From Tubiluchus corallicola (Eukaryota; Animalia; Priapulida), in the NCBI GenBank assembly GCA_030141605.1, contig JAQGDQ010000932.1, positions 1 to 64,000 on the forward strand: 64,000 nucleotides of DNA, written 5' to 3'. Shown here piece after piece: positions 1-64,000 of the stretch; position 1 is the stretch's first letter, and each line of letters starts with the position of its first letter. Below the pieces are notes generated by a model. It was given only the letters and a program-made list of their open reading frames with translations, was not told the DNA's origin and made no database searches. The position numbers and the translations under genes are program-made.

Positions 1-575
1 TTCATTTTATTTAACTTATTTTGGTAATTTAATATTTCTAATGTTAATAAAAAATAGTAAAAAATGTATTTTTGTACTGGATAGACTTTTGTTTAACTCG
101 AGCCCTTCTCTGATCTGCTTACTTAGAGTAGACATGCTCCACATGTAGTACTTCAAAATCATAGTAGGACATACCTAAGAAACTCTTCTTCTTGCATTCT
201 CTTTACAAGCCTCACATGTCTCATAAGGAGCGAGTTTACCCATTAATTTTATTAGCCGTTTTTTGTGATCGCCAATTCGATCGCCGGTACATGCAATTAG
301 TTATCATTTAGATAACAAAACATTTTTTAAAGAAAACTGTTATTCTGTAATGAGCAAAAGTACTTAAATGTACGTCATGAAAATTTGCAATTAATACAAA
401 TGTTTAACAGCGAATCGTTTTACATAGCTGTATTAGATGTATTATTTACAATCATACGTGTATATGCCACACAGCTTACATATGTAGATTTACAGCGATG
501 CGATTTTATAGAAACATTATTTGCAGATGTGTGTGATTTCAGTCTATTGCACTAAGTTGCTAATTACAACAGCAG
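1..575. repeat. Inverted copy of ~6385-7056 (annexin 3' flank), truncated by the window start
   Basis: 1-16 TTCATTTTATTTAACT is the reverse complement of 7041-7056. Similarity continues colinearly to ~575/6385 with one ~120 bp indel. Confidence 0.85.
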
Positions 576-1784
576 ATTTTAATATGAGCAGTTGTACTTC
601 GCGGCTTAGCATAATGAATAACCACAGTCATATTTGTCATCAAAAATGAAATATTTTGTTTAACATGCCCTTCAAAATTGCTTTAAAGTATTTTGTTCAA
701 CTATATACAGACCCAATACACAGATATCTTTATACTCATTTTGACACTTGCTGTGGTTTTAATTTTGGTAGTTGTTGTTGTGTAAGGAACCCAAAATTAG
801 GGTAGATCACACTCGCAACCTCTAAACAACTATTCGTGACACTTGCACTTTTACTACAATGATTATAACGATTTGAGGCTGACCTGAGAATGATCAGGTT
901 CAATAATGACACTTAGTGGCCTCGTTCACGAGTAGTTTAAGTGTGTAAAAGTGACGGGGCACTTCGTGCTAACTGCGGAATTTACCTGATCGGATTGTTA
1001 GTTCATCAAGAATAGCTACAAATATTAGCAGTAAGTTATGGTTAGACTTTCCTTACCTTTACAATTTAAACTTGAATTGAAAACAGTAGAGAGGATATAG
1101 ATAAATAGATAGTTGGATAGAGTTAGAGAGAGATAGAAAGAGAGACTGAGATGGACGAACAAAAAGAGAAAGACAGGGGGAGAGACAGATAGGGGAGAAG
1201 CTTTTCTGACACTGTGGCTATTTAATCAGATTAATTTAAGCATATTTAACACGCTTCAATACGTCACTCTTACGTTAGCTAAAAGTCAGTGACTGTAGGC
1301 GTGAGTATGCAGATATTGCGGGTGTGCTGCCATCTATAGCCCGCGAGTTCTCGACTTTAAATTAAATGTTTCTTAGCTACGCTTATGCAAATGCGTCATG
1401 GCTGTGGCCTACCTAACAACTGCGTGGTACCAACTGCTGGATTCTCATAAAAAATCGATCAAAAGTTTTCAGTCAAAAAACTATAGCACACTACGTATAG
1501 CAATAAAAAATTCTAACATGTAAAGTATGAATTTACAAATTTACGTTGAACACGCTTGGACGTATGTCTGCTTCTTCAACTTATAAGCTATTTGTTATAC
1601 AAATGATTCTTAGATGAGATGAACGGTGGCTTTAAATCCCGGTGATACAGGAACTGTTACATCATTTAAAAGTTTTGATCAGTCGAAAGATGCAGAAAAA
1701 CTGAGAAATACAGTGACTGGACCTGGTAAGTTATTACGTGTGAACATATTCTAATTTCCAGGCAAAAAATTTGTAGTTAGATAG

Positions 1785-2090
1785 TCTATATGGAGAGATA
1801 GGTGGATCGCACATGGGTGGATGTATGGGTGGACGGAAGGATGGACGGATAGATACACGGATGGGTGGATGAATAGATGGATAAATAGACGGATGGATAG
1901 ATGGATGGATGGATGGATGGATTGATGAATGAATGGATGGATGGATGGACGGACAGACAGGTGCATGGATGAGTGGTTTGACACATACGACAGAAGGATT
2001 TATAGTCAGATGCATAAGCATTCATAGGTAGTTGCGTAGGTAGTCTACATGGACACATAGCAGACATACACAGATATACAGACAGACAGA
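1785..2090. repeat. (GGAT)n/(GACA)n simple repeat
   Basis: Direct reading; this repeat is the source of the spurious SIHP ORFs. Confidence 0.9.
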
Positions 2091-4571
2091 CAAATGGAAA
2101 GTATCGAAATACGAAGCCAAAATATAATAATTTATAGTTTCCTTAATTGAAACAGAAATTTATTGAAGCAATGAAAGTACAATCTAAAAACCTGGAGTCA
2201 CTCCTACAACCCGTGTGAAAATTTCTTGGCTGTTTGCTTTGAAACGTGAGTTTAGAACACGATGAACTCTAGTGTTAAAAATATTGTGCTTACACTTCTA
2301 AGAGATTAAGTCAGATGTAATTATTTGTAGTGTCTTTCTTGTTTCATTTTAAGCCCAAGTGCATAGTTTATTGATGCAATTTAGTCATCTCAAGATTTGT
2401 AAACATTTCAATAAAAATATCACAGTTACATTATGCAATTGCATTAAAATTTTATTTATGATGCTTTTCCTAAATTTTGAATATTAACTAAAGAAAAAAC
2501 ATTATAAATCATAAATTGACAACTGCAAATTGTTAATCATTACACCATAAACAATGACTTCAGTGAATTTGGTAAATTGTGTAGCACAAAGAGCATTGTA
2601 CTAGATTATTTTGCACTACATATACTTTTTTCAACTTTGTAGCAGAACGAAAATCAGAATAACCTTGCCTGAAACAACACGATAAATAATTATTTTGTCA
2701 TCGAACCAAGTTATATCATTGGTTTTTTTATTTGTAAAAATGGATAATAATTATATTAACAATAAACTTATTATTATCATTAATTTTATTCCAGTCCAAC
2801 TGTCCACAAGAATTTTATTCTAATCCTAATATTTTAATAAACTGCTGTGTAAAAATAAACTCAACATGTTGTTGTCATGTAGAATCAAATGCTAATGAAA
2901 AACGGTTAAAGTTCTGATTGATATTAAAAGTCTTACTCTGATTCAACTAACCGAAACATGACAAACTTAAAAATGCTCACATATGTTTAATCAGCAAGAC
3001 TACAGCTAATATGTTATAGTTTATGTGTCCTATGGGGTTCATATATTTTTTGTCAAGGCTAATAAAATGAAGCTGTCACTAAGAATTATCACATTAGGAT
3101 TATAGTTATGCTTCAGGGAGTTTCTCTGTGTTTAATAATTCATTAATTTTTCTAGCAGAATAAAGTTACTATATCAGAGAAGTAAAGACCTTTTTTGCCA
3201 AGGCCCACGCTTTTACAGCATGTATTGTTAAAGACAATCATTTCTACCAGCTGACTACCTATCCGTGCCAAGATCAAATGCTGTAATGTAGTAATAACAG
3301 CTTTATTTTTAGCCCAGCTGTGTACGGCAGCATCACAACAAGCTGCGGGTGCACTCTGTTACATCATCAACCTGAGCTGTGCTAGTTCAATTTCTTCACC
3401 GGGAGAGACATAGACATAGTGCAGCACAATCCACATGTCATTAATTTACTCGTTACATTTAATGTGTTCAACACGTGACATTAATGTCAAAACACTGTCT
3501 TGTCATTTCTACCTACTTACCATAGGTCTTAAGTGTTTCCTTGTAATACCACGAAAAGCTGTAATTTTTATCATGATCAATTTCGCTCTCCATTGTGCGA
3601 CCATTGTGATCTTCCCATGCCTTGATGCATTTGCCCATGCGTTCATGGCTCCTGCAGGCAAATAATGCAGCCAGCAGAGTCAGATCAAAATGATACACAA
3701 AATATTTGACATCATCAGCCTCCCCAGTATCGGGCCGTATAGGATCCTGTAAACAAAGAAATTTTTTACACTGAAAAATGTTTAATGTAGACTTTCACCT
3801 ACAATCAAAGTTTGCCTATACAAACAATATGGACGGGAGAAAAACTAAAGTGGTGTTTTTAGGAGTAATTGAACTTGGCTGGGGCCGAACAGCTTTAGTA
3901 CTCTCTCAGTAAAAACCTTGGAAACCATGTTAATCAGCATTTGCTTTAAGTTGTGTGTTGTCTGCTCGCGCAAATTTTCTAATCACTATCCTATTAGGCC
4001 AAAAAAAGACGAAACATGCGATGCATTTCAGGACATTCAAGCACAAGTGCATATTAAAGAATCAAACATAATGCATAAAACTTGGGCTCAACCTATAATA
4101 ATCATGATTCGTACGTACAACAAAGAAATACGACAGTAACGTCATAAAATCTCCTGTTTGTATTTCTCCTTTAACCAGATTTTTAAACGCCCACTTTGTA
4201 CCTAAAAATGTGTAAAAACAATAATTATTCCATGCCGGCGTCAGTTAAATAGATAAAATGCACTAAAGTACATCTGAGAACTGCACAATGCATTATGGTG
4301 AATAGACGGTAGATGAATAGATAAACATATTAATAGATGAATATATGAATATTAAACTCAAGAAAATTGGCTGGCACTGAAAAACTGATGGACATTTCAA
4401 TGCTAATAGATATACCACATTGAAATACCAATGCCACTCTCATCACACATCTTCGGAATTTTTCAAGGCGATATTTTTCAGAACCACATATGTGAACTAC
4501 GAGATCTTTTTTTGGAAACTGACTGTCTTAAATCTGCGGCCTAGAGGGCCTTTGTGGTGCGTGTGGACATT
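2091..4571 (-). pseudogene. Near-identical direct duplicate of 8657-11140 carrying annexin exons 5 and 6 (orphan exons)
   Basis: Offset is ~6566 with only scattered substitutions and small indels. The exon 6 copy (3746-3521) is intact. The exon 5 copy (4533-4429) has an 11-nt deletion between AACTACG direct repeats, causing a frameshift. Confidence 0.9.
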
Positions 4572-5179
4572 GTTACACGGGCGTAACAATTAGTGGAGCA
4601 AAGAGCAACTGCCCCTCAAGCAGATTTTTCAAAATTTGCACCTTTTCAACAACGAAGTCAATACTCTATTCGACCAACTTGTCCCAGGTGTTTTTGAAAT
4701 TATGCAAACCATTTGTCAATGTTGACTGATTGAACCAAGGATCAAATTGTCTCAAGTCTAATTATTTTAATAATATTGTTTTCATACGATTGTCTAGCAG
4801 CAGGTCTAGGGTCAATCATGCATCAAAATGTCAAGTTTCAATATTTTTACGTTTTATTACACATAAACATTAGGAATTCTTTCATTTTATATATATATAT
4901 TTATATATTACATATTATATGTATATATATTACTTGTTATTTACAAAATGAAAATGCTTATATATATATATGTATATATATATACATATAAATATGTATA
5001 ATATATAATACACACATATATATATATATATATATTACTTGTTATTTCACAATCAGAGCATTTACAAGCTTGCCTTCTTTAGTGTCCTGCCACACAAATC
5101 ATTTAACTAGGTATCCAATTAATGCAAAACTGGAACCAATCTTAAACTGTGGCTCAAAACAATCCACTCTTTTAAACAT

Positions 5180-5735
5180 TGAAAGAAAACACAATTTTTT
5201 TCAAAAATGACTTACGTGAAAGAATTACTACCACGCAAACACAATTTCACGTTCGTGTCACTAGTTCTTCACAGTTACATAAGTTGTGCCATTTCCTATT
5301 TAGATGGGCACTAGCACCTGCATTTCTGTAATACATTACACGAAAAACATGTGCTGTACCTCTTGGTTTAGATGCGTTAGTTTGTGACGAACTACACATG
5401 TTTGACAGCTCGTGCATGAACACAGTAGTAAATTTGGATTTTTATCTTAAAACTTGCCTAGTTTTATTACAGCACAGTGAATATCTTACAGTAGCACAGC
5501 ACTTCAATTTTCGCTTTCGCAAATACGCAACACACTCAAGGTATATTTTTGCTGTTGAAAATTATGTTAACTTATGATGTCATCAATTGTAGGGCTCGCC
5601 CGCTATTAATTAAGCTTTTAATCTATTATTTAATTATCAGAAACGCGTTTCCAGTAATAACTGTGTTAAAATGTATACTTTTTATCAGACTTGAAAATGG
5701 GGTAGTATATGAAAAATCATCCTGCCTTCCCTTTT
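5180..5735. mobile_element. MITE family (AAAGG..CCTTT ends, possibly Kolobok-like); other copies at ~52565-53123, ~25797-26310 (reverse) and ~57575-57820
   Basis: Shared sequence AATGACTTACGTGAAAGAATTA...GGGGTAGTATATGAAAAATCATCCTG across the dispersed copies. The superfamily call is inference. Confidence 0.75.
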
Positions 5736-7287
5736 CAAACTTTGCTTCCGATTGAGTATTTCACCTCTTGATAACTACTGAGTTATTGAAATCTCTGTAT
5801 TTTAATGTACGAGTTGCATTTGGGTTATTATTATTATTATTTTTTATTAATATTATTATTATTATTTATATTATTATTATTATTATCATTATTATTATTA
5901 ACTGGACTGGGCATTAGCCGTACAGTGAATGAAATAAGCTACATCAGTTAGTTAACATTTTTTACTAAACTAAACTCTGTAGCGAAACGGCTAGGTAATT
6001 TATGCTTTTTCACATATCTCCATAGTTATAATAAATTTATGTATGTAGGATTCAAGAAAGTAAATCAGCCAAAAACGGAAGATGTTATAAACCAGTAGTT
6101 GTGTTCAGCACACCACATATACTTATAGAGTGTAAACGTACATAAGAGCTACAGTAATATCACCCTTTACACTTTTTTGTCACGACTTGCAACGTGAAAT
6201 TATTTTTGATAAGTACCTATTTGCATAGACAAGTTGGTGGTTTTGAACAATTTCATTTTTATTTTTCAGGATTTTTTAATTTTAATTAAATTTTAACATT
6301 TTGTTTTATATATAAAGGAAAACCTGAACAATATTATGCTCTAAAATACTTAAAACTACAACAGTTTTTTTTAAATCAAAGCTTCATTAACAACTTAGTG
6401 CAATAGACTGAAATCACACACATCTACAAATGTTTCTATAAAATGGTCTCGCTGTAAATCTACAATCGTCTGTGGGATGTTCACGTCTGATTGCAAATAA
6501 TACGTCAAATACAGCTAGGTAAAACGATTTGCTGCTAAACATTTGTATTAATTGCAAATTTTCATGATGTACATTTAAGTACTTTTGTTCATTACAGAAA
6601 AACAGATTTCTTTAAAAAATGTTTTGTTAACTAAATGATAACTAATTGCATGTTCCTAATTATAGTAAAATGGCTTGTTTAAAAATTGCTTTTTAATGTT
6701 TAGGAGATATTTGTGTTGTGATTTTTATTACATAAATAAATTGTGTACTGTAAACACCACAAAGGCGCTCATTGTCGTGTTGACGATGACCAAAAAACGG
6801 CCAGTGAAATTAACGATCAAACTCGCTCCTTATGAGACATGTGAGGCTTGTAAAGAGAAAGCAAGAAGAAGAGTTTCTTAGGTATGTCCTACTATGATTT
6901 TTGAGTAATACATGAGGAGCATGTCTACTCTAAGTAAGCAGGTCAGAGAAGGGCACGAGTTAAACAAAAGTCTAACAAACTATAAAAATACATTTTTTAC
7001 TATTTTTTATTAACATTAGAAATATTAAATTGCCAAAATAAGTTAAATAAAATGAATCTTCAAATAAGAAACTGTTTCATGTGACATTGTAAAATATAGC
7101 TATTGGTAAAATGAAGTAAAGCAATTTCTTTAATACACTCATATGTAGTTAACATTGTGAAGTTGTGGAAAAACACGCATTTAGTCTTCGTATATATGAA
7201 AAACATCTGCTGAAAAGTTATCCTTTTTTGTACGAGATAGTTAAAACTGGTTGTTGTTGTCGCTGTTGATGTTGGTACATTGCATCA

Positions 7288-10200
7288 TTAGTCGATTAAA
7301 TTGAGCAGAAACGTTCTGTAGTCGCCTGAAGTATCACCCTGTAACGGAGAAAAATGGGTATTACTCTTCTTGCTCTCTCTCTCTCTTTCCCCCTCTCTCT
7401 CCACACACACACTCCCTCGCCCTCTCCCCTCTTCCTGTCTCTCCAACTCTATATATCTATCTCCTCTCCCTCGCTCCTCTTCCTCTCTCTCTTGTTTTTC
7501 AAGTTCAAATTGTAAAAATGAGGAAACTCTAAGCTCAACTTACTGCCAATATTTGCAGCTAATCTTGATAAACTAATAATCCGAGCAGCGTTAACTAGAT
7601 TCCGTAGTTAGCACGAACTGCCCCATCACTTTTGCACAACTACTGGTGAACAAAGCCACTAAGCACAGCCTCAGCGTTGCTTAGCTTTAGTCAAAAAGAA
7701 TACACCCTTGGCTATTTAGATTATCCCGTTTTATTTACATTATGCCTGTACATTAGCTAGAATCTATCGTGAATATGTTAGACCAATTCATGCAGAGTAC
7801 ACAACGAAACAGATACCGTAGCAAGGTTTGAATGTATCCCTAATAAGAATGGTAATGCAAGCATGGCCTCATGAGCCCATTCCTGCAAAGAGTCTACATA
7901 CCTCAACAGCTGCTCTCAAAGACGTCCCATACTTCTTTTGATATGCAGCCTTTATGTTTACCATGCACGTTTCACAGTTCGTAATAATAACGCGGATTAG
8001 CCCCATATCATCCGTGTCTGTTGACCACCCTACAGTAGCATCGTAAAGTCGTCTGGCCCAATAACTGTATACGTCTCTGGCTATTTCAACTACAAAATGA
8101 AATTTGCATGAGTAAAAGTAACGTATGGAGTTTCCGACTTGTAACCATTGCGTTCAGTGTTATCATACTACGAGTATTAAATTCAAATACTTGTTATAAC
8201 TGGGTAAATCAGCTAGTTTAACTAAATGAAAGAATGCACTGCCAATATTGGTGCTTTAATAACTGAACGAGATCATTTATTCCAGATAATATTCAACTGC
8301 ATCTAGAAGACAGTTTAACATTATCTTGAAAAACAAACTAAGGCCGCCATTGAGCATGTGTCTGCGCCTACGCCTCTGGTGCCGAAAATGCGGTACTACG
8401 GATGAAACTTGGCAAAATGCCCAAGGGGAAAATGATTGTACACAGCACTTGTTTGAGTATTTGTTTATATCGACAAATAGCGTTCAGCATACAGTACTTT
8501 TACGAAGTTTATACCTAGTGATGGTATCACGATAAAGATTAGTTTATTGTGAATTGAATGCGTTATTTGCTAGGTTTCTGTCTTTATTGTTCTTATTGAA
8601 AAACTGTTGTGAAATGTGTTACACCAAGATTCAGCAATTAGACCGGATGCAGCAGTCAAATGGAAAGTATCGAAATACGAAGCCAAAATATAATAATTTA
8701 TAGTTTCCTTAATTGAAACAGAAATTTATTGAAGCAATGAAAGTACAATCTAAAAACCTGGAGTCACTCCTACAACCCGTGTGAAAATTTCTTGGCTGTT
8801 TGCTTTGAAACGTGAGTTTAGAACACGATGAACTCTAGTGTTAAAAATATTGTGCTTACACTTCTAAGAGATTAAGTCAGATGTAATTATTTGTAGTGTC
8901 TTTCTTGTTTCATTTTAAGCCCAAGTGCATAGTTTATTGATGCAATTTAGTCATCTCAAGATTTGTAAACATTTCAATAAAAATATCACAGTTACATTAT
9001 GCAATTGCATTAAAATTTTATTTATGATGCTTTTCCTAAATTTTGAATATTAACTAAAGAAAAAACATTATAAATCATAAATTGACAACTGCAAATTGTT
9101 AATCATTACACCATAAACAATGACTTCAGTGAATTTGGTAAATTGTGTATTTCAAAGAGCATTGTACTAGATTATTTTGCACTACATATACTTTTTTCAA
9201 CTTTGTAGCAGAACGAAAATCAGAATAACCTTGCCTGAAACAACACGATAAATAATTATTTTGTCATCGAACCAAGTTATATCATTGGTTTTTTTATTTG
9301 TAAAAATGGATAATAATTATATTAACAATAAACTTATTATTATCATTAATTTTATTCCAGTCCAACTGTCCACAAGAATTTTATTCTAATCCTAATATTT
9401 TAATAAACTGCTGTGTAAAAATAAACTCAACATGTTGTTGTCATGTAGAATCAAATGCTAATGAAAAACGGTTAAAGTTCTGATTGATATTAAAAGTCTT
9501 ACTCTGATTCAACTAACCGAAACATGACAAACTTAAAAATGCTCACATATGTTTAATCAGCAAGACTACAGCTAATATGTTATAGTTTATGTGTCCTATG
9601 GGGTTCACATATTTTTTGTCAAGGCTAATAAATTGAAGCTGTCACTAAGAATTATCACATTAGGATTATAGTTATGCTTCAGGGAGTTTCTCTGTGTTTA
9701 ATAATTCATTAATTTTTCTAGCAGAATAAAGTTACTATATCAGAGAAGTAAAGACCTTTTTTGCCAAGGCCCACGCTTTTACAGCATGTATTGTTAAAGA
9801 CAATCATTTCTACCAGCTGACTACCTATCCGTGCCAAGATCAAATGCTGTAATGTAGTAATAACAGCTTTATTTTTAGCCCAGCTGTGTACGGCAGCATC
9901 ACAACAAGCTGCGGGTGCACTCTGTTACATCATCAACCTGAGCTGTGCTAGTTCAATTTCTTCACCGGGAGAGACATAGACATAGTGCAGCACAATCCAC
10001 ATGTCATTAATTTACTCGTTACATTTAATGTGTTCAACACGTGACATTAATGTCAAAACACTGTCTTGTCATTTCTACCTACTTACCATAGGTCTTAAGT
10101 GTTTCCTTGTAATACCACGAAAAGTTGTAATTTTTATCATGATCAATTTCGCTCTCCATTGTGCGACCATTGTGATCTTCCCATGCCTTGATGCATTTGC

Positions 10201-13200
10201 CCATGCGTTCATGGCTCCTGCAGGCAAATAATGCAGCCAGCAGAGTCAGATCAAAATGATACACAAAATATTTGACATCATCAGCCTCCCCAGTATCGGG
10301 CCGTATAGGATCCTGTAAACAAAGAAATTTTTTACACTGAAAAATGTTTAATGTAGACTTTCACCTACAATCAAAGTTTGCCTATACAAACAATATGGAC
10401 GGGAGAAAAACTAAAGTGGTGTTTTTAGGAGTAATTGAACTTGGCTGGGGCCGAACAGCTTTAGTACTCTCTCAGTAAAAACCTTGGAAACCATGTTAAT
10501 CAGCATTTGCTTTAAGTTGTGTGTTGTCTGCTCGCGCAAATTTTCTAATCACTATCCTATTAGGCCAAAAAAAGACGAAACATGCGATGCATTTCAGGAC
10601 ATTCAAGCACAAGTGCATATGAAAGAATCAAACATAATGCATAAAACTTGGGCTCAACCTATAATAATCATGATTCGTACGTACAACAAAGAAATACGAC
10701 AGTAACGTCATAAAATCTGCTGTTTGTATTTCTCCTTTAACCTGATTTTTAAACGCCCACTTTGTACCTAAAAATGTGTAAAAACAATAATTATTCCATC
10801 AGTTAAATAGATAAAATGCACTAAAGCACATCTGAGAACTGCACAATGCATTATGATGAATAGACGGTAGATGAATAGATAAACATATTAATAGATGAAT
10901 ATATGAATATTAAACTCGAGAAAATTGGCTGGCACTGAAAAACTGATGGACATTTCAATGCTAATAGATCTACCACATTGAAATACCAATGCCACTCTCA
11001 TCACACATCTTCGGAATTTTTCAAGGCGATATTTTTCAGAACCACATATGTGAACTACGGGGAAACTACGAGATCTTTTTTTGGAAACTGACTGTCTTAA
11101 ATCTGTGGCCTAGAGGGCCTTTGTGGTGCATGTGGACATTTTTTTAGACATGCAATTCAATTTTATGGTTTTAATATGATATTTTCAATAATCATATGTA
11201 CATGTCTTGAGTTATCGAGCTACTTATGCACATAGTTTCCACTTTTTGTAGTTTCCACATAGCTTTAAGAATACCTTAGGCTCAGGGTCAACAATATTTT
11301 AAGCTTTTTTGTTTATGTACTGCACTTTGCTATCAACCATTAACACAATTTTCTTTAAGGATCAATGGTTTAGGAGGTACAAATGATCTTTGGTCCTGAT
11401 AGTCACAATCTAGATGAAGAGGAAATCACTGACGTTGAGTGTAAATGCAAGTATTGGTACTGACACATTTAATACAGTAACCCACTTTTAACAACAACAA
11501 AGAAGTGGTGTTTTTAATGACGAAATGATAGCATTGTGACGTCATATTGACATCATACTTAAAAAATGTCAGCATTTTTGAAATCCATATGTTTACTTTC
11601 CTGTTAGTCAACCTAATAAATAATTTTCCTCTAGGATCTCAAATTTCTTTGTGCCCACAGACACCATCTTCGAATTAGGCTATAATGTCAAATGTACTAA
11701 GGCTGATTTTTGCAAATGTTATTCACTGTACGTGAGACCATTTTTTTGATAGAATTTGAACAGAAAAATCCTGTTGCAATTTTTTCTATGTACAACTTTA
11801 CTTGGACTATTTCGACCTACTCATAAATTTCCTCGGTAATTAATAATAATTATATTTTTGTGGCATTAAGGACCCCCTGAAAGTCTGGAAGTTATAGCAA
11901 TACACGTACCGTAGAGTTTATAAATAGCCTCTAGTTCTTCAAGAGTTCTTGTTGCGAACATCTCAACCAATGCCATCTCATCCGTGCCGTCACCCTATAC
12001 AAACAGACTGAGTAATGAAAAAATCCAAAGATATTTGGGCAGTAAAATATCATCTAAACATAGGCTACACACAAAATGTATTTGACATGAAAATTATGAG
12101 AATTAAAAGCAATATGAGTAACTTGCATGTCAAATATGATGATGATTTTGGCTTCTTGTGCGAAGAGGACGATCAGGAACTTTGATATTCTACAAAGACA
12201 ATAGATTGTTGGGAAAATGTAGGCCTATAATATCTCTGTTATCAGGTCAGGCTGTCTCAAATGTCAAGACACGGGGAATACACTCACGTCCAGGAACCAA
12301 ATTAGTGAGCTGCTACAATGCTTCCAAAGACCCTTAGCTCCAGAGTAAAATTGGACTTTTGAGTCTCGCTAAATGTGCTAATTTGGCTGTGTTTTGCTAG
12401 TTTGGCTTACGTGTACTTGGCTGTTAAATGCATAATCTGGAATGTTAACATACGTCCATTGCCCATCCGAAAAACGCTTTATCTCGATGACTAACTGAAT
12501 GCATCCGGGCATCGAGGGCATATCTGAGTTTCCATTCAATTGGTTCTAGAAATTCTTGTATTATGCTCCAATGCATCCCCTGAAATGGAGGTCAATCTCA
12601 TTTAGTATGTAATTCTGTAAACAATAATGGTTCTTTTGGTATACTCAAGATAAAGTTGACCTACGATTGTTCTGTGACAATTTACAAGTGAAAATGCATG
12701 ACAAAATTGATCTTCTATGTACCTACAGAGGCTACATAGAATCGGAGCAAGAGATCTGAAAAGACAAGAGTGAAAACTGATATTCTTCACTCGCTCAGGT
12801 CTGGTAACCAGTTTTTGGCTACATCAAATCAAATCAAGTTCATTGTTGCCTATAATATTTCAGAAATGTAAACATATAATAAAAATACACAAACATAATT
12901 TTAGTAATAAACACTGTTAATAAAGTAAATCTAAAGTTAGAGATGTGGTAGCGAACTGACATAAAAAGTCATCAATTCAGCTACCCTTTATTTGGCAACA
13001 AATTAGGTTAATTTGGACACTGGTTAACATGGCAGATAAATAATGACGTAAGTAAGGTTGTTTGTTTGTTGATAATCATCTGTAAAATCAGCTGATAATC
13101 ATTGTTATCAAATAGTTTCCATCAAAATTAAATATCTAAATAGAGCAAATTAAAAAAAGGTGAAAGGGAAGAAAATTGGTAGTTTTGAGAAGACCTAGTA

Positions 13201-14591
13201 TGACCTTTAGAAGAACTAGAAACACAATTTCATACAACAACAATAATAATGATAATAATATTCTACATACAATGCCATTATTGTACAGTAATATAATATA
13301 CACAGTACAGTACACTCCTTTCGATTACAGATTAACATCATAAAACTTACATTATTAAAGCAGGTTTTAAAGTTAAATTGAGCCAAATTATAGATAGAGT
13401 ATAATGGATATAACGTCTGAGCAATGGCTATATGACAGCAGCTTTCTACGTGATAATCTTCCGAAATGAAACACCCAATAAACTCATAGGTTCACCTCTT
13501 GGTGGAGGCATCCTAAACTGCGACCCACACCATCTTGTAATATATCTCCTTCCCCGAGAGTCCCGCCAAGCACCACTACTATGTTTTTGCTACAGGCTGT
13601 TTGATAAAAAATTGGAAAAAATCCGGACTTGGTTCCGGAAAAACGCCCGTCAAGAGTCACCATGGCCCATGCGCGAATTCTAAGTATGCCAGATTTATCC
13701 ACCATTGAATGGGCTGTCAAACTATTACCTACGCCACCCATGGCCCATTCCCGTTCACCAGAAATAAGATGTATAAGTTTTACAAATTTTTGCGAAAATT
13801 GGTCAAAAAAGGGTGTTTTGGAGTTTTTTGCCCTCATAGGTCGGATTCGAAAAACATATTTGAATAACAAAGAAATAAACCATTAAATAATGAATATATG
13901 TCACTTGTACCAGCCATTGCACACACAAGTATAGTGATGACACATACCACTTTATGCATCTCCCAGTAAGCATCTATGATTTTCTTTATTTGCACTAGGG
14001 TCCTGGTTGATAGTATCGAAACAATTGTGGCCTCATCAGTTCCTATAAATTCAACAGTTCATGTTAATTATTGTTTTATTGCTATAGTTCTGTTTCTTCT
14101 GCCGTAACTTTATAAAGTTACTTTCTCTCTCTTTCTCTCTCTCCCTTGTTCTCTCTTCCTCTCCTCACTCACTCTCTCTCTCTTTCTCTCTCTCCCTTGC
14201 TCTCTCTCTTTCTCTCCCTCACTCTTTCTCTCTCTCCCTTGCTCTCTCTCTCTCTCTCTTTCTCTCTCTCCTTTGCTCTCTCTCTTTCTCTCCCTCACTC
14301 ACTCTCTTTCTCTCTCTCCCTTGCTCTCTCTTCTCTCCCTCACTCACTCTCTTTTTCTTTGTTACCTGACTGCCTAATCACCGATCCCCGTATCTGTTAT
14401 TGACTCTCCCGAATTGTCTGTATTTCTGTCTGTCTGCTATACTGCTATAATTTTAATTTCTACCTAGAGATTAGGATATAATGACATGCAATAAAGAACT
14501 CACCAGCTCCTGCCATTGCCGCATGAATTTTAGTTGCATCATTGTGCGGACTATGATTTGCATATGGCTTCACAGTTCCTTCCGGCTTCAT
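7288..14591 (-). CDS. Annexin family protein, divergent (8 coding exons, ~324 aa)
   Basis: Hand-spliced minus-strand GT-AG exons with consistent phases: 14591-14504 (MKPEGTVKPYANHSPHNDATKIHAAMAGAG), 14042-13948 (TDEATIVSILSTRTLVQIKKIIDAYWEMHKV), 12579-12454 (GMHWSIIQEF..RDKAFFGWAMD), 11994-11910 (GDGTDEMALVEMFATRTLEELEAIYKLY), 11102-10987 (..KFRRCVMRVAL), 10312-10087 (DPIRPD..LFACRSHERMGKCIKAWEDHNGRTMESEI..), 8089-7902 (..YWARRLYDATVGWSTDTDDMGLIRVIITNCE..AYQKKYGTSLRAAVE), 7338-7288 (GDTSGDYRTFLLNLID*). Total 975 nt. Shows annexin GxGTDE and GDTSGDY motifs. The exon 5 acceptor is the least certain boundary. Confidence 0.9.
13385..13850 (-). mobile_element. Partial MITE, same family as 26762-27367 and 49382-49660
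   Basis: Reverse-complement similarity to 26880-27360 (GAATGGGCCATGGGTGG, TTTAGAATTC.CG). Confidence 0.7.
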
Positions 14592-15129
14592 CGTTTATAT
14601 GAAATTAAGCTCGTAACACGTGGTGTACCCTAAAACAATGCGTTCAAGCCGTTAACAATGTTTGGGTGTTTCACTTAAATTTGTAAATTCAAGCTTAATA
14701 TCGATTTTCTGGCTGTTATGCACGGAAGTTTTGATGACAATTTTGGTCTTTTGATGTGAGCCAAAAAGTAGCAACAGTTAAGTGTGTGTAACTAAGCAAC
14801 GTTTATAATCGATGACTTACAGATTATAGATGGCAGCAAAATCTCCATATCGCCATAGTAACAGTTATGACGCCTTCAGACTACGTCCGCAACTTCTCAT
14901 TTACAGTGCTGCAAATTAGTTTATTCCTACAACTTTTGCAAATCTACCTAGAGTCGTTCAGGCTGTAATTTTAGATTAGGATAAGCTTGAATTATTTATA
15001 CGGGCTTCATTCTTAAGTAATAAATTCCATCGTCACCTTTGTACAGGTGACAATTTGAGGCCTTCTATTAGCAAATGTCATATAATCTGGCTAATTCGTT
15101 AGGTTATATTTTTCTTTTCAACAGTTATT

Positions 15130-16330
15130 TTGCAGAACCCCAATCGTAGACAACAACTTGCTTTGATGCATGACGCACTTATATCTGCGCTAAATTTTGC
15201 AGCTCAGAATACGCTGCCTAGTTATAAGCGCTCACAAAATCATGAACGTATAAAGGATAAAATAATACCTGGCTGGAACGAATTCGTTTCTGAAAAACAC
15301 AGACACTTTCGTCACTGTTTTTTAAATTGGTGTGCGAATGGCAAGCCTCGGAATGGAATCATCCGCTAATGAAATGCGCCTGGTACGTTCACGTTTAAAC
15401 TTGCATTGCATGAACGCAAGATCCAAGAGAAAACAATTGTCGCAGATAAAATTGCTCATAAGTTTATGAACTGTAATTATTATGAATTTTGCGCCATGAT
15501 AAAAAGGGAAACTAATTCAAGAATTTTTCTACCCCCTAAAATAGACGAAATTTCAGGCGATAAGGGCTATATGTGATATGTGGGGGGGGGGGAGCACTAT
15601 AAACAGCTTTTAAATTCTGCAAATAACAGTGACCTTGCATCAAAATTAGACTTGCAAGTTAAGTAGTAATCTAGGTACTGTGAGTTCTTTCACTGTGAGA
15701 GAAGTGCAAGAGGCCATTTCAAAACTACCTCTGCACAAATCGGCTGGAAAAGATGCAATTAAATCGGAGCACTTTAGGTACGCTTCACATAAGCTGCCAA
15801 TGGTATTATCGCTTTTATATAGCGTTTGTATCATACATCGTTTTTTGTCTGATTCTCTAATGTTGTCGGTCATTGTACCGATTGTGAAAGACAAAAATGA
15901 GGAAATTATAGCCAAGAATAATTATAGGCCAGTAGCACTATCCACAGTGTCGAGCAAACTATTAGAAATTTTATTTTTAAGCAGATACGGTAACTCAATT
16001 CAATCAACACCAAATCAGTTTGGTTACGTGAATGAACTGGCTACCGAAATGTGTTTGTATACCATGAAAGAAATTATTGACTATTATATTCAACGCCAGA
16101 GTCCAGTACACATATTATTCTTAGATGCATCTAAAGCTTTTGACCATGTAAATTACTACAAAATCTTTCTAAAACTGGTCGATACTGATATGCTTTACAT
16201 TATTATAAGATTATTAATCTTTTACTACTCTCGACAAACTATGCTTGTGAGGTGGGGAAATCTTTGCTCTAGCACATTTAAAGTCGCAAATGGTGTTTGG
16301 CAAGATGGAAAAATGTCACCCATACTACTG
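15130..16330 (+). mobile_element. Degenerate non-LTR retrotransposon ORF2 fragment (reverse transcriptase; RTEX-like)
   Basis: Motifs IIPGWNEFV..WCANGKPRNG, KSAGKDAI..EH, IVPIVKDK..NNYRPVALSTVSSKLLE, QFGY, FLDASKAFDHV, NGVWQDGKMSP. Frameshifts and stops are present. The ORF breaks off before the YADD motif into a (GTT/GCT)n tract. Confidence 0.9.
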
Positions 16331-16850
16331 ATGGTAGTTCTTGTCATTGTCATTGATGATGATGTTGATGTTGCTGTTGCTGCTGCCACTTTTGTTGTTA
16401 TTGTCATCAATGTTGCCGTGGTTGTCGCTGTAGCAGCAGCAGCAGCAGCAGTAGTTGTTGTTGTTGCTGTTGTTGTTGTTGTTGTTTTGTTGTTGTTGTT
16501 GTTGTTGCTGACTGATGCTGTGATCCTGGTGGTTTTTGTTGTAGTTGTGATTATTGTTGCTACTGCTGCTGTTCTTATAGCATGTGGTACTGTTGTTGCC
16601 CTTGATGCTTCTGGTGTTCTTGTCATTGTCATTATTGACGATGTTGTTGCTGTTGCTGTTGCTGTTGCTGGTGATGTTGTTGTTTTAACTGCAGTTATTG
16701 TCGTTTCTGTTGTTGATGATGGTGTTGCGGCTGCTGTTGCTGTTGTTTTTGACGTTGTTGTTGTTGTAGATGTCACTGTTGTAGTTGTTGCTTTTCCTGT
16801 CGCACTTCCTGCTGCTGTAGTCGTTGCTGGTACTGCTACTCTTGCACTGT
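16330..16850. repeat. Degenerate (GTT/GCT)n trinucleotide tract
   Basis: Direct reading. Confidence 0.9.
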
Positions 16851-16979
16851 TACAGTTGTGGATCAATGAACAATGATAAAAATTAGGGTTACTGAGAATT
16901 TTTTTCTAAAATTGTCTTTTACTTGGTTAGTTTCCTGTACTGCTTTTCCTTAGCCAACTTATATTAATAGAATAATCGC

Positions 16980-17131
16980 TCCCTTGCTCTCTCTCTCTCT
17001 CTCTCTGTCTCTCTCCCTCTTTTTTGCTCTCTCTCTCTCTCTTGCTTTCTCTCTTTCTCTCTCCCCTCTCTCTCTCTCTTCCTCTTCTTCACTCTCTCTT
17101 TCTCTTGCTTTCTCTGTCCTCTCTCTCTCTT

Positions 17132-17187
<56 letters not shown>

Positions 17188-17690
17188 TTGTCTCTCTCCT
17201 CCCCCCTCTCTCTCTCTCGCTCTCTCTCTCCCCTCTCTCTCTCTCGCTCTCTCTCTCTTGCTCTCTCTCCTCTCTCTTTTTCTTTCTCTCTCACTCTCTG
17301 TTTCTCTCTCTCTCGCCCAACTGGAAACAGATTACGTTTCTCTCTACCTTTCTCTCTCTTGCTCTCTTTCTCTCTCACTCTCTTGCTTCCTCTCTTTCTC
17401 TTTCTCTCTGTTTCTCTCTCTCTCTCTCTCTCTGTCACTCTCTCTCTCGCTCTCTCCCTCTTTTTCGCTCTCTGTCCCTATCTCTCGCTCTCTCCCTCTT
17501 TTTCGCTCTCTCTCTGTTTCTCTCACTCTCTCCCCCCTCTCTCTCTTGTTTTCTCTCTCCTCTCTCTCGCTCACGTGCTCTCTCTCTCTCTCTCCTTCTT
17601 TTTCACTCTCTCTCTTGCTTTCTCTCTCTTTTTCTCTCTCTTTGAGTCTTTCTGTCTCTCTCGATTCTCTTTCTCTCTCTCTGCCTCTTT
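16980..17690. repeat. (CT)n microsatellite; similar tracts at 14120-14360, 18641-18960 and (GA)n at 51210-51550
   Basis: Direct reading; these produce the spurious LSLS/ERER ORFs. Confidence 0.95.
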
Positions 17691-18320
17691 TTAAAAATTA
17701 CTCATAATACTGCCTACCTACAACTGCGTTCAATCCTCTTAATATTTAAAATAAATCAATACTATAGTTCATAATGTGTCTGTTAATTAAAATATCACTC
17801 ACCCAAGCGGTAGTCAGTGCAAAAGAAATCCGCAAAAACAAAAAAGAAAGAAAACACACACACAGGTATATATGAACAATAAAATAAAATAAATTAAAAT
17901 AATGATAATAAAAATTGCAGATCTATTGCTTTGCTTCGCATTCGAGTTTACACGCTGAAAATATAAACCAGAATGACGCTGCTTTGCGCAAGGCCTTCCA
18001 AACTCGCGTAGTCTTGGAAACGCAAACGCTAGTCTTGAAAACAATGGGCGATTGTCATCGTACTTCCCAACCTTACATAGAGTTTAGTTTAAACACAATT
18101 TATTTAGGATTCGATCAGACTGTTTGTACAACATGATTTAGGATCCTCGCCACAACAGACTTTATACACTATTTACAAGAACATCTACAGTAAGAATAGA
18201 CTATAACTACACAAGCTGACAAGTTTTACTACAGGGTTACATTAGACATTAGTAGAAAATGACGGTTAGAAAGAATTAATGTACGAATATTTAAGACATG
18301 CATTTTATATCAGATAGAAA

Positions 18321-18554
18321 CTACTGGAAGCGTTTAGTACGTAATATGAAGTCATGTATACATTGGAATATTTTACAGGCAGCAACATAGTTAAATTCAT
18401 CTTTTCCGAGTAATAACAACCTCAGCAGATCATTATTTCCTAAGGCAGCTATATTAAGGTTTTCGGGCAGAAGTATTTTATTTAATTTATCAAACATAAC
18501 TACCCTAGCATACCTTACATATATTATGCTATGAAAAATTTGAAAACTTGCCAC
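18321..18554 (-). mobile_element. 3'-terminal relic of a CR1/L2-group LINE ORF2
   Basis: LLLLGKDEFNY..KIFQCIHDFILRTKRF* resembles the LLxG...IF..V..FI..TKRF C-terminus of such LINEs. Recognised from memory of the family, not from a search. Confidence 0.55.
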
Positions 18555-18638
18555 TATTCACACAGTTACTCTTTTTGCGAAAATATGTATCCAGTGCATG
18601 CTAAAAGTTTTTGCAAGTATGCAAGTATTCATTAAACA

Positions 18639-18739
<101 letters not shown>

Positions 18740-18785
18740 CTCTCTCTCTCTCTCTCTTTCTCTCTCTTGCTCTCTTTCTCTCTCA

Positions 18786-18963
<178 letters not shown>

Positions 18964-19166
18964 CCAACTGGAAACACATTACGTTTGCCGCCAAAACTTA
19001 CTGTGGCAAAGTAAATATGATGCCAAGCAAGCACACAAATGATGTAACGACAAAATCTAATGGCAGAATACTGCATAAAACTAATGTGGGAATGAAATGA
19101 AATTACAAAACTTGAAATTACGAAACGTGCCCATGCATATGATAATCCAAAACGTTATTTTAACAT

Positions 19167-19512
19167 TGTTGTTGGCATCCTTCTGCCTCAGAAGACAATG
19201 GAGTGTGCGCCGAGAGAGTCAGTTATTGATCAATTGATGGAGCCGCAGCGTCGACTGTGGCTGAGCAGTGCGATCCTTGAACCATTGGAGTGGCCTCTCC
19301 ATGGCGCACACGCCTGGGCAAGGTGTACGTAGATCCTCCGCTCTCTAGCCGTTGGCTGTTTGTGCAGCTCCTCTGCCTAGTGTCGAGATACATTGTGGGC
19401 ATCCCCCAGGCCCACAGCACCTGGTCACCCATCCAAGCACTAACCAAGCTCTACGTTGCTTAATTTAGGAGATCAGACGAGAACCAGTGTTTTCAATGTG
19501 ATATGGCCGTAG
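19167..19512 (-). mobile_element. 5S rRNA-derived SINE (SINE3-type), internally deleted copy
   Basis: The reverse strand begins CTACGGCCATATCACATTGAAAACACTGGTTCTCGTCTGATC (5S) and ends GAAGGATGCCAACAACA. There is a 10-bp TSD ATTTTAACAT (19157-19166 / 19513-19522). Homologous to 37050-37609. Confidence 0.9.
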
Positions 19513-20873
19513 ATTTTAACATCGTGCCCTTTAAAAATATGGGCAAACAGATCACGAAGTTGAGAAGTACAGTTACGAAAAGAAAATCCAACTGTAAGAA
19601 AAGTGCACACTACACCTCTTGAGCTTCTACTGAATAATGAAAAAATGCTCGTTTAAAGGAGTCAAGATTGAGAAAATACTCGCACTAGATTTATTTTATT
19701 AACAGAAGGATTATCTAGAGTTTCAACGGAAGATGTGACTGTAACCACAGTGAAAAACAAATTGTTGAACATCTGTTTTTGCTGCTGCTTGGCAAACGAA
19801 CCGTTGTTTATTGAACCGTAGAACCGAATACAAAAGACTGTTTACACTAGAAGCAAAAAAAGAAACATAATACAATAATGCAATTAAGGCACTTCTATAA
19901 AAATTGATTCTAGAATGGCCCAGAAAATCTTTGAACGCGGATCAGAAAAGCATGTAAAATTTTATAAACGCTCATCAACATGTTCAGTCGTTCACTTGTT
20001 GTTATTGATAATGTAGCTAATGCGTGCTTGTCAGGCCAGACCTGTAGTGTCCAGACAGGCACGAACATTGGCCTCGATGATTATTAGTTGATTAAAGCCC
20101 AGGTACCACTGTGAAAATAAGCAATTTTTTCCTTTATTAAGTTACCTCAGGGTAACTTGTATTTTAATAAATTTATCTAAATACTGTAGATTAGAAAAGA
20201 ACAGACTCAGTTACTTTGATAGTGATGGCTTGCAAAAAAATCTTATGTTAGAAATATAGGACACGGGAGGTTTCCCGTATTGTAAGCCAGTAGAACTAGA
20301 AACAGAAACGAAGTAAAATTGTGTGTTCTCATTATTCGCTATATTATAAAGCAAGTAGCTATTGTTCTTTAAAATAGGAGCATTCCTTAATAAAAGCCAG
20401 CTTTATTTATAATCTGTTCATCATCATTAGCGATTGTTCGGATGTTTTCAATCTGTTTTTCAACGTTTATTTTCGGGCCCTCTCTTAACAAATTTTAAAC
20501 CTGGAATATTATCGGAAGTAGGTTGCGATAATTTTTTGACGTAGTTTTTTTAAAACTAATATGCACGCATAATTTTTGTGGATCGTCATGGCTTTTATGC
20601 TAAATTTATTGAGAAAACCTATTATTAATATTATGCATGACCAACCAGTTTCCATCATTCTATTTCTATGCAAGACATGCAGTGGTTGAAAAGCATCTGT
20701 GATAATTGGACGGTTTCTTCACAAGCATTTAATTCCCTGGTATTGGTTGTGTGTGCCACAGCTTAACGCACATTTATACGTATGTGTTGACACACTCACA
20801 GCACCACAAGTTTGCATTCAGCATTCTTCAGCAAGGCCTATTCATTGGCTGTGGCGAGACCAGACCCTGGTTG

Positions 20874-21598
20874 GGCGCTATTACACTTTCGCACCGCCTA
20901 GCTTTTTCTAGGCTCGTACATCATTATTCTATTATTCTTACGTCATCAGTGAATGTTTCCGCTAATCTAATTGTAATTTAATCATATATTTAGGTATAAT
21001 TACCAATAATTACGCTGTATTCGCAGTTCTACACCTATACAGGTCGTGTCGCCATCTTGTTTGTGTGTGTAGTCACGTGACGAATTTCGTACTAGTTGAT
21101 GCATTATCAGGGCCTAGCTTAAAAGCACGTGACACACTTTCATCTTCACCGCATTTACGAAATAAAGAAAAAACCTTTACTTTTTTTATAATCTAATAGT
21201 AATAATACTACAGTAATAAATAAAATTAATGATAAATAACTGTTCCGTTCCAGGCCCACCCGTGATACGATACAAACTCCCGTAGCTGCAACCCTAATAA
21301 TCATAAAGTATGCGAAGAAACTAAAAATACTTGTTAAGGGCCACATCGTCACTGCGCGAGAGCGATTGCGCATTAGTGGTGTAAACACGGTTATTCACGT
21401 GGAGCTTTTTGCGTAATGGCGGCGGTAAGTAATGTATGATTTTAACCTGATTTTAATCTGGAATTATAAAGCCTAAAAACCTATAATATTATGGGAATAT
21501 GGTGTATATTACGCCTGTTGGTCTGCTTTCTGGCCTGCAGGCGTGAAAACAACGAATAGGCCAGGAAAAGCTAGGCGGTGCGAAAGTGTAATAGCGCC
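20874..21598 (+). mobile_element. Non-autonomous TIR element (Mutator/MULE-like), copy 1; carries the putative AGGF1 promoter and first exon
   Basis: TIRs GGCGCTATTACACTTTCGCACCGCCTAGCTTTT / AAAAGCTAGGCGGTGCGAAAGTGTAATAGCGCC. 9-bp TSD CCCTGGTTG (20865-20873 / 21599-21607). A second copy is at 44771-45506. Confidence 0.9.
20938..21430 (+). promoter_or_regulatory. Putative housekeeping-type promoter inside the element
   Basis: CRE-like TTACGTCA (~20938), reverse YY1-like CGCCATCTTG (21050-21059), E-boxes GTCACGTGAC (21072-21081) and CACGTG (21126, 21396), GCGCGAGA..TGCGCA (21353-21372), and AATGGCGGC followed by donor GTAAGT at 21425. Motif matches only; no expression data. Confidence 0.45.
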
Positions 21599-23691
21599 CC
21601 CTGGTTGTTTATGAAGAATGGGCTATGATGAGCAACTGAACTGACAGAGGTGGCTCGTATATACGTCTTTGGTGAATGAAGTCATCTAGATTGAATATCG
21701 AATCCAGGCTTGGCTTTTTATCCAGCCCAGATGTTGTCTCAAGCGCAATATGCAGACACACTTTTTTAGGATAAGAATTGTGATGACAGATTATTTCTTT
21801 TTTGAAAGTGTCAGGAAAGGTGTTGCATTGTTTTCGCCTTGTCCCTATTGGTCTTGGGGACTGAAAAGGTATCTATTCTCAGTGAGCTTAATCATTTCAA
21901 ATTAACATCTTTGACTTGCGTTACCATATGAAATTAACTAGCTATTCGCTTCATATACATTTGTGTGCTTGCAAACCAAAATCATCCATAAATCAGCATA
22001 GTTAAAACTACATTATTATGGTTCAAAGCTGAATGTACCAAAATTTTTGTCAAATGTCAATTTTTAAAAACAAACACAAAACTAAAACAATTTTTTATAA
22101 AAACAGACACTAAATATATTTAACTTTTATATTCTGGCATCAAATTATCAAGAAAATGTCCAAAAAATACTAAAAATTTAATTTTATAACTCTGTGACCA
22201 CTTTTCTGACTAGAAACTAGTACTGCAATTGTAAAAAAACTTGTATTTTCAAACTCCAATAGTAGCTCGTGGAAGCAGTCATTTTTCTTCTATTTTTTAT
22301 GTTAACAAGCCCAAATCTTCACCAGGAAGAGCCATCTACTGGATTTAAGCAAAACTTCAATGCATTCTTGCAAAGTCCGTAGCAACCATCATTTGTGCGG
22401 TTGCTAAGTGTTTTGTAGAAACACAACAATGGCTGACTTTAACATCGACTTTCTTAAGATTATATTTCAGTGTGCAGCCTGCACCTCAACTTCAACGTTG
22501 ATTATCTCAGCTTAGAAATAACATAGAGCAATGAATTTGGTATCAAAATGATCCTCATGAAATGGAGATTCTGTGAATAACTAGAAAAGCTTAATTGCCA
22601 ACTTGCCGACGATTTTGCTATGCAAGCATATATGAAGTTAACTAGCTATATGCTTTAAATATTTATACGTTATTAAATGTCGGATAAAATTAAGTACATT
22701 GAAAATAATATACATTTATATATGTGGCGTAAAAAAATGTACAGATGTTCTGATCACGACTTTATCAGAAAAAAATAACAGAATTCCAAACTAATTTGAA
22801 AATTCCTAAACTGATGTTAAAAATGCTTACATTTTAGGTCACTCCCTTATATTTTTCCAAAGATACGGTAGTTTTTAGATAGCAAGTCAAAAAATTAAAT
22901 GCCAAAAAAAATTTTCGTGCGTCACTAAATTTACAACAAATGCTCAATGCATCCACCATTTTCACTACAAACTATATAAAGGCATTTCTTCCATCAGTTG
23001 ACATAGTTTCTCACTTCTGTAAGGGGTACTTGGTCTCAGCACTCTATTGCCTTTATTTGTTTTGCACCAAAGGTCAGTGTGTGACCATCGTATACTTTCT
23101 CTCTAAAGAAATTCCAGACGCCATAATCCAGAGAATTAATCCTTTCAGTAGTTGCTTTTTAACAGGGCCGCATTGTTTTTTGCACATTGGATAATAATTC
23201 CTTGTGGTGTGTTACTGAAACAGAATCTTGTAAATAAACAAATAGTCAATTTTTATTCTTGTGAATGAGTCTTCTCCACGCATTCCTGTTGTTGACCATC
23301 TCTTCATTTATGTCTTCAATTCCCACAAGATCTTCACCGACTCTTCTTTTCAGGTGTCCATACCATCGCAATCTTGCGAGGCTTCCACTACTTTTACTGT
23401 TCCTCTGATATTATTATTTCTAATTTTATCTCTTCTTGTTATTCCCACCATTCATCTCAACGTCCTCATCTCCACCACACCCATTTTCTTCTCTTCGGTC
23501 GTCTTTAGAGAAGCTGCTTCCAGCCCATAGATTAGAGCGGGTCTGACCACTTCTTTGTGGACTTTCCCTTTATGTCTCACCGACTCATTCATAGAAGGTT
23601 CTGTCATAGTCATTTGTTATTAAACACTAATATTGAATATTAGTTTTATATATACACATGCACACAGATGCATGCACACATTAAATATACA

Positions 23692-23732
<41 letters not shown>

Positions 23733-26700
23733 ACTCAGTTTTTATCGTAACGTTAGTCTTGTGATATGTATCATATCGTGACTTAGGTACATTCTTACAG
23801 CCCCAGTTACTGGTTTGCTATAGAAATCTCTATTCAGCAGAAGCATTATGTCTGTAGGTAATGGTGATCAGTTTTAACATGGAAGACGGCGAAATTGACG
23901 TTGAAGATATCTCTTCCTCGGTACGGCGTCTCCACGACGAAATCAGTAGCTTAAAGGCGGATTTGTCGTTTGCGCAAGAAAAGCTGAACGACTATCAGCG
24001 CTTGTACGACGAGGCAAACATTCGTAATGACGGTTTACAGCAGCAGGTATCGTAGATTCTGAGTTTAAAACAAAAGCCAAGTCACTCGGAAAGTTGAGCT
24101 TATTTTAATATCTGGGAAAAACGTTAGAAAGTTTTAGGAATAAAATAAACGATAAATGCCTTATGTAATTAGCAAAATCAGTAATTTAAAGTCGTCACTT
24201 TACGCTTGGTCGCACCCATTTTAGACGGAAAATGGCCTCATCCGGTTTCCGTGCAATATAAACACTTATCCCGCCAGGTGCTTCAGAATGTTTTTTAACT
24301 TATAGAGCGAACTCTGTAGACTAAGTAACCAGCCCGGCACCTACTACGTGCTGGCAAGTTTACATGTATATTTAAAAGTCAACAAAATTATTTACACAAT
24401 TAATGTTAATTACTTACACATTTTAAGGTGTAATCCTGTAGATCAAAGCAACGTAACCACCTTAAATTTGATCATATTTGATCGAATAACTAATTTCTAG
24501 ATAAACTCAGTTAAACACAACATTAGAATAACGGAATTTCTAAGCAAACTGTAGACATTTTTAAACGCATACCTTCATACAGGTTGCCTTCACGGCATTC
24601 CCGCTGCCCAGCAGACGCCAGCTTAAGTCAGTTCATTTTGGCGGGAGATAAGAAATATTTAATATTTAAATTTCTTTTACTGTTTTAAAAGAGCATTCTC
24701 TGCACATATATTTTGGGATGATTTTAATAATTTTAATTGTACATTAAAATGCAGTAAAAGTTCCTCAAGGGTTGGTTCTGCCTCTAAAGTCTGTAAAAAA
24801 AACTTTTCTTAGCTTGAAATGGGGAAACGAAATTATGCTGCATATGACGGCATTAAACTGCTTGTGGTTTGTTAGGTGGAGAGACTTCAGAAGGAATTAA
24901 AGTGCCACAAGTCTCTTCCTGTAAGTACCAAAGATGTAGCTATACAGAATGAAGATCACGAACAGGAACAACCGACATCGGAAGCTTCAGATGAACCAGT
25001 TCTTAATAATTCATACTGGAGTCAGGCAATTGGCGAAACAGTAAGTTTTTATTTAAATTTTGTAGTAATGCTTTATGCTTTAGGCTGGCTACAAAAAAAT
25101 ATTTTTGTCTTACCTCATGAGCTCAAAAGATATCCGTAAGAAGGGAGGAATTTTTTAAATTTTTTTTTCAAAGCTGTGTGAATGTTTAAAGCTAAGTCGT
25201 GAAATATTTAAAATCAGTTGAAATCAAAGTTGGTTTATTTCCCCCTGTGTAGCAGTAATGTTTTCAATTTTTTCAGTACCCCATTTCCTGATTCGTTTTT
25301 TAGTTTCGCATTACTAAGTTATCGTATAATTATTCTATAGCTTCTTTTTTGTATGCTGAATGTATGTGTTACTAATTATGTTATAGGCGGCAACACTGCT
25401 TGGTCATTAGTACTCCAGCTTGGCGAAAAATTCGATATTTTTAAGCCTCCAATGCAATGAGCATATTACAAAACGGCAACCCTGGCTGAGAGTTACACGT
25501 GGAAAAACATGGCCGTGTGTTGCGTTCCACGGAAGAACGACGTTTTAATGATTATTACATTTTTTTTCACATTCATTTTAGGTATCAATAGCTGAGAGTC
25601 TTAAAGCCACAGCTGAAGCGGCTGTACTACAGTCTGGTTACGTTTACGATGAGAATTCCGGGTTGTATTATGATTATAACACTGGATGCTATTACGACTC
25701 GGTAAGATTGCTCATGTGCATTTTTCCCTGTAGTATTCCATTTTTGCATAAAACCAACTGAGTTTATGCTGTTAGGTTACTGGTTTTCTCATCATTTAAA
25801 GGAAAATAGTACGATTTTTCGTATCACATCCCCTCTTGAAGTACAGTAATAAATATACGTTTTAACGCCCATAATACTGCCATTGAAAGATTTGCAATAA
25901 TTAAATAATAGGTTAAAAGCTTAATTAACGTCCGGTAAGTCCAATTGTTGATGACATCACAACTGAACATAATTTTCAATTGCACAAATATTCCACGAGT
26001 GTGTTGCACGTGTTTGTGAAAGAGAAAATTGAAGTACAGTGCTACTGTAAGATATTCAGTGTGTTGTACTAAAACTAGGCAAGTTTTAAGATAAAAAATC
26101 AAATTTCAAATTTACCACTGTGCTCACGCATGTGCTGTCGAATGTGTGTAGTTCATCACAAACTAACACATCTGAACTGAGAGGTACAGCACCCGTTTTT
26201 GTGCAGTGCATTTCCGACAGGTACAGCACAAACATTCCACGAGCGTGTTGTGCACTTGAACTTGCAAAAGTGGAAATTGAAGCTCAGCGCGACTGTACAT
26301 GATTCAGTGTGATATAAAAAAACTCTGCGAATTTAAAATTGAAATATTGAGTTTTTGATCCTCTCTTCATATTTGAAATTCTGCAAGATAACTCAATTTT
26401 TGCTACACGAGGCGAATTTCTTTTCGATGTTATTGAACAACAAGCGAGAACAGAAACAATAACTTTCGCTATACTTTAGGAGAGAGCCTTGTATTACGAT
26501 CCAAGGACTGGCGCTTATTATACTTACGATCAGAGCGGGCAGACGTACCTTTTCCACTCGCAAGTTCAGCTTCCTTCTTACTCGACTGTGAGTGAATCTA
26601 CCTACTCGCATCATCAACGCGATGCAGAGTCACGAAATCCCGTTACTGCAAAGAAGACGAAAAGTGTGCATTCGGATGAGGTACGTTACTGAATTACACA

Positions 26701-29700
26701 AGTCTTACTGGTCATTTTTATCGTATATATTAATTTTGCTGGTATGGGCTTTATATACATATATAAGATTCGAGGCTACAGCTCCGACGGTGGCACCATT
26801 TGCGGCGATCTATACATCAGACGAAAGGTCTCGATCTAGTGTCATGCCATTGGGGGATTTTTTTCGAATCGGGCTCACCGGGACGAACAGCGTGGCCAAA
26901 AACCTCCAAAAATGGCCATTTTTCGGCCGTTTTTTTGCAAAACTTATACCTCTTATTTCTGGAGAACCGGAATGGGCCATGGGTGGTGCTGGCCAAGGAT
27001 AGATAGCCCGTTCAGCGGTGGGTGTAGCAGCAGGCGTATTTAGAATTCACGAAAGGGCCATGGCGTCATGCAACGGGCATTTTCCCGAACCCAACTCGCG
27101 ATTTTTTTCGAGACTTTGCTCACATTGGCTCTAGAAAAAACGTTCTAGCGGCGCCTGGCGGGACTCTCGGAAGAAGATATATAGCTTTTTAGAAAGAGGA
27201 AGAACAGGGCTACACGACGATGTGGGCTACATTTTAGGGCAGGTCCACCTAGAGGAGTGCCGATGAATTAATTAGATGTTCTATTTTTGGCAATTTTCGC
27301 TTGGAAAACTGCTGACGCAAAGCCATTGTTCTGACGTCATCCATTATACGCTGTCTATAATCTTATAACTTTAATTCGGCAAAAGCTGCTGCTGCTGGCA
27401 CTGCGTTATGAGGACTATGTAGGATGTTCGCGTATTATTGATTATAAGTGTATTTATATGCAAAATTTTTGCGGGGGCTTTGCTAGTCTTTATTATTACG
27501 ATGCATTTTTCCGCTCGTCTAGTAAGCTTACTACTACACACATAAAACTTGAAGTGGGATGAATAGCTGAGTGGTCATGTGTATATGCTTCATGACAGCT
27601 TGACTTCAGTACTTGCTGTGGGTGGGTTCATTTGTCATACTGACTCTGCTTTGCCGAGGAACAGTGTGTATGCATCCAGCCTGCTTAAGACTCTTCTGCT
27701 GGTTCAGTGGCTCATCATTGCAATATAGCTTTGATATTGCACAAGGTTCCAGTACTTCCACAACCATTCCATTGAACGATAGACACTGGCTTGCTGTGTG
27801 ATGAGTTGCATAAAAAATGTAATTTGACGAGTGCCATCTAGTTGAATAGTATTATTACAGGTTGTTGTCAACTTCAATTAGGGGTGAGTATTCTCTACCA
27901 CAAAACGAATTCGAACTGAGTTTAAAAAGATTTTTGAACAAGTTTTTGAGCCACCAGTACGAAGATCATGCATATTGCCCGATTTTGCTCCGTCACTAAT
28001 AATTTGCCTGAAAATTGTGCCCAGAAATCGCAACTTAATTGTGCTAATTGCGTGATGTTTCAAACGTTTTGATGATAAAGAACATATGCGGTTAAAGTGC
28101 TGAATAATTCGAATCCATAATTTTAGGTTAGAATCGAATTCGAACGTTCGATGCTCACCCCTGCTTACAACCTACGCAACTTGCGACTGTTTGACTTTGC
28201 GACCTGATCACCACTCAATTAATTACTTATTCGAAACCAACTATAATTCATATTTGCTTCTGTTTTTTCAAACAAATTAAGTTTAAATCTTCGTCTTGCG
28301 TGTAGAGGCACACCACTTGAATATACATTGTGTCCTTTTCTCTTACAATCAAGTCGCTAGAGCCGATTGTGGTTTGAAGTTGACGACTAACGACAATCTA
28401 TATTTCCTTTTTTTGTCAATTGTGTGCTTGCACAGCAAAATCGTCCTTAAGTCATCAATTAAGCTTTTCTAGTTATTCACATATTCTGAATCTCTATTTC
28501 ATGAGGATCATTTTCATACCAAGTTCATCACTCTATGTTATTTCTAAGCTGAGATAATCCATGTTGAAGTTGAGGTGCATGGTAGGCCCTGAAAAACATA
28601 ATCTTGTGGAAATCACTGTTAAAGTCAGCCATTGTTTTTTGTTGCGTCTCTACAAGATACTTAGCAACCGCATGAAAGTGTGGTTGCTGCGGATTTTACA
28701 GGAGCAAATTGAAGTTACTTTGAAATCCAGTAGATGGCTCTTCCTCGCGAAAATCTGGTCTCGTCAAGAGAAAAAACGGAAGGAAAATGGCTGTTTCCAC
28801 GAGCTACAATCGGAGTTAGAAAATACAAGTTTTTTTACAATTGCATTACTAGTTTCTAGACAGAGAAGTGGGTAAAGAGTCATAAAACTAGATTATCAAT
28901 ATAGTTTTATAAAAAAAAATATAAAAAATCGACATTTTACCAAATATTTGGTGCTTTGTACTTTGAAGCATCTTAACTTAGTTTCAACTATGCCGACTTA
29001 TGGACAGTTTTGGTTTGCAAGCACACAATTGGTTTTTTGACTTTCACATCATCCCACTTTTCAATTGTCTATCGTGTGTGTAGTGACTAAATGTTTATGC
29101 TAGTTTATTTTTGGGGGGTCTTTATTACACTGAATCGCATACAACTAAATCGCTGCATTTATTTATTAGGCAACGTTGAGCGATATTACGGGGAATTTAA
29201 GGAAGCTGTCTCTGCAACACGCTGCTCGGGGTAGGGATTTTTCACGTTTAGATGTACTACGACAGAAAGAGTGTGTCAAAACTTCTGATCATTGTTTATT
29301 GGGTGTCTCAAGAATTTTACAGCTAAGTTTTAGCTGATTCAGCAATTTTACAGCTAAATTTTAGCTGATTCAGTAATTTTACTGCTAAATTTTAGCTGAT
29401 TCAGTAATTTTACGGCTAGATTTTAGCTGATTCAGTAATTTTACGTCTAAATTTTAGCAGATTCAGTAATTTTACAGCTAAATTTTAGCTGATTCAGTAA
29501 TTTTACTCCTAAATTTAGGCTGATTCAGTAATTTTACGGCTAAATTTTAGCTGATTCAGTAATTTTACGGCTAAATTTTAGCAGATTCAGTAATTTTACA
29601 GCTAAATTTTAGCTGATTCAGTAATTTTACGGCTAAATTTTAGCTGATTCAGTAATTTTACGGCTAAATTTTAGCAGATTCAGTAATTTTACGGCTAAAT

Positions 29701-32700
29701 TTTAGCTGATTTAGGAATTTTACGGCTAAATTTTAGCTGATTTAGGAATTTTACGGCTAAATTTGAGCAGATTCAGTAATTTTACAGCTAAATTTTAGCA
29801 GATTCAATACTTTTACAGCTAAATTTTAGCTGATTCAGTAATTTTACAGCTAAATTTTAGCTGATTTAGGAATTTTGACACAGATTTTCTTCGATAATGA
29901 TGCTTAGATGCGGATGTCGGTTATCCAGTGCGTGTTGTCTTTCCAAAGACCACATTTCATCCTAGCGGAAAATCAATTTTTTAAAATGAGATTGATTGCT
30001 GGCAAAGAGCCAAGGATTATCAACAATTCATTGATTAAAATCAAATATCTGTTTCTTTTAAAGTGCGTTACTACCGTTTTTTACGCCAATTTGAGCAACC
30101 ACAGACAACACTGATTGGTTAATCGACAAAGTCCATCCCCATCGCCCGTAGTAACCGTAAGTAACCGATTTTCTTTTTTTACTCTTTAGGGAGATAGGAG
30201 GAAGGAGAAACGAAAGATAGATGAAGCTAGACTGACAGCACATGAGACATCTAGTGGCCAGAACGGAAAACTTAAAACAGTAAAATGGAAAAATGACTTT
30301 CGAAAACATAAGAGACGCTTAAAGTCAATAGAAAATAACGACATAGTTAAAAGTGAATTAGATGCTGTGACCTCCAAATGCGTGGACATAGATTTCGATA
30401 GAAACGGTACAAGTAAGAAGAAATGTGACACTATTAGCACAGCACATGAGACATCTAGTGGCCAGGACGGAAAACTTACAACTGCTAAACGAAAAAAAGA
30501 CATTCGAAAACATAAGAGGCGCTTAAAATCAATGGAAAATAAAGACGTAATTAAAAGTGAATTAGATTCTGCGGCTTCTGATGATGTGGATGTAGGTGAT
30601 GATAGAAACAGTGCATGTAAGAACAAAGATAGTAGCATTAGTGAGGTTTTAGCAAGCGAATTACAAGATACAAGTAACTCGGATAGTGAAAGAGAATCAT
30701 TGGAAGAAGGTGAGTGTTCCTCAACTACAGACAGCAGTAGTGACGACAGTGATTGGAATCGTATAGAAACCATCAGCGATGGCGCACTGTCCGAGGAAGA
30801 TACAGAGATGGCAGAAGATGCTGACGGTAAGTTTTTTCTTTTTTTTTGGAAATTTCATAATTGTAGCTAATACATTTTGCAAGTTCTTTCGATAATCTCA
30901 GAAACATTCCACCCACTGTCTTTTCATTACTTGGCTCCACAATTTCAATACGAAATGCTGTTAAAAATCGTTTTTCATAGAGCAGCTTCCCGCTTGAAAT
31001 TGTTTTGAAACTAAAAAAGTTGTTTAGTGCACCTCAGTGAAGCTTTAAGCTGATTCAGTAATTTTGCAGTTAAATTTTAGCTGATTCAGTAATTTTATGG
31101 CTAAATTTTAGCTGATTCAGTAATTTTGTGGCTAAATTTCAGCTGATTCAATAATTTTACGGCTAAATTTTTAGCTGATTCAGTAATTTTATGGCTAAAT
31201 TTTAGCTGATTTAGTAATTTTGCAGCTAAATTTCAGCTGATTCAATAATTTTACAGCTACATTTTTTTTAGCTGATTCAGTAATTTGACTGCTAAATTTG
31301 AGCTGATTCAGTAATTTTATGGCTAAATTATAGCTGATTCAGTGATTTTTGCTGATTCTTACTGAACTGCTTTTCTTCTTACATCTTACTGTTGCCCAAG
31401 CTTAAAGCACTAGAAAACCCTCCACTTACATAAAACTGAAAAAAATTTGTCTTGGAATTTTATACCACTTAAGTGATTACCTTATTGCGTGCAGGACTTG
31501 TGTCGACAAGTAGCGCTGTATAAAACTTGTTAATTTAAACTCCCGGGCTGACCGTTAGATGCAGCCATTTTAACAAGAAGTCATTTGAAATGAGTTTAGA
31601 CAACATTGAAAAAACAATCAGGGCATTCATAACACATGTTGCTAATTAAATAAAATTTTAAATTACTGTGTCTTGTCAATAAGTTTAAAAATAAGTTTTT
31701 AGTTATCGAGTGGCGCGCCCTGGATGGTGAGTCAGCGACATTTTACCAATTGGCACGAACATTTTAAATTGTTATTTGTAGTTACGTAAGTCTTTCTAGC
31801 AGTTAAGCGAAATGCTAAGTAACACAATTTTGCATGGAAAGTTTTTTGGACATAATTTAACATTTTCTTTTCTTTCTCTGATTCACCTTGCGCATATATG
31901 ACATCATGTAATGGCGACTTCAGAACAATATTGCAGGAGATTTAAAATGAAAACATACAAAAATTCCTTTCAACACGAGCACAATATGTGCATAAAATTG
32001 CTGTCAAGTAGTATAATTTTTAAAGCGATTTTTCTGAAATCTATTTTAGGTGCCCCCTTTTCTTGTCCTTTAACTTTTTCAGAGCCCGAAATTTTCTAAA
32101 CTCTATCATTCGAACAGATACAGGAATGTAACATACTTTTTTAGAATTGTCATCGCAATGGCCACCATGCATACGGGTAATTGTCAAAATGGCGGAAACT
32201 GTCCCGCTTGGCACGCTGTTCATCATCACGTGTACCGGAGCAAACATAGGAAGAGAAAAATCCTGTCTAGTCACCATTCCAGAACTTGGCATTAGCAAGG
32301 TGTGCTTCACTTTTAAACATGGCTTTGACTTAATGAGTTACTTTTTCGGGAAGCTAATTATTCCTAAAAGATTGTTTTTGTTCTTAACTCGGAATGTGGC
32401 TTTGTAATATGTAAGTGTAGGCTTATGAAATGTCTGCTTAAGTGTGGAGGTGTCTGCCAGGTTGTGGAGTCGGTTCATTAAATTCCTGACTCTGGCTCCG
32501 ACTCCGACTTTTACTCCGACTCGTAAAATTTTAGGAGCCGCTACTCCCGACTCCAACTCCGGCTCGCGCTAAAGAGATTTCCCATATTTCTCGTGGCAAA
32601 TGCAAAAACAAAGTGAAAGTAGGAATGCAAGTTGCATAGAAAATAAAATTCCAGGAAGAACTTCTATTAAGGTCGCGAAAAGCTGAAAAATTCTGCTTAG

Positions 32701-35700
32701 TTTTGTCGGAAAGTAATAAACGAGGAAAATTCCATCTCTGGTATGCATTAAATTTGCGGAAGAGTCGGAAATCGGGCCAATTCCATTTTTTGTAGCTATT
32801 TCCATTTCAGTTGCATAATACTAACCAAAAATGTCAATTTTCTATCGTATTAGTGATTGTGATAAATTAAGTGGCTTCGCAGCATCAAATTTTTCAAGTT
32901 CACATTGGGTTTCTTGTTGTACAGGTTCATGCTGAGGTCACATTTCATGAAGAATCTGGTCAGTACGTGGTAAAAGACTGTGGTAGCCAAAACGGAACAT
33001 TCCTGAATGACCATAGGCTATCAGAGGTTTGCTTTTGTTTTTACTGTCCAGTGTCCGACAGATTCTTACCTTTTGTTTCCTGTATTCTGTCCTGAAGACT
33101 TTGATTCTTATAGATTTATCTGCCATAGTTACATAAGTGCTTCCAACTTAGCCACTGGGGGGGGGGGGGTAAGCCAGCCCAACTCAGTGCCGGTCCCAAG
33201 CCCGGATAAATAGGGAGGGTTAGGGTCAGGAAGGGCATCCGCCTGTAAAAACTGCGCCAAAACCTTCTATGAATGAGTCGGTGAGACTTAAAGGGAAAGT
33301 CCACAAAGAAGTGGTCAGACCCGCTCTAATCTATGGGCTGGAAGCAGCTTCTCTAAAGAAGACCGAAGAGAAGAAAATGGGTGTGGTGGAGATGAGGATG
33401 TTGAGATGGATGGTGGGAATAACAAGAAGAGATAAAATTAGAAATGATAATATCAGAGGAACAGTAAAAGTAGTGGAAGCCTCGCAAGATTGCGATGGTA
33501 TGGACACCTGAAAAAAAGAGTAGGTGAAGATCATGTGGGAAGGGAAGACATAAATGAAGAGATGGTTAACAACAGGAATGCGTGGAGAAGACTCATTCAC
33601 AACGGCGACCCCGAATAGGGAAAAGCGGGGAAGAAGAAGAAGAAGAAGTTAGATAAGTGCTTCTGTGAGAAGCTTTTATTAACTCCTTCAGGTCCACTCC
33701 ATTCACAATACGTCTTATAAGACCTGATGACTTTTCTACTACTGTATGAGGACAGACATAACTTAATTATTACAAATTAGGTACTGTTCTATTCAGGAGA
33801 ATCTCGGTTGTCCAATGACATTATTTGTTTAAGCGTTTTTAAGTGATTTAATTGGATAAAATTAAGAAAAACACGCCCTTTTCGGGTACTCCATCTTGGC
33901 CTATTGAGTAGATTAGTCTGGTGTACACTTGTGTGATTGTATGCACTATTTTATTGATCACCTGCTTGCTACAGCCCAAGCTGTGCATTGTTCTGCTGCT
34001 ATTCCAGGAAAAAAACAGCCAATCAGCCAAGGACAAATTAAGGTCGTTTCATCTTTCAGCAGAAATTTCTCCTTAAAAATAGATTAGACTTGAGGTCAAA
34101 GTTTATCAGAGTGTTGTGTCTGGATAGTTGAAATTTTCTGCATTAGCCGATTTCACACAAGTGATACTGCGCATTGTTACCGTGCAAACACTGCAGTTAC
34201 TAAAAGATCTTTTCAATTTATTTGTTAAAAATCCATTTTTAATTTCTCAAAGGTAAGCTAATGCATTTCGTACGTAATTTTGCATGAAAGTCCATTGTAT
34301 GAGGAATAGAACCGTACAAAAATTATCAAATATAATTGAATCACGCTTAGTGAGAGCAGTTTTCATGAACTCAAGCAGAATGCATCAAATGTTTATGGTT
34401 TTGAAGGGTTAACAGGGAGATCATTACTATAAGCACTTGCTTAGTTCTGCTGCTCTTCATGTACAATACAAAACGAAAACAGAAAAGGATGGTGTTCCTA
34501 TTTTCATGCTTAACGGCTTATTTTTAAATAGGCTGTAGGTGTTTCCCCATCTGTGGTAAACAATGTTATTCATAAGTGAGATTTAAAACAATAAGATTAA
34601 CAGTCTTGCTACCTTGCAGCAGGGGTGAGCATTCTCTACCCCAGAAAGCGAATTCGAATCGAACCGAATTTGTGACTTTCGAATTCGAATCGAACCGAAC
34701 TTTAGTGTTTCGAATTCGAACCGAATTCGAATAGAGATTGAACGATTTTCAAACCACCAGTAAAAATTAGTCTTACAAAGATCATGCATATCACTAGATT
34801 TTGTTCTGCAACAAAACGACTAGTAATTTGATTAAAGTTGTGCACAGAAATAACAACTAAATTATGTTAATTGCATGATGTTTCATTCGTTTTAATGAGC
34901 AGGAACATATGTGATTGAAGTGCTGAATTATTCGAATCTATAGTTTTGGATTCGAATCGAGTTCGAACTAAAAAAAAACGTTCGATGCTCACTCCTAATT
35001 TGCAGGGCCGGTGCGCAGTAAAAATGTCACAGGATTTTTACCAACTTTTCCATTTGTGTCATTGTTTCCTGTGCCGTTTTTGCCTGTGTCATTTTTACGT
35101 GTGCCACTTTTACCTATTCAAAAATAAGCCGTTAAACATCAAAATAGGAACACCGTCTTTTTCTCTTTTCGTTTTTCTTTTGCACAACCTCATTGTAACC
35201 GCTTCCTGCTTCTTACAGACAAAGACAGTAAGCGAAACACTTCCGCTGACACACGGAGACGTGTTGAGATTAGGAGAGAATGTTGTGTTGCTGCTTCACA
35301 TACATCAGTCTACGGAAACTTGCAACGAATGTGAACCGGGTCAAGTGCAGGCAGAAGTTGCCAAGCAACGAAATCCTGTGAAAGGTAAAAAACTCGAAAG
35401 GATGGAAATGCGGAGTTTTGTCACGCTGTTTTTCCGTCGTGTTCATTGTCTGAATACTTTTATTTCGGAACAAAGTCTTTTACCGAAACGATCGGGGGAG
35501 GGGGGGGGGCGTATCAAAACTTTCTGACGCCCTAGGCTGATACTTATGTTCTGCCCATCTGTATTGTGAATTTGTTGTTGTTTATGTTTTAGCAGATTAA
35601 ACAATTACTTGTGGTGTGTTAGATTACCCTGGTCATTATTAATTACATATTTGCGTAGTGCTGATATTCAAACAGGCTGCGCAACTAGTTATCTACTTTT

Positions 35701-35734
35701 TTGTCTAAATTATACTACTACTAGTACTACTGTG

Positions 35735-35799
<65 letters not shown>

Positions 35800-35849
35800 C
35801 ACTACCACTACTATTACTACTACCACTACTACTACCACTACCACTACTA

Positions 35850-35943
<94 letters not shown>

Positions 35944-36029
35944 CACTACCACTACTATTACTACTACCACTACAATTACTACTACCACTACTACTACCAC
36001 TACTACTGCTACTACCACTACTAGTACTA

Positions 36030-36117
<88 letters not shown>

Positions 36118-36125
36118 CACTACCA

Positions 36126-36198
<73 letters not shown>

Positions 36199-39100
36199 AC
36201 TACTGCTGCTGCTGCTGCTGCCGCCGCCGCCGTTATTATTATTATTATTATTATTATTAAAACTATTATACTTTTGATGAAGATTGATAGTGCACTACTT
36301 TTCATAAAGATGAATGACATCATCGGAAGAAGAACAGGCTTGTTTCATTCATTTCATTAGTAAATTTTCCATTTTTAGACATAGTGGTTTTGTCCACGGC
36401 CGATAAAGATCGTTTACGTAGGTTGCAGCTAAAGCAAATCAAGAAAAGATATGGACTAAAGGCAAGTTCTTTTTTCTTTTTCATTATTTTTTCTTTTTTA
36501 TTATTCCGGATTTTTGCAGGATGTGGTTTTAGTAGCTATTGTTAAACCAATAAGCCTATTAATCTCTTCACTTCCATTCACTTAGTATTGCAGCAGGCGT
36601 GGAGGACATTTTGCAAAAAGGAAAACTTGCCACTGCTACATGCACTTTTACGGATCACAGATTATAGCAACTTTTGCCTCGTCGCCATCAGTTTTACTGT
36701 CACACATCACTGCCACGACCACGACTGTCGACGCCGCCCATATTTTCCACTGCTGCCACCATCAGTTGCTGTCCACTGCCGCTATGGCGAGTACCACCAT
36801 TTTCATCAGCATCTTCGTCACGCTGTTTCAAAAGTAGTTTTTTTTGTGGTACAATTCAAAGCATCTTGCAAAATGTAGGTGTAAGGAAAGGGTGAAATTT
36901 TGAAGGATAATTTGATACTTTAAAGGGGGAGAAGCTCTCAATGTCTGAGGTTCCTGAATTACCGTCCCTTTAGTAACCAAAACTGAAAAAGCTTGAATAA
37001 AAAGAGATACGTATTTATATGCAGACCACTGTACTTACTTTTCTTACCAATCTACGGCCATGTCACGTTGAAAACACCAGTTCTCGTCTGATCACCGAAG
37101 TTAAGCAACGTTGGGCCTGGTTAGTATTTGGATGGGTGACAGCCTAGGAATACCAGGTGCTGTAGGCTTGCGAGATGCCCACACTGCATCTCGACATTAG
37201 GCAGAAGAGCTGCACAAGCAGCCAACGGCTGGAGGGCGGAGGAGGTCAAGTAACCCAACAACCATGTGTAGAGTAAGCCTTTCAAAACAGGAGTGGAGCC
37301 CCGAAGGTGGGCCAGTGCAACATGCTCACTGACTCCGGCAGATCCTGCAGCCAACCTGGTGCCAAACGTATCTCTCCGCTTTCCTTTGGACTACACCAGG
37401 GAGGAAGAGAGGGGGTTCCTGTTGTCTGGGCAACTCAAGATCTCCATACACCTTGTCCAGGCATGCGCCCTGGAGAGGCCACTCCAGTGGTTCAAGGATC
37501 GGATTGTTCAGCCACAGTCGATGCTGCAGCTCCGTTAGTGTGATCAATAACTGACTCTCTTGGCGCACGCTTCATTGTCTTTCTTCCGAGACAGAAGGAT
37601 GCCAACAACCATACTTACTTGCGTTTTAAATTGCTAGAAAAGGAGAAACAGTTAATTGCAATACTAACATATATATTTTGCAATATTTACATACACGAAC
37701 ACCATCAATAACAGTGTAACAAACAAACAATATTAATTGACGTGAGCCTAAACATTTATGAAAACTAATCTTAGATACGTCATCTAACTAGGGTAATGTT
37801 CTGCGTTCTCTAACACACAGTATCTACACATTATGAGCGATTTAGTTTGGCAGAAGGCTGTTATAACATACGTTAAATATCTAAAAAATAGGTTAGGTAC
37901 AAGTTTAAGATCACGTATGTCATGGAAGGTCAAAATTACATATGAATGTGGCTTCAACAACATTATGACACTTGCAACAGTCCACGACAATAGGATGAAG
38001 AGCAAGTCACAACACAGCACACTGCAGTGCACATTCAATAATAACAGCAATCTTTTCAAGTTTTGCCAACGTTTGGCTAGAGGGATTTTGCGGCTTATGT
38101 ATTAACTTTTTGGCCGATAGAGGACAGCACCACTGTAGTAGGCTGACTCATGGTGTATGCAGGGTATCATTGTTACTTGCGCATGTTTCTGTTAATTTGC
38201 ACATGAAGTATGATGGCACAGTCTTGTCATTTAGGCAGTGAAATGGTACAAGAGAAAATTTCATATTTGATTCCAGTTTTCTTATGAAATTCACATTGGT
38301 GTTAAACATATTTGCCAGCGACTTTACTCTAAAGACGGTGTCGTTTTTCATTAGTTATATTTAAATATGTTATTTGCACTTGGATTTTTTAAGCAGAAAC
38401 GGGGGCGTATCGAGACTTTGCGATGCCCCAGGCTAATCAAACAATTACTTGTGGCGTATTAGAAATACTATTAACCTAATTTCTACATGGTCATTATTAA
38501 TTGCATGCATTTGGATAGTGCTTATATCCAAGCAGCCTATGCAATACTTTGAGTAATACTTTCCACCTGTTCCTTATGTGGCACTTATATAACAGCTTCT
38601 CTCAGTAAGTGCCTGTGGTGCGTTATAAATACGTCCTTTACATGAATATAAAAGTATACGCATTTTCCGAGGAGAATAAGAATTTTTGCTAAATGTGCCG
38701 CCCTGAAATTTTTGCGCCCTAGGCTATAGCGTATTGGTTAATATGCCTCTAAGCGGAAATGGAAAACATTTCTGATTAAAAACAATTTCTATGTAATCAG
38801 GATGCTGCGTATGTTGACGACACACCAGCTATTTCCAAGTTGGGCTACAAGGACAAAGCAGAGGAAAGACGCAAAGAAAAGGGAAGCGATAACCCGCATA
38901 AGATAGACGAGGCCCCCTCTTCCATTGATAGGTATGTTTTGGTTGAAACTTACTTGTTTAGCTAGTGAAATTAGTTCATCACAGCGATCTTCATCATCAT
39001 CATCTCCGGAGTCAGTTTGATGAAGATTGCTGTGAAGTAATTTCACGTCCTCTGACACGACCTTTGCTATCACTTCAGACCACATTGTCCAGTCACCCAT

Positions 39101-41164
39101 AACTTCCCATGTCTCTGTATTTTTGATATCTAATGGTTAGTTGTAAGATCTTTTTGGATAAAAGTGATGTAAGTCAGCAGCTGTCCTCCTTGTGGTTTCT
39201 TTTCTTGCTGCAGTGCTTCTTTAAAAACTAGTTTTCATGGACTGTCATCTTGTAGTCGCATAATATGTCCTATCCATCTTGATCTTCTTTTTGATTTTAA
39301 CTGTCCCGTGTCCATCCCTCTACCTTGACTTTATTATGCAGATTTTGGTTTGATATTTTCTTTGGCCATTTTATTCCTAGAATGTTCCTGTAATTTCTTC
39401 CTTGAAAAGCATCAATTTCTGATTTGTGTTTTGCTTTAATTGTCCGTAATTCTGTGTCTTAGAGAAACACAGTTTCCACAAGTGCAGCAAAGATTCTTAA
39501 TTTTGTATCTAGACTAATCCTCGACTTTCAAAATTTTTTGTTAATTTACAATATGCAGCTAGAGCTAAGATTTTTTTTTCTTCACATATCTTCATCTGTT
39601 GCTAGGAGACAGTCTTGCAAGAGCAAGAACAAAGTGGTTATGAATGTTTTGTACAAATGATCTTTGATATTTTCTTATCACAGGCATCTTTCCACTGAGA
39701 ACAAGGGTTTCAAACTTCTGAAAGGCATGGGCTGGAAAGAGGGCGAGTCTCTCGGGAAAGGAAATGTTGGCATTACGGAACCGGTAATCACCTTTTGTGG
39801 TTTATTTATCAACAGAATTTGACAATTACTCGATAAGTTTAAGACGCGCTTGACCCAGAGAGTGAAGCATTTTATAAAAACGTTCCATAAAAACATATCG
39901 AGCGTTACATAAATAATAATATCTCTTTCATGTTTATTTACTGATTCCTTCTTTATGATTTTTGACTGGGAGGTATATAGCAACTCCTCACTTAACAACA
40001 CTAATGCGTTCCAACCGAATGCGACGTTAAGTGAAACGCCGTTAAAGGAAACTAAAACTTTCATAGAAAGAAATGTAAAAGAATTGAATTACGTTCCAGA
40101 GGCAATACCAATCCTGCTTAAATCATATAAATTAAACATTTTACGAGTTTCTTTATGATTCCTACTAATTATTTTTTTTCTGCTTGCTTGAAATCACCAA
40201 TCTTTCGTACCAATATGTACCTAGTTTGCAGTTTCTCTTTCATTAAGGTTTAAGCCTAGGCAGCCATTAAACAATAAGCACTGCAGAGTCAAAGCCAAGT
40301 GCTGCATGAGGCGACCTTGGAAATTTTATCATACCAGAGTACTGTATCATTTACTACGTAGTCTGGTTGCTATAGCAACAGGTTGCAGGAAGAATTCCTT
40401 CCCACAAAGTTTGTTCACACGCCTCGTTTGATAGAAAGGGCAGCTAGTATAGTAGTCAGTCTGGAAGGAAAAACATGTATAAAAATTACACTGTTTATGT
40501 TACTGTTGCACTTTTAAATGAGAGCAACGCAACATGTGCCATTTTAATGCTTCAATTTAAGCAAAAAAGTTGTTGATAAAATGAAAATTGGGTTTCAGCA
40601 AAGTAAAAAAATGTTATTAAAATGAAACGTGTGTCGTGAATTGAGAAAAAGGTGTCGAACGTTCAGCGTCGTCAAAACAAAATGACTCTAAACGGGGACT
40701 TGGCTATATGTAATTTTTACATAGTTGTTTAAATCAGTTGTAAATGTTTTTATCCATTTCTGCTAAATGTTCTGTATTTTGTACTAGTTTTCTTGTATAT
40801 GATTATATGACATATCATATATTTCCTTTAAGTGCTACATGCAGCACAAACACTTCACCTTTTCTTGATATCGTTTTAGGTAAATGTTGCAATGAGGACA
40901 GGTACCGGTGGTCTGGGGTCTAAGGCGTCTGTTAAACTGTCACTGGACAACGTGCGTAGTAAATCGAAAGCCGAAAACTGGGCCCGAGCTAGAGCGCGTT
41001 TCGAAAAGCTGACCGGCGTTGAACCAGATGGTGCTGATGGTACTCCGTCAGGTGCTCCAAAGTCAGAGCATCTTGTCGACGAAAAAGATGTGGCGACATT
41101 TGCAGGGAGAGGCGATAGTTCCGCAGTGGCAGGGAAGTTGGATGTGTCAGGGAATTCTTCGTGA
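21416..41164 (+). CDS. AGGF1: Angiogenic factor with G-patch and FHA domains 1 ortholog (~780 aa)
   Basis: Exons: 21416-21424 (putative; an alternative start is at 23861), 23858-24046 (coiled coil), 24876-25040, 25582-25701 and 26480-26680 (OCRE: SIAESLKATAEAA..GYVYDENSGLYYDYNTGCYYDS..LYYDPRTGAYYTYD), 30190-30826, 32145-32299, 32925-33026 and 35219-35384 (FHA: WPPCIRVIV..GANIGRE..ISKVHAEV..DCGSQNGTFLN..LTHGDVLRLG..CNECEPGQV), 36379-36461 (GC donor), 38801-38931, 39684-39783 (G-patch: NKGFKLLKGMGWKEGESLGK), 40880-41164. All phases are consistent; total 2343 nt. Confidence 0.93.
21962..22630 (+). mobile_element. MITE with TGTGCTTGC..GCAAGCA(C/T)A ends; inverted copy at 28421-29027, partial copy at ~50375-50720
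   Basis: Terminal inverted repeats and long internal identity among the three loci. Confidence 0.8.
23260..23600 (-). mobile_element. Truncated copy of the short RTE element at 33144-33646 (twister head absent)
   Basis: Reverse complement of ~33260-33600, near-identical, with the same internal junctions. Confidence 0.85.
26762..27367 (+). mobile_element. MITE with TATAAGATT..AATCTTATA ends
   Basis: Short TIRs; related copies at 13385-13850 and 49382-49660. Confidence 0.75.
27879..28162 (+). mobile_element. hAT-like MITE (AGGGGTGAG.AT..ATGCTCACCCCT) rich in TTCGAA; longer copy at 34620-34997
   Basis: TIRs and shared internal sequence. The TSDs are degenerate. Confidence 0.7.
29310..29876. 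repeat. 31-bp minisatellite (TTCAGTAATTTTACGGCTAAATTTTAGCTGA)n; second array at ~31048-31350
   Basis: About 18 and 9 tandem units respectively, flanking AGGF1 exon 30190-30826. Confidence 0.95.
33144..33646 (+). mobile_element. Short non-autonomous RTE-clade retroelement (5' UTR fused to ORF 3' end, (GAA)n tail)
   Basis: Peptide RLKGKVHKEVVRPALIYGLEA..EMRMLRWMVGITRRDKIRNDNIRG is a typical RTE C-terminus. (GAA)n tail. 17-bp TSD AGTTA(C/G)ATAAGTGCTTC at 33127-33143 / 33647-33663. Confidence 0.9.
33145..33225 (+). ncRNA. Twister ribozyme (3' cleavage-product form) at the 5' end of the RTE element
   Basis: AAC-UUA-GC..CCGGUCCCAAGCCCGG-AUAAA-UAGG-GAGGG matches the twister core. P2 is CUUA/UAGG, P3 is CACUGGG/CUCAGUG, P4 is CCGG/CCGG, and the pseudoknots are UCCC/AGGG and GC/GC. 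Confidence 0.85.
35712..36258. repeat. (CTA/CCA)n microsatellite followed by (CTG)(CCG)(TTA) runs
   Basis: Direct reading; source of the poly-T and poly-V ORFs. Confidence 0.95.
37050..37609 (+). mobile_element. 5S rRNA-derived SINE (SINE3-type), full-length copy in an AGGF1 intron
   Basis: 37050-37169 is a complete 5S rRNA-like head with internal A and C boxes, ending CTGTAGGCTT without a T4 terminator. It is followed by a ~440 bp body and a CAACAAC tail shared with 19167-19512. Confidence 0.9.
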
Positions 41165-41550
41165 CAAAGCCGTGGAGTGACATTCACATCTGTGTTGTAC
41201 GTAGTGCTTTGTGACAAAGCCGTGGAGTGACATTCACATCCGTGTTGTACGTAGTCCTTTGTAACAAAGCCGTGGAGTGACATTCACATCCGTGTTGTAC
41301 GTAGTCCTTTGTGACAAAGCCGTGGAGGGACATGCACATCCGTGTTGTACGTAGTCCTTTGTGACAAAGCCGTGGAGGGACATTCACATCCGTGTTGTAC
41401 GTAGTCCTTTGTGACAAAGCCATGGAGTGACATTCACATCCGCGTTTTACATTGTGCTTTGTGACAAAGCTGTGGAGTGACATTCACATCCGTGTTGTGC
41501 GTAGTGCTTTGTAACAAAGCTGTGGAGTGACATTCACATCCGTGTTGCAC
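41161..41550 (+). repeat. 50-bp tandem repeat (~8 units) overlapping the AGGF1 stop codon and 3' UTR
   Basis: Unit GTGACAAAGCCGTGGAGTGACATTCACATCCGTGTTGTACGTAGTCCTTT. The TGA at 41162-41164 lies in unit 1. Confidence 0.95.
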
Positions 41551-43509
41551 ATAGTTATGCACGATAGACCTGCAATGTGTTAAAATAACAGATCACAAAA
41601 AGTGCTTAAGAATGTGCTAAAGGTTATTACTATTTAGACAAAATAAAAAATTGCATTTAAGAAAACTGAAACACAAATTATTACTTTATGATTCTAGACA
41701 TTTGAAGCAATTCTAACCATTTTAAAATATTAACTAATTATTAAAGTAGGTGGTGACTTACATTTACTGGTGACAACTTTGTCTTGAAAATACAACTAGT
41801 GACTGTTAAATTGTGACAAAATAGTCAAAGCAATGCAAGTATCACCAAATGGCATGATCAGCATAGCGGCAACAAAAATCGTAACTACGTGTAGAAACAA
41901 CTGTGATTGATAGGTGGCGTATACTACTAAAGCTTAGTTCACATGACCAAGGCTGGCTTCGTTTTAAACACTCAGGAAATGCACTTTTGTAAAAATGCGA
42001 AAATAAAACAAATAATTATAGAATAAATTATAGAATTGCTAGATTAAATTGCTTGACACCAACAATTAGACTTATGGTAACGTAGAATCAATCCCCTAAT
42101 TGTCACAAAAACATCTAGTACGGGTCGCTCCTGATACAAGCTACACACGTGTCATTACACGCTGCTTGGTTCCTCTGATGTACTGATGTAAACAAAGTGA
42201 CGCTCCGGCAACTAGTGGTCAGCTCTCGAAACAACAGACTTTTCCGTAGTATGCGTGACTTTTTAAGGGTCCAGATTTGTCCAATTTTCTGATACCTGTA
42301 AAAGTGAGGTCTGGCAAACCGAGATATGAGTGTATTTGCAACATTATAATAGTGACCATATTTTGTATTGGAGCGCATGAAGATTTCAATTAACATGTGT
42401 GAATTAATTACTAATTGCCTGTGAAACGAAGCGATCTTGCAATTTATAAATTGCAAAATGCTTCTGCTATTATAATTCTTATCTGTCTCTTCTGATTTGC
42501 TTCTTATGCGGTTAGTCTTTCTTACTGTTTTGTTTTAGGTTTGTGTGAGTCAATGTCAACAATTGGTGTCTGGCTAGTTATGCCACTTGTGTAAGAAAAC
42601 TTTGTATGTGATTCAGAAAATTTGAGGCAATAAACGATTTTTAGGATAAAGCTGTAATAAAGATTATAAAAAATTAGAACAATTACCTAAAAGCGCTAGA
42701 TCTGAAAAATCTAGGAAAATCTTTGACATGTGTCTCTTATCAGTTACTAGGCAACCAGTTGTTCATTTCAATTCATGCCATCTGCGAAATGGAGAAGTCT
42801 AGATGAAATCTGTAGGGTAGACACCTGCAATATATGGGCCGAGATAAAAAACCACCGACCAAAACAGGAGCCGAAATGTGAAAATTAATGCAAATGGCTT
42901 TACCGCTCAAGTTGTAGCATTAAGTAACTCAGAAACCAGAAATTAGTTGCTAGTATCATGCACATTGGTTAGTCATGCTTGAGCGTAATAGTCTACAAGT
43001 ATTGACATGAGTTTACCACACCTGACCAGGTATAGTCAGACGTAAACACGACCACGGGTTTATGCTCGCAGATCTGAATTCATTCAGTCTTGTTTCTGCT
43101 TACTTTTGTCTGAACATAAATTTGTAATACCACTAGATGGACGATCGAATAAGATAATTTTTATACAAAAAACATGTGTGACTATTTTGTCTCAATGAGC
43201 TGTCAAAATCTGAACAGCAGATGGAGAGATCAATGTTTATTGCAATTCAACAGAAAATGATGGTGGCAACAACAAATGCACAAAGCTGGACTTCTTGCTA
43301 ATTCTTCATATGGTGTTTCACTAAATTTTTAATGCTTGTGGCATGATAGATTGCTAATTTGTTTCAAGGCGCGTAAGCTTGTTCAACTGAAAATTGTGTC
43401 GCTTTCTAAATAAATTACAGGTTCGTTGTAACAATGATAGTGACAGTTCTTAACAAATGATGTTCTTTTACAATTATAGGATATTTTACAGCATGTCACT
43501 AAAACTAAC

Positions 43510-44085
43510 ACTCTGGAATGAACAGTAAGCAACAATAATGACATCATAATTGGAAGAATCAGTTTTAACATGTTTCAAAAGCTTTTTGGATTAAAGTTGC
43601 TTGTTATTAAACAAAAACCCTGAATTATTATTATTTATTTTGCCGTAATTATTATAATCATTTCAACCAATTTAACTTATTACCGCCTCTGATATTTAGA
43701 GTCTGGAATTAATAGTAAGCAATAATAAGGACATCATAATTGGAAGAATCAGTTTTAACATGTTTCAAACGTTTTTTTGGATTAAAGTTGCTTGTTATTA
43801 AACAAAAACCATGAATTATTATTAATTATTTTGCCGTAATTATTATAATCATGTCAACCAATTTAACTTATTACCGCCTCTGATATTTAGAGTCTGGAAT
43901 TAATAGTAAGCAACAATAATGACATCATAATTGGAAGAATCAGTTTTAACATGTTTCAAACGTTTTTTGGATTAAAGTTGCTTGTTATTAAACAAAAACC
44001 ATGAATTATTATTAATTATTTTGCCGTAATTATTATAATCATTTCAACCAATTAAACTTATAACCGCCTCTGATATTTAGAGTCT
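43510..44085. repeat. ~190-bp tandem repeat x3
   Basis: GTAAGCAA.AATAA.GACATCATAATTGGAAGAATC recurs at ~43525, ~43716 and ~43906. Confidence 0.9.
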
Positions 44086-44770
44086 ATGGTCTCAGCCCCA
44101 GGTACATTTGCAAAGTTTATATATTTTGCCAACAGGTGGCATAATGAGCTGCTAGCTAGAATTCACGAGGACGGCAGTATTACCCGCATTGCTAAATTAA
44201 ATTGTGACCAGTGTTTGTGTGTTTCACGAAATTAGGATTTGATTTCCAGTTTTTATTTAAGTACAGAACTTTTATGGGTAAGATGCTAGCAGTACATACT
44301 AATAATGGCAGCCTCTTAAGATGTGTCAGCGTGCACTGGGTATGGAGTGTGAAAAAGGCGGCAAACGTACTTATAAAAAAGTTATATTAACTGATGAAAA
44401 GAATTTGTGGTAGTCAAAACTTAAGTGAATGTATGCAATATAGAAAGAAGATGAACAAACACATTAAGGTGGTAAAGGACAATTAAAAGATGCGCATTTG
44501 AAAAGAGAGTTTGCACCTTTAGGTGCCACTCATTATCAGGCCCTAGCTTAAATTGGGGCAAAAGCTCTAGTCGAGAATCGCATTTTACTGTGGTGCTTTT
44601 GGAACATACCGAAAAAGTAAAGCTGTGAGACAGATGTAAACAAAACTTGCAGCATTGCTGACTAATTTGAGTCTTCATACTTTCGGACAAATGATAGGTC
44701 AAGAATAGGACTGAAAGAACATGCTTACAGTCTTCGTAACTGTTAATGAAATAATAATAGCAAAAGTTGG

Positions 44771-45506
44771 GGCGCTATTACACTTTCGCACCGCCTAGCT
44801 TTTTATAGGTTATTACTCGTTTTCAGGCTCGTAAGTCATCATTCTATTATTCTTACGTCATCAGTGAATGTTTCCGCTAATCTAATTGTAATTTAATAAT
44901 ATATTTAGGTATAATTACCAATAATTACGCTGTATTCACAGTTCTACGCCTATACAGGGCGTATCGCCATCTTGTTTGTGTGTGTAGTCACGTGACAAAT
45001 TTCGTACTAGTTTATGCATTATCAGGGCCTAGCTTAAAAGGCACATGACACACTTTCATCTTCACCGCATTTACGAAATAAAGAAAAAACCTTTACTTTT
45101 TTTATAATCTCATAGTAATAATACTACAGTAATAAATAAAATTAATGATAAATAACTGTAGTGTTCCAAAATAATTTCCCGCGGTACGATACAAACTTCC
45201 GTAGCTGCAACCCTAATAATCATAAATTATGCGAAGAAACCAAAAATACAGGTTAAGGGCCACATACGTCACTGCGCGAGAGCGATTGCGCATCAGTGAT
45301 GTAAACACGGTTATTCACGTGCAGCTTTTAATGGCGGCTATAGGTAAGTAATGCATGATTTTAATCTGGACTTATAAAGCGCAAGAAGCAATAATATTAT
45401 GGGAATATGGTGTATATTACGCCTGTTGGTCTGCTTTCTGGCCTGCAGGCGTGAAAACAACCAATAGGCCAGGAAAAGCTAGGCGGTGCGAAAGTGTAAT
45501 AGCGCC
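44771..45506 (+). mobile_element. Mutator-like TIR element, copy 2; carries the putative promoter and first exon of the RWD-like gene
   Basis: Same TIRs as 20874-21598. 8-bp TSD AAAGTTGG (44763-44770 / 45507-45514). Internal ATGGCGGCTATAG|GTAAGT at 45331-45349. Confidence 0.9.
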
Positions 45507-48500
45507 AAAGTTGGCAGTAAAATATTTTGTTCAAGTCTGGTTGGACCTATGCTTAATATCTTCCTGGTGGGTACGTGTATTTACCTGTTATCTGTGACAG
45601 GTAAAAATGAAGCCTACACTTTCATATCTTCAATGTTTATGAAATTTGGAAACGCAACGACCAGCATACAAATAATTCATATGAAACCAAAATAAATTCT
45701 ATGGTTTCTGTTTTACATGAGTATTTTTGCAAGCAAGTTGATAAACATTTTGCTTTGCACTTCGACGGCAACTGTGCGTTACATCGAATGTAGATCTGTC
45801 CTGCACTTGTATTGGCAGAGGCTGTTTTAGCACAAAGGTAGTTTTTGTTCCACCGGGGGCGTGTGCTCACAGAATGCAACAGCAGCGCTGACCAGCGAGC
45901 AGCACTCTGAGCAGACTCGATTTTACACTTGCCTAATAGCCAGGGATGTTACCAAAACTCGATTTATAAACCAAAATTTATCAAACATAAGAAACCAAAC
46001 AGAAACATTTTTGCAAGAAACTAGTATTAAAACTGAAAAAAGAAAATCCTAAAATAAGTGAAATATCTTGTTTTGTTTGTTTGCTGTGATACAAAATTAC
46101 TGATAAAAAACACAATGATGTTTTATAGTAAAGAACCGCAAGTTTGATGGAGTGACTTACGTTAGAAAATGTGTTATAATGTTTTTGAATTTAAGTTTCC
46201 TTAATGATTAACGTTTAAAGATTGTAATGGTTCGTTAAAATAAAGAATTTTTATTTTGTAAATATTTTGTTATCTATATTTCATAAATTATAAAATTAAA
46301 ATGATTATGCTGAAATAAATTCAAGCGTGGTCTAAGATTTCGGTTGATTGGCCCTAAAACTTCACAGTGGTCAACACTGAAGATTTGCCTGATTGCTGTG
46401 AAGAGCACATAACAAACTGTTACGTAAATGAAATTTTCGCTTTATTTGAACTATTTTAGCCAAAATTTTGCAGCGGTTTTTGACACCTAGGAGGAAAGAA
46501 AAGGTTAATTGGATAAATACTAGTAAAACCTCGGAAAATGCTACCGAAAATTACCGGAAACTTCCGCTACGAAACTTAATAAATTTCGTCGAAACCAAAA
46601 CTTAACCGAAAGTGCAATTATCAACAAACTGAACCGAAAATTTCGATTCGGTAACATCCTTGCTAACAGCCACTCCGCTTATCAGTTAGTGAAGCTGAAA
46701 CTCTAATATTAAAAAGAGACAGTGAAATTGTTTTGGACAATAGTTCGTTTGACATGATAGTTTACTTTAGATGATGGTTCGTGAGTATTACAGAAGTCGT
46801 GAGAAATACCTTCCAAAAGTCTATTTTATGGCATTTATCGTAGTGATGATTTTAGTGCTTCAAACAGTTATAATTTCATGCTATACGTGGTATATAGTAC
46901 ATAGTATATTAAGTATATAATCAGGTATTTGTATTTGGCTAAGATAAAATAAGAATGCCAACAATTAATTCGCACACAAAAGTTACACATTCGCACATCA
47001 AATTCAGGGACGAGAATTTTCCTCGCATACGCGGAATTCCGAGTTTTTGGAAGACCAATAGTGCCATTTTTGTAAATCGTGTAAATTCGTTGAGAAAATT
47101 TTTCGGGGTTGAACCTTGTTTTCATCGAAATCGTAACCGAAACTTTCAGTAGCATTTTTTCAAGGTATTTATCTGACTTACCTTTCATCTCCTAGATGTT
47201 AAAAAGCGCTGAAAAATTTTGGCTAAAATAGTTCAAATAAAGCGTAAATTTCGTTTATTTGATAATCTGTACGATTTGTAGCATGCATTTTACGGCAATG
47301 TGGCATATCTTCATTGCTGGTAAATGTGATGCTTTGAGGCCTCCAGACACAAACAACCAAAATACCACAGCGTAATTTGAATAAAAGCAAGTTTAATTTT
47401 ATAATTTATGAAATATAGGCAACAAAATATATGCAAAATAAAATTTGTTAATTTTTTGAAGCTTCACGATCATATGTATCATGTATCCTTGATAGTTGGG
47501 TATTTTAAATTATGCATGAAACAAGGTAATTGATATTTTAAGTCCACTTAGAGGCTCACTAGGGTCACAAAATTGCAATTTGTTGATGCCCCCAAACTTT
47601 CGGCCTGTTTCAGAGTTTTTTGCAATTTTTCATTCTCATCCCTGCAAATTCATAAAAATCATCTGGGAAATCTTCTGGCTAGCCATCTCACGCGTAACAT
47701 CGCCAGATCGTGTTTGTGTTAATAGAGGAAACCTTTCCACAAATGTACTACTATTCGATACAAGCTTGCTCTAAACAGTTTCCCATATTTCTCATGGAAA
47801 ATGCAAAAACAAAGTGAAAGTCGGAATGCAAATTGTATGATAAATAAAATTCCGGGAAGATTAAAGTCGCGAAAGGCTGAAAAACTGCTTGGTTTTGTCG
47901 GAAAGTAGCAAGTGAGGAACATTTCATCTCTGGTACGCATAAAATTTGCGGAGAAGTCGGAAATTAGGCCATTTCCATTTTTCATGGCCATTTCTGTTTT
48001 AGTCGGCCATTTTCTTGAATTCCGCCCATTTTCCGTTATCCTTACACAAATATTTGTCATCGCGAAGAAATTAACCCGGAAACCATTGAGCTCCTCAAAT
48101 TCACTGCTATACTATGCCTTACATATCACCTGCATGTTTGCATACATATTTGCAGTTCATAGGCCAGTATTTCGCAGGCCAGCGACCAATCAGAAAGTAA
48201 CACGTTGTTGATTTAAGGCTGATTTAAGGCTATTTCTTCACTAAAGTTCTAGTTTTGAGTTTGGCATGTTGTTACTCGTTACATGACACAGCAGAATGTT
48301 GTACCTTCTTAGCAAGTGATAGTTTAGGCCAACAGAGGTAGGAGGTATGATGTGCCTATATTAAGCTACTTAATTTTTCATTATTCTCTGAGATTGTCTA
48401 TAATCGGGTTGTGATTTTGAAGAATGGACGCGGCTAAAGCAGGGATGAGAACTTTTCGCGGATACGAGGAATTCCGAGTTTTTGGAAGACCAGTAGGGCC

Positions 48501-51500
48501 ATTTTTGTAAATCGCGTAAATTCGTTGAGAAATTTTTTTTACGGACCCAGTACATTATTTCACAAGCTGACTGCTAGTTGGCAGGCCGTCACTTTGTTTA
48601 CATCAGTGTAACCACGTGTGTATCTCCATGTATAAAAAGATATTATCAATTGTGCATAGTTATTTGAGTCAATTGCAGACAGTTTTTATATACTTTTGCA
48701 TAGGAGCGGCCAGTACTTAGGCGTTTTTGAGACAATTTGGTATCGTGTATCCTTGATAGTTGGATATTTTGAATTATGCATGAAACAAGGTAATTGATAT
48801 TTTAAGTCCACTTAGAGGTTATGCATGAAACAAGGTAATTGATATTTTAAGTCCACTTAAAGGTTCTCTGTGGCTTGCGCAGCCCCGAAACCCCCGGCCT
48901 GTTTCAGAGTTTTTTGCAATTTGTCATTCTCATCCCTGGGCTAAAGTGTTTCCACTGCAGTGGAAAAAGCTTGGACAACCTTTAATTATTGGTTTTGATG
49001 ATGGATTTGTTGCAGCAGGAAGAACAGGTAATAGATATTATCATGCTGCATTGTGGGATGTCCGATGCTGCGATAATTTTAGTGTGCGGATCGTTGCTAG
49101 GATACCACCGGAATTTTCTATCTTCGTCGTAAAACTATGACTGATTGTGACGCACTGTTTCAGATAGAGACAGGTTCATTGACGACGAACTTGCAGAAGT
49201 GAGAGAAAAATGCACGGAAAAGATCGACAGCACAAGCGTTGAAGCTTGCGTTCCCGCTATGGTCAGAGTACGAATCAGGTAGCTGTTTTACGCTACTCAC
49301 GTTAAAAAATCAACTAATGCTAACATGTAAAATCGTATATATTAATTCTATTGGTATGTTATATATATTAAATATATATATATATAAGATTCGAGGCTAC
49401 AGCTCACACCGGGCCCACCGGAAGGAATGGGGGGGGGGCAAAAAACGTCCAGAAATGGCCGTTTTTTTGCAAAAGATACCACTGAGATCTGAAGAACGGG
49501 AACGGGTCATGGGTGGTGCTGGCTATGGATAGATAGCCCGTTCAGCAGTGGGTCCAGTAGGTGTATTTAGAATTCGCGAGAGGGCGAATTCGCGTCCCGT
49601 AATGGGCATTTTCCCGGACCCAACTCCGGCTTTTTCGAAATTTTGGTCAAACAGCCTGCAGAATTTAAAATAATAAGCAATTCAATTCCATTCGTTTGTT
49701 TGTCTGAGTCTTGTGATCATATCACATTACAATATATGCTGCTTTAATACATTAGGGATGCAGAGAAACAGGGCGGTGAAAAATCTCATGGTTGCTGAGT
49801 TGCTCCACCCCTAACTTAAACATAACTGTAAATTGTAGTGGCAGAAAAATAAGTAAAATTTGTGAAGAAGTTGTTTTAATATTATATACTAATTGAAAAA
49901 CAGTGTACGCACACACACACACACACACACACTACCACACCCATGCACACGCATACACACATGCAAGCATGCACGCACGCACACACTCACACACACACAG
50001 AAGCATGCACGTGCACACACACAAGCATGCATGTGCACACACACACGTGCGCGCGCACGCACACACATACAAGCATGCATCCACACACACACACACAAGC
50101 ATGCATATATATATATTTTAGCTCTTCCTTAAAGAATTAAAATCGATAATAATATAATTGTTAGCAATCGCTAGTCATGCTCTATAGTTTACAGTGTACA
50201 GTTAAGTAAAATATACAAGAAAAAAGGTAAATTCAGCCAAGCTGTATAAGATTTTTTTAGACTAACATCTGTAACGTATTTCATACCGTCAATGTAAAAG
50301 TTTAATAAACCAAATTTAATAAGTCAATGAGCAAAGATTTTGGAGAATTCGAATCGTTGAAATCTTTGAATATATGCGTGCTTGCAAACCAAAATCGTCC
50401 ATATGTTGGCAAAGTTAAAACTACGTAATGATGCACGCATTTTATGTAATGATGCAGTGCAAGCAAAGAGAATGCTTCAAGGTAGAATGCACCAAAAATT
50501 TGGTTAAATGTCAATTTTATATTTTTTTATAAAACACAGCGCTAAATATATTGATCTTTAATATTCCAACATCAGATTGTTAGCAAAATGTTCAAAAAAT
50601 ACTTAAAAATCTAATTTCTCAACTTTTTTGTCTGGAAACTAGTACTACAATTGAGAAAAACTTGTATTTTCAAACTCCGGTAGCACCTCGGGGAAGCAGC
50701 CATTTTGCTTCGGGTTTTTTCTGTTGCGAAAAAGTAGTATCTCTTATTTGTAGGGCTTCGGATCTAACACTCGAATTCGATTCGGGCGAGTTTTTTTTAA
50801 TTCAGATGCCATTCGGGACTAAGATAGTGAATTCGAATGATTCATTATTTCAACTACATGCAGTCAAATCCTCGTTATACAGCCCCCCCCCCCCCCATAA
50901 TGCCAGCCTCGTTTCATGCCCAAGCTTTTGGCGAAACAAAATGTCTATATTTGCATTTTCATGTATTTGTTACTATTAATTATTATTAATGCACCTCGTT
51001 TTTGTTAAGTCCCTGAGTGTGGTGCTATAAAGACGTTTGATTGTATACCTCTTTATCATTAAACCGTTTGAAGCAGTCCTATTTATAACAACTTCTCTGC
51101 GCAATTTAAAGTGTAAAATCGAGAAATATTCCAAGCTGTTTTAAGACTGTCTTTTATTAGTGAGTCAGGAAGCTTTGATGATTTGGAAATCTTTAAAACT
51201 GAATTTGATTTGAAGAGAGAGGAGAGAGAGAGGGGGAGGGAGAGAGAGGGTGGAGGGAGAGAGAGAGATTGAGAGAGAGAGAGAGAGAGAGAGAGCTGGA
51301 GGGAGGGTTTGAGAGGGGGAGGGGGTTGAGATTGAGAGAGAGAGAGGAGGGAGGGAGGAATTGAGAGAGAGAGAGAGGGAGGGAGGGATTGCAAGAGAGA
51401 GGGAGGGAGGGATTGAGAGGGAGAGTGAGGGAGGAATTGAGAGAGAGACAGAGGGAGGGATTGCGAGAGAGAGGGAGGGAGGGAGTGAGAGAGAGGGGGA

Positions 51501-54500
51501 GAGATTGAGAGAGAGAGGGGGGAGGGAGGAATTGAGAGAGAGAGAGAGAATGCTTACTACTACTAATAATAGTATTGATATTGATGAGCTTTTTGAAGGT
51601 AAAGATTTGAGTAAAAGTTTTTAAGTGTCATTTCAGAAAAACCAAACACAAAGATCTCACTGTCTGCATCCAGTTTACTGAACAATATCCCAAGGAACAT
51701 CTCGTCGTGGAACTGAAGAGCAAAACACTTCCAGACAAATTTCTGGATGGACTATCTAGGTTGTGTGAGAAGGAAGCTGCTGATAAGCACCTGGGCAGGC
51801 GGCAGGTAAAATCATTATAAACTTTTGTGTTCAACTGAGTACAATGTAGGTAGCAGTGATGATGATGATGATGATGATGATAAAGATGGATGGTGGTTAC
51901 GATGATAAAAATGGTTGGTGATTATGATGATGACTGGATGATAAAGATGGATGTTGATTATGATGATAAAGATGGATGCTGATTATGATGATAAACATGG
52001 ATGGTGATTCTGATAATGATTAAGACAGTAAAGATGGATGATGATGATGATTATGATGAGAAAGGTGGATGGTGTTTACGATGATAAAGATGGATACTGA
52101 TTACGACGATTATTAAGACGATAAAGGTTAATGGTGGTGATGATTATGATGATAAAGATGGATGGTGGTTACGATGATAAAGATGGTTAGTGATTATGAT
52201 GATGATTGGATGATAAAGATGGATGGTGATTATGATGATGATCATGATGGTGATGGGTGTGGTGGATGTGATGATGGTAATGATATTGATGCTGCTGCTG
52301 CTGCTAACGATGATGATGATGATGATGACAATGTGTTGGAGGCAGCTGTAAGGATGGTACACTCAATAAAAATATAAAAAACGAGATACCAGGTATTTTT
52401 GTGTATGTATATGTGTAAGATATGTTTTTGACAAATATAGTTCGAAATCCGCTTGGCTGTGTACGTGAAAATAACGGGTATGGTGGTTTGGAGAACTATG
52501 TATGCCAATTTTCATGCTTCTTTCATTTTTTGCACAAATGTAATTATTTAACTTATTGAAATATTGAAAGGAAACATACTATTTTTTCAAGAATGACTTA
52601 CGTGAAAGAATTATTACCTCACAAACACAATTTCGCGTTCGCGCCACTAGTTCTTCCCTGTTACATGTGTTTCGCCATTCTCTATTTAGACGGGCACTAG
52701 CGCCTGCATTTTGGAAACGTATTGTACAAAAAACAGGTGCTGTACCTCTCAGTTCAGATGTGTTAGTTTATGACGCACATTCGACAGCTGATGTGTGAGC
52801 ACAGCAGTAAATCTGGAATTCGAATTTTTATCTTAAAACTTGTCTAGTTTTAGTACAACACGCTGAATATCTCACAGTAACACTGTACTGCAATTTTCGC
52901 TTTTGCAAACACGTGCTACTCGCTCGTGGAATATTTTTGCTGTTCAAAATTATGTTAGTTTGTGATGTCATAAATAGTTGGATTTGCCTGGCATTAATTA
53001 AGATTTTAATCTAGAACTTGTATATCGGAAACACTTTTGCAGTATTAATTGTGTTAGAATGTATACTTTTTATCGAACTTAAAAATGGGGTAGTATATGA
53101 AAAATCATCCTGTCTTCCTTTAAACAGCAGACTATAGTGTCATATTTGAGTGTGGCTTCTTGTTACAAGTGATTATTATGTAAATAAATAAATATTATTA
53201 TGTAGATAAATAAATAATAAATAAATTTTATTTTATTCGAGCCAATATTGTTGTTGGTTAAAAACTGGATTAGTTGAAGCCCTTGCGGTCACACCTGTGT
53301 TCTCTACTGTTACACCTTTATCGTATGCAAACTAGCGTTTTTAGTCATGTATATGCAGTCATACCTCGGTTTTCGACCATAATTCATTCCTAAAAAGTGT
53401 TTGAAAACCGATTTGGTTGAGAACCGAATCATTTATTCCCATAAGAAATAATTTAAAAGCAAATAATCCGTTCTCAAGCACCAAATGAACTGTAAAGTAT
53501 TATTAAAACGAAATATAATAATGCAACGATGTTTATTCAAACAGTAGATGTGATATTATTGATAAGAAAAACATAATAGAATTCCTTAGAAAGAAAAACA
53601 TAATTATTCCTGCATGAAAAAACCTTACGTGTTGGTAGCAATGTGATGGTATACGTAAGCAAGAGCAGAAACACGTGTGTGACTACTCTCGGGCGTGGTT
53701 GGGTACGCTCGGCTCTACTCGGCTCGCTGCGCATGCTTGGCAGTTGGTCGAGTACCGAAATTCTAATCGAGACAATTTCAACTCGAAGTTTGTGGTCGAA
53801 AACTGATTTGTGCGAGTACTGAGACGTTCAAAAATCGAGGTATGACTGTATATGTAATATAGCGTATGTATAATGTACTAAGGTATGACTCTATATGTAG
53901 CATAATATAATGTACAGCATGCAAAAGTAAATATATATATTTGCTAAAATTCAAAGTTGTTTATATTAATATACAGTTATACTGTAGCAAAATAGGTAAA
54001 CAGTAAGTTTATATGCATCTTTATAGCTTACTACTATTCATTTTATTATGTTTTTTTAGGGGCGTATTCAATTCTAAATATTAAACATTTTTCTTTTTAA
54101 AATTTTTGCACTATTTCATTTAATTTTTATACTATATTACACTAATTATTTCTATGCACTGTACAACTACAATATACTATAAAGTTTAACATTAGAATAA
54201 TGGCAACCTGTAGAGGACTGTATAGACGTATGTTTCCCTCGCATTTGGCATTTTTTGTTGCATCTTGATGTAATACCGATACTGTACTGTCCATGTGTGC
54301 GAAATGAAATGATTCTTGTTCCTATTCTTGGTACTCTATGACTCTATGCTTTCAGGTTTTGCTCGCAATTAAATTCATACGGAATTTCATCGAAGAAAAT
54401 CCGCTGTGCGTCTGCAGCGGAGAGATTAGCCGTTTAAAAAAGTTGCTGACCGACACGGACGAGTGTAAATTAAAGCAAAAATCGGGAACGGTCATTCTCA

Positions 54501-57500
54501 AGTTATTTCAAGGTGCTTACTGCTTAGACGTGCGGATAGGAATACCGGACGACTATCCGCTAGAACCTATAGGGTGAGTAATGAGGACGAGATTAACAGC
54601 TGCGAAGCAATAATCTTGGTTGAACTCATAACCAGGACGGCTTGAGTACGTTGACAGGTGTGGTAGGACCAGAACGTAGGTAATTCTTAAGAAAGTCTTC
54701 AGCAGTGCAATCGTTATGCAGATGGCCGTCGACTTGAGACCACAGTTTCGCTTATAAAACGACTTAGTTGGAACCGCATGGTCAAGCGTGCGCCCTCTAC
54801 ACGGGGAAGACATTGTGTTTACCACGTATTAAGTGTGGTGCCACCTATGATTAATTTATCAAAACATATAGTGATTTAAAGTTATTTTGTTTGAAAAAAT
54901 AGAAATAAAATACTATTAATAGTTGGTTTTGTATAATGAACTAATTAGGTTGTGCTCGGGTCGCAAAGTCAGAGACTTGCAAGTCACATAGGTCGTGAGT
55001 CATCAGATACCCGTACATCATATCTTGAGTGAGCAATTGGCCCATTGGCAAATTCTGCGATGCTGATGCGGCTCAGCTACAATTGTCTGTGTAGTACAGT
55101 CGACCCTCGTTAAACCGGACCCCGTTAGCCCGGATATCGGATAAGACGCACGTCATCCGTGGTAAAGGAAACTGACCGGTTTCCGACCGAGCCGGAGCGC
55201 TAAACACAACACGGCCTGCCAACTCACCACGAGCCATTGACGGGCCGAACCGGCTCGAGGTACCGCCCAGGCTGCTACGATTCTCGCCAAAATTCAGTTT
55301 GCTTACCCCATCGAAAGCACTCGCTAATTTCTTTATCCTCACAGATTAACTATTTTAAAGTAATATACAGTATAGTATATAGTGCACTGTATATAGGCCT
55401 TATTAAGGTGATTATTCCTGTATAATATAGACTATATATAGCATATCAGATGAATCGGACAATCAGCTAAACCGGACCACCCACCCACCCCCCAATTAGT
55501 CTGGTTTAATGAGGGTTGACTGTAGTTAGAACCGGACACTAAATCACCTGTCTATGACACACTGATAAGGTGCACAAGCTGGCAGCCAAATGTGAGAACT
55601 TTAACGTTCAATTCAAGCCTTCAATTCAAATAAGCCTTTTCGCAGTTTCGTTGCTGTAGGTCAAAGGTTAAGCAGTAAACGTACGGTCAAAGGTTAAGCG
55701 GTCAAAGGTAGGAGGGTAAGGTACCACAAACTCAACTACAACCATCACATTATGGGGGTAAAGCGAAGCCATCTGTCGCATCAGTTCGGTAACTTCAGTT
55801 GCTTTACGTGGACTTTATTTAATTATGCATTAGTCTGTGTGTAGAGTGATTTACTAGCAGGATCTTGGTTTTGGAATAAGAAGCAATGGACTCTAAGGTT
55901 CTAGCTAACTGTTAAAACTGTTACTATTACAATAACATGGGCTGCGAGACGTTGTCAAGTGTACACAAATGCATTGTCTGGATCACTTAACGTTTGACCT
56001 TTTCATGATCGTCATAAATCGCAGGAAGTGTGAAAAGGCTTATAGACGTTAAACATGTTTGATTTGATTTGAATTCTTCTTCTCAATTTGATAGACAATC
56101 CTTAAAAAATCACTTTGCGGCCTCGTGAATCCCATTTGGCTAGCCGATGGTCATGTTATGTCTACTTACTTGCTGTACTCTGCATTAAAGGAAGACCGGA
56201 CGATTGTTTAGACTCAATCTCATTTTAATTTACTGTATAAAATATATATTTTCTTACCTATAAAAGTTAACAATCGTTTCTTGTATTTGAATAATTAGCT
56301 AAGGAAGTTAATTAACGGCAACCGAACACAGCTATTGCTTACATCCGAAACTAACTACAGTTTGTGCAATGGTGGGCATCTTCCCTTGCGCATCAAACAC
56401 ATTTGCATAAGTGTTGCAGTATTGCTTAAATGCATGATGTCACGAAAATGGGCTTTACATCATACGACATCGCGAAACTAACGCAGCAGTTCATGATCAT
56501 GCTTATCACGGTACCGCCTTCTATTTGTCGGCCGCGCCCCACATGTGACAAAATGTTGCCAATCTTAGTAGCTTCACTGAGCCGCGCCTAGCTTTGAAAG
56601 TCTAACAAAATTTGAGTATCCGAGATAATTATTATTTAATCTTAGCTTTGATTTAAAATAAGCTATTGTAGTTTTCAATATTTTAGAGCATTCTTTATTG
56701 TGAACTCGTGTTTACACAGTCATCCGGTTTTCCATTAAGGATACTAATGACTCGGCTGCAGTCACTAAAGTCACTAAATGTTACTAATGTCACTAATGTT
56801 ACTAATGTATGTCACTAAATGTTACTAATGCGTGTCACTAAATTTTACTAATGTCACTAAATTTTACTAATGTCACTAAATGTTACTATTGTCACTAATG
56901 TCACTAAATGTTACTAATGTCACTAATGTTACTAATGTCACTGAAGTGAGCTGCATAAGCATCGGAATGCCAACTAAATTCTGTCTTTGTTTTACAGCAT
57001 TGAATTCAAATCTTGTAATTTTCCGAACATGTTTGAACGGATGTTTAATGCGAATGCCGCAGAAATATCTCGACAGTGCATCGAGCCTCCACTGAGAAAG
57101 AAGCCAAAGTAAGTACGCGAGAGACTTTACCATTACTATTATTATTATTATTATTTCTGTTATTATTATTGTTATTATTATTTTTTATTTTATTTATATG
57201 GTAGGAGAATTAGATTATAGATGGTTTAGTATTTTTGTGTTTGTTTGTAATTAGTACATATAATTTGTGTGTGCGATTGTATGTGTGACATAAAAAGTTA
57301 AATTCAAAATTAAAATTCTGATATAATTTTTTTCGCTTTGGTAATTTCGCTTTTTATAATAATCATTTATATAATTACCAAAGCGAAAAGAATTATATCA
57401 GAATTTGAATTTTGAATTTAACTTTATTTCACGCTCACTGTTTACAGTATTATACATACAATCATACACAAATACCATTTACAAACAAACACTAAAATGT

Positions 57501-59052
57501 TAAACAATCTATAACCTAATTCTCTTAAATTAGCTAAACACACATTGAATTGAATTTTTGAATTTTGAAATTTGAATTTTTTGTTTAAAACGCGCCGAGT
57601 TTTAGTACAACACACTAAATATCGTACAGTAGCACTGTACTTCAGTTTTCGCTTTCGCAAACACGTGCGACACGCTCGCGGAATATTTTTGCTCTTGAAA
57701 ATCACGTTAGTTTGTGATGTAATCATTAATTGGGCTTGCCCGCCGTTAATTAAGTTTTTAGTCTATTATCTGATTATCGGAAACGCTTTTCCAGTATTAA
57801 TTGCGTTGAAATGTATACGGATGTGGGTGAATTTGAATGCTACACCAATTAAGAATTTTTTTGAATTTTTAATTCAACTTTTTATCCTACATTCAAGGTG
57901 TATTGTATAATCACATACAATCACGTAGTATATACATATAATCGCACACAAATTACAAGTACTCTTTACAAACAAACACAAAATACTAAACCATCTATAA
58001 CCTAATTCTTCTACCATATAAATAAAATAAAAAATAATAATCATGTATATAAGATTGATCGCTATTTAGCATGTATACTTGACGTGTACCTAATATCACT
58101 GTTACACAGCTGGTTCACAATAGCGTTACTACTGTTTATTATCCTGATATACAAGCTAAACACACATTTACTTACATACAGGCTAAACACACTTTCTTAC
58201 ATACAGGCTAAACACACTATTACTTACATACAGGCTAGACACACATTTACTTACATACAGGCTAGACACACATTTACTTACATACAGGCTAAACACACAT
58301 TTACTTACATACAGGCTAAACACACATTTACTTACATACAGGCTAAACACACATTTACTTACATACAGGCTAGACATACATTTACTTACATACAGGCCCG
58401 TGGCAATTGTTAGTATATGTAGTTTGTACTAGAGAGAAAAGAAATATATAAGAAAGTGAAAAAGGAAAAGGTAAGGTAGGTCAGCAAGAATAGGACAGCA
58501 TTAAAAAAAAGTAGTTTGGAGAAAGAGGGTCATGGGAGCAGGTTCACACATCATAGCTTTAGTTTTTTGAGAGGTGATTTTATTTCATTTTTGTAAAAGT
58601 GTAATTAGTAATTATAAATGGTTGTGCTAATGGAGAGAATTTTTTATACTTATATTTATAATATTTTGCAAGCATGTTATGAAGGAGTCATTTTATATAC
58701 AAGAACATTTTAAACAGTGATGCAAACTTTCCTTCTGTAATTAGACGTCATTGGCGTATTTGTTATATCGTTAATTGTTTTTTTTGTTGTGTGTCATGAG
58801 TTATTGTATTATTTGTATTAATTTTTGATGTGTATATGAACTTTGTGAAGTTTGAAATAAAATATTAAATCTAAATCTAAATTATCTTTAATATGCAATA
58901 TTATTCTTTTGTGTGCTTGCAGAGACTTGCCGTTTGAACCGAAACCATCACTCTATCCCGTTGCTGAATATTTGATCCGGGATTGTGTCAAGTATTGTCC
59001 CGTACAGATCTGCGCACTGTGCAAGCAAAAGTGCTTCCCGGATGATCCAAAA
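45331..59052 (+). CDS. Conserved uncharacterised protein with RWD/UBC-like folds and a C-terminal Cys motif (partial; 3' exons not in window)
   Basis: Exons: 45331-45343 (putative, MAAI), 49164-49278 (RDRFIDDELAEVREKC..CVPAMVRVRI), 51637-51805 (KTKHKDLTVCIQFTEQYPKEHLVVELKSKTL..HLGRRQ), 54356-54573 (VLLAIKFIRNFIEENPLCVC..IPDDYPLEPI), 56998-57108 (NFPNMFERMF..EISRQCIEPPLRKKPK), 58923-59052 (PFEPKPSLYPVAEYLI..CALCKQKCFPDDPK). All are GT-AG with consistent phases. Two FxxxYP/PDDYP motifs are typical of RWD/UBC-like domains. Confidence 0.85.
45941..46662 (+). mobile_element. hAT-like MITE
   Basis: TIR CAGGGATGTTACC / GGTAACATCCTTG. 8-bp TSD CTAATAGC / CTAACAGC. Confidence 0.85.
47005..47644 (+). 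mobile_element. hAT-like MITE, mosaic (ends as in 48440-48938, interior related to 45941-46662)
   Basis: TIR CAGGGACGAGAA / TTCTCATCCCTG. ~47115-47450 resembles the reverse complement of ~46240-46600. Confidence 0.7.
47770..48010. repeat. Dispersed repeat shared with ~32570-32810
   Basis: TTTCCCATATTTCTC.TGG.AAATGCAAAAACAAAGTGAAAGT..TTAAATTTGCGGA occurs at both loci. Confidence 0.75.
48440..48938 (+). mobile_element. hAT-like MITE
   Basis: TIR CAGGGATGAGAA / TTCTCATCCCTG. Perfect 8-bp TSD GGCTAAAG (48432-48439 / 48939-48946). Confidence 0.9.
49905..50105. repeat. (CA)n/(CATG) alternating purine-pyrimidine tract
   Basis: Direct reading. Confidence 0.9.
51856..52330. repeat. Degenerate (GAT)n repeat
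   Basis: Direct reading. Confidence 0.9.
53356..53848. mobile_element. Tc1/mariner-pogo (Tigger-like) MITE
   Basis: TIR CAGTCATACCTCG.TTTT / AAAATCGAGGTATGACTG. Flanks are TG (left) and TA (right). Confidence 0.85.
55097..55522. mobile_element. Tc1/mariner-pogo (Tigger-like) MITE
   Basis: TIR CAGTCGACCCTCGTTAAACCGGAC / GTCTGGTTTAATGAGGGTTGACTG. TA TSD. Confidence 0.85.
55631..56042. mobile_element. MITE with TAAGCCTTTTC.CA / TGTGAAAAGGCTTA ends
   Basis: Terminal inverted repeats read directly. Confidence 0.6.
56760..56943. repeat. (GTCACTAAAT/GTTACTAAT)n 9-10 bp tandem repeat
   Basis: Direct reading. Confidence 0.9.
57180..58040. repeat. Fold-back (long inverted repeat) structure
   Basis: 57291-57346 pairs with 57373-57428 (26-nt loop). 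57200-57290 is inversely similar to 57440-57530. 57181-57250 is inversely similar to 57965-58035. Confidence 0.8.
58150..58397. repeat. 27-bp minisatellite (ACATACAGGCTA.ACACACATTTACTT)n
   Basis: About 9 units. Confidence 0.95.
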
Positions 59053-59182
59053 GTGAGTAGAAAGCTTTACAAAAACCTGGCTTCTTGATCCGAGTTGCCT
59101 TAATCTAAGTAGAACAACAATATTTGTATAAATGCACCCCAGCAGACTCGGTTATAAAATCTGAAAAAAAATTGCACTTCCA

Positions 59183-59250
59183 CTTGGTGTTCGAACCCAG
59201 GGCCTTCTGCTATCCAGGCAGCTCTGCTAACCGCTACACCACAGGGGTAC
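59183..59250 (-). pseudogene. tRNA-like sequence (SINE head or tRNA pseudogene)
   Basis: The reverse strand reads CCCCTGTGGTGTAGCGGTTAGCAGAGCTGCCTGGATAGCAGAAGGCCCTGGGTTCGAACACC, with A box, anticodon-like stem and B box. The acceptor stem does not pair well. Confidence 0.6.
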
Positions 59251-61149
59251 TCGGGGCCTGAATTTTTCGTTTTATTTTGCCAGAATCTGAGCAGATTCTA
59301 GGCCATCACTTTCCAGTGAGTTAAGAATTGAAATATGTCGAATTATGGTTATTGAAACAGTAAAGATTGAATTTTACTGAAAGTGATTTATTATGAGAAT
59401 TAATCACTATCAGTGCCGATGTCTTTTTCAAAATGAGACCTAAGATCTCAGAACAGTTTAGTTTACTTGCCTTTATCCAGATGCTTATAATATACACTAG
59501 TTGCCGCTTAATAGACTCACAGTTAATAGAATCAATCGCTTAATTAACTCAAAAACATCTGGAACTGGCAGCTTCTGTTCAGATATACATAAAAACTTTC
59601 GGTTATTGACTCAAATAACTCTGCATAATTGACTCAATATTTTTCTTTCGCAAGACACTTTTGTGTGACTAATAAGCTTTAATGACTTTCGTATCATTTT
59701 AATTTGGTTTTTTTTCTTATAATATACGTAGAAACAATCATGTTAAGTACCGTTTTGTTTGTAAGCAGGAACGTTCATCATAAGCTAATACGCTAGCCTA
59801 ATGGTTTCTTTGACCCGCCTGTCCACTGCAATTAGCCTCGTTACCCAAGAATTTCTGGACGCTAAACATTTAATCTCTTGTCTAGTGGTTTCCTTTTGAA
59901 GCTCTCGTTGCAAATCACGTTTTCAAACTTAATCAGTTACAACCAAAGATGCAGGTACAGTAATCAGCCAGTATTCCTTCATCCAGTAATCAGCCAATAA
60001 AAATGAAGTAGTCCACTTTGAAGGATTTTTTGTAATTTTTGCAAATAAACAGACGTGTAATTTAGAAAAGTATACTTTTTAATTTATAGCTAGTTCACTT
60101 ATACAAATTAATATTTCAAACTTGTATACTTGTATACCAGTAATACTACACCCATCGGTTAATAGGTTTTATATAAATTTAAGTGTACTGACATTAAATG
60201 CATTTTACTTCAATTCCAACAGCATTTTCTTAAGGAACAGTACTTTTCTTGGGAGGGAGAATCAATACTAAACTGGTGGAAAGGAATGATAGCAAAGTTA
60301 GAAGTGCAATACTCGCCCCTTCACCAACCCATGCTGTGTCGCTTTTGAAGCTCTAGCTGTCTTTGCCAGAAAGTTTGATCAGTTAGCTGTTGTTATTATG
60401 CCAGGACTGCAGGAACAGTGTAGTAAGTACGTCACAATTATAGCAAGCTGGAGCTTAGGCGAAACTACAGAGGAAGCTCCTCGCGGGTAAACACGTGCAC
60501 CACCAACAGCTTAAGCACGCCAAACACTAAATATTTTATGAGAATTTGTGTATCATACAACAACAGATTTTCAACGTTTTTATCATTATGAGACCTTTGT
60601 GAGCCAACTTCTTCGTGATAAAATGGGGCAGACGATTTTGAAGGAATTTTTGTGAATTTTCCAAATAAACAGACTGATCTGATTTAGAAAAGTATACTTT
60701 TTAATTTATTGCTAATTCACTTACATAAACTTATATTTTAAAATGTATTTTTTTTAATTTTTAACTGCACATCACAAGTTAGAAGAGTTAGCATCGAAAA
60801 TAAACGGCATTTGACCCCTGTGACAATACCATAACCTAGTGCAGGCATCTTTCCAACATAACTGTTTTCGTCATTTAATTAGACCGGTTCATTGTTATTG
60901 CTGAAAAGTGTCTTGTTGGCATAACTAACAGCTACAACAACGTAATTTGAATAAGTACATTAAGTGTACAAATGCTTTATCTATTAACTGTTGACCATTA
61001 TCTAGGCAAATATTATAGTTATTGACTAAAGCTAAAACAGAACAATTAGCATGAATGGTGGACAAAGCACTTATCACAGACACATGCAAACAATTACAAA
61101 CACGAAAAAACATCAGGTGTGACCTGGTTTCGTTCGCATCACACCTGCG

Positions 61150-62797
61150 TAAAGCGACATCTGTTGGCAGAAGACTTTCAGGTTCACAAAGTTAGAATGC
61201 TTTTATGACATTAACAGAGAATTGATGGGCATCGACTGCATAAAGCGACACCTGTTGGCAGAAGACAGATATGACAAAGGGACACTGAGTTTGTTAGAGT
61301 TTTATGACACTAACAGAGAATTGATGGGCGTCGACTGCATAAAGCGACACCTGTTGGCAGAAGACATCCAAATATGACAAAGGGACACTGAATTTGTTAG
61401 AGAGTTTTTATGACACTAACAGAGAATTGATGGGCGTCGACTGCATAAAGCGACATCTGTTGGCAGAAGACTTTCAGATTCTCAAAGTTAGAATGTTTTA
61501 ACGGCATTAACAGAGAATTGATGGGCGTTGACTGCATAAAGCGACATCTGATGGCAGAAGACATCCAAATTTGACAAAGGGACACTGAGTTTGCTAGAGA
61601 GTTTTTATGACATTAACAGAGAATTGATGGGCGTTGACTGCATAAAGCGACATCTGATGGCAGAAGACATCCAAATTTGACAAAGGGACACTGAGTTTGC
61701 TAGAGAGTTTTTATGACATTAACAGAGAATTGATGGGCGTTGACTGCATAAAGCGACATCTGATGGCAGAAGACATCCAAATTTGACAAAGGGACACTGA
61801 GTTTGCTAGAGAGTTTTTATGACATTAACAGAGAATTGATGGGCGTCGACTGCATAAAGCGACATCTGTTGGCAGAAGACATCCATATTTGAAAAAAGGG
61901 ACACTGAGTTTGCTAGAGAGTTTTTATGACACTAACAGAGAATTGATGGGCGTCGACTGCATAAAGCGACATCTGTTGGCAGAAGACTTTCAGATTCTCA
62001 AAGTTAGAATGTTTTAACGGCATTAACAGAGAATTGATGGGCGTCGACTGCATAAAGCGACATCTGTTGGCAGAAGACATCCATATTTGAAAAAAGGGAC
62101 ACTGAATTTGCTAGAGAGTTTTTATGACATTAACAGAGAATTGATGGGCGTTGACTGCATAAAGCGACATCTGATGGCAGAAGACATCCAAATTTGACAA
62201 AGGGACACTGAGTTTGCTAGAGAGTTTTTATGACATTAACAGAGAATTGATGGGCGTCGACTGCATAAAGCGACATCTGTTGGCAGAAGACATCCATATT
62301 TGAAAAAAGGGACACTGAGTTTGCTAGAGAGTTTTTATGACACTAACAGAGAATTGATGGGCGTCGACTGCATAAAGCGACATCTGTTGGCAGAAGACTT
62401 TCAGATTCTCAAAGTTAGAATGTTTTAACGGCATTAACAGACAATTGATGGGCGTCGACTGCATAAAGCGACATCTGTTGGCAGAAGACATCCATATTTG
62501 AAAAAAGGGACACTGAATTTGCTAGAGAGTTTTTATGACATTAACAGAGAATTGATGGGCGTCGACTACATAAAGCGACACCTGTTGGCAGAAGACATCC
62601 ATATTTGAAAAAAGGGACACTGAATTTGCTAGAGAGTTTTTATGACATTAACAGAGAATTGATGGGCGTCGACTGCATAAAGCGACATCTGTTGGCAGAA
62701 GACATCCATATTTGAAAAAAGGGACACTGAATTTGCTAGAGAGTTTTTATGACATTAACAGAGAATTGATGGGCGTCGACTGCATAAAGCGACATCT
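61150..62797. repeat. Satellite of two monomer types (~95 and ~89 bp) sharing a ~55-bp core
   Basis: Core TAACAGAGAATTGATGGGCGTCGACTGCATAAAGCGACATCTGTTGGCAGAAGAC is followed by either ATCCA.ATTTGA.AAAGGGACACTGA.. or TTTCAGATTCTCAAAGTTAGAATG..; about 17 units. Confidence 0.95.
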
Positions 62798-62817
62798 TAT
62801 TGCACTTCAGTTCTTAT

Positions 62818-62965
62818 TGTTTATCGAAATCGTATCGCAAATCCTTATCGTTTATCGAAATCGTATCGCAAATCCTTATCGTTTATCGAAATCGTATCGC
62901 AAATCCTTATCGTTTATCGAAATTGTATCGCACGTCTTTATCGTTTATCGAAATTGTATCGCAAT
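62818..62965. repeat. 31-bp tandem repeat (TTTATCGAAATCGTATCGCAAATCCTTATCG)n just upstream of the GPCR
   Basis: About 5 units. Confidence 0.9.
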
Positions 62966-63019
62966 TCTTGTATCAATTCTTATTGCTACTAGAAACGTTT
63001 AAAACAAGATTCCTTAAAG

Positions 63020-64000
63020 ATGTCGAAGTGGCTAAAAGAAGAAGGTTTAAACATGACTGCTCTCCACAACGTAACGTATATGAATGAAAGTGACATTTTT
63101 ACTCGGAACACTGGTATCAGTAACCCCGGTACCACAATCATTTGCATCATCAAAGTTGTGTTCAACCTGCTCGGTGTTTATGTCACTGTTTCAAATTTGC
63201 TAGTCGTCGTCGCTGTCATTAAATATAGGAACTTGCAGAGTATTTCAAACTGGTTGGTGCTTAGCTTGGCATTGGCGGACGCAATTGTCGGCATAGCGGT
63301 AGTTCTGTTTTCTGTCGTGATGTTACAGAATGACTCTCCTGTTCCGATCCGTGCTTGTTTACTCGTGAATGTTTTATTGTTGATGTGCTCTTGTTGTTCC
63401 ATGGTAACTATTGCCTCGATTTCGGTCGAACGTTACATTGCCGTAGCGCATCCGTTTCTCTATCCACGAGTTATCCAATCTCGACGTGTTTTTGCCGCGA
63501 TCGTTACGACGTGGATATATTCCATTTCCTACGCACTGATGTCTCTGTATAATCATCGTATAACAAGTCCACGCGTCTGTTGTTCGCTTCATAATATGAT
63601 GGATCCCGCATACTTCAGATTTGCCAGCTTCACCGGCTTCATGTTGATGGCAATGCTCGCCGCTGCCTACGCCAGAATCATGCTAATTGCAAGACGCCAC
63701 CAACGGCAGATTCAATCAAGTTTGCAACAGCCAAGTTCTCAACTTCTGCAGAATATCAAAGCTGCAAAGATAATGCTCATCATTACCGGGACAGTTGTCA
63801 TTTGCTGGACACCCGTTAATATAAGTTTCTTGTTTTTGGTGAAATCAGTGCGTGGAAAGGAATATTTATATGTGGAAGTTTTCTGCTATGTATTGGCTTG
63901 TATAAACTCGATGGCTAATCCACTAATTTACGCTTGGAAACACGAAAATTTTAAGACAGCTTTCACGCACATATTGAAGTGCAAAAAGGGACGACCGCGT
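63020..64000 (+). CDS. Intronless class A (rhodopsin-like) GPCR, orphan adenosine/amine-receptor-like; stop codon beyond the window
   Basis: ORF from ATG 63020 (in-frame TAG at 62990) stays open to the window end, so it is missing from the ORF track. N-terminal sequons NMT/NVT/NES; TM1 SNLLVVVAV; TM2 LSLALAD; TM3 ISVERYIAV.HP; TM6 ICWTP; TM7 NSMANPLIY; helix 8 FKTAF. Confidence 0.93.
   Translation, partial: MSKWLKEEGLNMTALHNVTYMNESDIFTRNTGISNPGTTIICIIKVVFNLLGVYVTVSNLLVVVAVIKYRNLQSISNWLVLSLALADAIVGIAVVLFSVVMLQNDSPVPIRACLLVNVLLLMCSCCSMVTIASISVERYIAVAHPFLYPRVIQSRRVFAAIVTTWIYSISYALMSLYNHRITSPRVCCSLHNMMDPAYFRFASFTGFMLMAMLAAAYARIMLIARRHQRQIQSSLQQPSSQLLQNIKAAKIMLIITGTVVICWTPVNISFLFLVKSVRGKEYLYVEVFCYVLACINSMANPLIYAWKHENFKTAFTHILKCKKGRPR

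Follow-up and report, generated by a model that had tools for sequence, protein, structure and literature searches.

The locus described here raises the question of whether a single transposon family can provide two adjacent genes with their promoter, start codon and first splice donor, or whether both genes keep their own starts. The stretch of DNA analysed, referred to below as the window, is 64,000 nucleotides long. It contains two copies of one element, one upstream of a gene for AGGF1 and one upstream of a gene for a protein with RWD and RING-like domains. The reading preferred here, to which a probability of approximately 0.55 is assigned, is that a non-coding cut-and-paste transposon carrying an ATG, a donor, a predicted acceptor and a likely promoter was inserted here twice, independently, and that the host genes likely keep their own starts. 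The element would then give the two genes, at most, a potential additional first exon.

Two separate insertions of one element

Copy 1 occupies positions 20874..21598 (725 bp) and copy 2 positions 44771..45506 (736 bp), both on the forward strand and both bounded by perfect terminal inverted repeats (TIRs) of 33 nt. All four TIRs are identical and begin with GG, and the repeat continues imperfectly to approximately 58 nt. Copy 1 is flanked by a 9 bp target duplication, CCCTGGTTG, at 20865–20873 and 21599–21607, and copy 2 by one of 8 bp, AAAGTTGG, at 44763–44770 and 45507–45514. The differing duplications bear out the view, put forward in an earlier note on this DNA, that two copies of an approximately 730 bp element with TIRs of about 33 bp were inserted independently. 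Their common orientation and their spacing from the genes were also confirmed, copy 1 lying 2.26 kb before position 23858 and copy 2 lying 3.66 kb before position 49164. Being short and non-coding, with TIRs and target duplications, the element has the characteristics of a MITE-like non-autonomous TIR DNA transposon. A Pfam scan of its ORFs produced no match, nor did an Rfam search over 20700–21800 at an E value of 1.

Over 709 aligned bases the two copies show 94.5% identity, with 39 substitutions, and seven indels also separate them. Indels private to copy 1 surround its ATG and donor. A particular concentration of differences at this mini-exon, as had been claimed, was not found: three of the seven indels fall within 26 nt (simulated P 0.11), and the densest block of substitutions, 10 in 50 nt, is situated elsewhere, at 21224–21273. 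The identity of the TIRs despite 5.5% divergence of the interiors has a P value of 0.024. Because the four TIRs are identical while the interiors are 5.5% apart, the copies likely derive from different mobile sublineages that were already distinct before insertion, and this supports the preferred reading.

Outside both copies, a search limited to the window revealed just one match to the element's interior, a 22-mer at 44531..44552 (forward strand), 220 bp outside copy 2, which matches an internal motif with one mismatch and has CCTAGCTT in common with the TIR. The DNA beside copy 2 was considered as the source of the interior and rejected, since nothing aligns past the 22-mer and the scores are within background.

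Affiliation of the element

Mutator had been suggested for the element. Its 8 and 9 bp duplications fit that suggestion, but Merlin is no worse a fit for short GG-ended TIRs with such duplications, and the element is best read as a Merlin- or MULE-like non-autonomous transposon. Merlin non-autonomous elements have TIRs of 24–462 bp ending in GG and target duplications of 8 or 9 bp (PMC8101967), and both the 33 nt GG TIR and the 9 and 8 bp duplications fall within these limits. The present element differs in that no IS1595-type transposase (DDE_Tnp_IS1595) is linked to it here, and in that promoter donation by Merlin is not described in the portion of PMC8101967 drawn on. MULEs generate duplications of 8–10 bp and typically have TIRs of more than 100 bp with subterminal tandem repeats; among 14 Aedes families, 12 have long TIRs and two have TIRs below 60 bp (PMC5225508). 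The occurrence of 8 and 9 bp duplications in one family recalls MULEs and Pack-MULEs such as Aedes Muta1NA, and the Aedes derivatives are comparable also as non-autonomous elements with host fragments and a bias towards genic regions (PMC5225508). In contrast, the TIR found here, 33 nt when perfect and approximately 58 nt when imperfect, is shorter than the more than 100 bp usual for MULEs, a rule with exceptions.

Start codon, donor and promoter-like features

In copy 1, a mini-ORF of three codons (21416..21424, forward strand) leads to a phase-0 donor with its GT at 21425 (6.5 bits). Its counterpart in copy 2 (45331..45343, forward strand) has four codons and one base and leads to a phase-1 donor with its GT at 45344 (6.4 bits). 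The donor scores come from a general donor matrix. The copy 1 donor is the sole GT above 6 bits among 523 in 14100–23857, and the copy 2 donor the sole one among 495 in 41200–49160; that each tops its upstream interval weakens the preferred reading. The phases and frames reported previously are correct, as copy 1 is in frame with 23858 and copy 2 with 49164, and the swapped pairings are out of frame. The start codon and donor share one orientation, and no other place in the window has ATGGCG within 8 nt of GTAAGT, a combination that none of 1000 shuffles produced.

A CpG-rich core that may act as a promoter (21240..21415, forward strand) follows an AT-rich spacer. Its CpG o/e is 1.4 (1.5 in copy 2), in a range that fails to separate promoter from exon, ordinary exons here having values of 0.34–1.69. 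YY1-, E-box-, CRE- and NRF1-like motifs had been listed for the element. E-boxes are indeed enriched, the copy 1 count being reached in 0 of 1000 shuffles, and ATGGCG is enriched modestly (22 of 1000), but the CRE-like (233 of 1000) and NRF1-like (208 of 1000) motifs are at the level of chance. A second, left-facing ATGGCG is situated at 21047..21081 on the reverse strand, with its ATG at 21055 (44970 in copy 2); it is a YY1-like site, and a palindromic E-box lies just upstream of it. No usable donor follows it (best 0.1 bits). This ATG of copy 1 was considered as a start for the annexin gene and rejected, since the donors that follow score at most 0.1 bits and an ATG is already present in the annexin exon near 14590. 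Taken together, the E-boxes, the outward-facing ATGGCG, the ATG and the strong donor make the element resemble a portable gene 5′ end, in which a promoter is likely.

Abundance of the family

The family is multicopy, as is apparent from the two copies with different duplications and from high read depth in X1, a DNA run from the same species, in which tens to low hundreds of relatives are indicated. Reads were mapped to the copy 2 region only. Depth, which is a rough guide only, was 827–2517 over the element and 7–11 on unique contigs. X1 coverage of unique DNA is patchy, with a depth of 0–2 at 44090–44617. Eight records of X2, a run presumed to be RNA, mapped as well, all to other repeats and none to the element or the exon, which counts neither for nor against use of the element; a search for RNA runs covering 20800–24100 found none. 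A deletion derivative lacking the core, ATG and donor (skipping 45224–45404) is itself abundant, at a depth of 301. The preferred reading gains from the family being multicopy with such a derivative abundant too. Among the 12 indel entries listed of 87 for X1 reads, there is no 4 nt deletion at the donor, a weak indication that the phase-1 donor form may be the family default. One of three E-boxes, at 45045, is privately lost in copy 2, all of the listed X1 depth having the other letter. Patterns for the TIR and the internal motif gave no matches in metagenome contigs or in viral contigs.

A predicted acceptor within the element

The proposal of first-exon donation is sound in that an ATG and a strong donor are present, but it overlooked a higher-scoring acceptor inside the element itself. 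An intron of 116 nt is predicted in copy 1 (21425..21540, forward strand) and one of 105 nt in copy 2 (45344..45448, forward strand). The closing acceptor, identical in the two copies, stands 105–116 nt past the donor at the inner edge of the 58 nt extended right TIR. It scores 4.9, which places it in the top 0.8% of AGs, as against 1.8 and –3.9 for the host acceptors at 49164 and 23858, respectively. The preferred reading is favoured because this acceptor outscores both host acceptors and is the same in both copies.

It is weakened, however, by the predicted folding of that acceptor, which is paired in a stable fold in copy 1 (z –3.7) and has its AG in a hairpin stem in copy 2 (z –3.8), none of 200 shuffles folding as well. 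Such folding would free the element donor. It is weakened also because, after internal splicing, no phase-1 donor above –4 bits precedes a stop.

We infer that the interior comes from a parent gene, either one for the element's own transposase or a host gene that was captured, that it comprises the promoter, the short first exon and the entire first intron of this parent, and that this piece was truncated at the start of exon 2 and fused to the right TIR. Insertion would have taken place in open chromatin in the 5′ regions of two genes. Copy 2 probably lies inside the first intron of the RWD-RING gene, past 44274, and copy 1 would be either upstream of AGGF1 or within an AGGF1 leader intron. 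The matching donor phases would be incidental, and minor spliced read-out from the element into a host exon is allowed. Against this origin, the parent gene was not found in the window, and no transposase was found among the 94 ORFs scanned of the 175 listed there.

That the interior is no promoter, its motifs being transposase-binding or chance features and both insertions inert, is very improbable. The chance-level CRE- and NRF1-like motifs, the non-diagnostic CpG-rich core and the CCTAGCTT common to the internal 22-mer and the TIR are what such inert insertions might exhibit. The pairing of ATGGCG with GTAAGT, the E-box count that no shuffle reached, and a donor and acceptor co-oriented at intron distance speak against it.

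Comparison with promoter-carrying transposons

If used, the element would work like the promoter-donor cassette HelibatN3 of Myotis bats, a non-autonomous element of approximately 1000 copies with three transcripts shown to start inside it (PMC4778049, PMC4224331). HelibatN3 likewise brings together a promoter, a short stretch of N-terminal codons and a donor that can be spliced to host exons further downstream; its promoter lies within 1 kb of the start in 23 bat genes (PMC4778049). The preferred reading is favoured because only three of these 23 start inside the element (PMC4778049). HelibatN3 is, however, a rolling-circle Helitron whose donor gene is NUBPL and which contains only part of intron 1 (PMC4778049, PMC4224331), whereas the element here has TIRs, target duplications, apparently a short intron that is complete and includes an acceptor, and a second outward-facing ATGGCG. 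The animal Pack-TIR element Ssk-FB4 is similar as a TIR element that holds a gene 5′ region, became multicopy by transposition and forms chimeras with neighbours (PMC8277862), but the element here carries an exon of only 3–4 codons. In the literature searched, which covered few subscription papers, no report was found of a TIR family that provides neighbouring genes of an invertebrate with a start codon and a donor.

The start of AGGF1

The gene identities proposed previously hold, AGGF1 by OCRE and FHA matches, with the G-patch and other exons found by tblastn, and the second gene as one for an RWD plus RING-like protein. The first coding exon of AGGF1 (23858..24046, forward strand) encodes a coiled coil that can be aligned to P0019 with a score that none of 300 shuffles attained. 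The exon itself provides two in-frame ATGs, at 23861 and 23879, with a purine at –3 and G at +4. The use of 23858 as an acceptor was not confirmed: its score is below all 11 reference acceptors in the window and is equalled or exceeded by 41% of the 3548 AGs there, 58 AGs of at least that score lying between the copy 1 donor and 23858. The two ATGs in good context, with the poor acceptor, favour the preferred reading. It is weakened in that no strong native leader donor was found in 14100–23857, the next best being 4.4 at 23073 and 5.3 at 16252. A word search revealed no close AGGF1 relative. A profile search gave 10 matches. Four were long AGGF1-like proteins whose N-termini differ from one another, and only one of these four aligns significantly to exon 23858. 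AGGF1 likely keeps its own start codon. Since it is independent of an upstream ATG, its phase is not a needed match, and the 1 in 9 chance given in the earlier note for a double phase match is not confirmed.

The start of the RWD-RING gene

The requirement of exon 49164..49278 (forward strand) for an upstream phase-1 start was borne out, as an in-frame stop lies five codons upstream and relatives align from the first codon. Copy 2 has the phase that is needed, which weakens the preferred reading, but a candidate native first coding exon had been overlooked. This exon, at 44274..44277 (forward strand) in non-repetitive DNA upstream of copy 2, consists of ATG and one G, with a donor of 3.6 bits. 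Spliced to 49164, it would give a protein starting Met-Asp-Arg, as P0001 and P0009 do, with five residues before the conserved motif, as in those two proteins, and eight via copy 2. Simulation gave such a site in 8 of 300 intervals, no other is present in 128 kb of both strands, and 5 of 12 reference donors score lower. The preferred reading is favoured because the exon reproduces the N-terminus of P0001 and P0009, and because of this rarity and the acceptable donor. It is weakened in that the exon is a predicted one, with T at –3 and an upstream region that is not CpG-rich (o/e 0.6). The RWD-RING gene likely keeps its own start codon, and copy 2 is a reasonable candidate as an alternative first exon.

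It is possible, though rather doubtful, that this gene uses copy 2 as a working first exon, either as an alternative or as the main one; the copy 2 donor would then bypass the hairpin-masked internal acceptor, and AGGF1 would have no need of copy 1. The donor of copy 2 ranks first of 495 GTs, is in the right phase and would add just three N-terminal residues to an exon unable to start itself; the internal AG is predicted to be paired, and HelibatN3 offers a precedent (PMC4778049). The exact fit of the 44274 candidate to the relatives, the private loss of the E-box at 45045 and, weakly (12 of 87 indel entries), the phase-1 form as a possible family default argue against it.

The full model of the earlier note, a family that gives promoter, ATG and first donor to both genes with tuned phase, and does so genome-wide, appears quite unlikely. 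Both copies are sense to the adjacent genes, which by a rough estimate approximately 100 random insertions would seldom produce and which weakens the preferred reading; their top donors are in frame only as paired, copy 1 has its own indels around the ATG and donor, and E-boxes and ATGGCG are enriched. Opposed to the model are the poor acceptor at 23858, the ATGs of AGGF1, the indel clustering P of 0.11, the native RWD-RING candidate, and perfect TIRs with duplications, which suggest recent insertion and little time for tuning. In its strongest form, which is similarly improbable, a still-mobile cut-and-paste family would be a plug-in gene head, providing promoter, start codon and donor, whose own acceptor is concealed by a hairpin, which would leave the donor to splice to the next host exon; phase-fitting sublineages would be retained, and two adjacent genes would have adopted it as first exon. 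If that were true, ordinary genes would be having their first exons replaced or supplemented by one young transposon family, which would make a direct and countable case of invertebrate promoter turnover, and the masked acceptor would amount to an exon trap built into the element. At present the element is a well-formed candidate with three competing junctions, 45343^49164, 45343^45449 and 44277^49164.

Structure and relatives of the element

The element occurs in the window as copy 1 (20874–21598), flanked by 9-bp duplications, and copy 2 (44771–45506), flanked by 8-bp duplications; both placements, the terminal inverted repeats (TIRs) and the differing duplications agree with the earlier note. 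No third copy was detected in the window by blastn or nhmmer. A perfect 33-nt inverted repeat starting with GG is common to all four ends, and is extendable to about 58 nt if mismatches are allowed. These ends fit Merlin (PMC8101967). The Mutator affiliation suggested earlier fits in part: 8- and 9-bp duplications also mix in MULEs, but the TIRs of MULEs usually exceed 100 bp (PMC5225508). Assignment to a superfamily, which would need a transposase, is provisional.

Contigs from X1, a DNA sequencing run from the same species, showed 0–4 differences on the unique flanks at a depth of 7–11, and over copy 2 had depths of 827–2517 (381–1472 at the single positions listed). Depth is not a copy number and, read only roughly, indicates that the family has from tens to a few hundred members at the most. 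A contig of depth 301 skips 45224–45404 of copy 2, and thus represents an abundant derivative lacking the core, ATG and donor.

Over 709 aligned bases the copies show 39 substitutions, and seven indels separate them as well. Their TIRs are identical while the interiors diverge by 5.5 % (P 0.024), and the duplications are perfect, which suggests recent insertions from different mobile sublineages. At four of the positions listed, the whole X1 depth has the letter of copy 1. The changes there are therefore peculiar to copy 2, and one abolishes an E-box. The 1-nt deletion of copy 1 at 45266 was present at depth 127 of 1472, and no 4-nt deletion at the donor was seen among 12 of the 87 X1 indel entries. 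These counts give a weak hint that phase 1 may be usual in the family and not an adaptation to the RWD-RING gene. The copies had been said to differ right at the mini-exon; the three indels near that of copy 1, however, form no significant cluster (P 0.11).

A 22-nt near-exact match (blastn E 9e–4) to an internal motif of the element (21102, 45017) lies in 44522–44552, 220 bp outside copy 2. With GGTGCC before it, the match looks like either a solitary end from a related TIR family or a host motif common to both; the minus strand offered no partner within five mismatches.

Promoter-like features and splice donor

With a generic donor matrix, only one GT exceeds 6 bits in each upstream interval: the copy 1 donor (GT at 21425) out of 523 ahead of AGGF1, and the copy 2 donor (GT at 45344) out of 495 ahead of the RWD-RING exon. 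Both junctions proposed earlier, to 23858 and 49164, are in frame, and the swapped pairings are out of frame. None of 1000 shuffles placed ATGGCG within 8 nt of GTAAGT, an arrangement that the window has at no other site. Among the promoter motifs previously claimed, E-boxes are enriched (their count reached in 0 of 1000 shuffles) and YY1-like motifs modestly so (22 of 1000), but CRE-like (233 of 1000) and NRF1-like (208 of 1000) motifs are not; an inert interior seems very improbable. A second, left-facing ATGGCG lies about 360 nt away over an AT-rich spacer, and the opposed pair resembles a two-way promoter.

AGGF1 and copy 1

AGGF1 is a plus-strand gene (23858–41164) with OCRE and FHA matches on window exons; further exons, including the G-patch, were located by tblastn with four long homologues. 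Its 23858 exon contains in-frame ATGs at 23861 and 23879, each having a –3 purine and a +4 G, and the gene can do without the ATG of the element (21416). No reference acceptor scored as low as the AG before 23858, and 58 AGs lying between the copy 1 donor and the exon score at least as high as that AG. Because the exon has its own ATGs and a poor acceptor, the copy 1 phase match is weak evidence. That the element heads both genes, as first proposed, is unlikely, even with both junctions in frame.

Several other features were observed around AGGF1. Within the long exon 30190–30826 some 70 codons are duplicated, and arrays of a 31-bp tandem repeat flank the exon (29313–29876 and 31048–31349). 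A GC-AG intron donor (AAG|GCAAGT) at 36462 follows the exon matched by the protein P0017, and a 50-bp tandem array of 7.7 copies (41161–41547) begins exactly at the stop codon. A 345-bp inverted repeat pair of 96.5 % identity occupies 23259–23603, between copy 1 and the AGGF1 exon, and 33258–33602. Left of copy 1, a minus-strand annexin gene runs away from it. The annexin region includes a 2.5-kb direct duplication of 98.6 % identity (2087–4574 and 8653–11143), with no Pfam match in the ORFs scanned, and, upstream of the first coding exon, a plus-strand LINE-type reverse transcriptase fragment (RVT_1, E 1e–6; 15650–16300) adjoining a Thr/Ala-rich triplet repeat.

A candidate native first exon of the RWD-RING gene

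The gene from 49164 encodes an RWD and RING-like protein, five exons of which are matched at 79–96 % by its relative P0001. As the earlier note held, the 49164 exon requires an upstream start, in a phase-1 exon, because an in-frame stop lies five codons upstream and relatives align from the first codon. P0001 and a second relative, P0009, begin Met-Asp-Arg (start positions being gene-caller choices), and the upstream exon is therefore predicted to end in ATG-G before the intron. The sole such site in 41200–49160 is 44274–44277, 500 bp upstream of copy 2 and outside repeats by X1 depth. Spliced to 49164, this candidate native first exon would give the relatives' start and, as in those proteins, five residues ahead of the conserved motif, rather than the eight expected from copy 2 (ATG at 45331). 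Its donor score of 3.6 exceeds those of 5 of the 12 reference donors (a 13th was left out, its exon end having been missed), and sites of this quality turned up in 8 of 300 simulated intervals. Its ATG, like that of copy 2, has T at –3, the DNA upstream lacks CpG enrichment, and scores of 0 or more are shared by eleven other short candidates in phase 1. If 44274 is a real exon, copy 2 would lie in intron 1. That copy 2 instead provides a real alternative or main first exon is a minority possibility. Very high-copy repeats (X1 depth 3300–20 000) occupy 48314–49017, directly upstream of the 49164 exon.

A predicted internal acceptor and the proposed origin of the element

An acceptor matrix was trained on 11 other window acceptors (leave-one-out scores –0.6 to 8.3). 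The element's own predicted acceptor, ending at 21540 and 45448, scored 4.9, which places it among the best 0.8 % of 3548 AGs; the same matrix gave 1.8 for 49164 and –3.9 for 23858. The element's site has the same sequence in both copies and lies at the inner boundary of the right TIR in its extended form. With this acceptor after the donor, the interior reads as a promoter, a short exon and a whole intron of 105–116 nt. It would appear to end where a parent's exon 2 began, as expected if a parent element had undergone internal deletion or a gene head had been captured. Internal splicing would bring a stop after four codons in copy 1; in copy 2 the ORF enters the flank, where a good phase-1 donor is lacking. 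The acceptor region folds better than 200 of 200 shuffles (z –3.7 and –3.8), and in copy 2 the acceptor AG is predicted to be paired. Such a fold could free the element donor, and part of it may be mere subterminal repeats.

The reading favoured here, with a probability of about 0.55, is that the element carries an inherited gene head and inserts near gene starts, and that both host genes retain their own start codons. That two copies stand in sense orientation before neighbouring genes suggests targeting of gene 5′ ends or retention there, on a rough estimate from this one window, which was chosen for the pattern. Pack-TIR status requires a parental copy (PMC8277862), and the literature searched, at listing level, yielded no report of the two-gene arrangement. 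The promoter role is putative and testable, and the kind of family is already known. If used, the element would work like HelibatN3 of bats, which carries a promoter, six codons and a donor and traps exons in cells; three transcripts start in that element, of 23 genes with a nearby copy (PMC4778049; PMC4224331).
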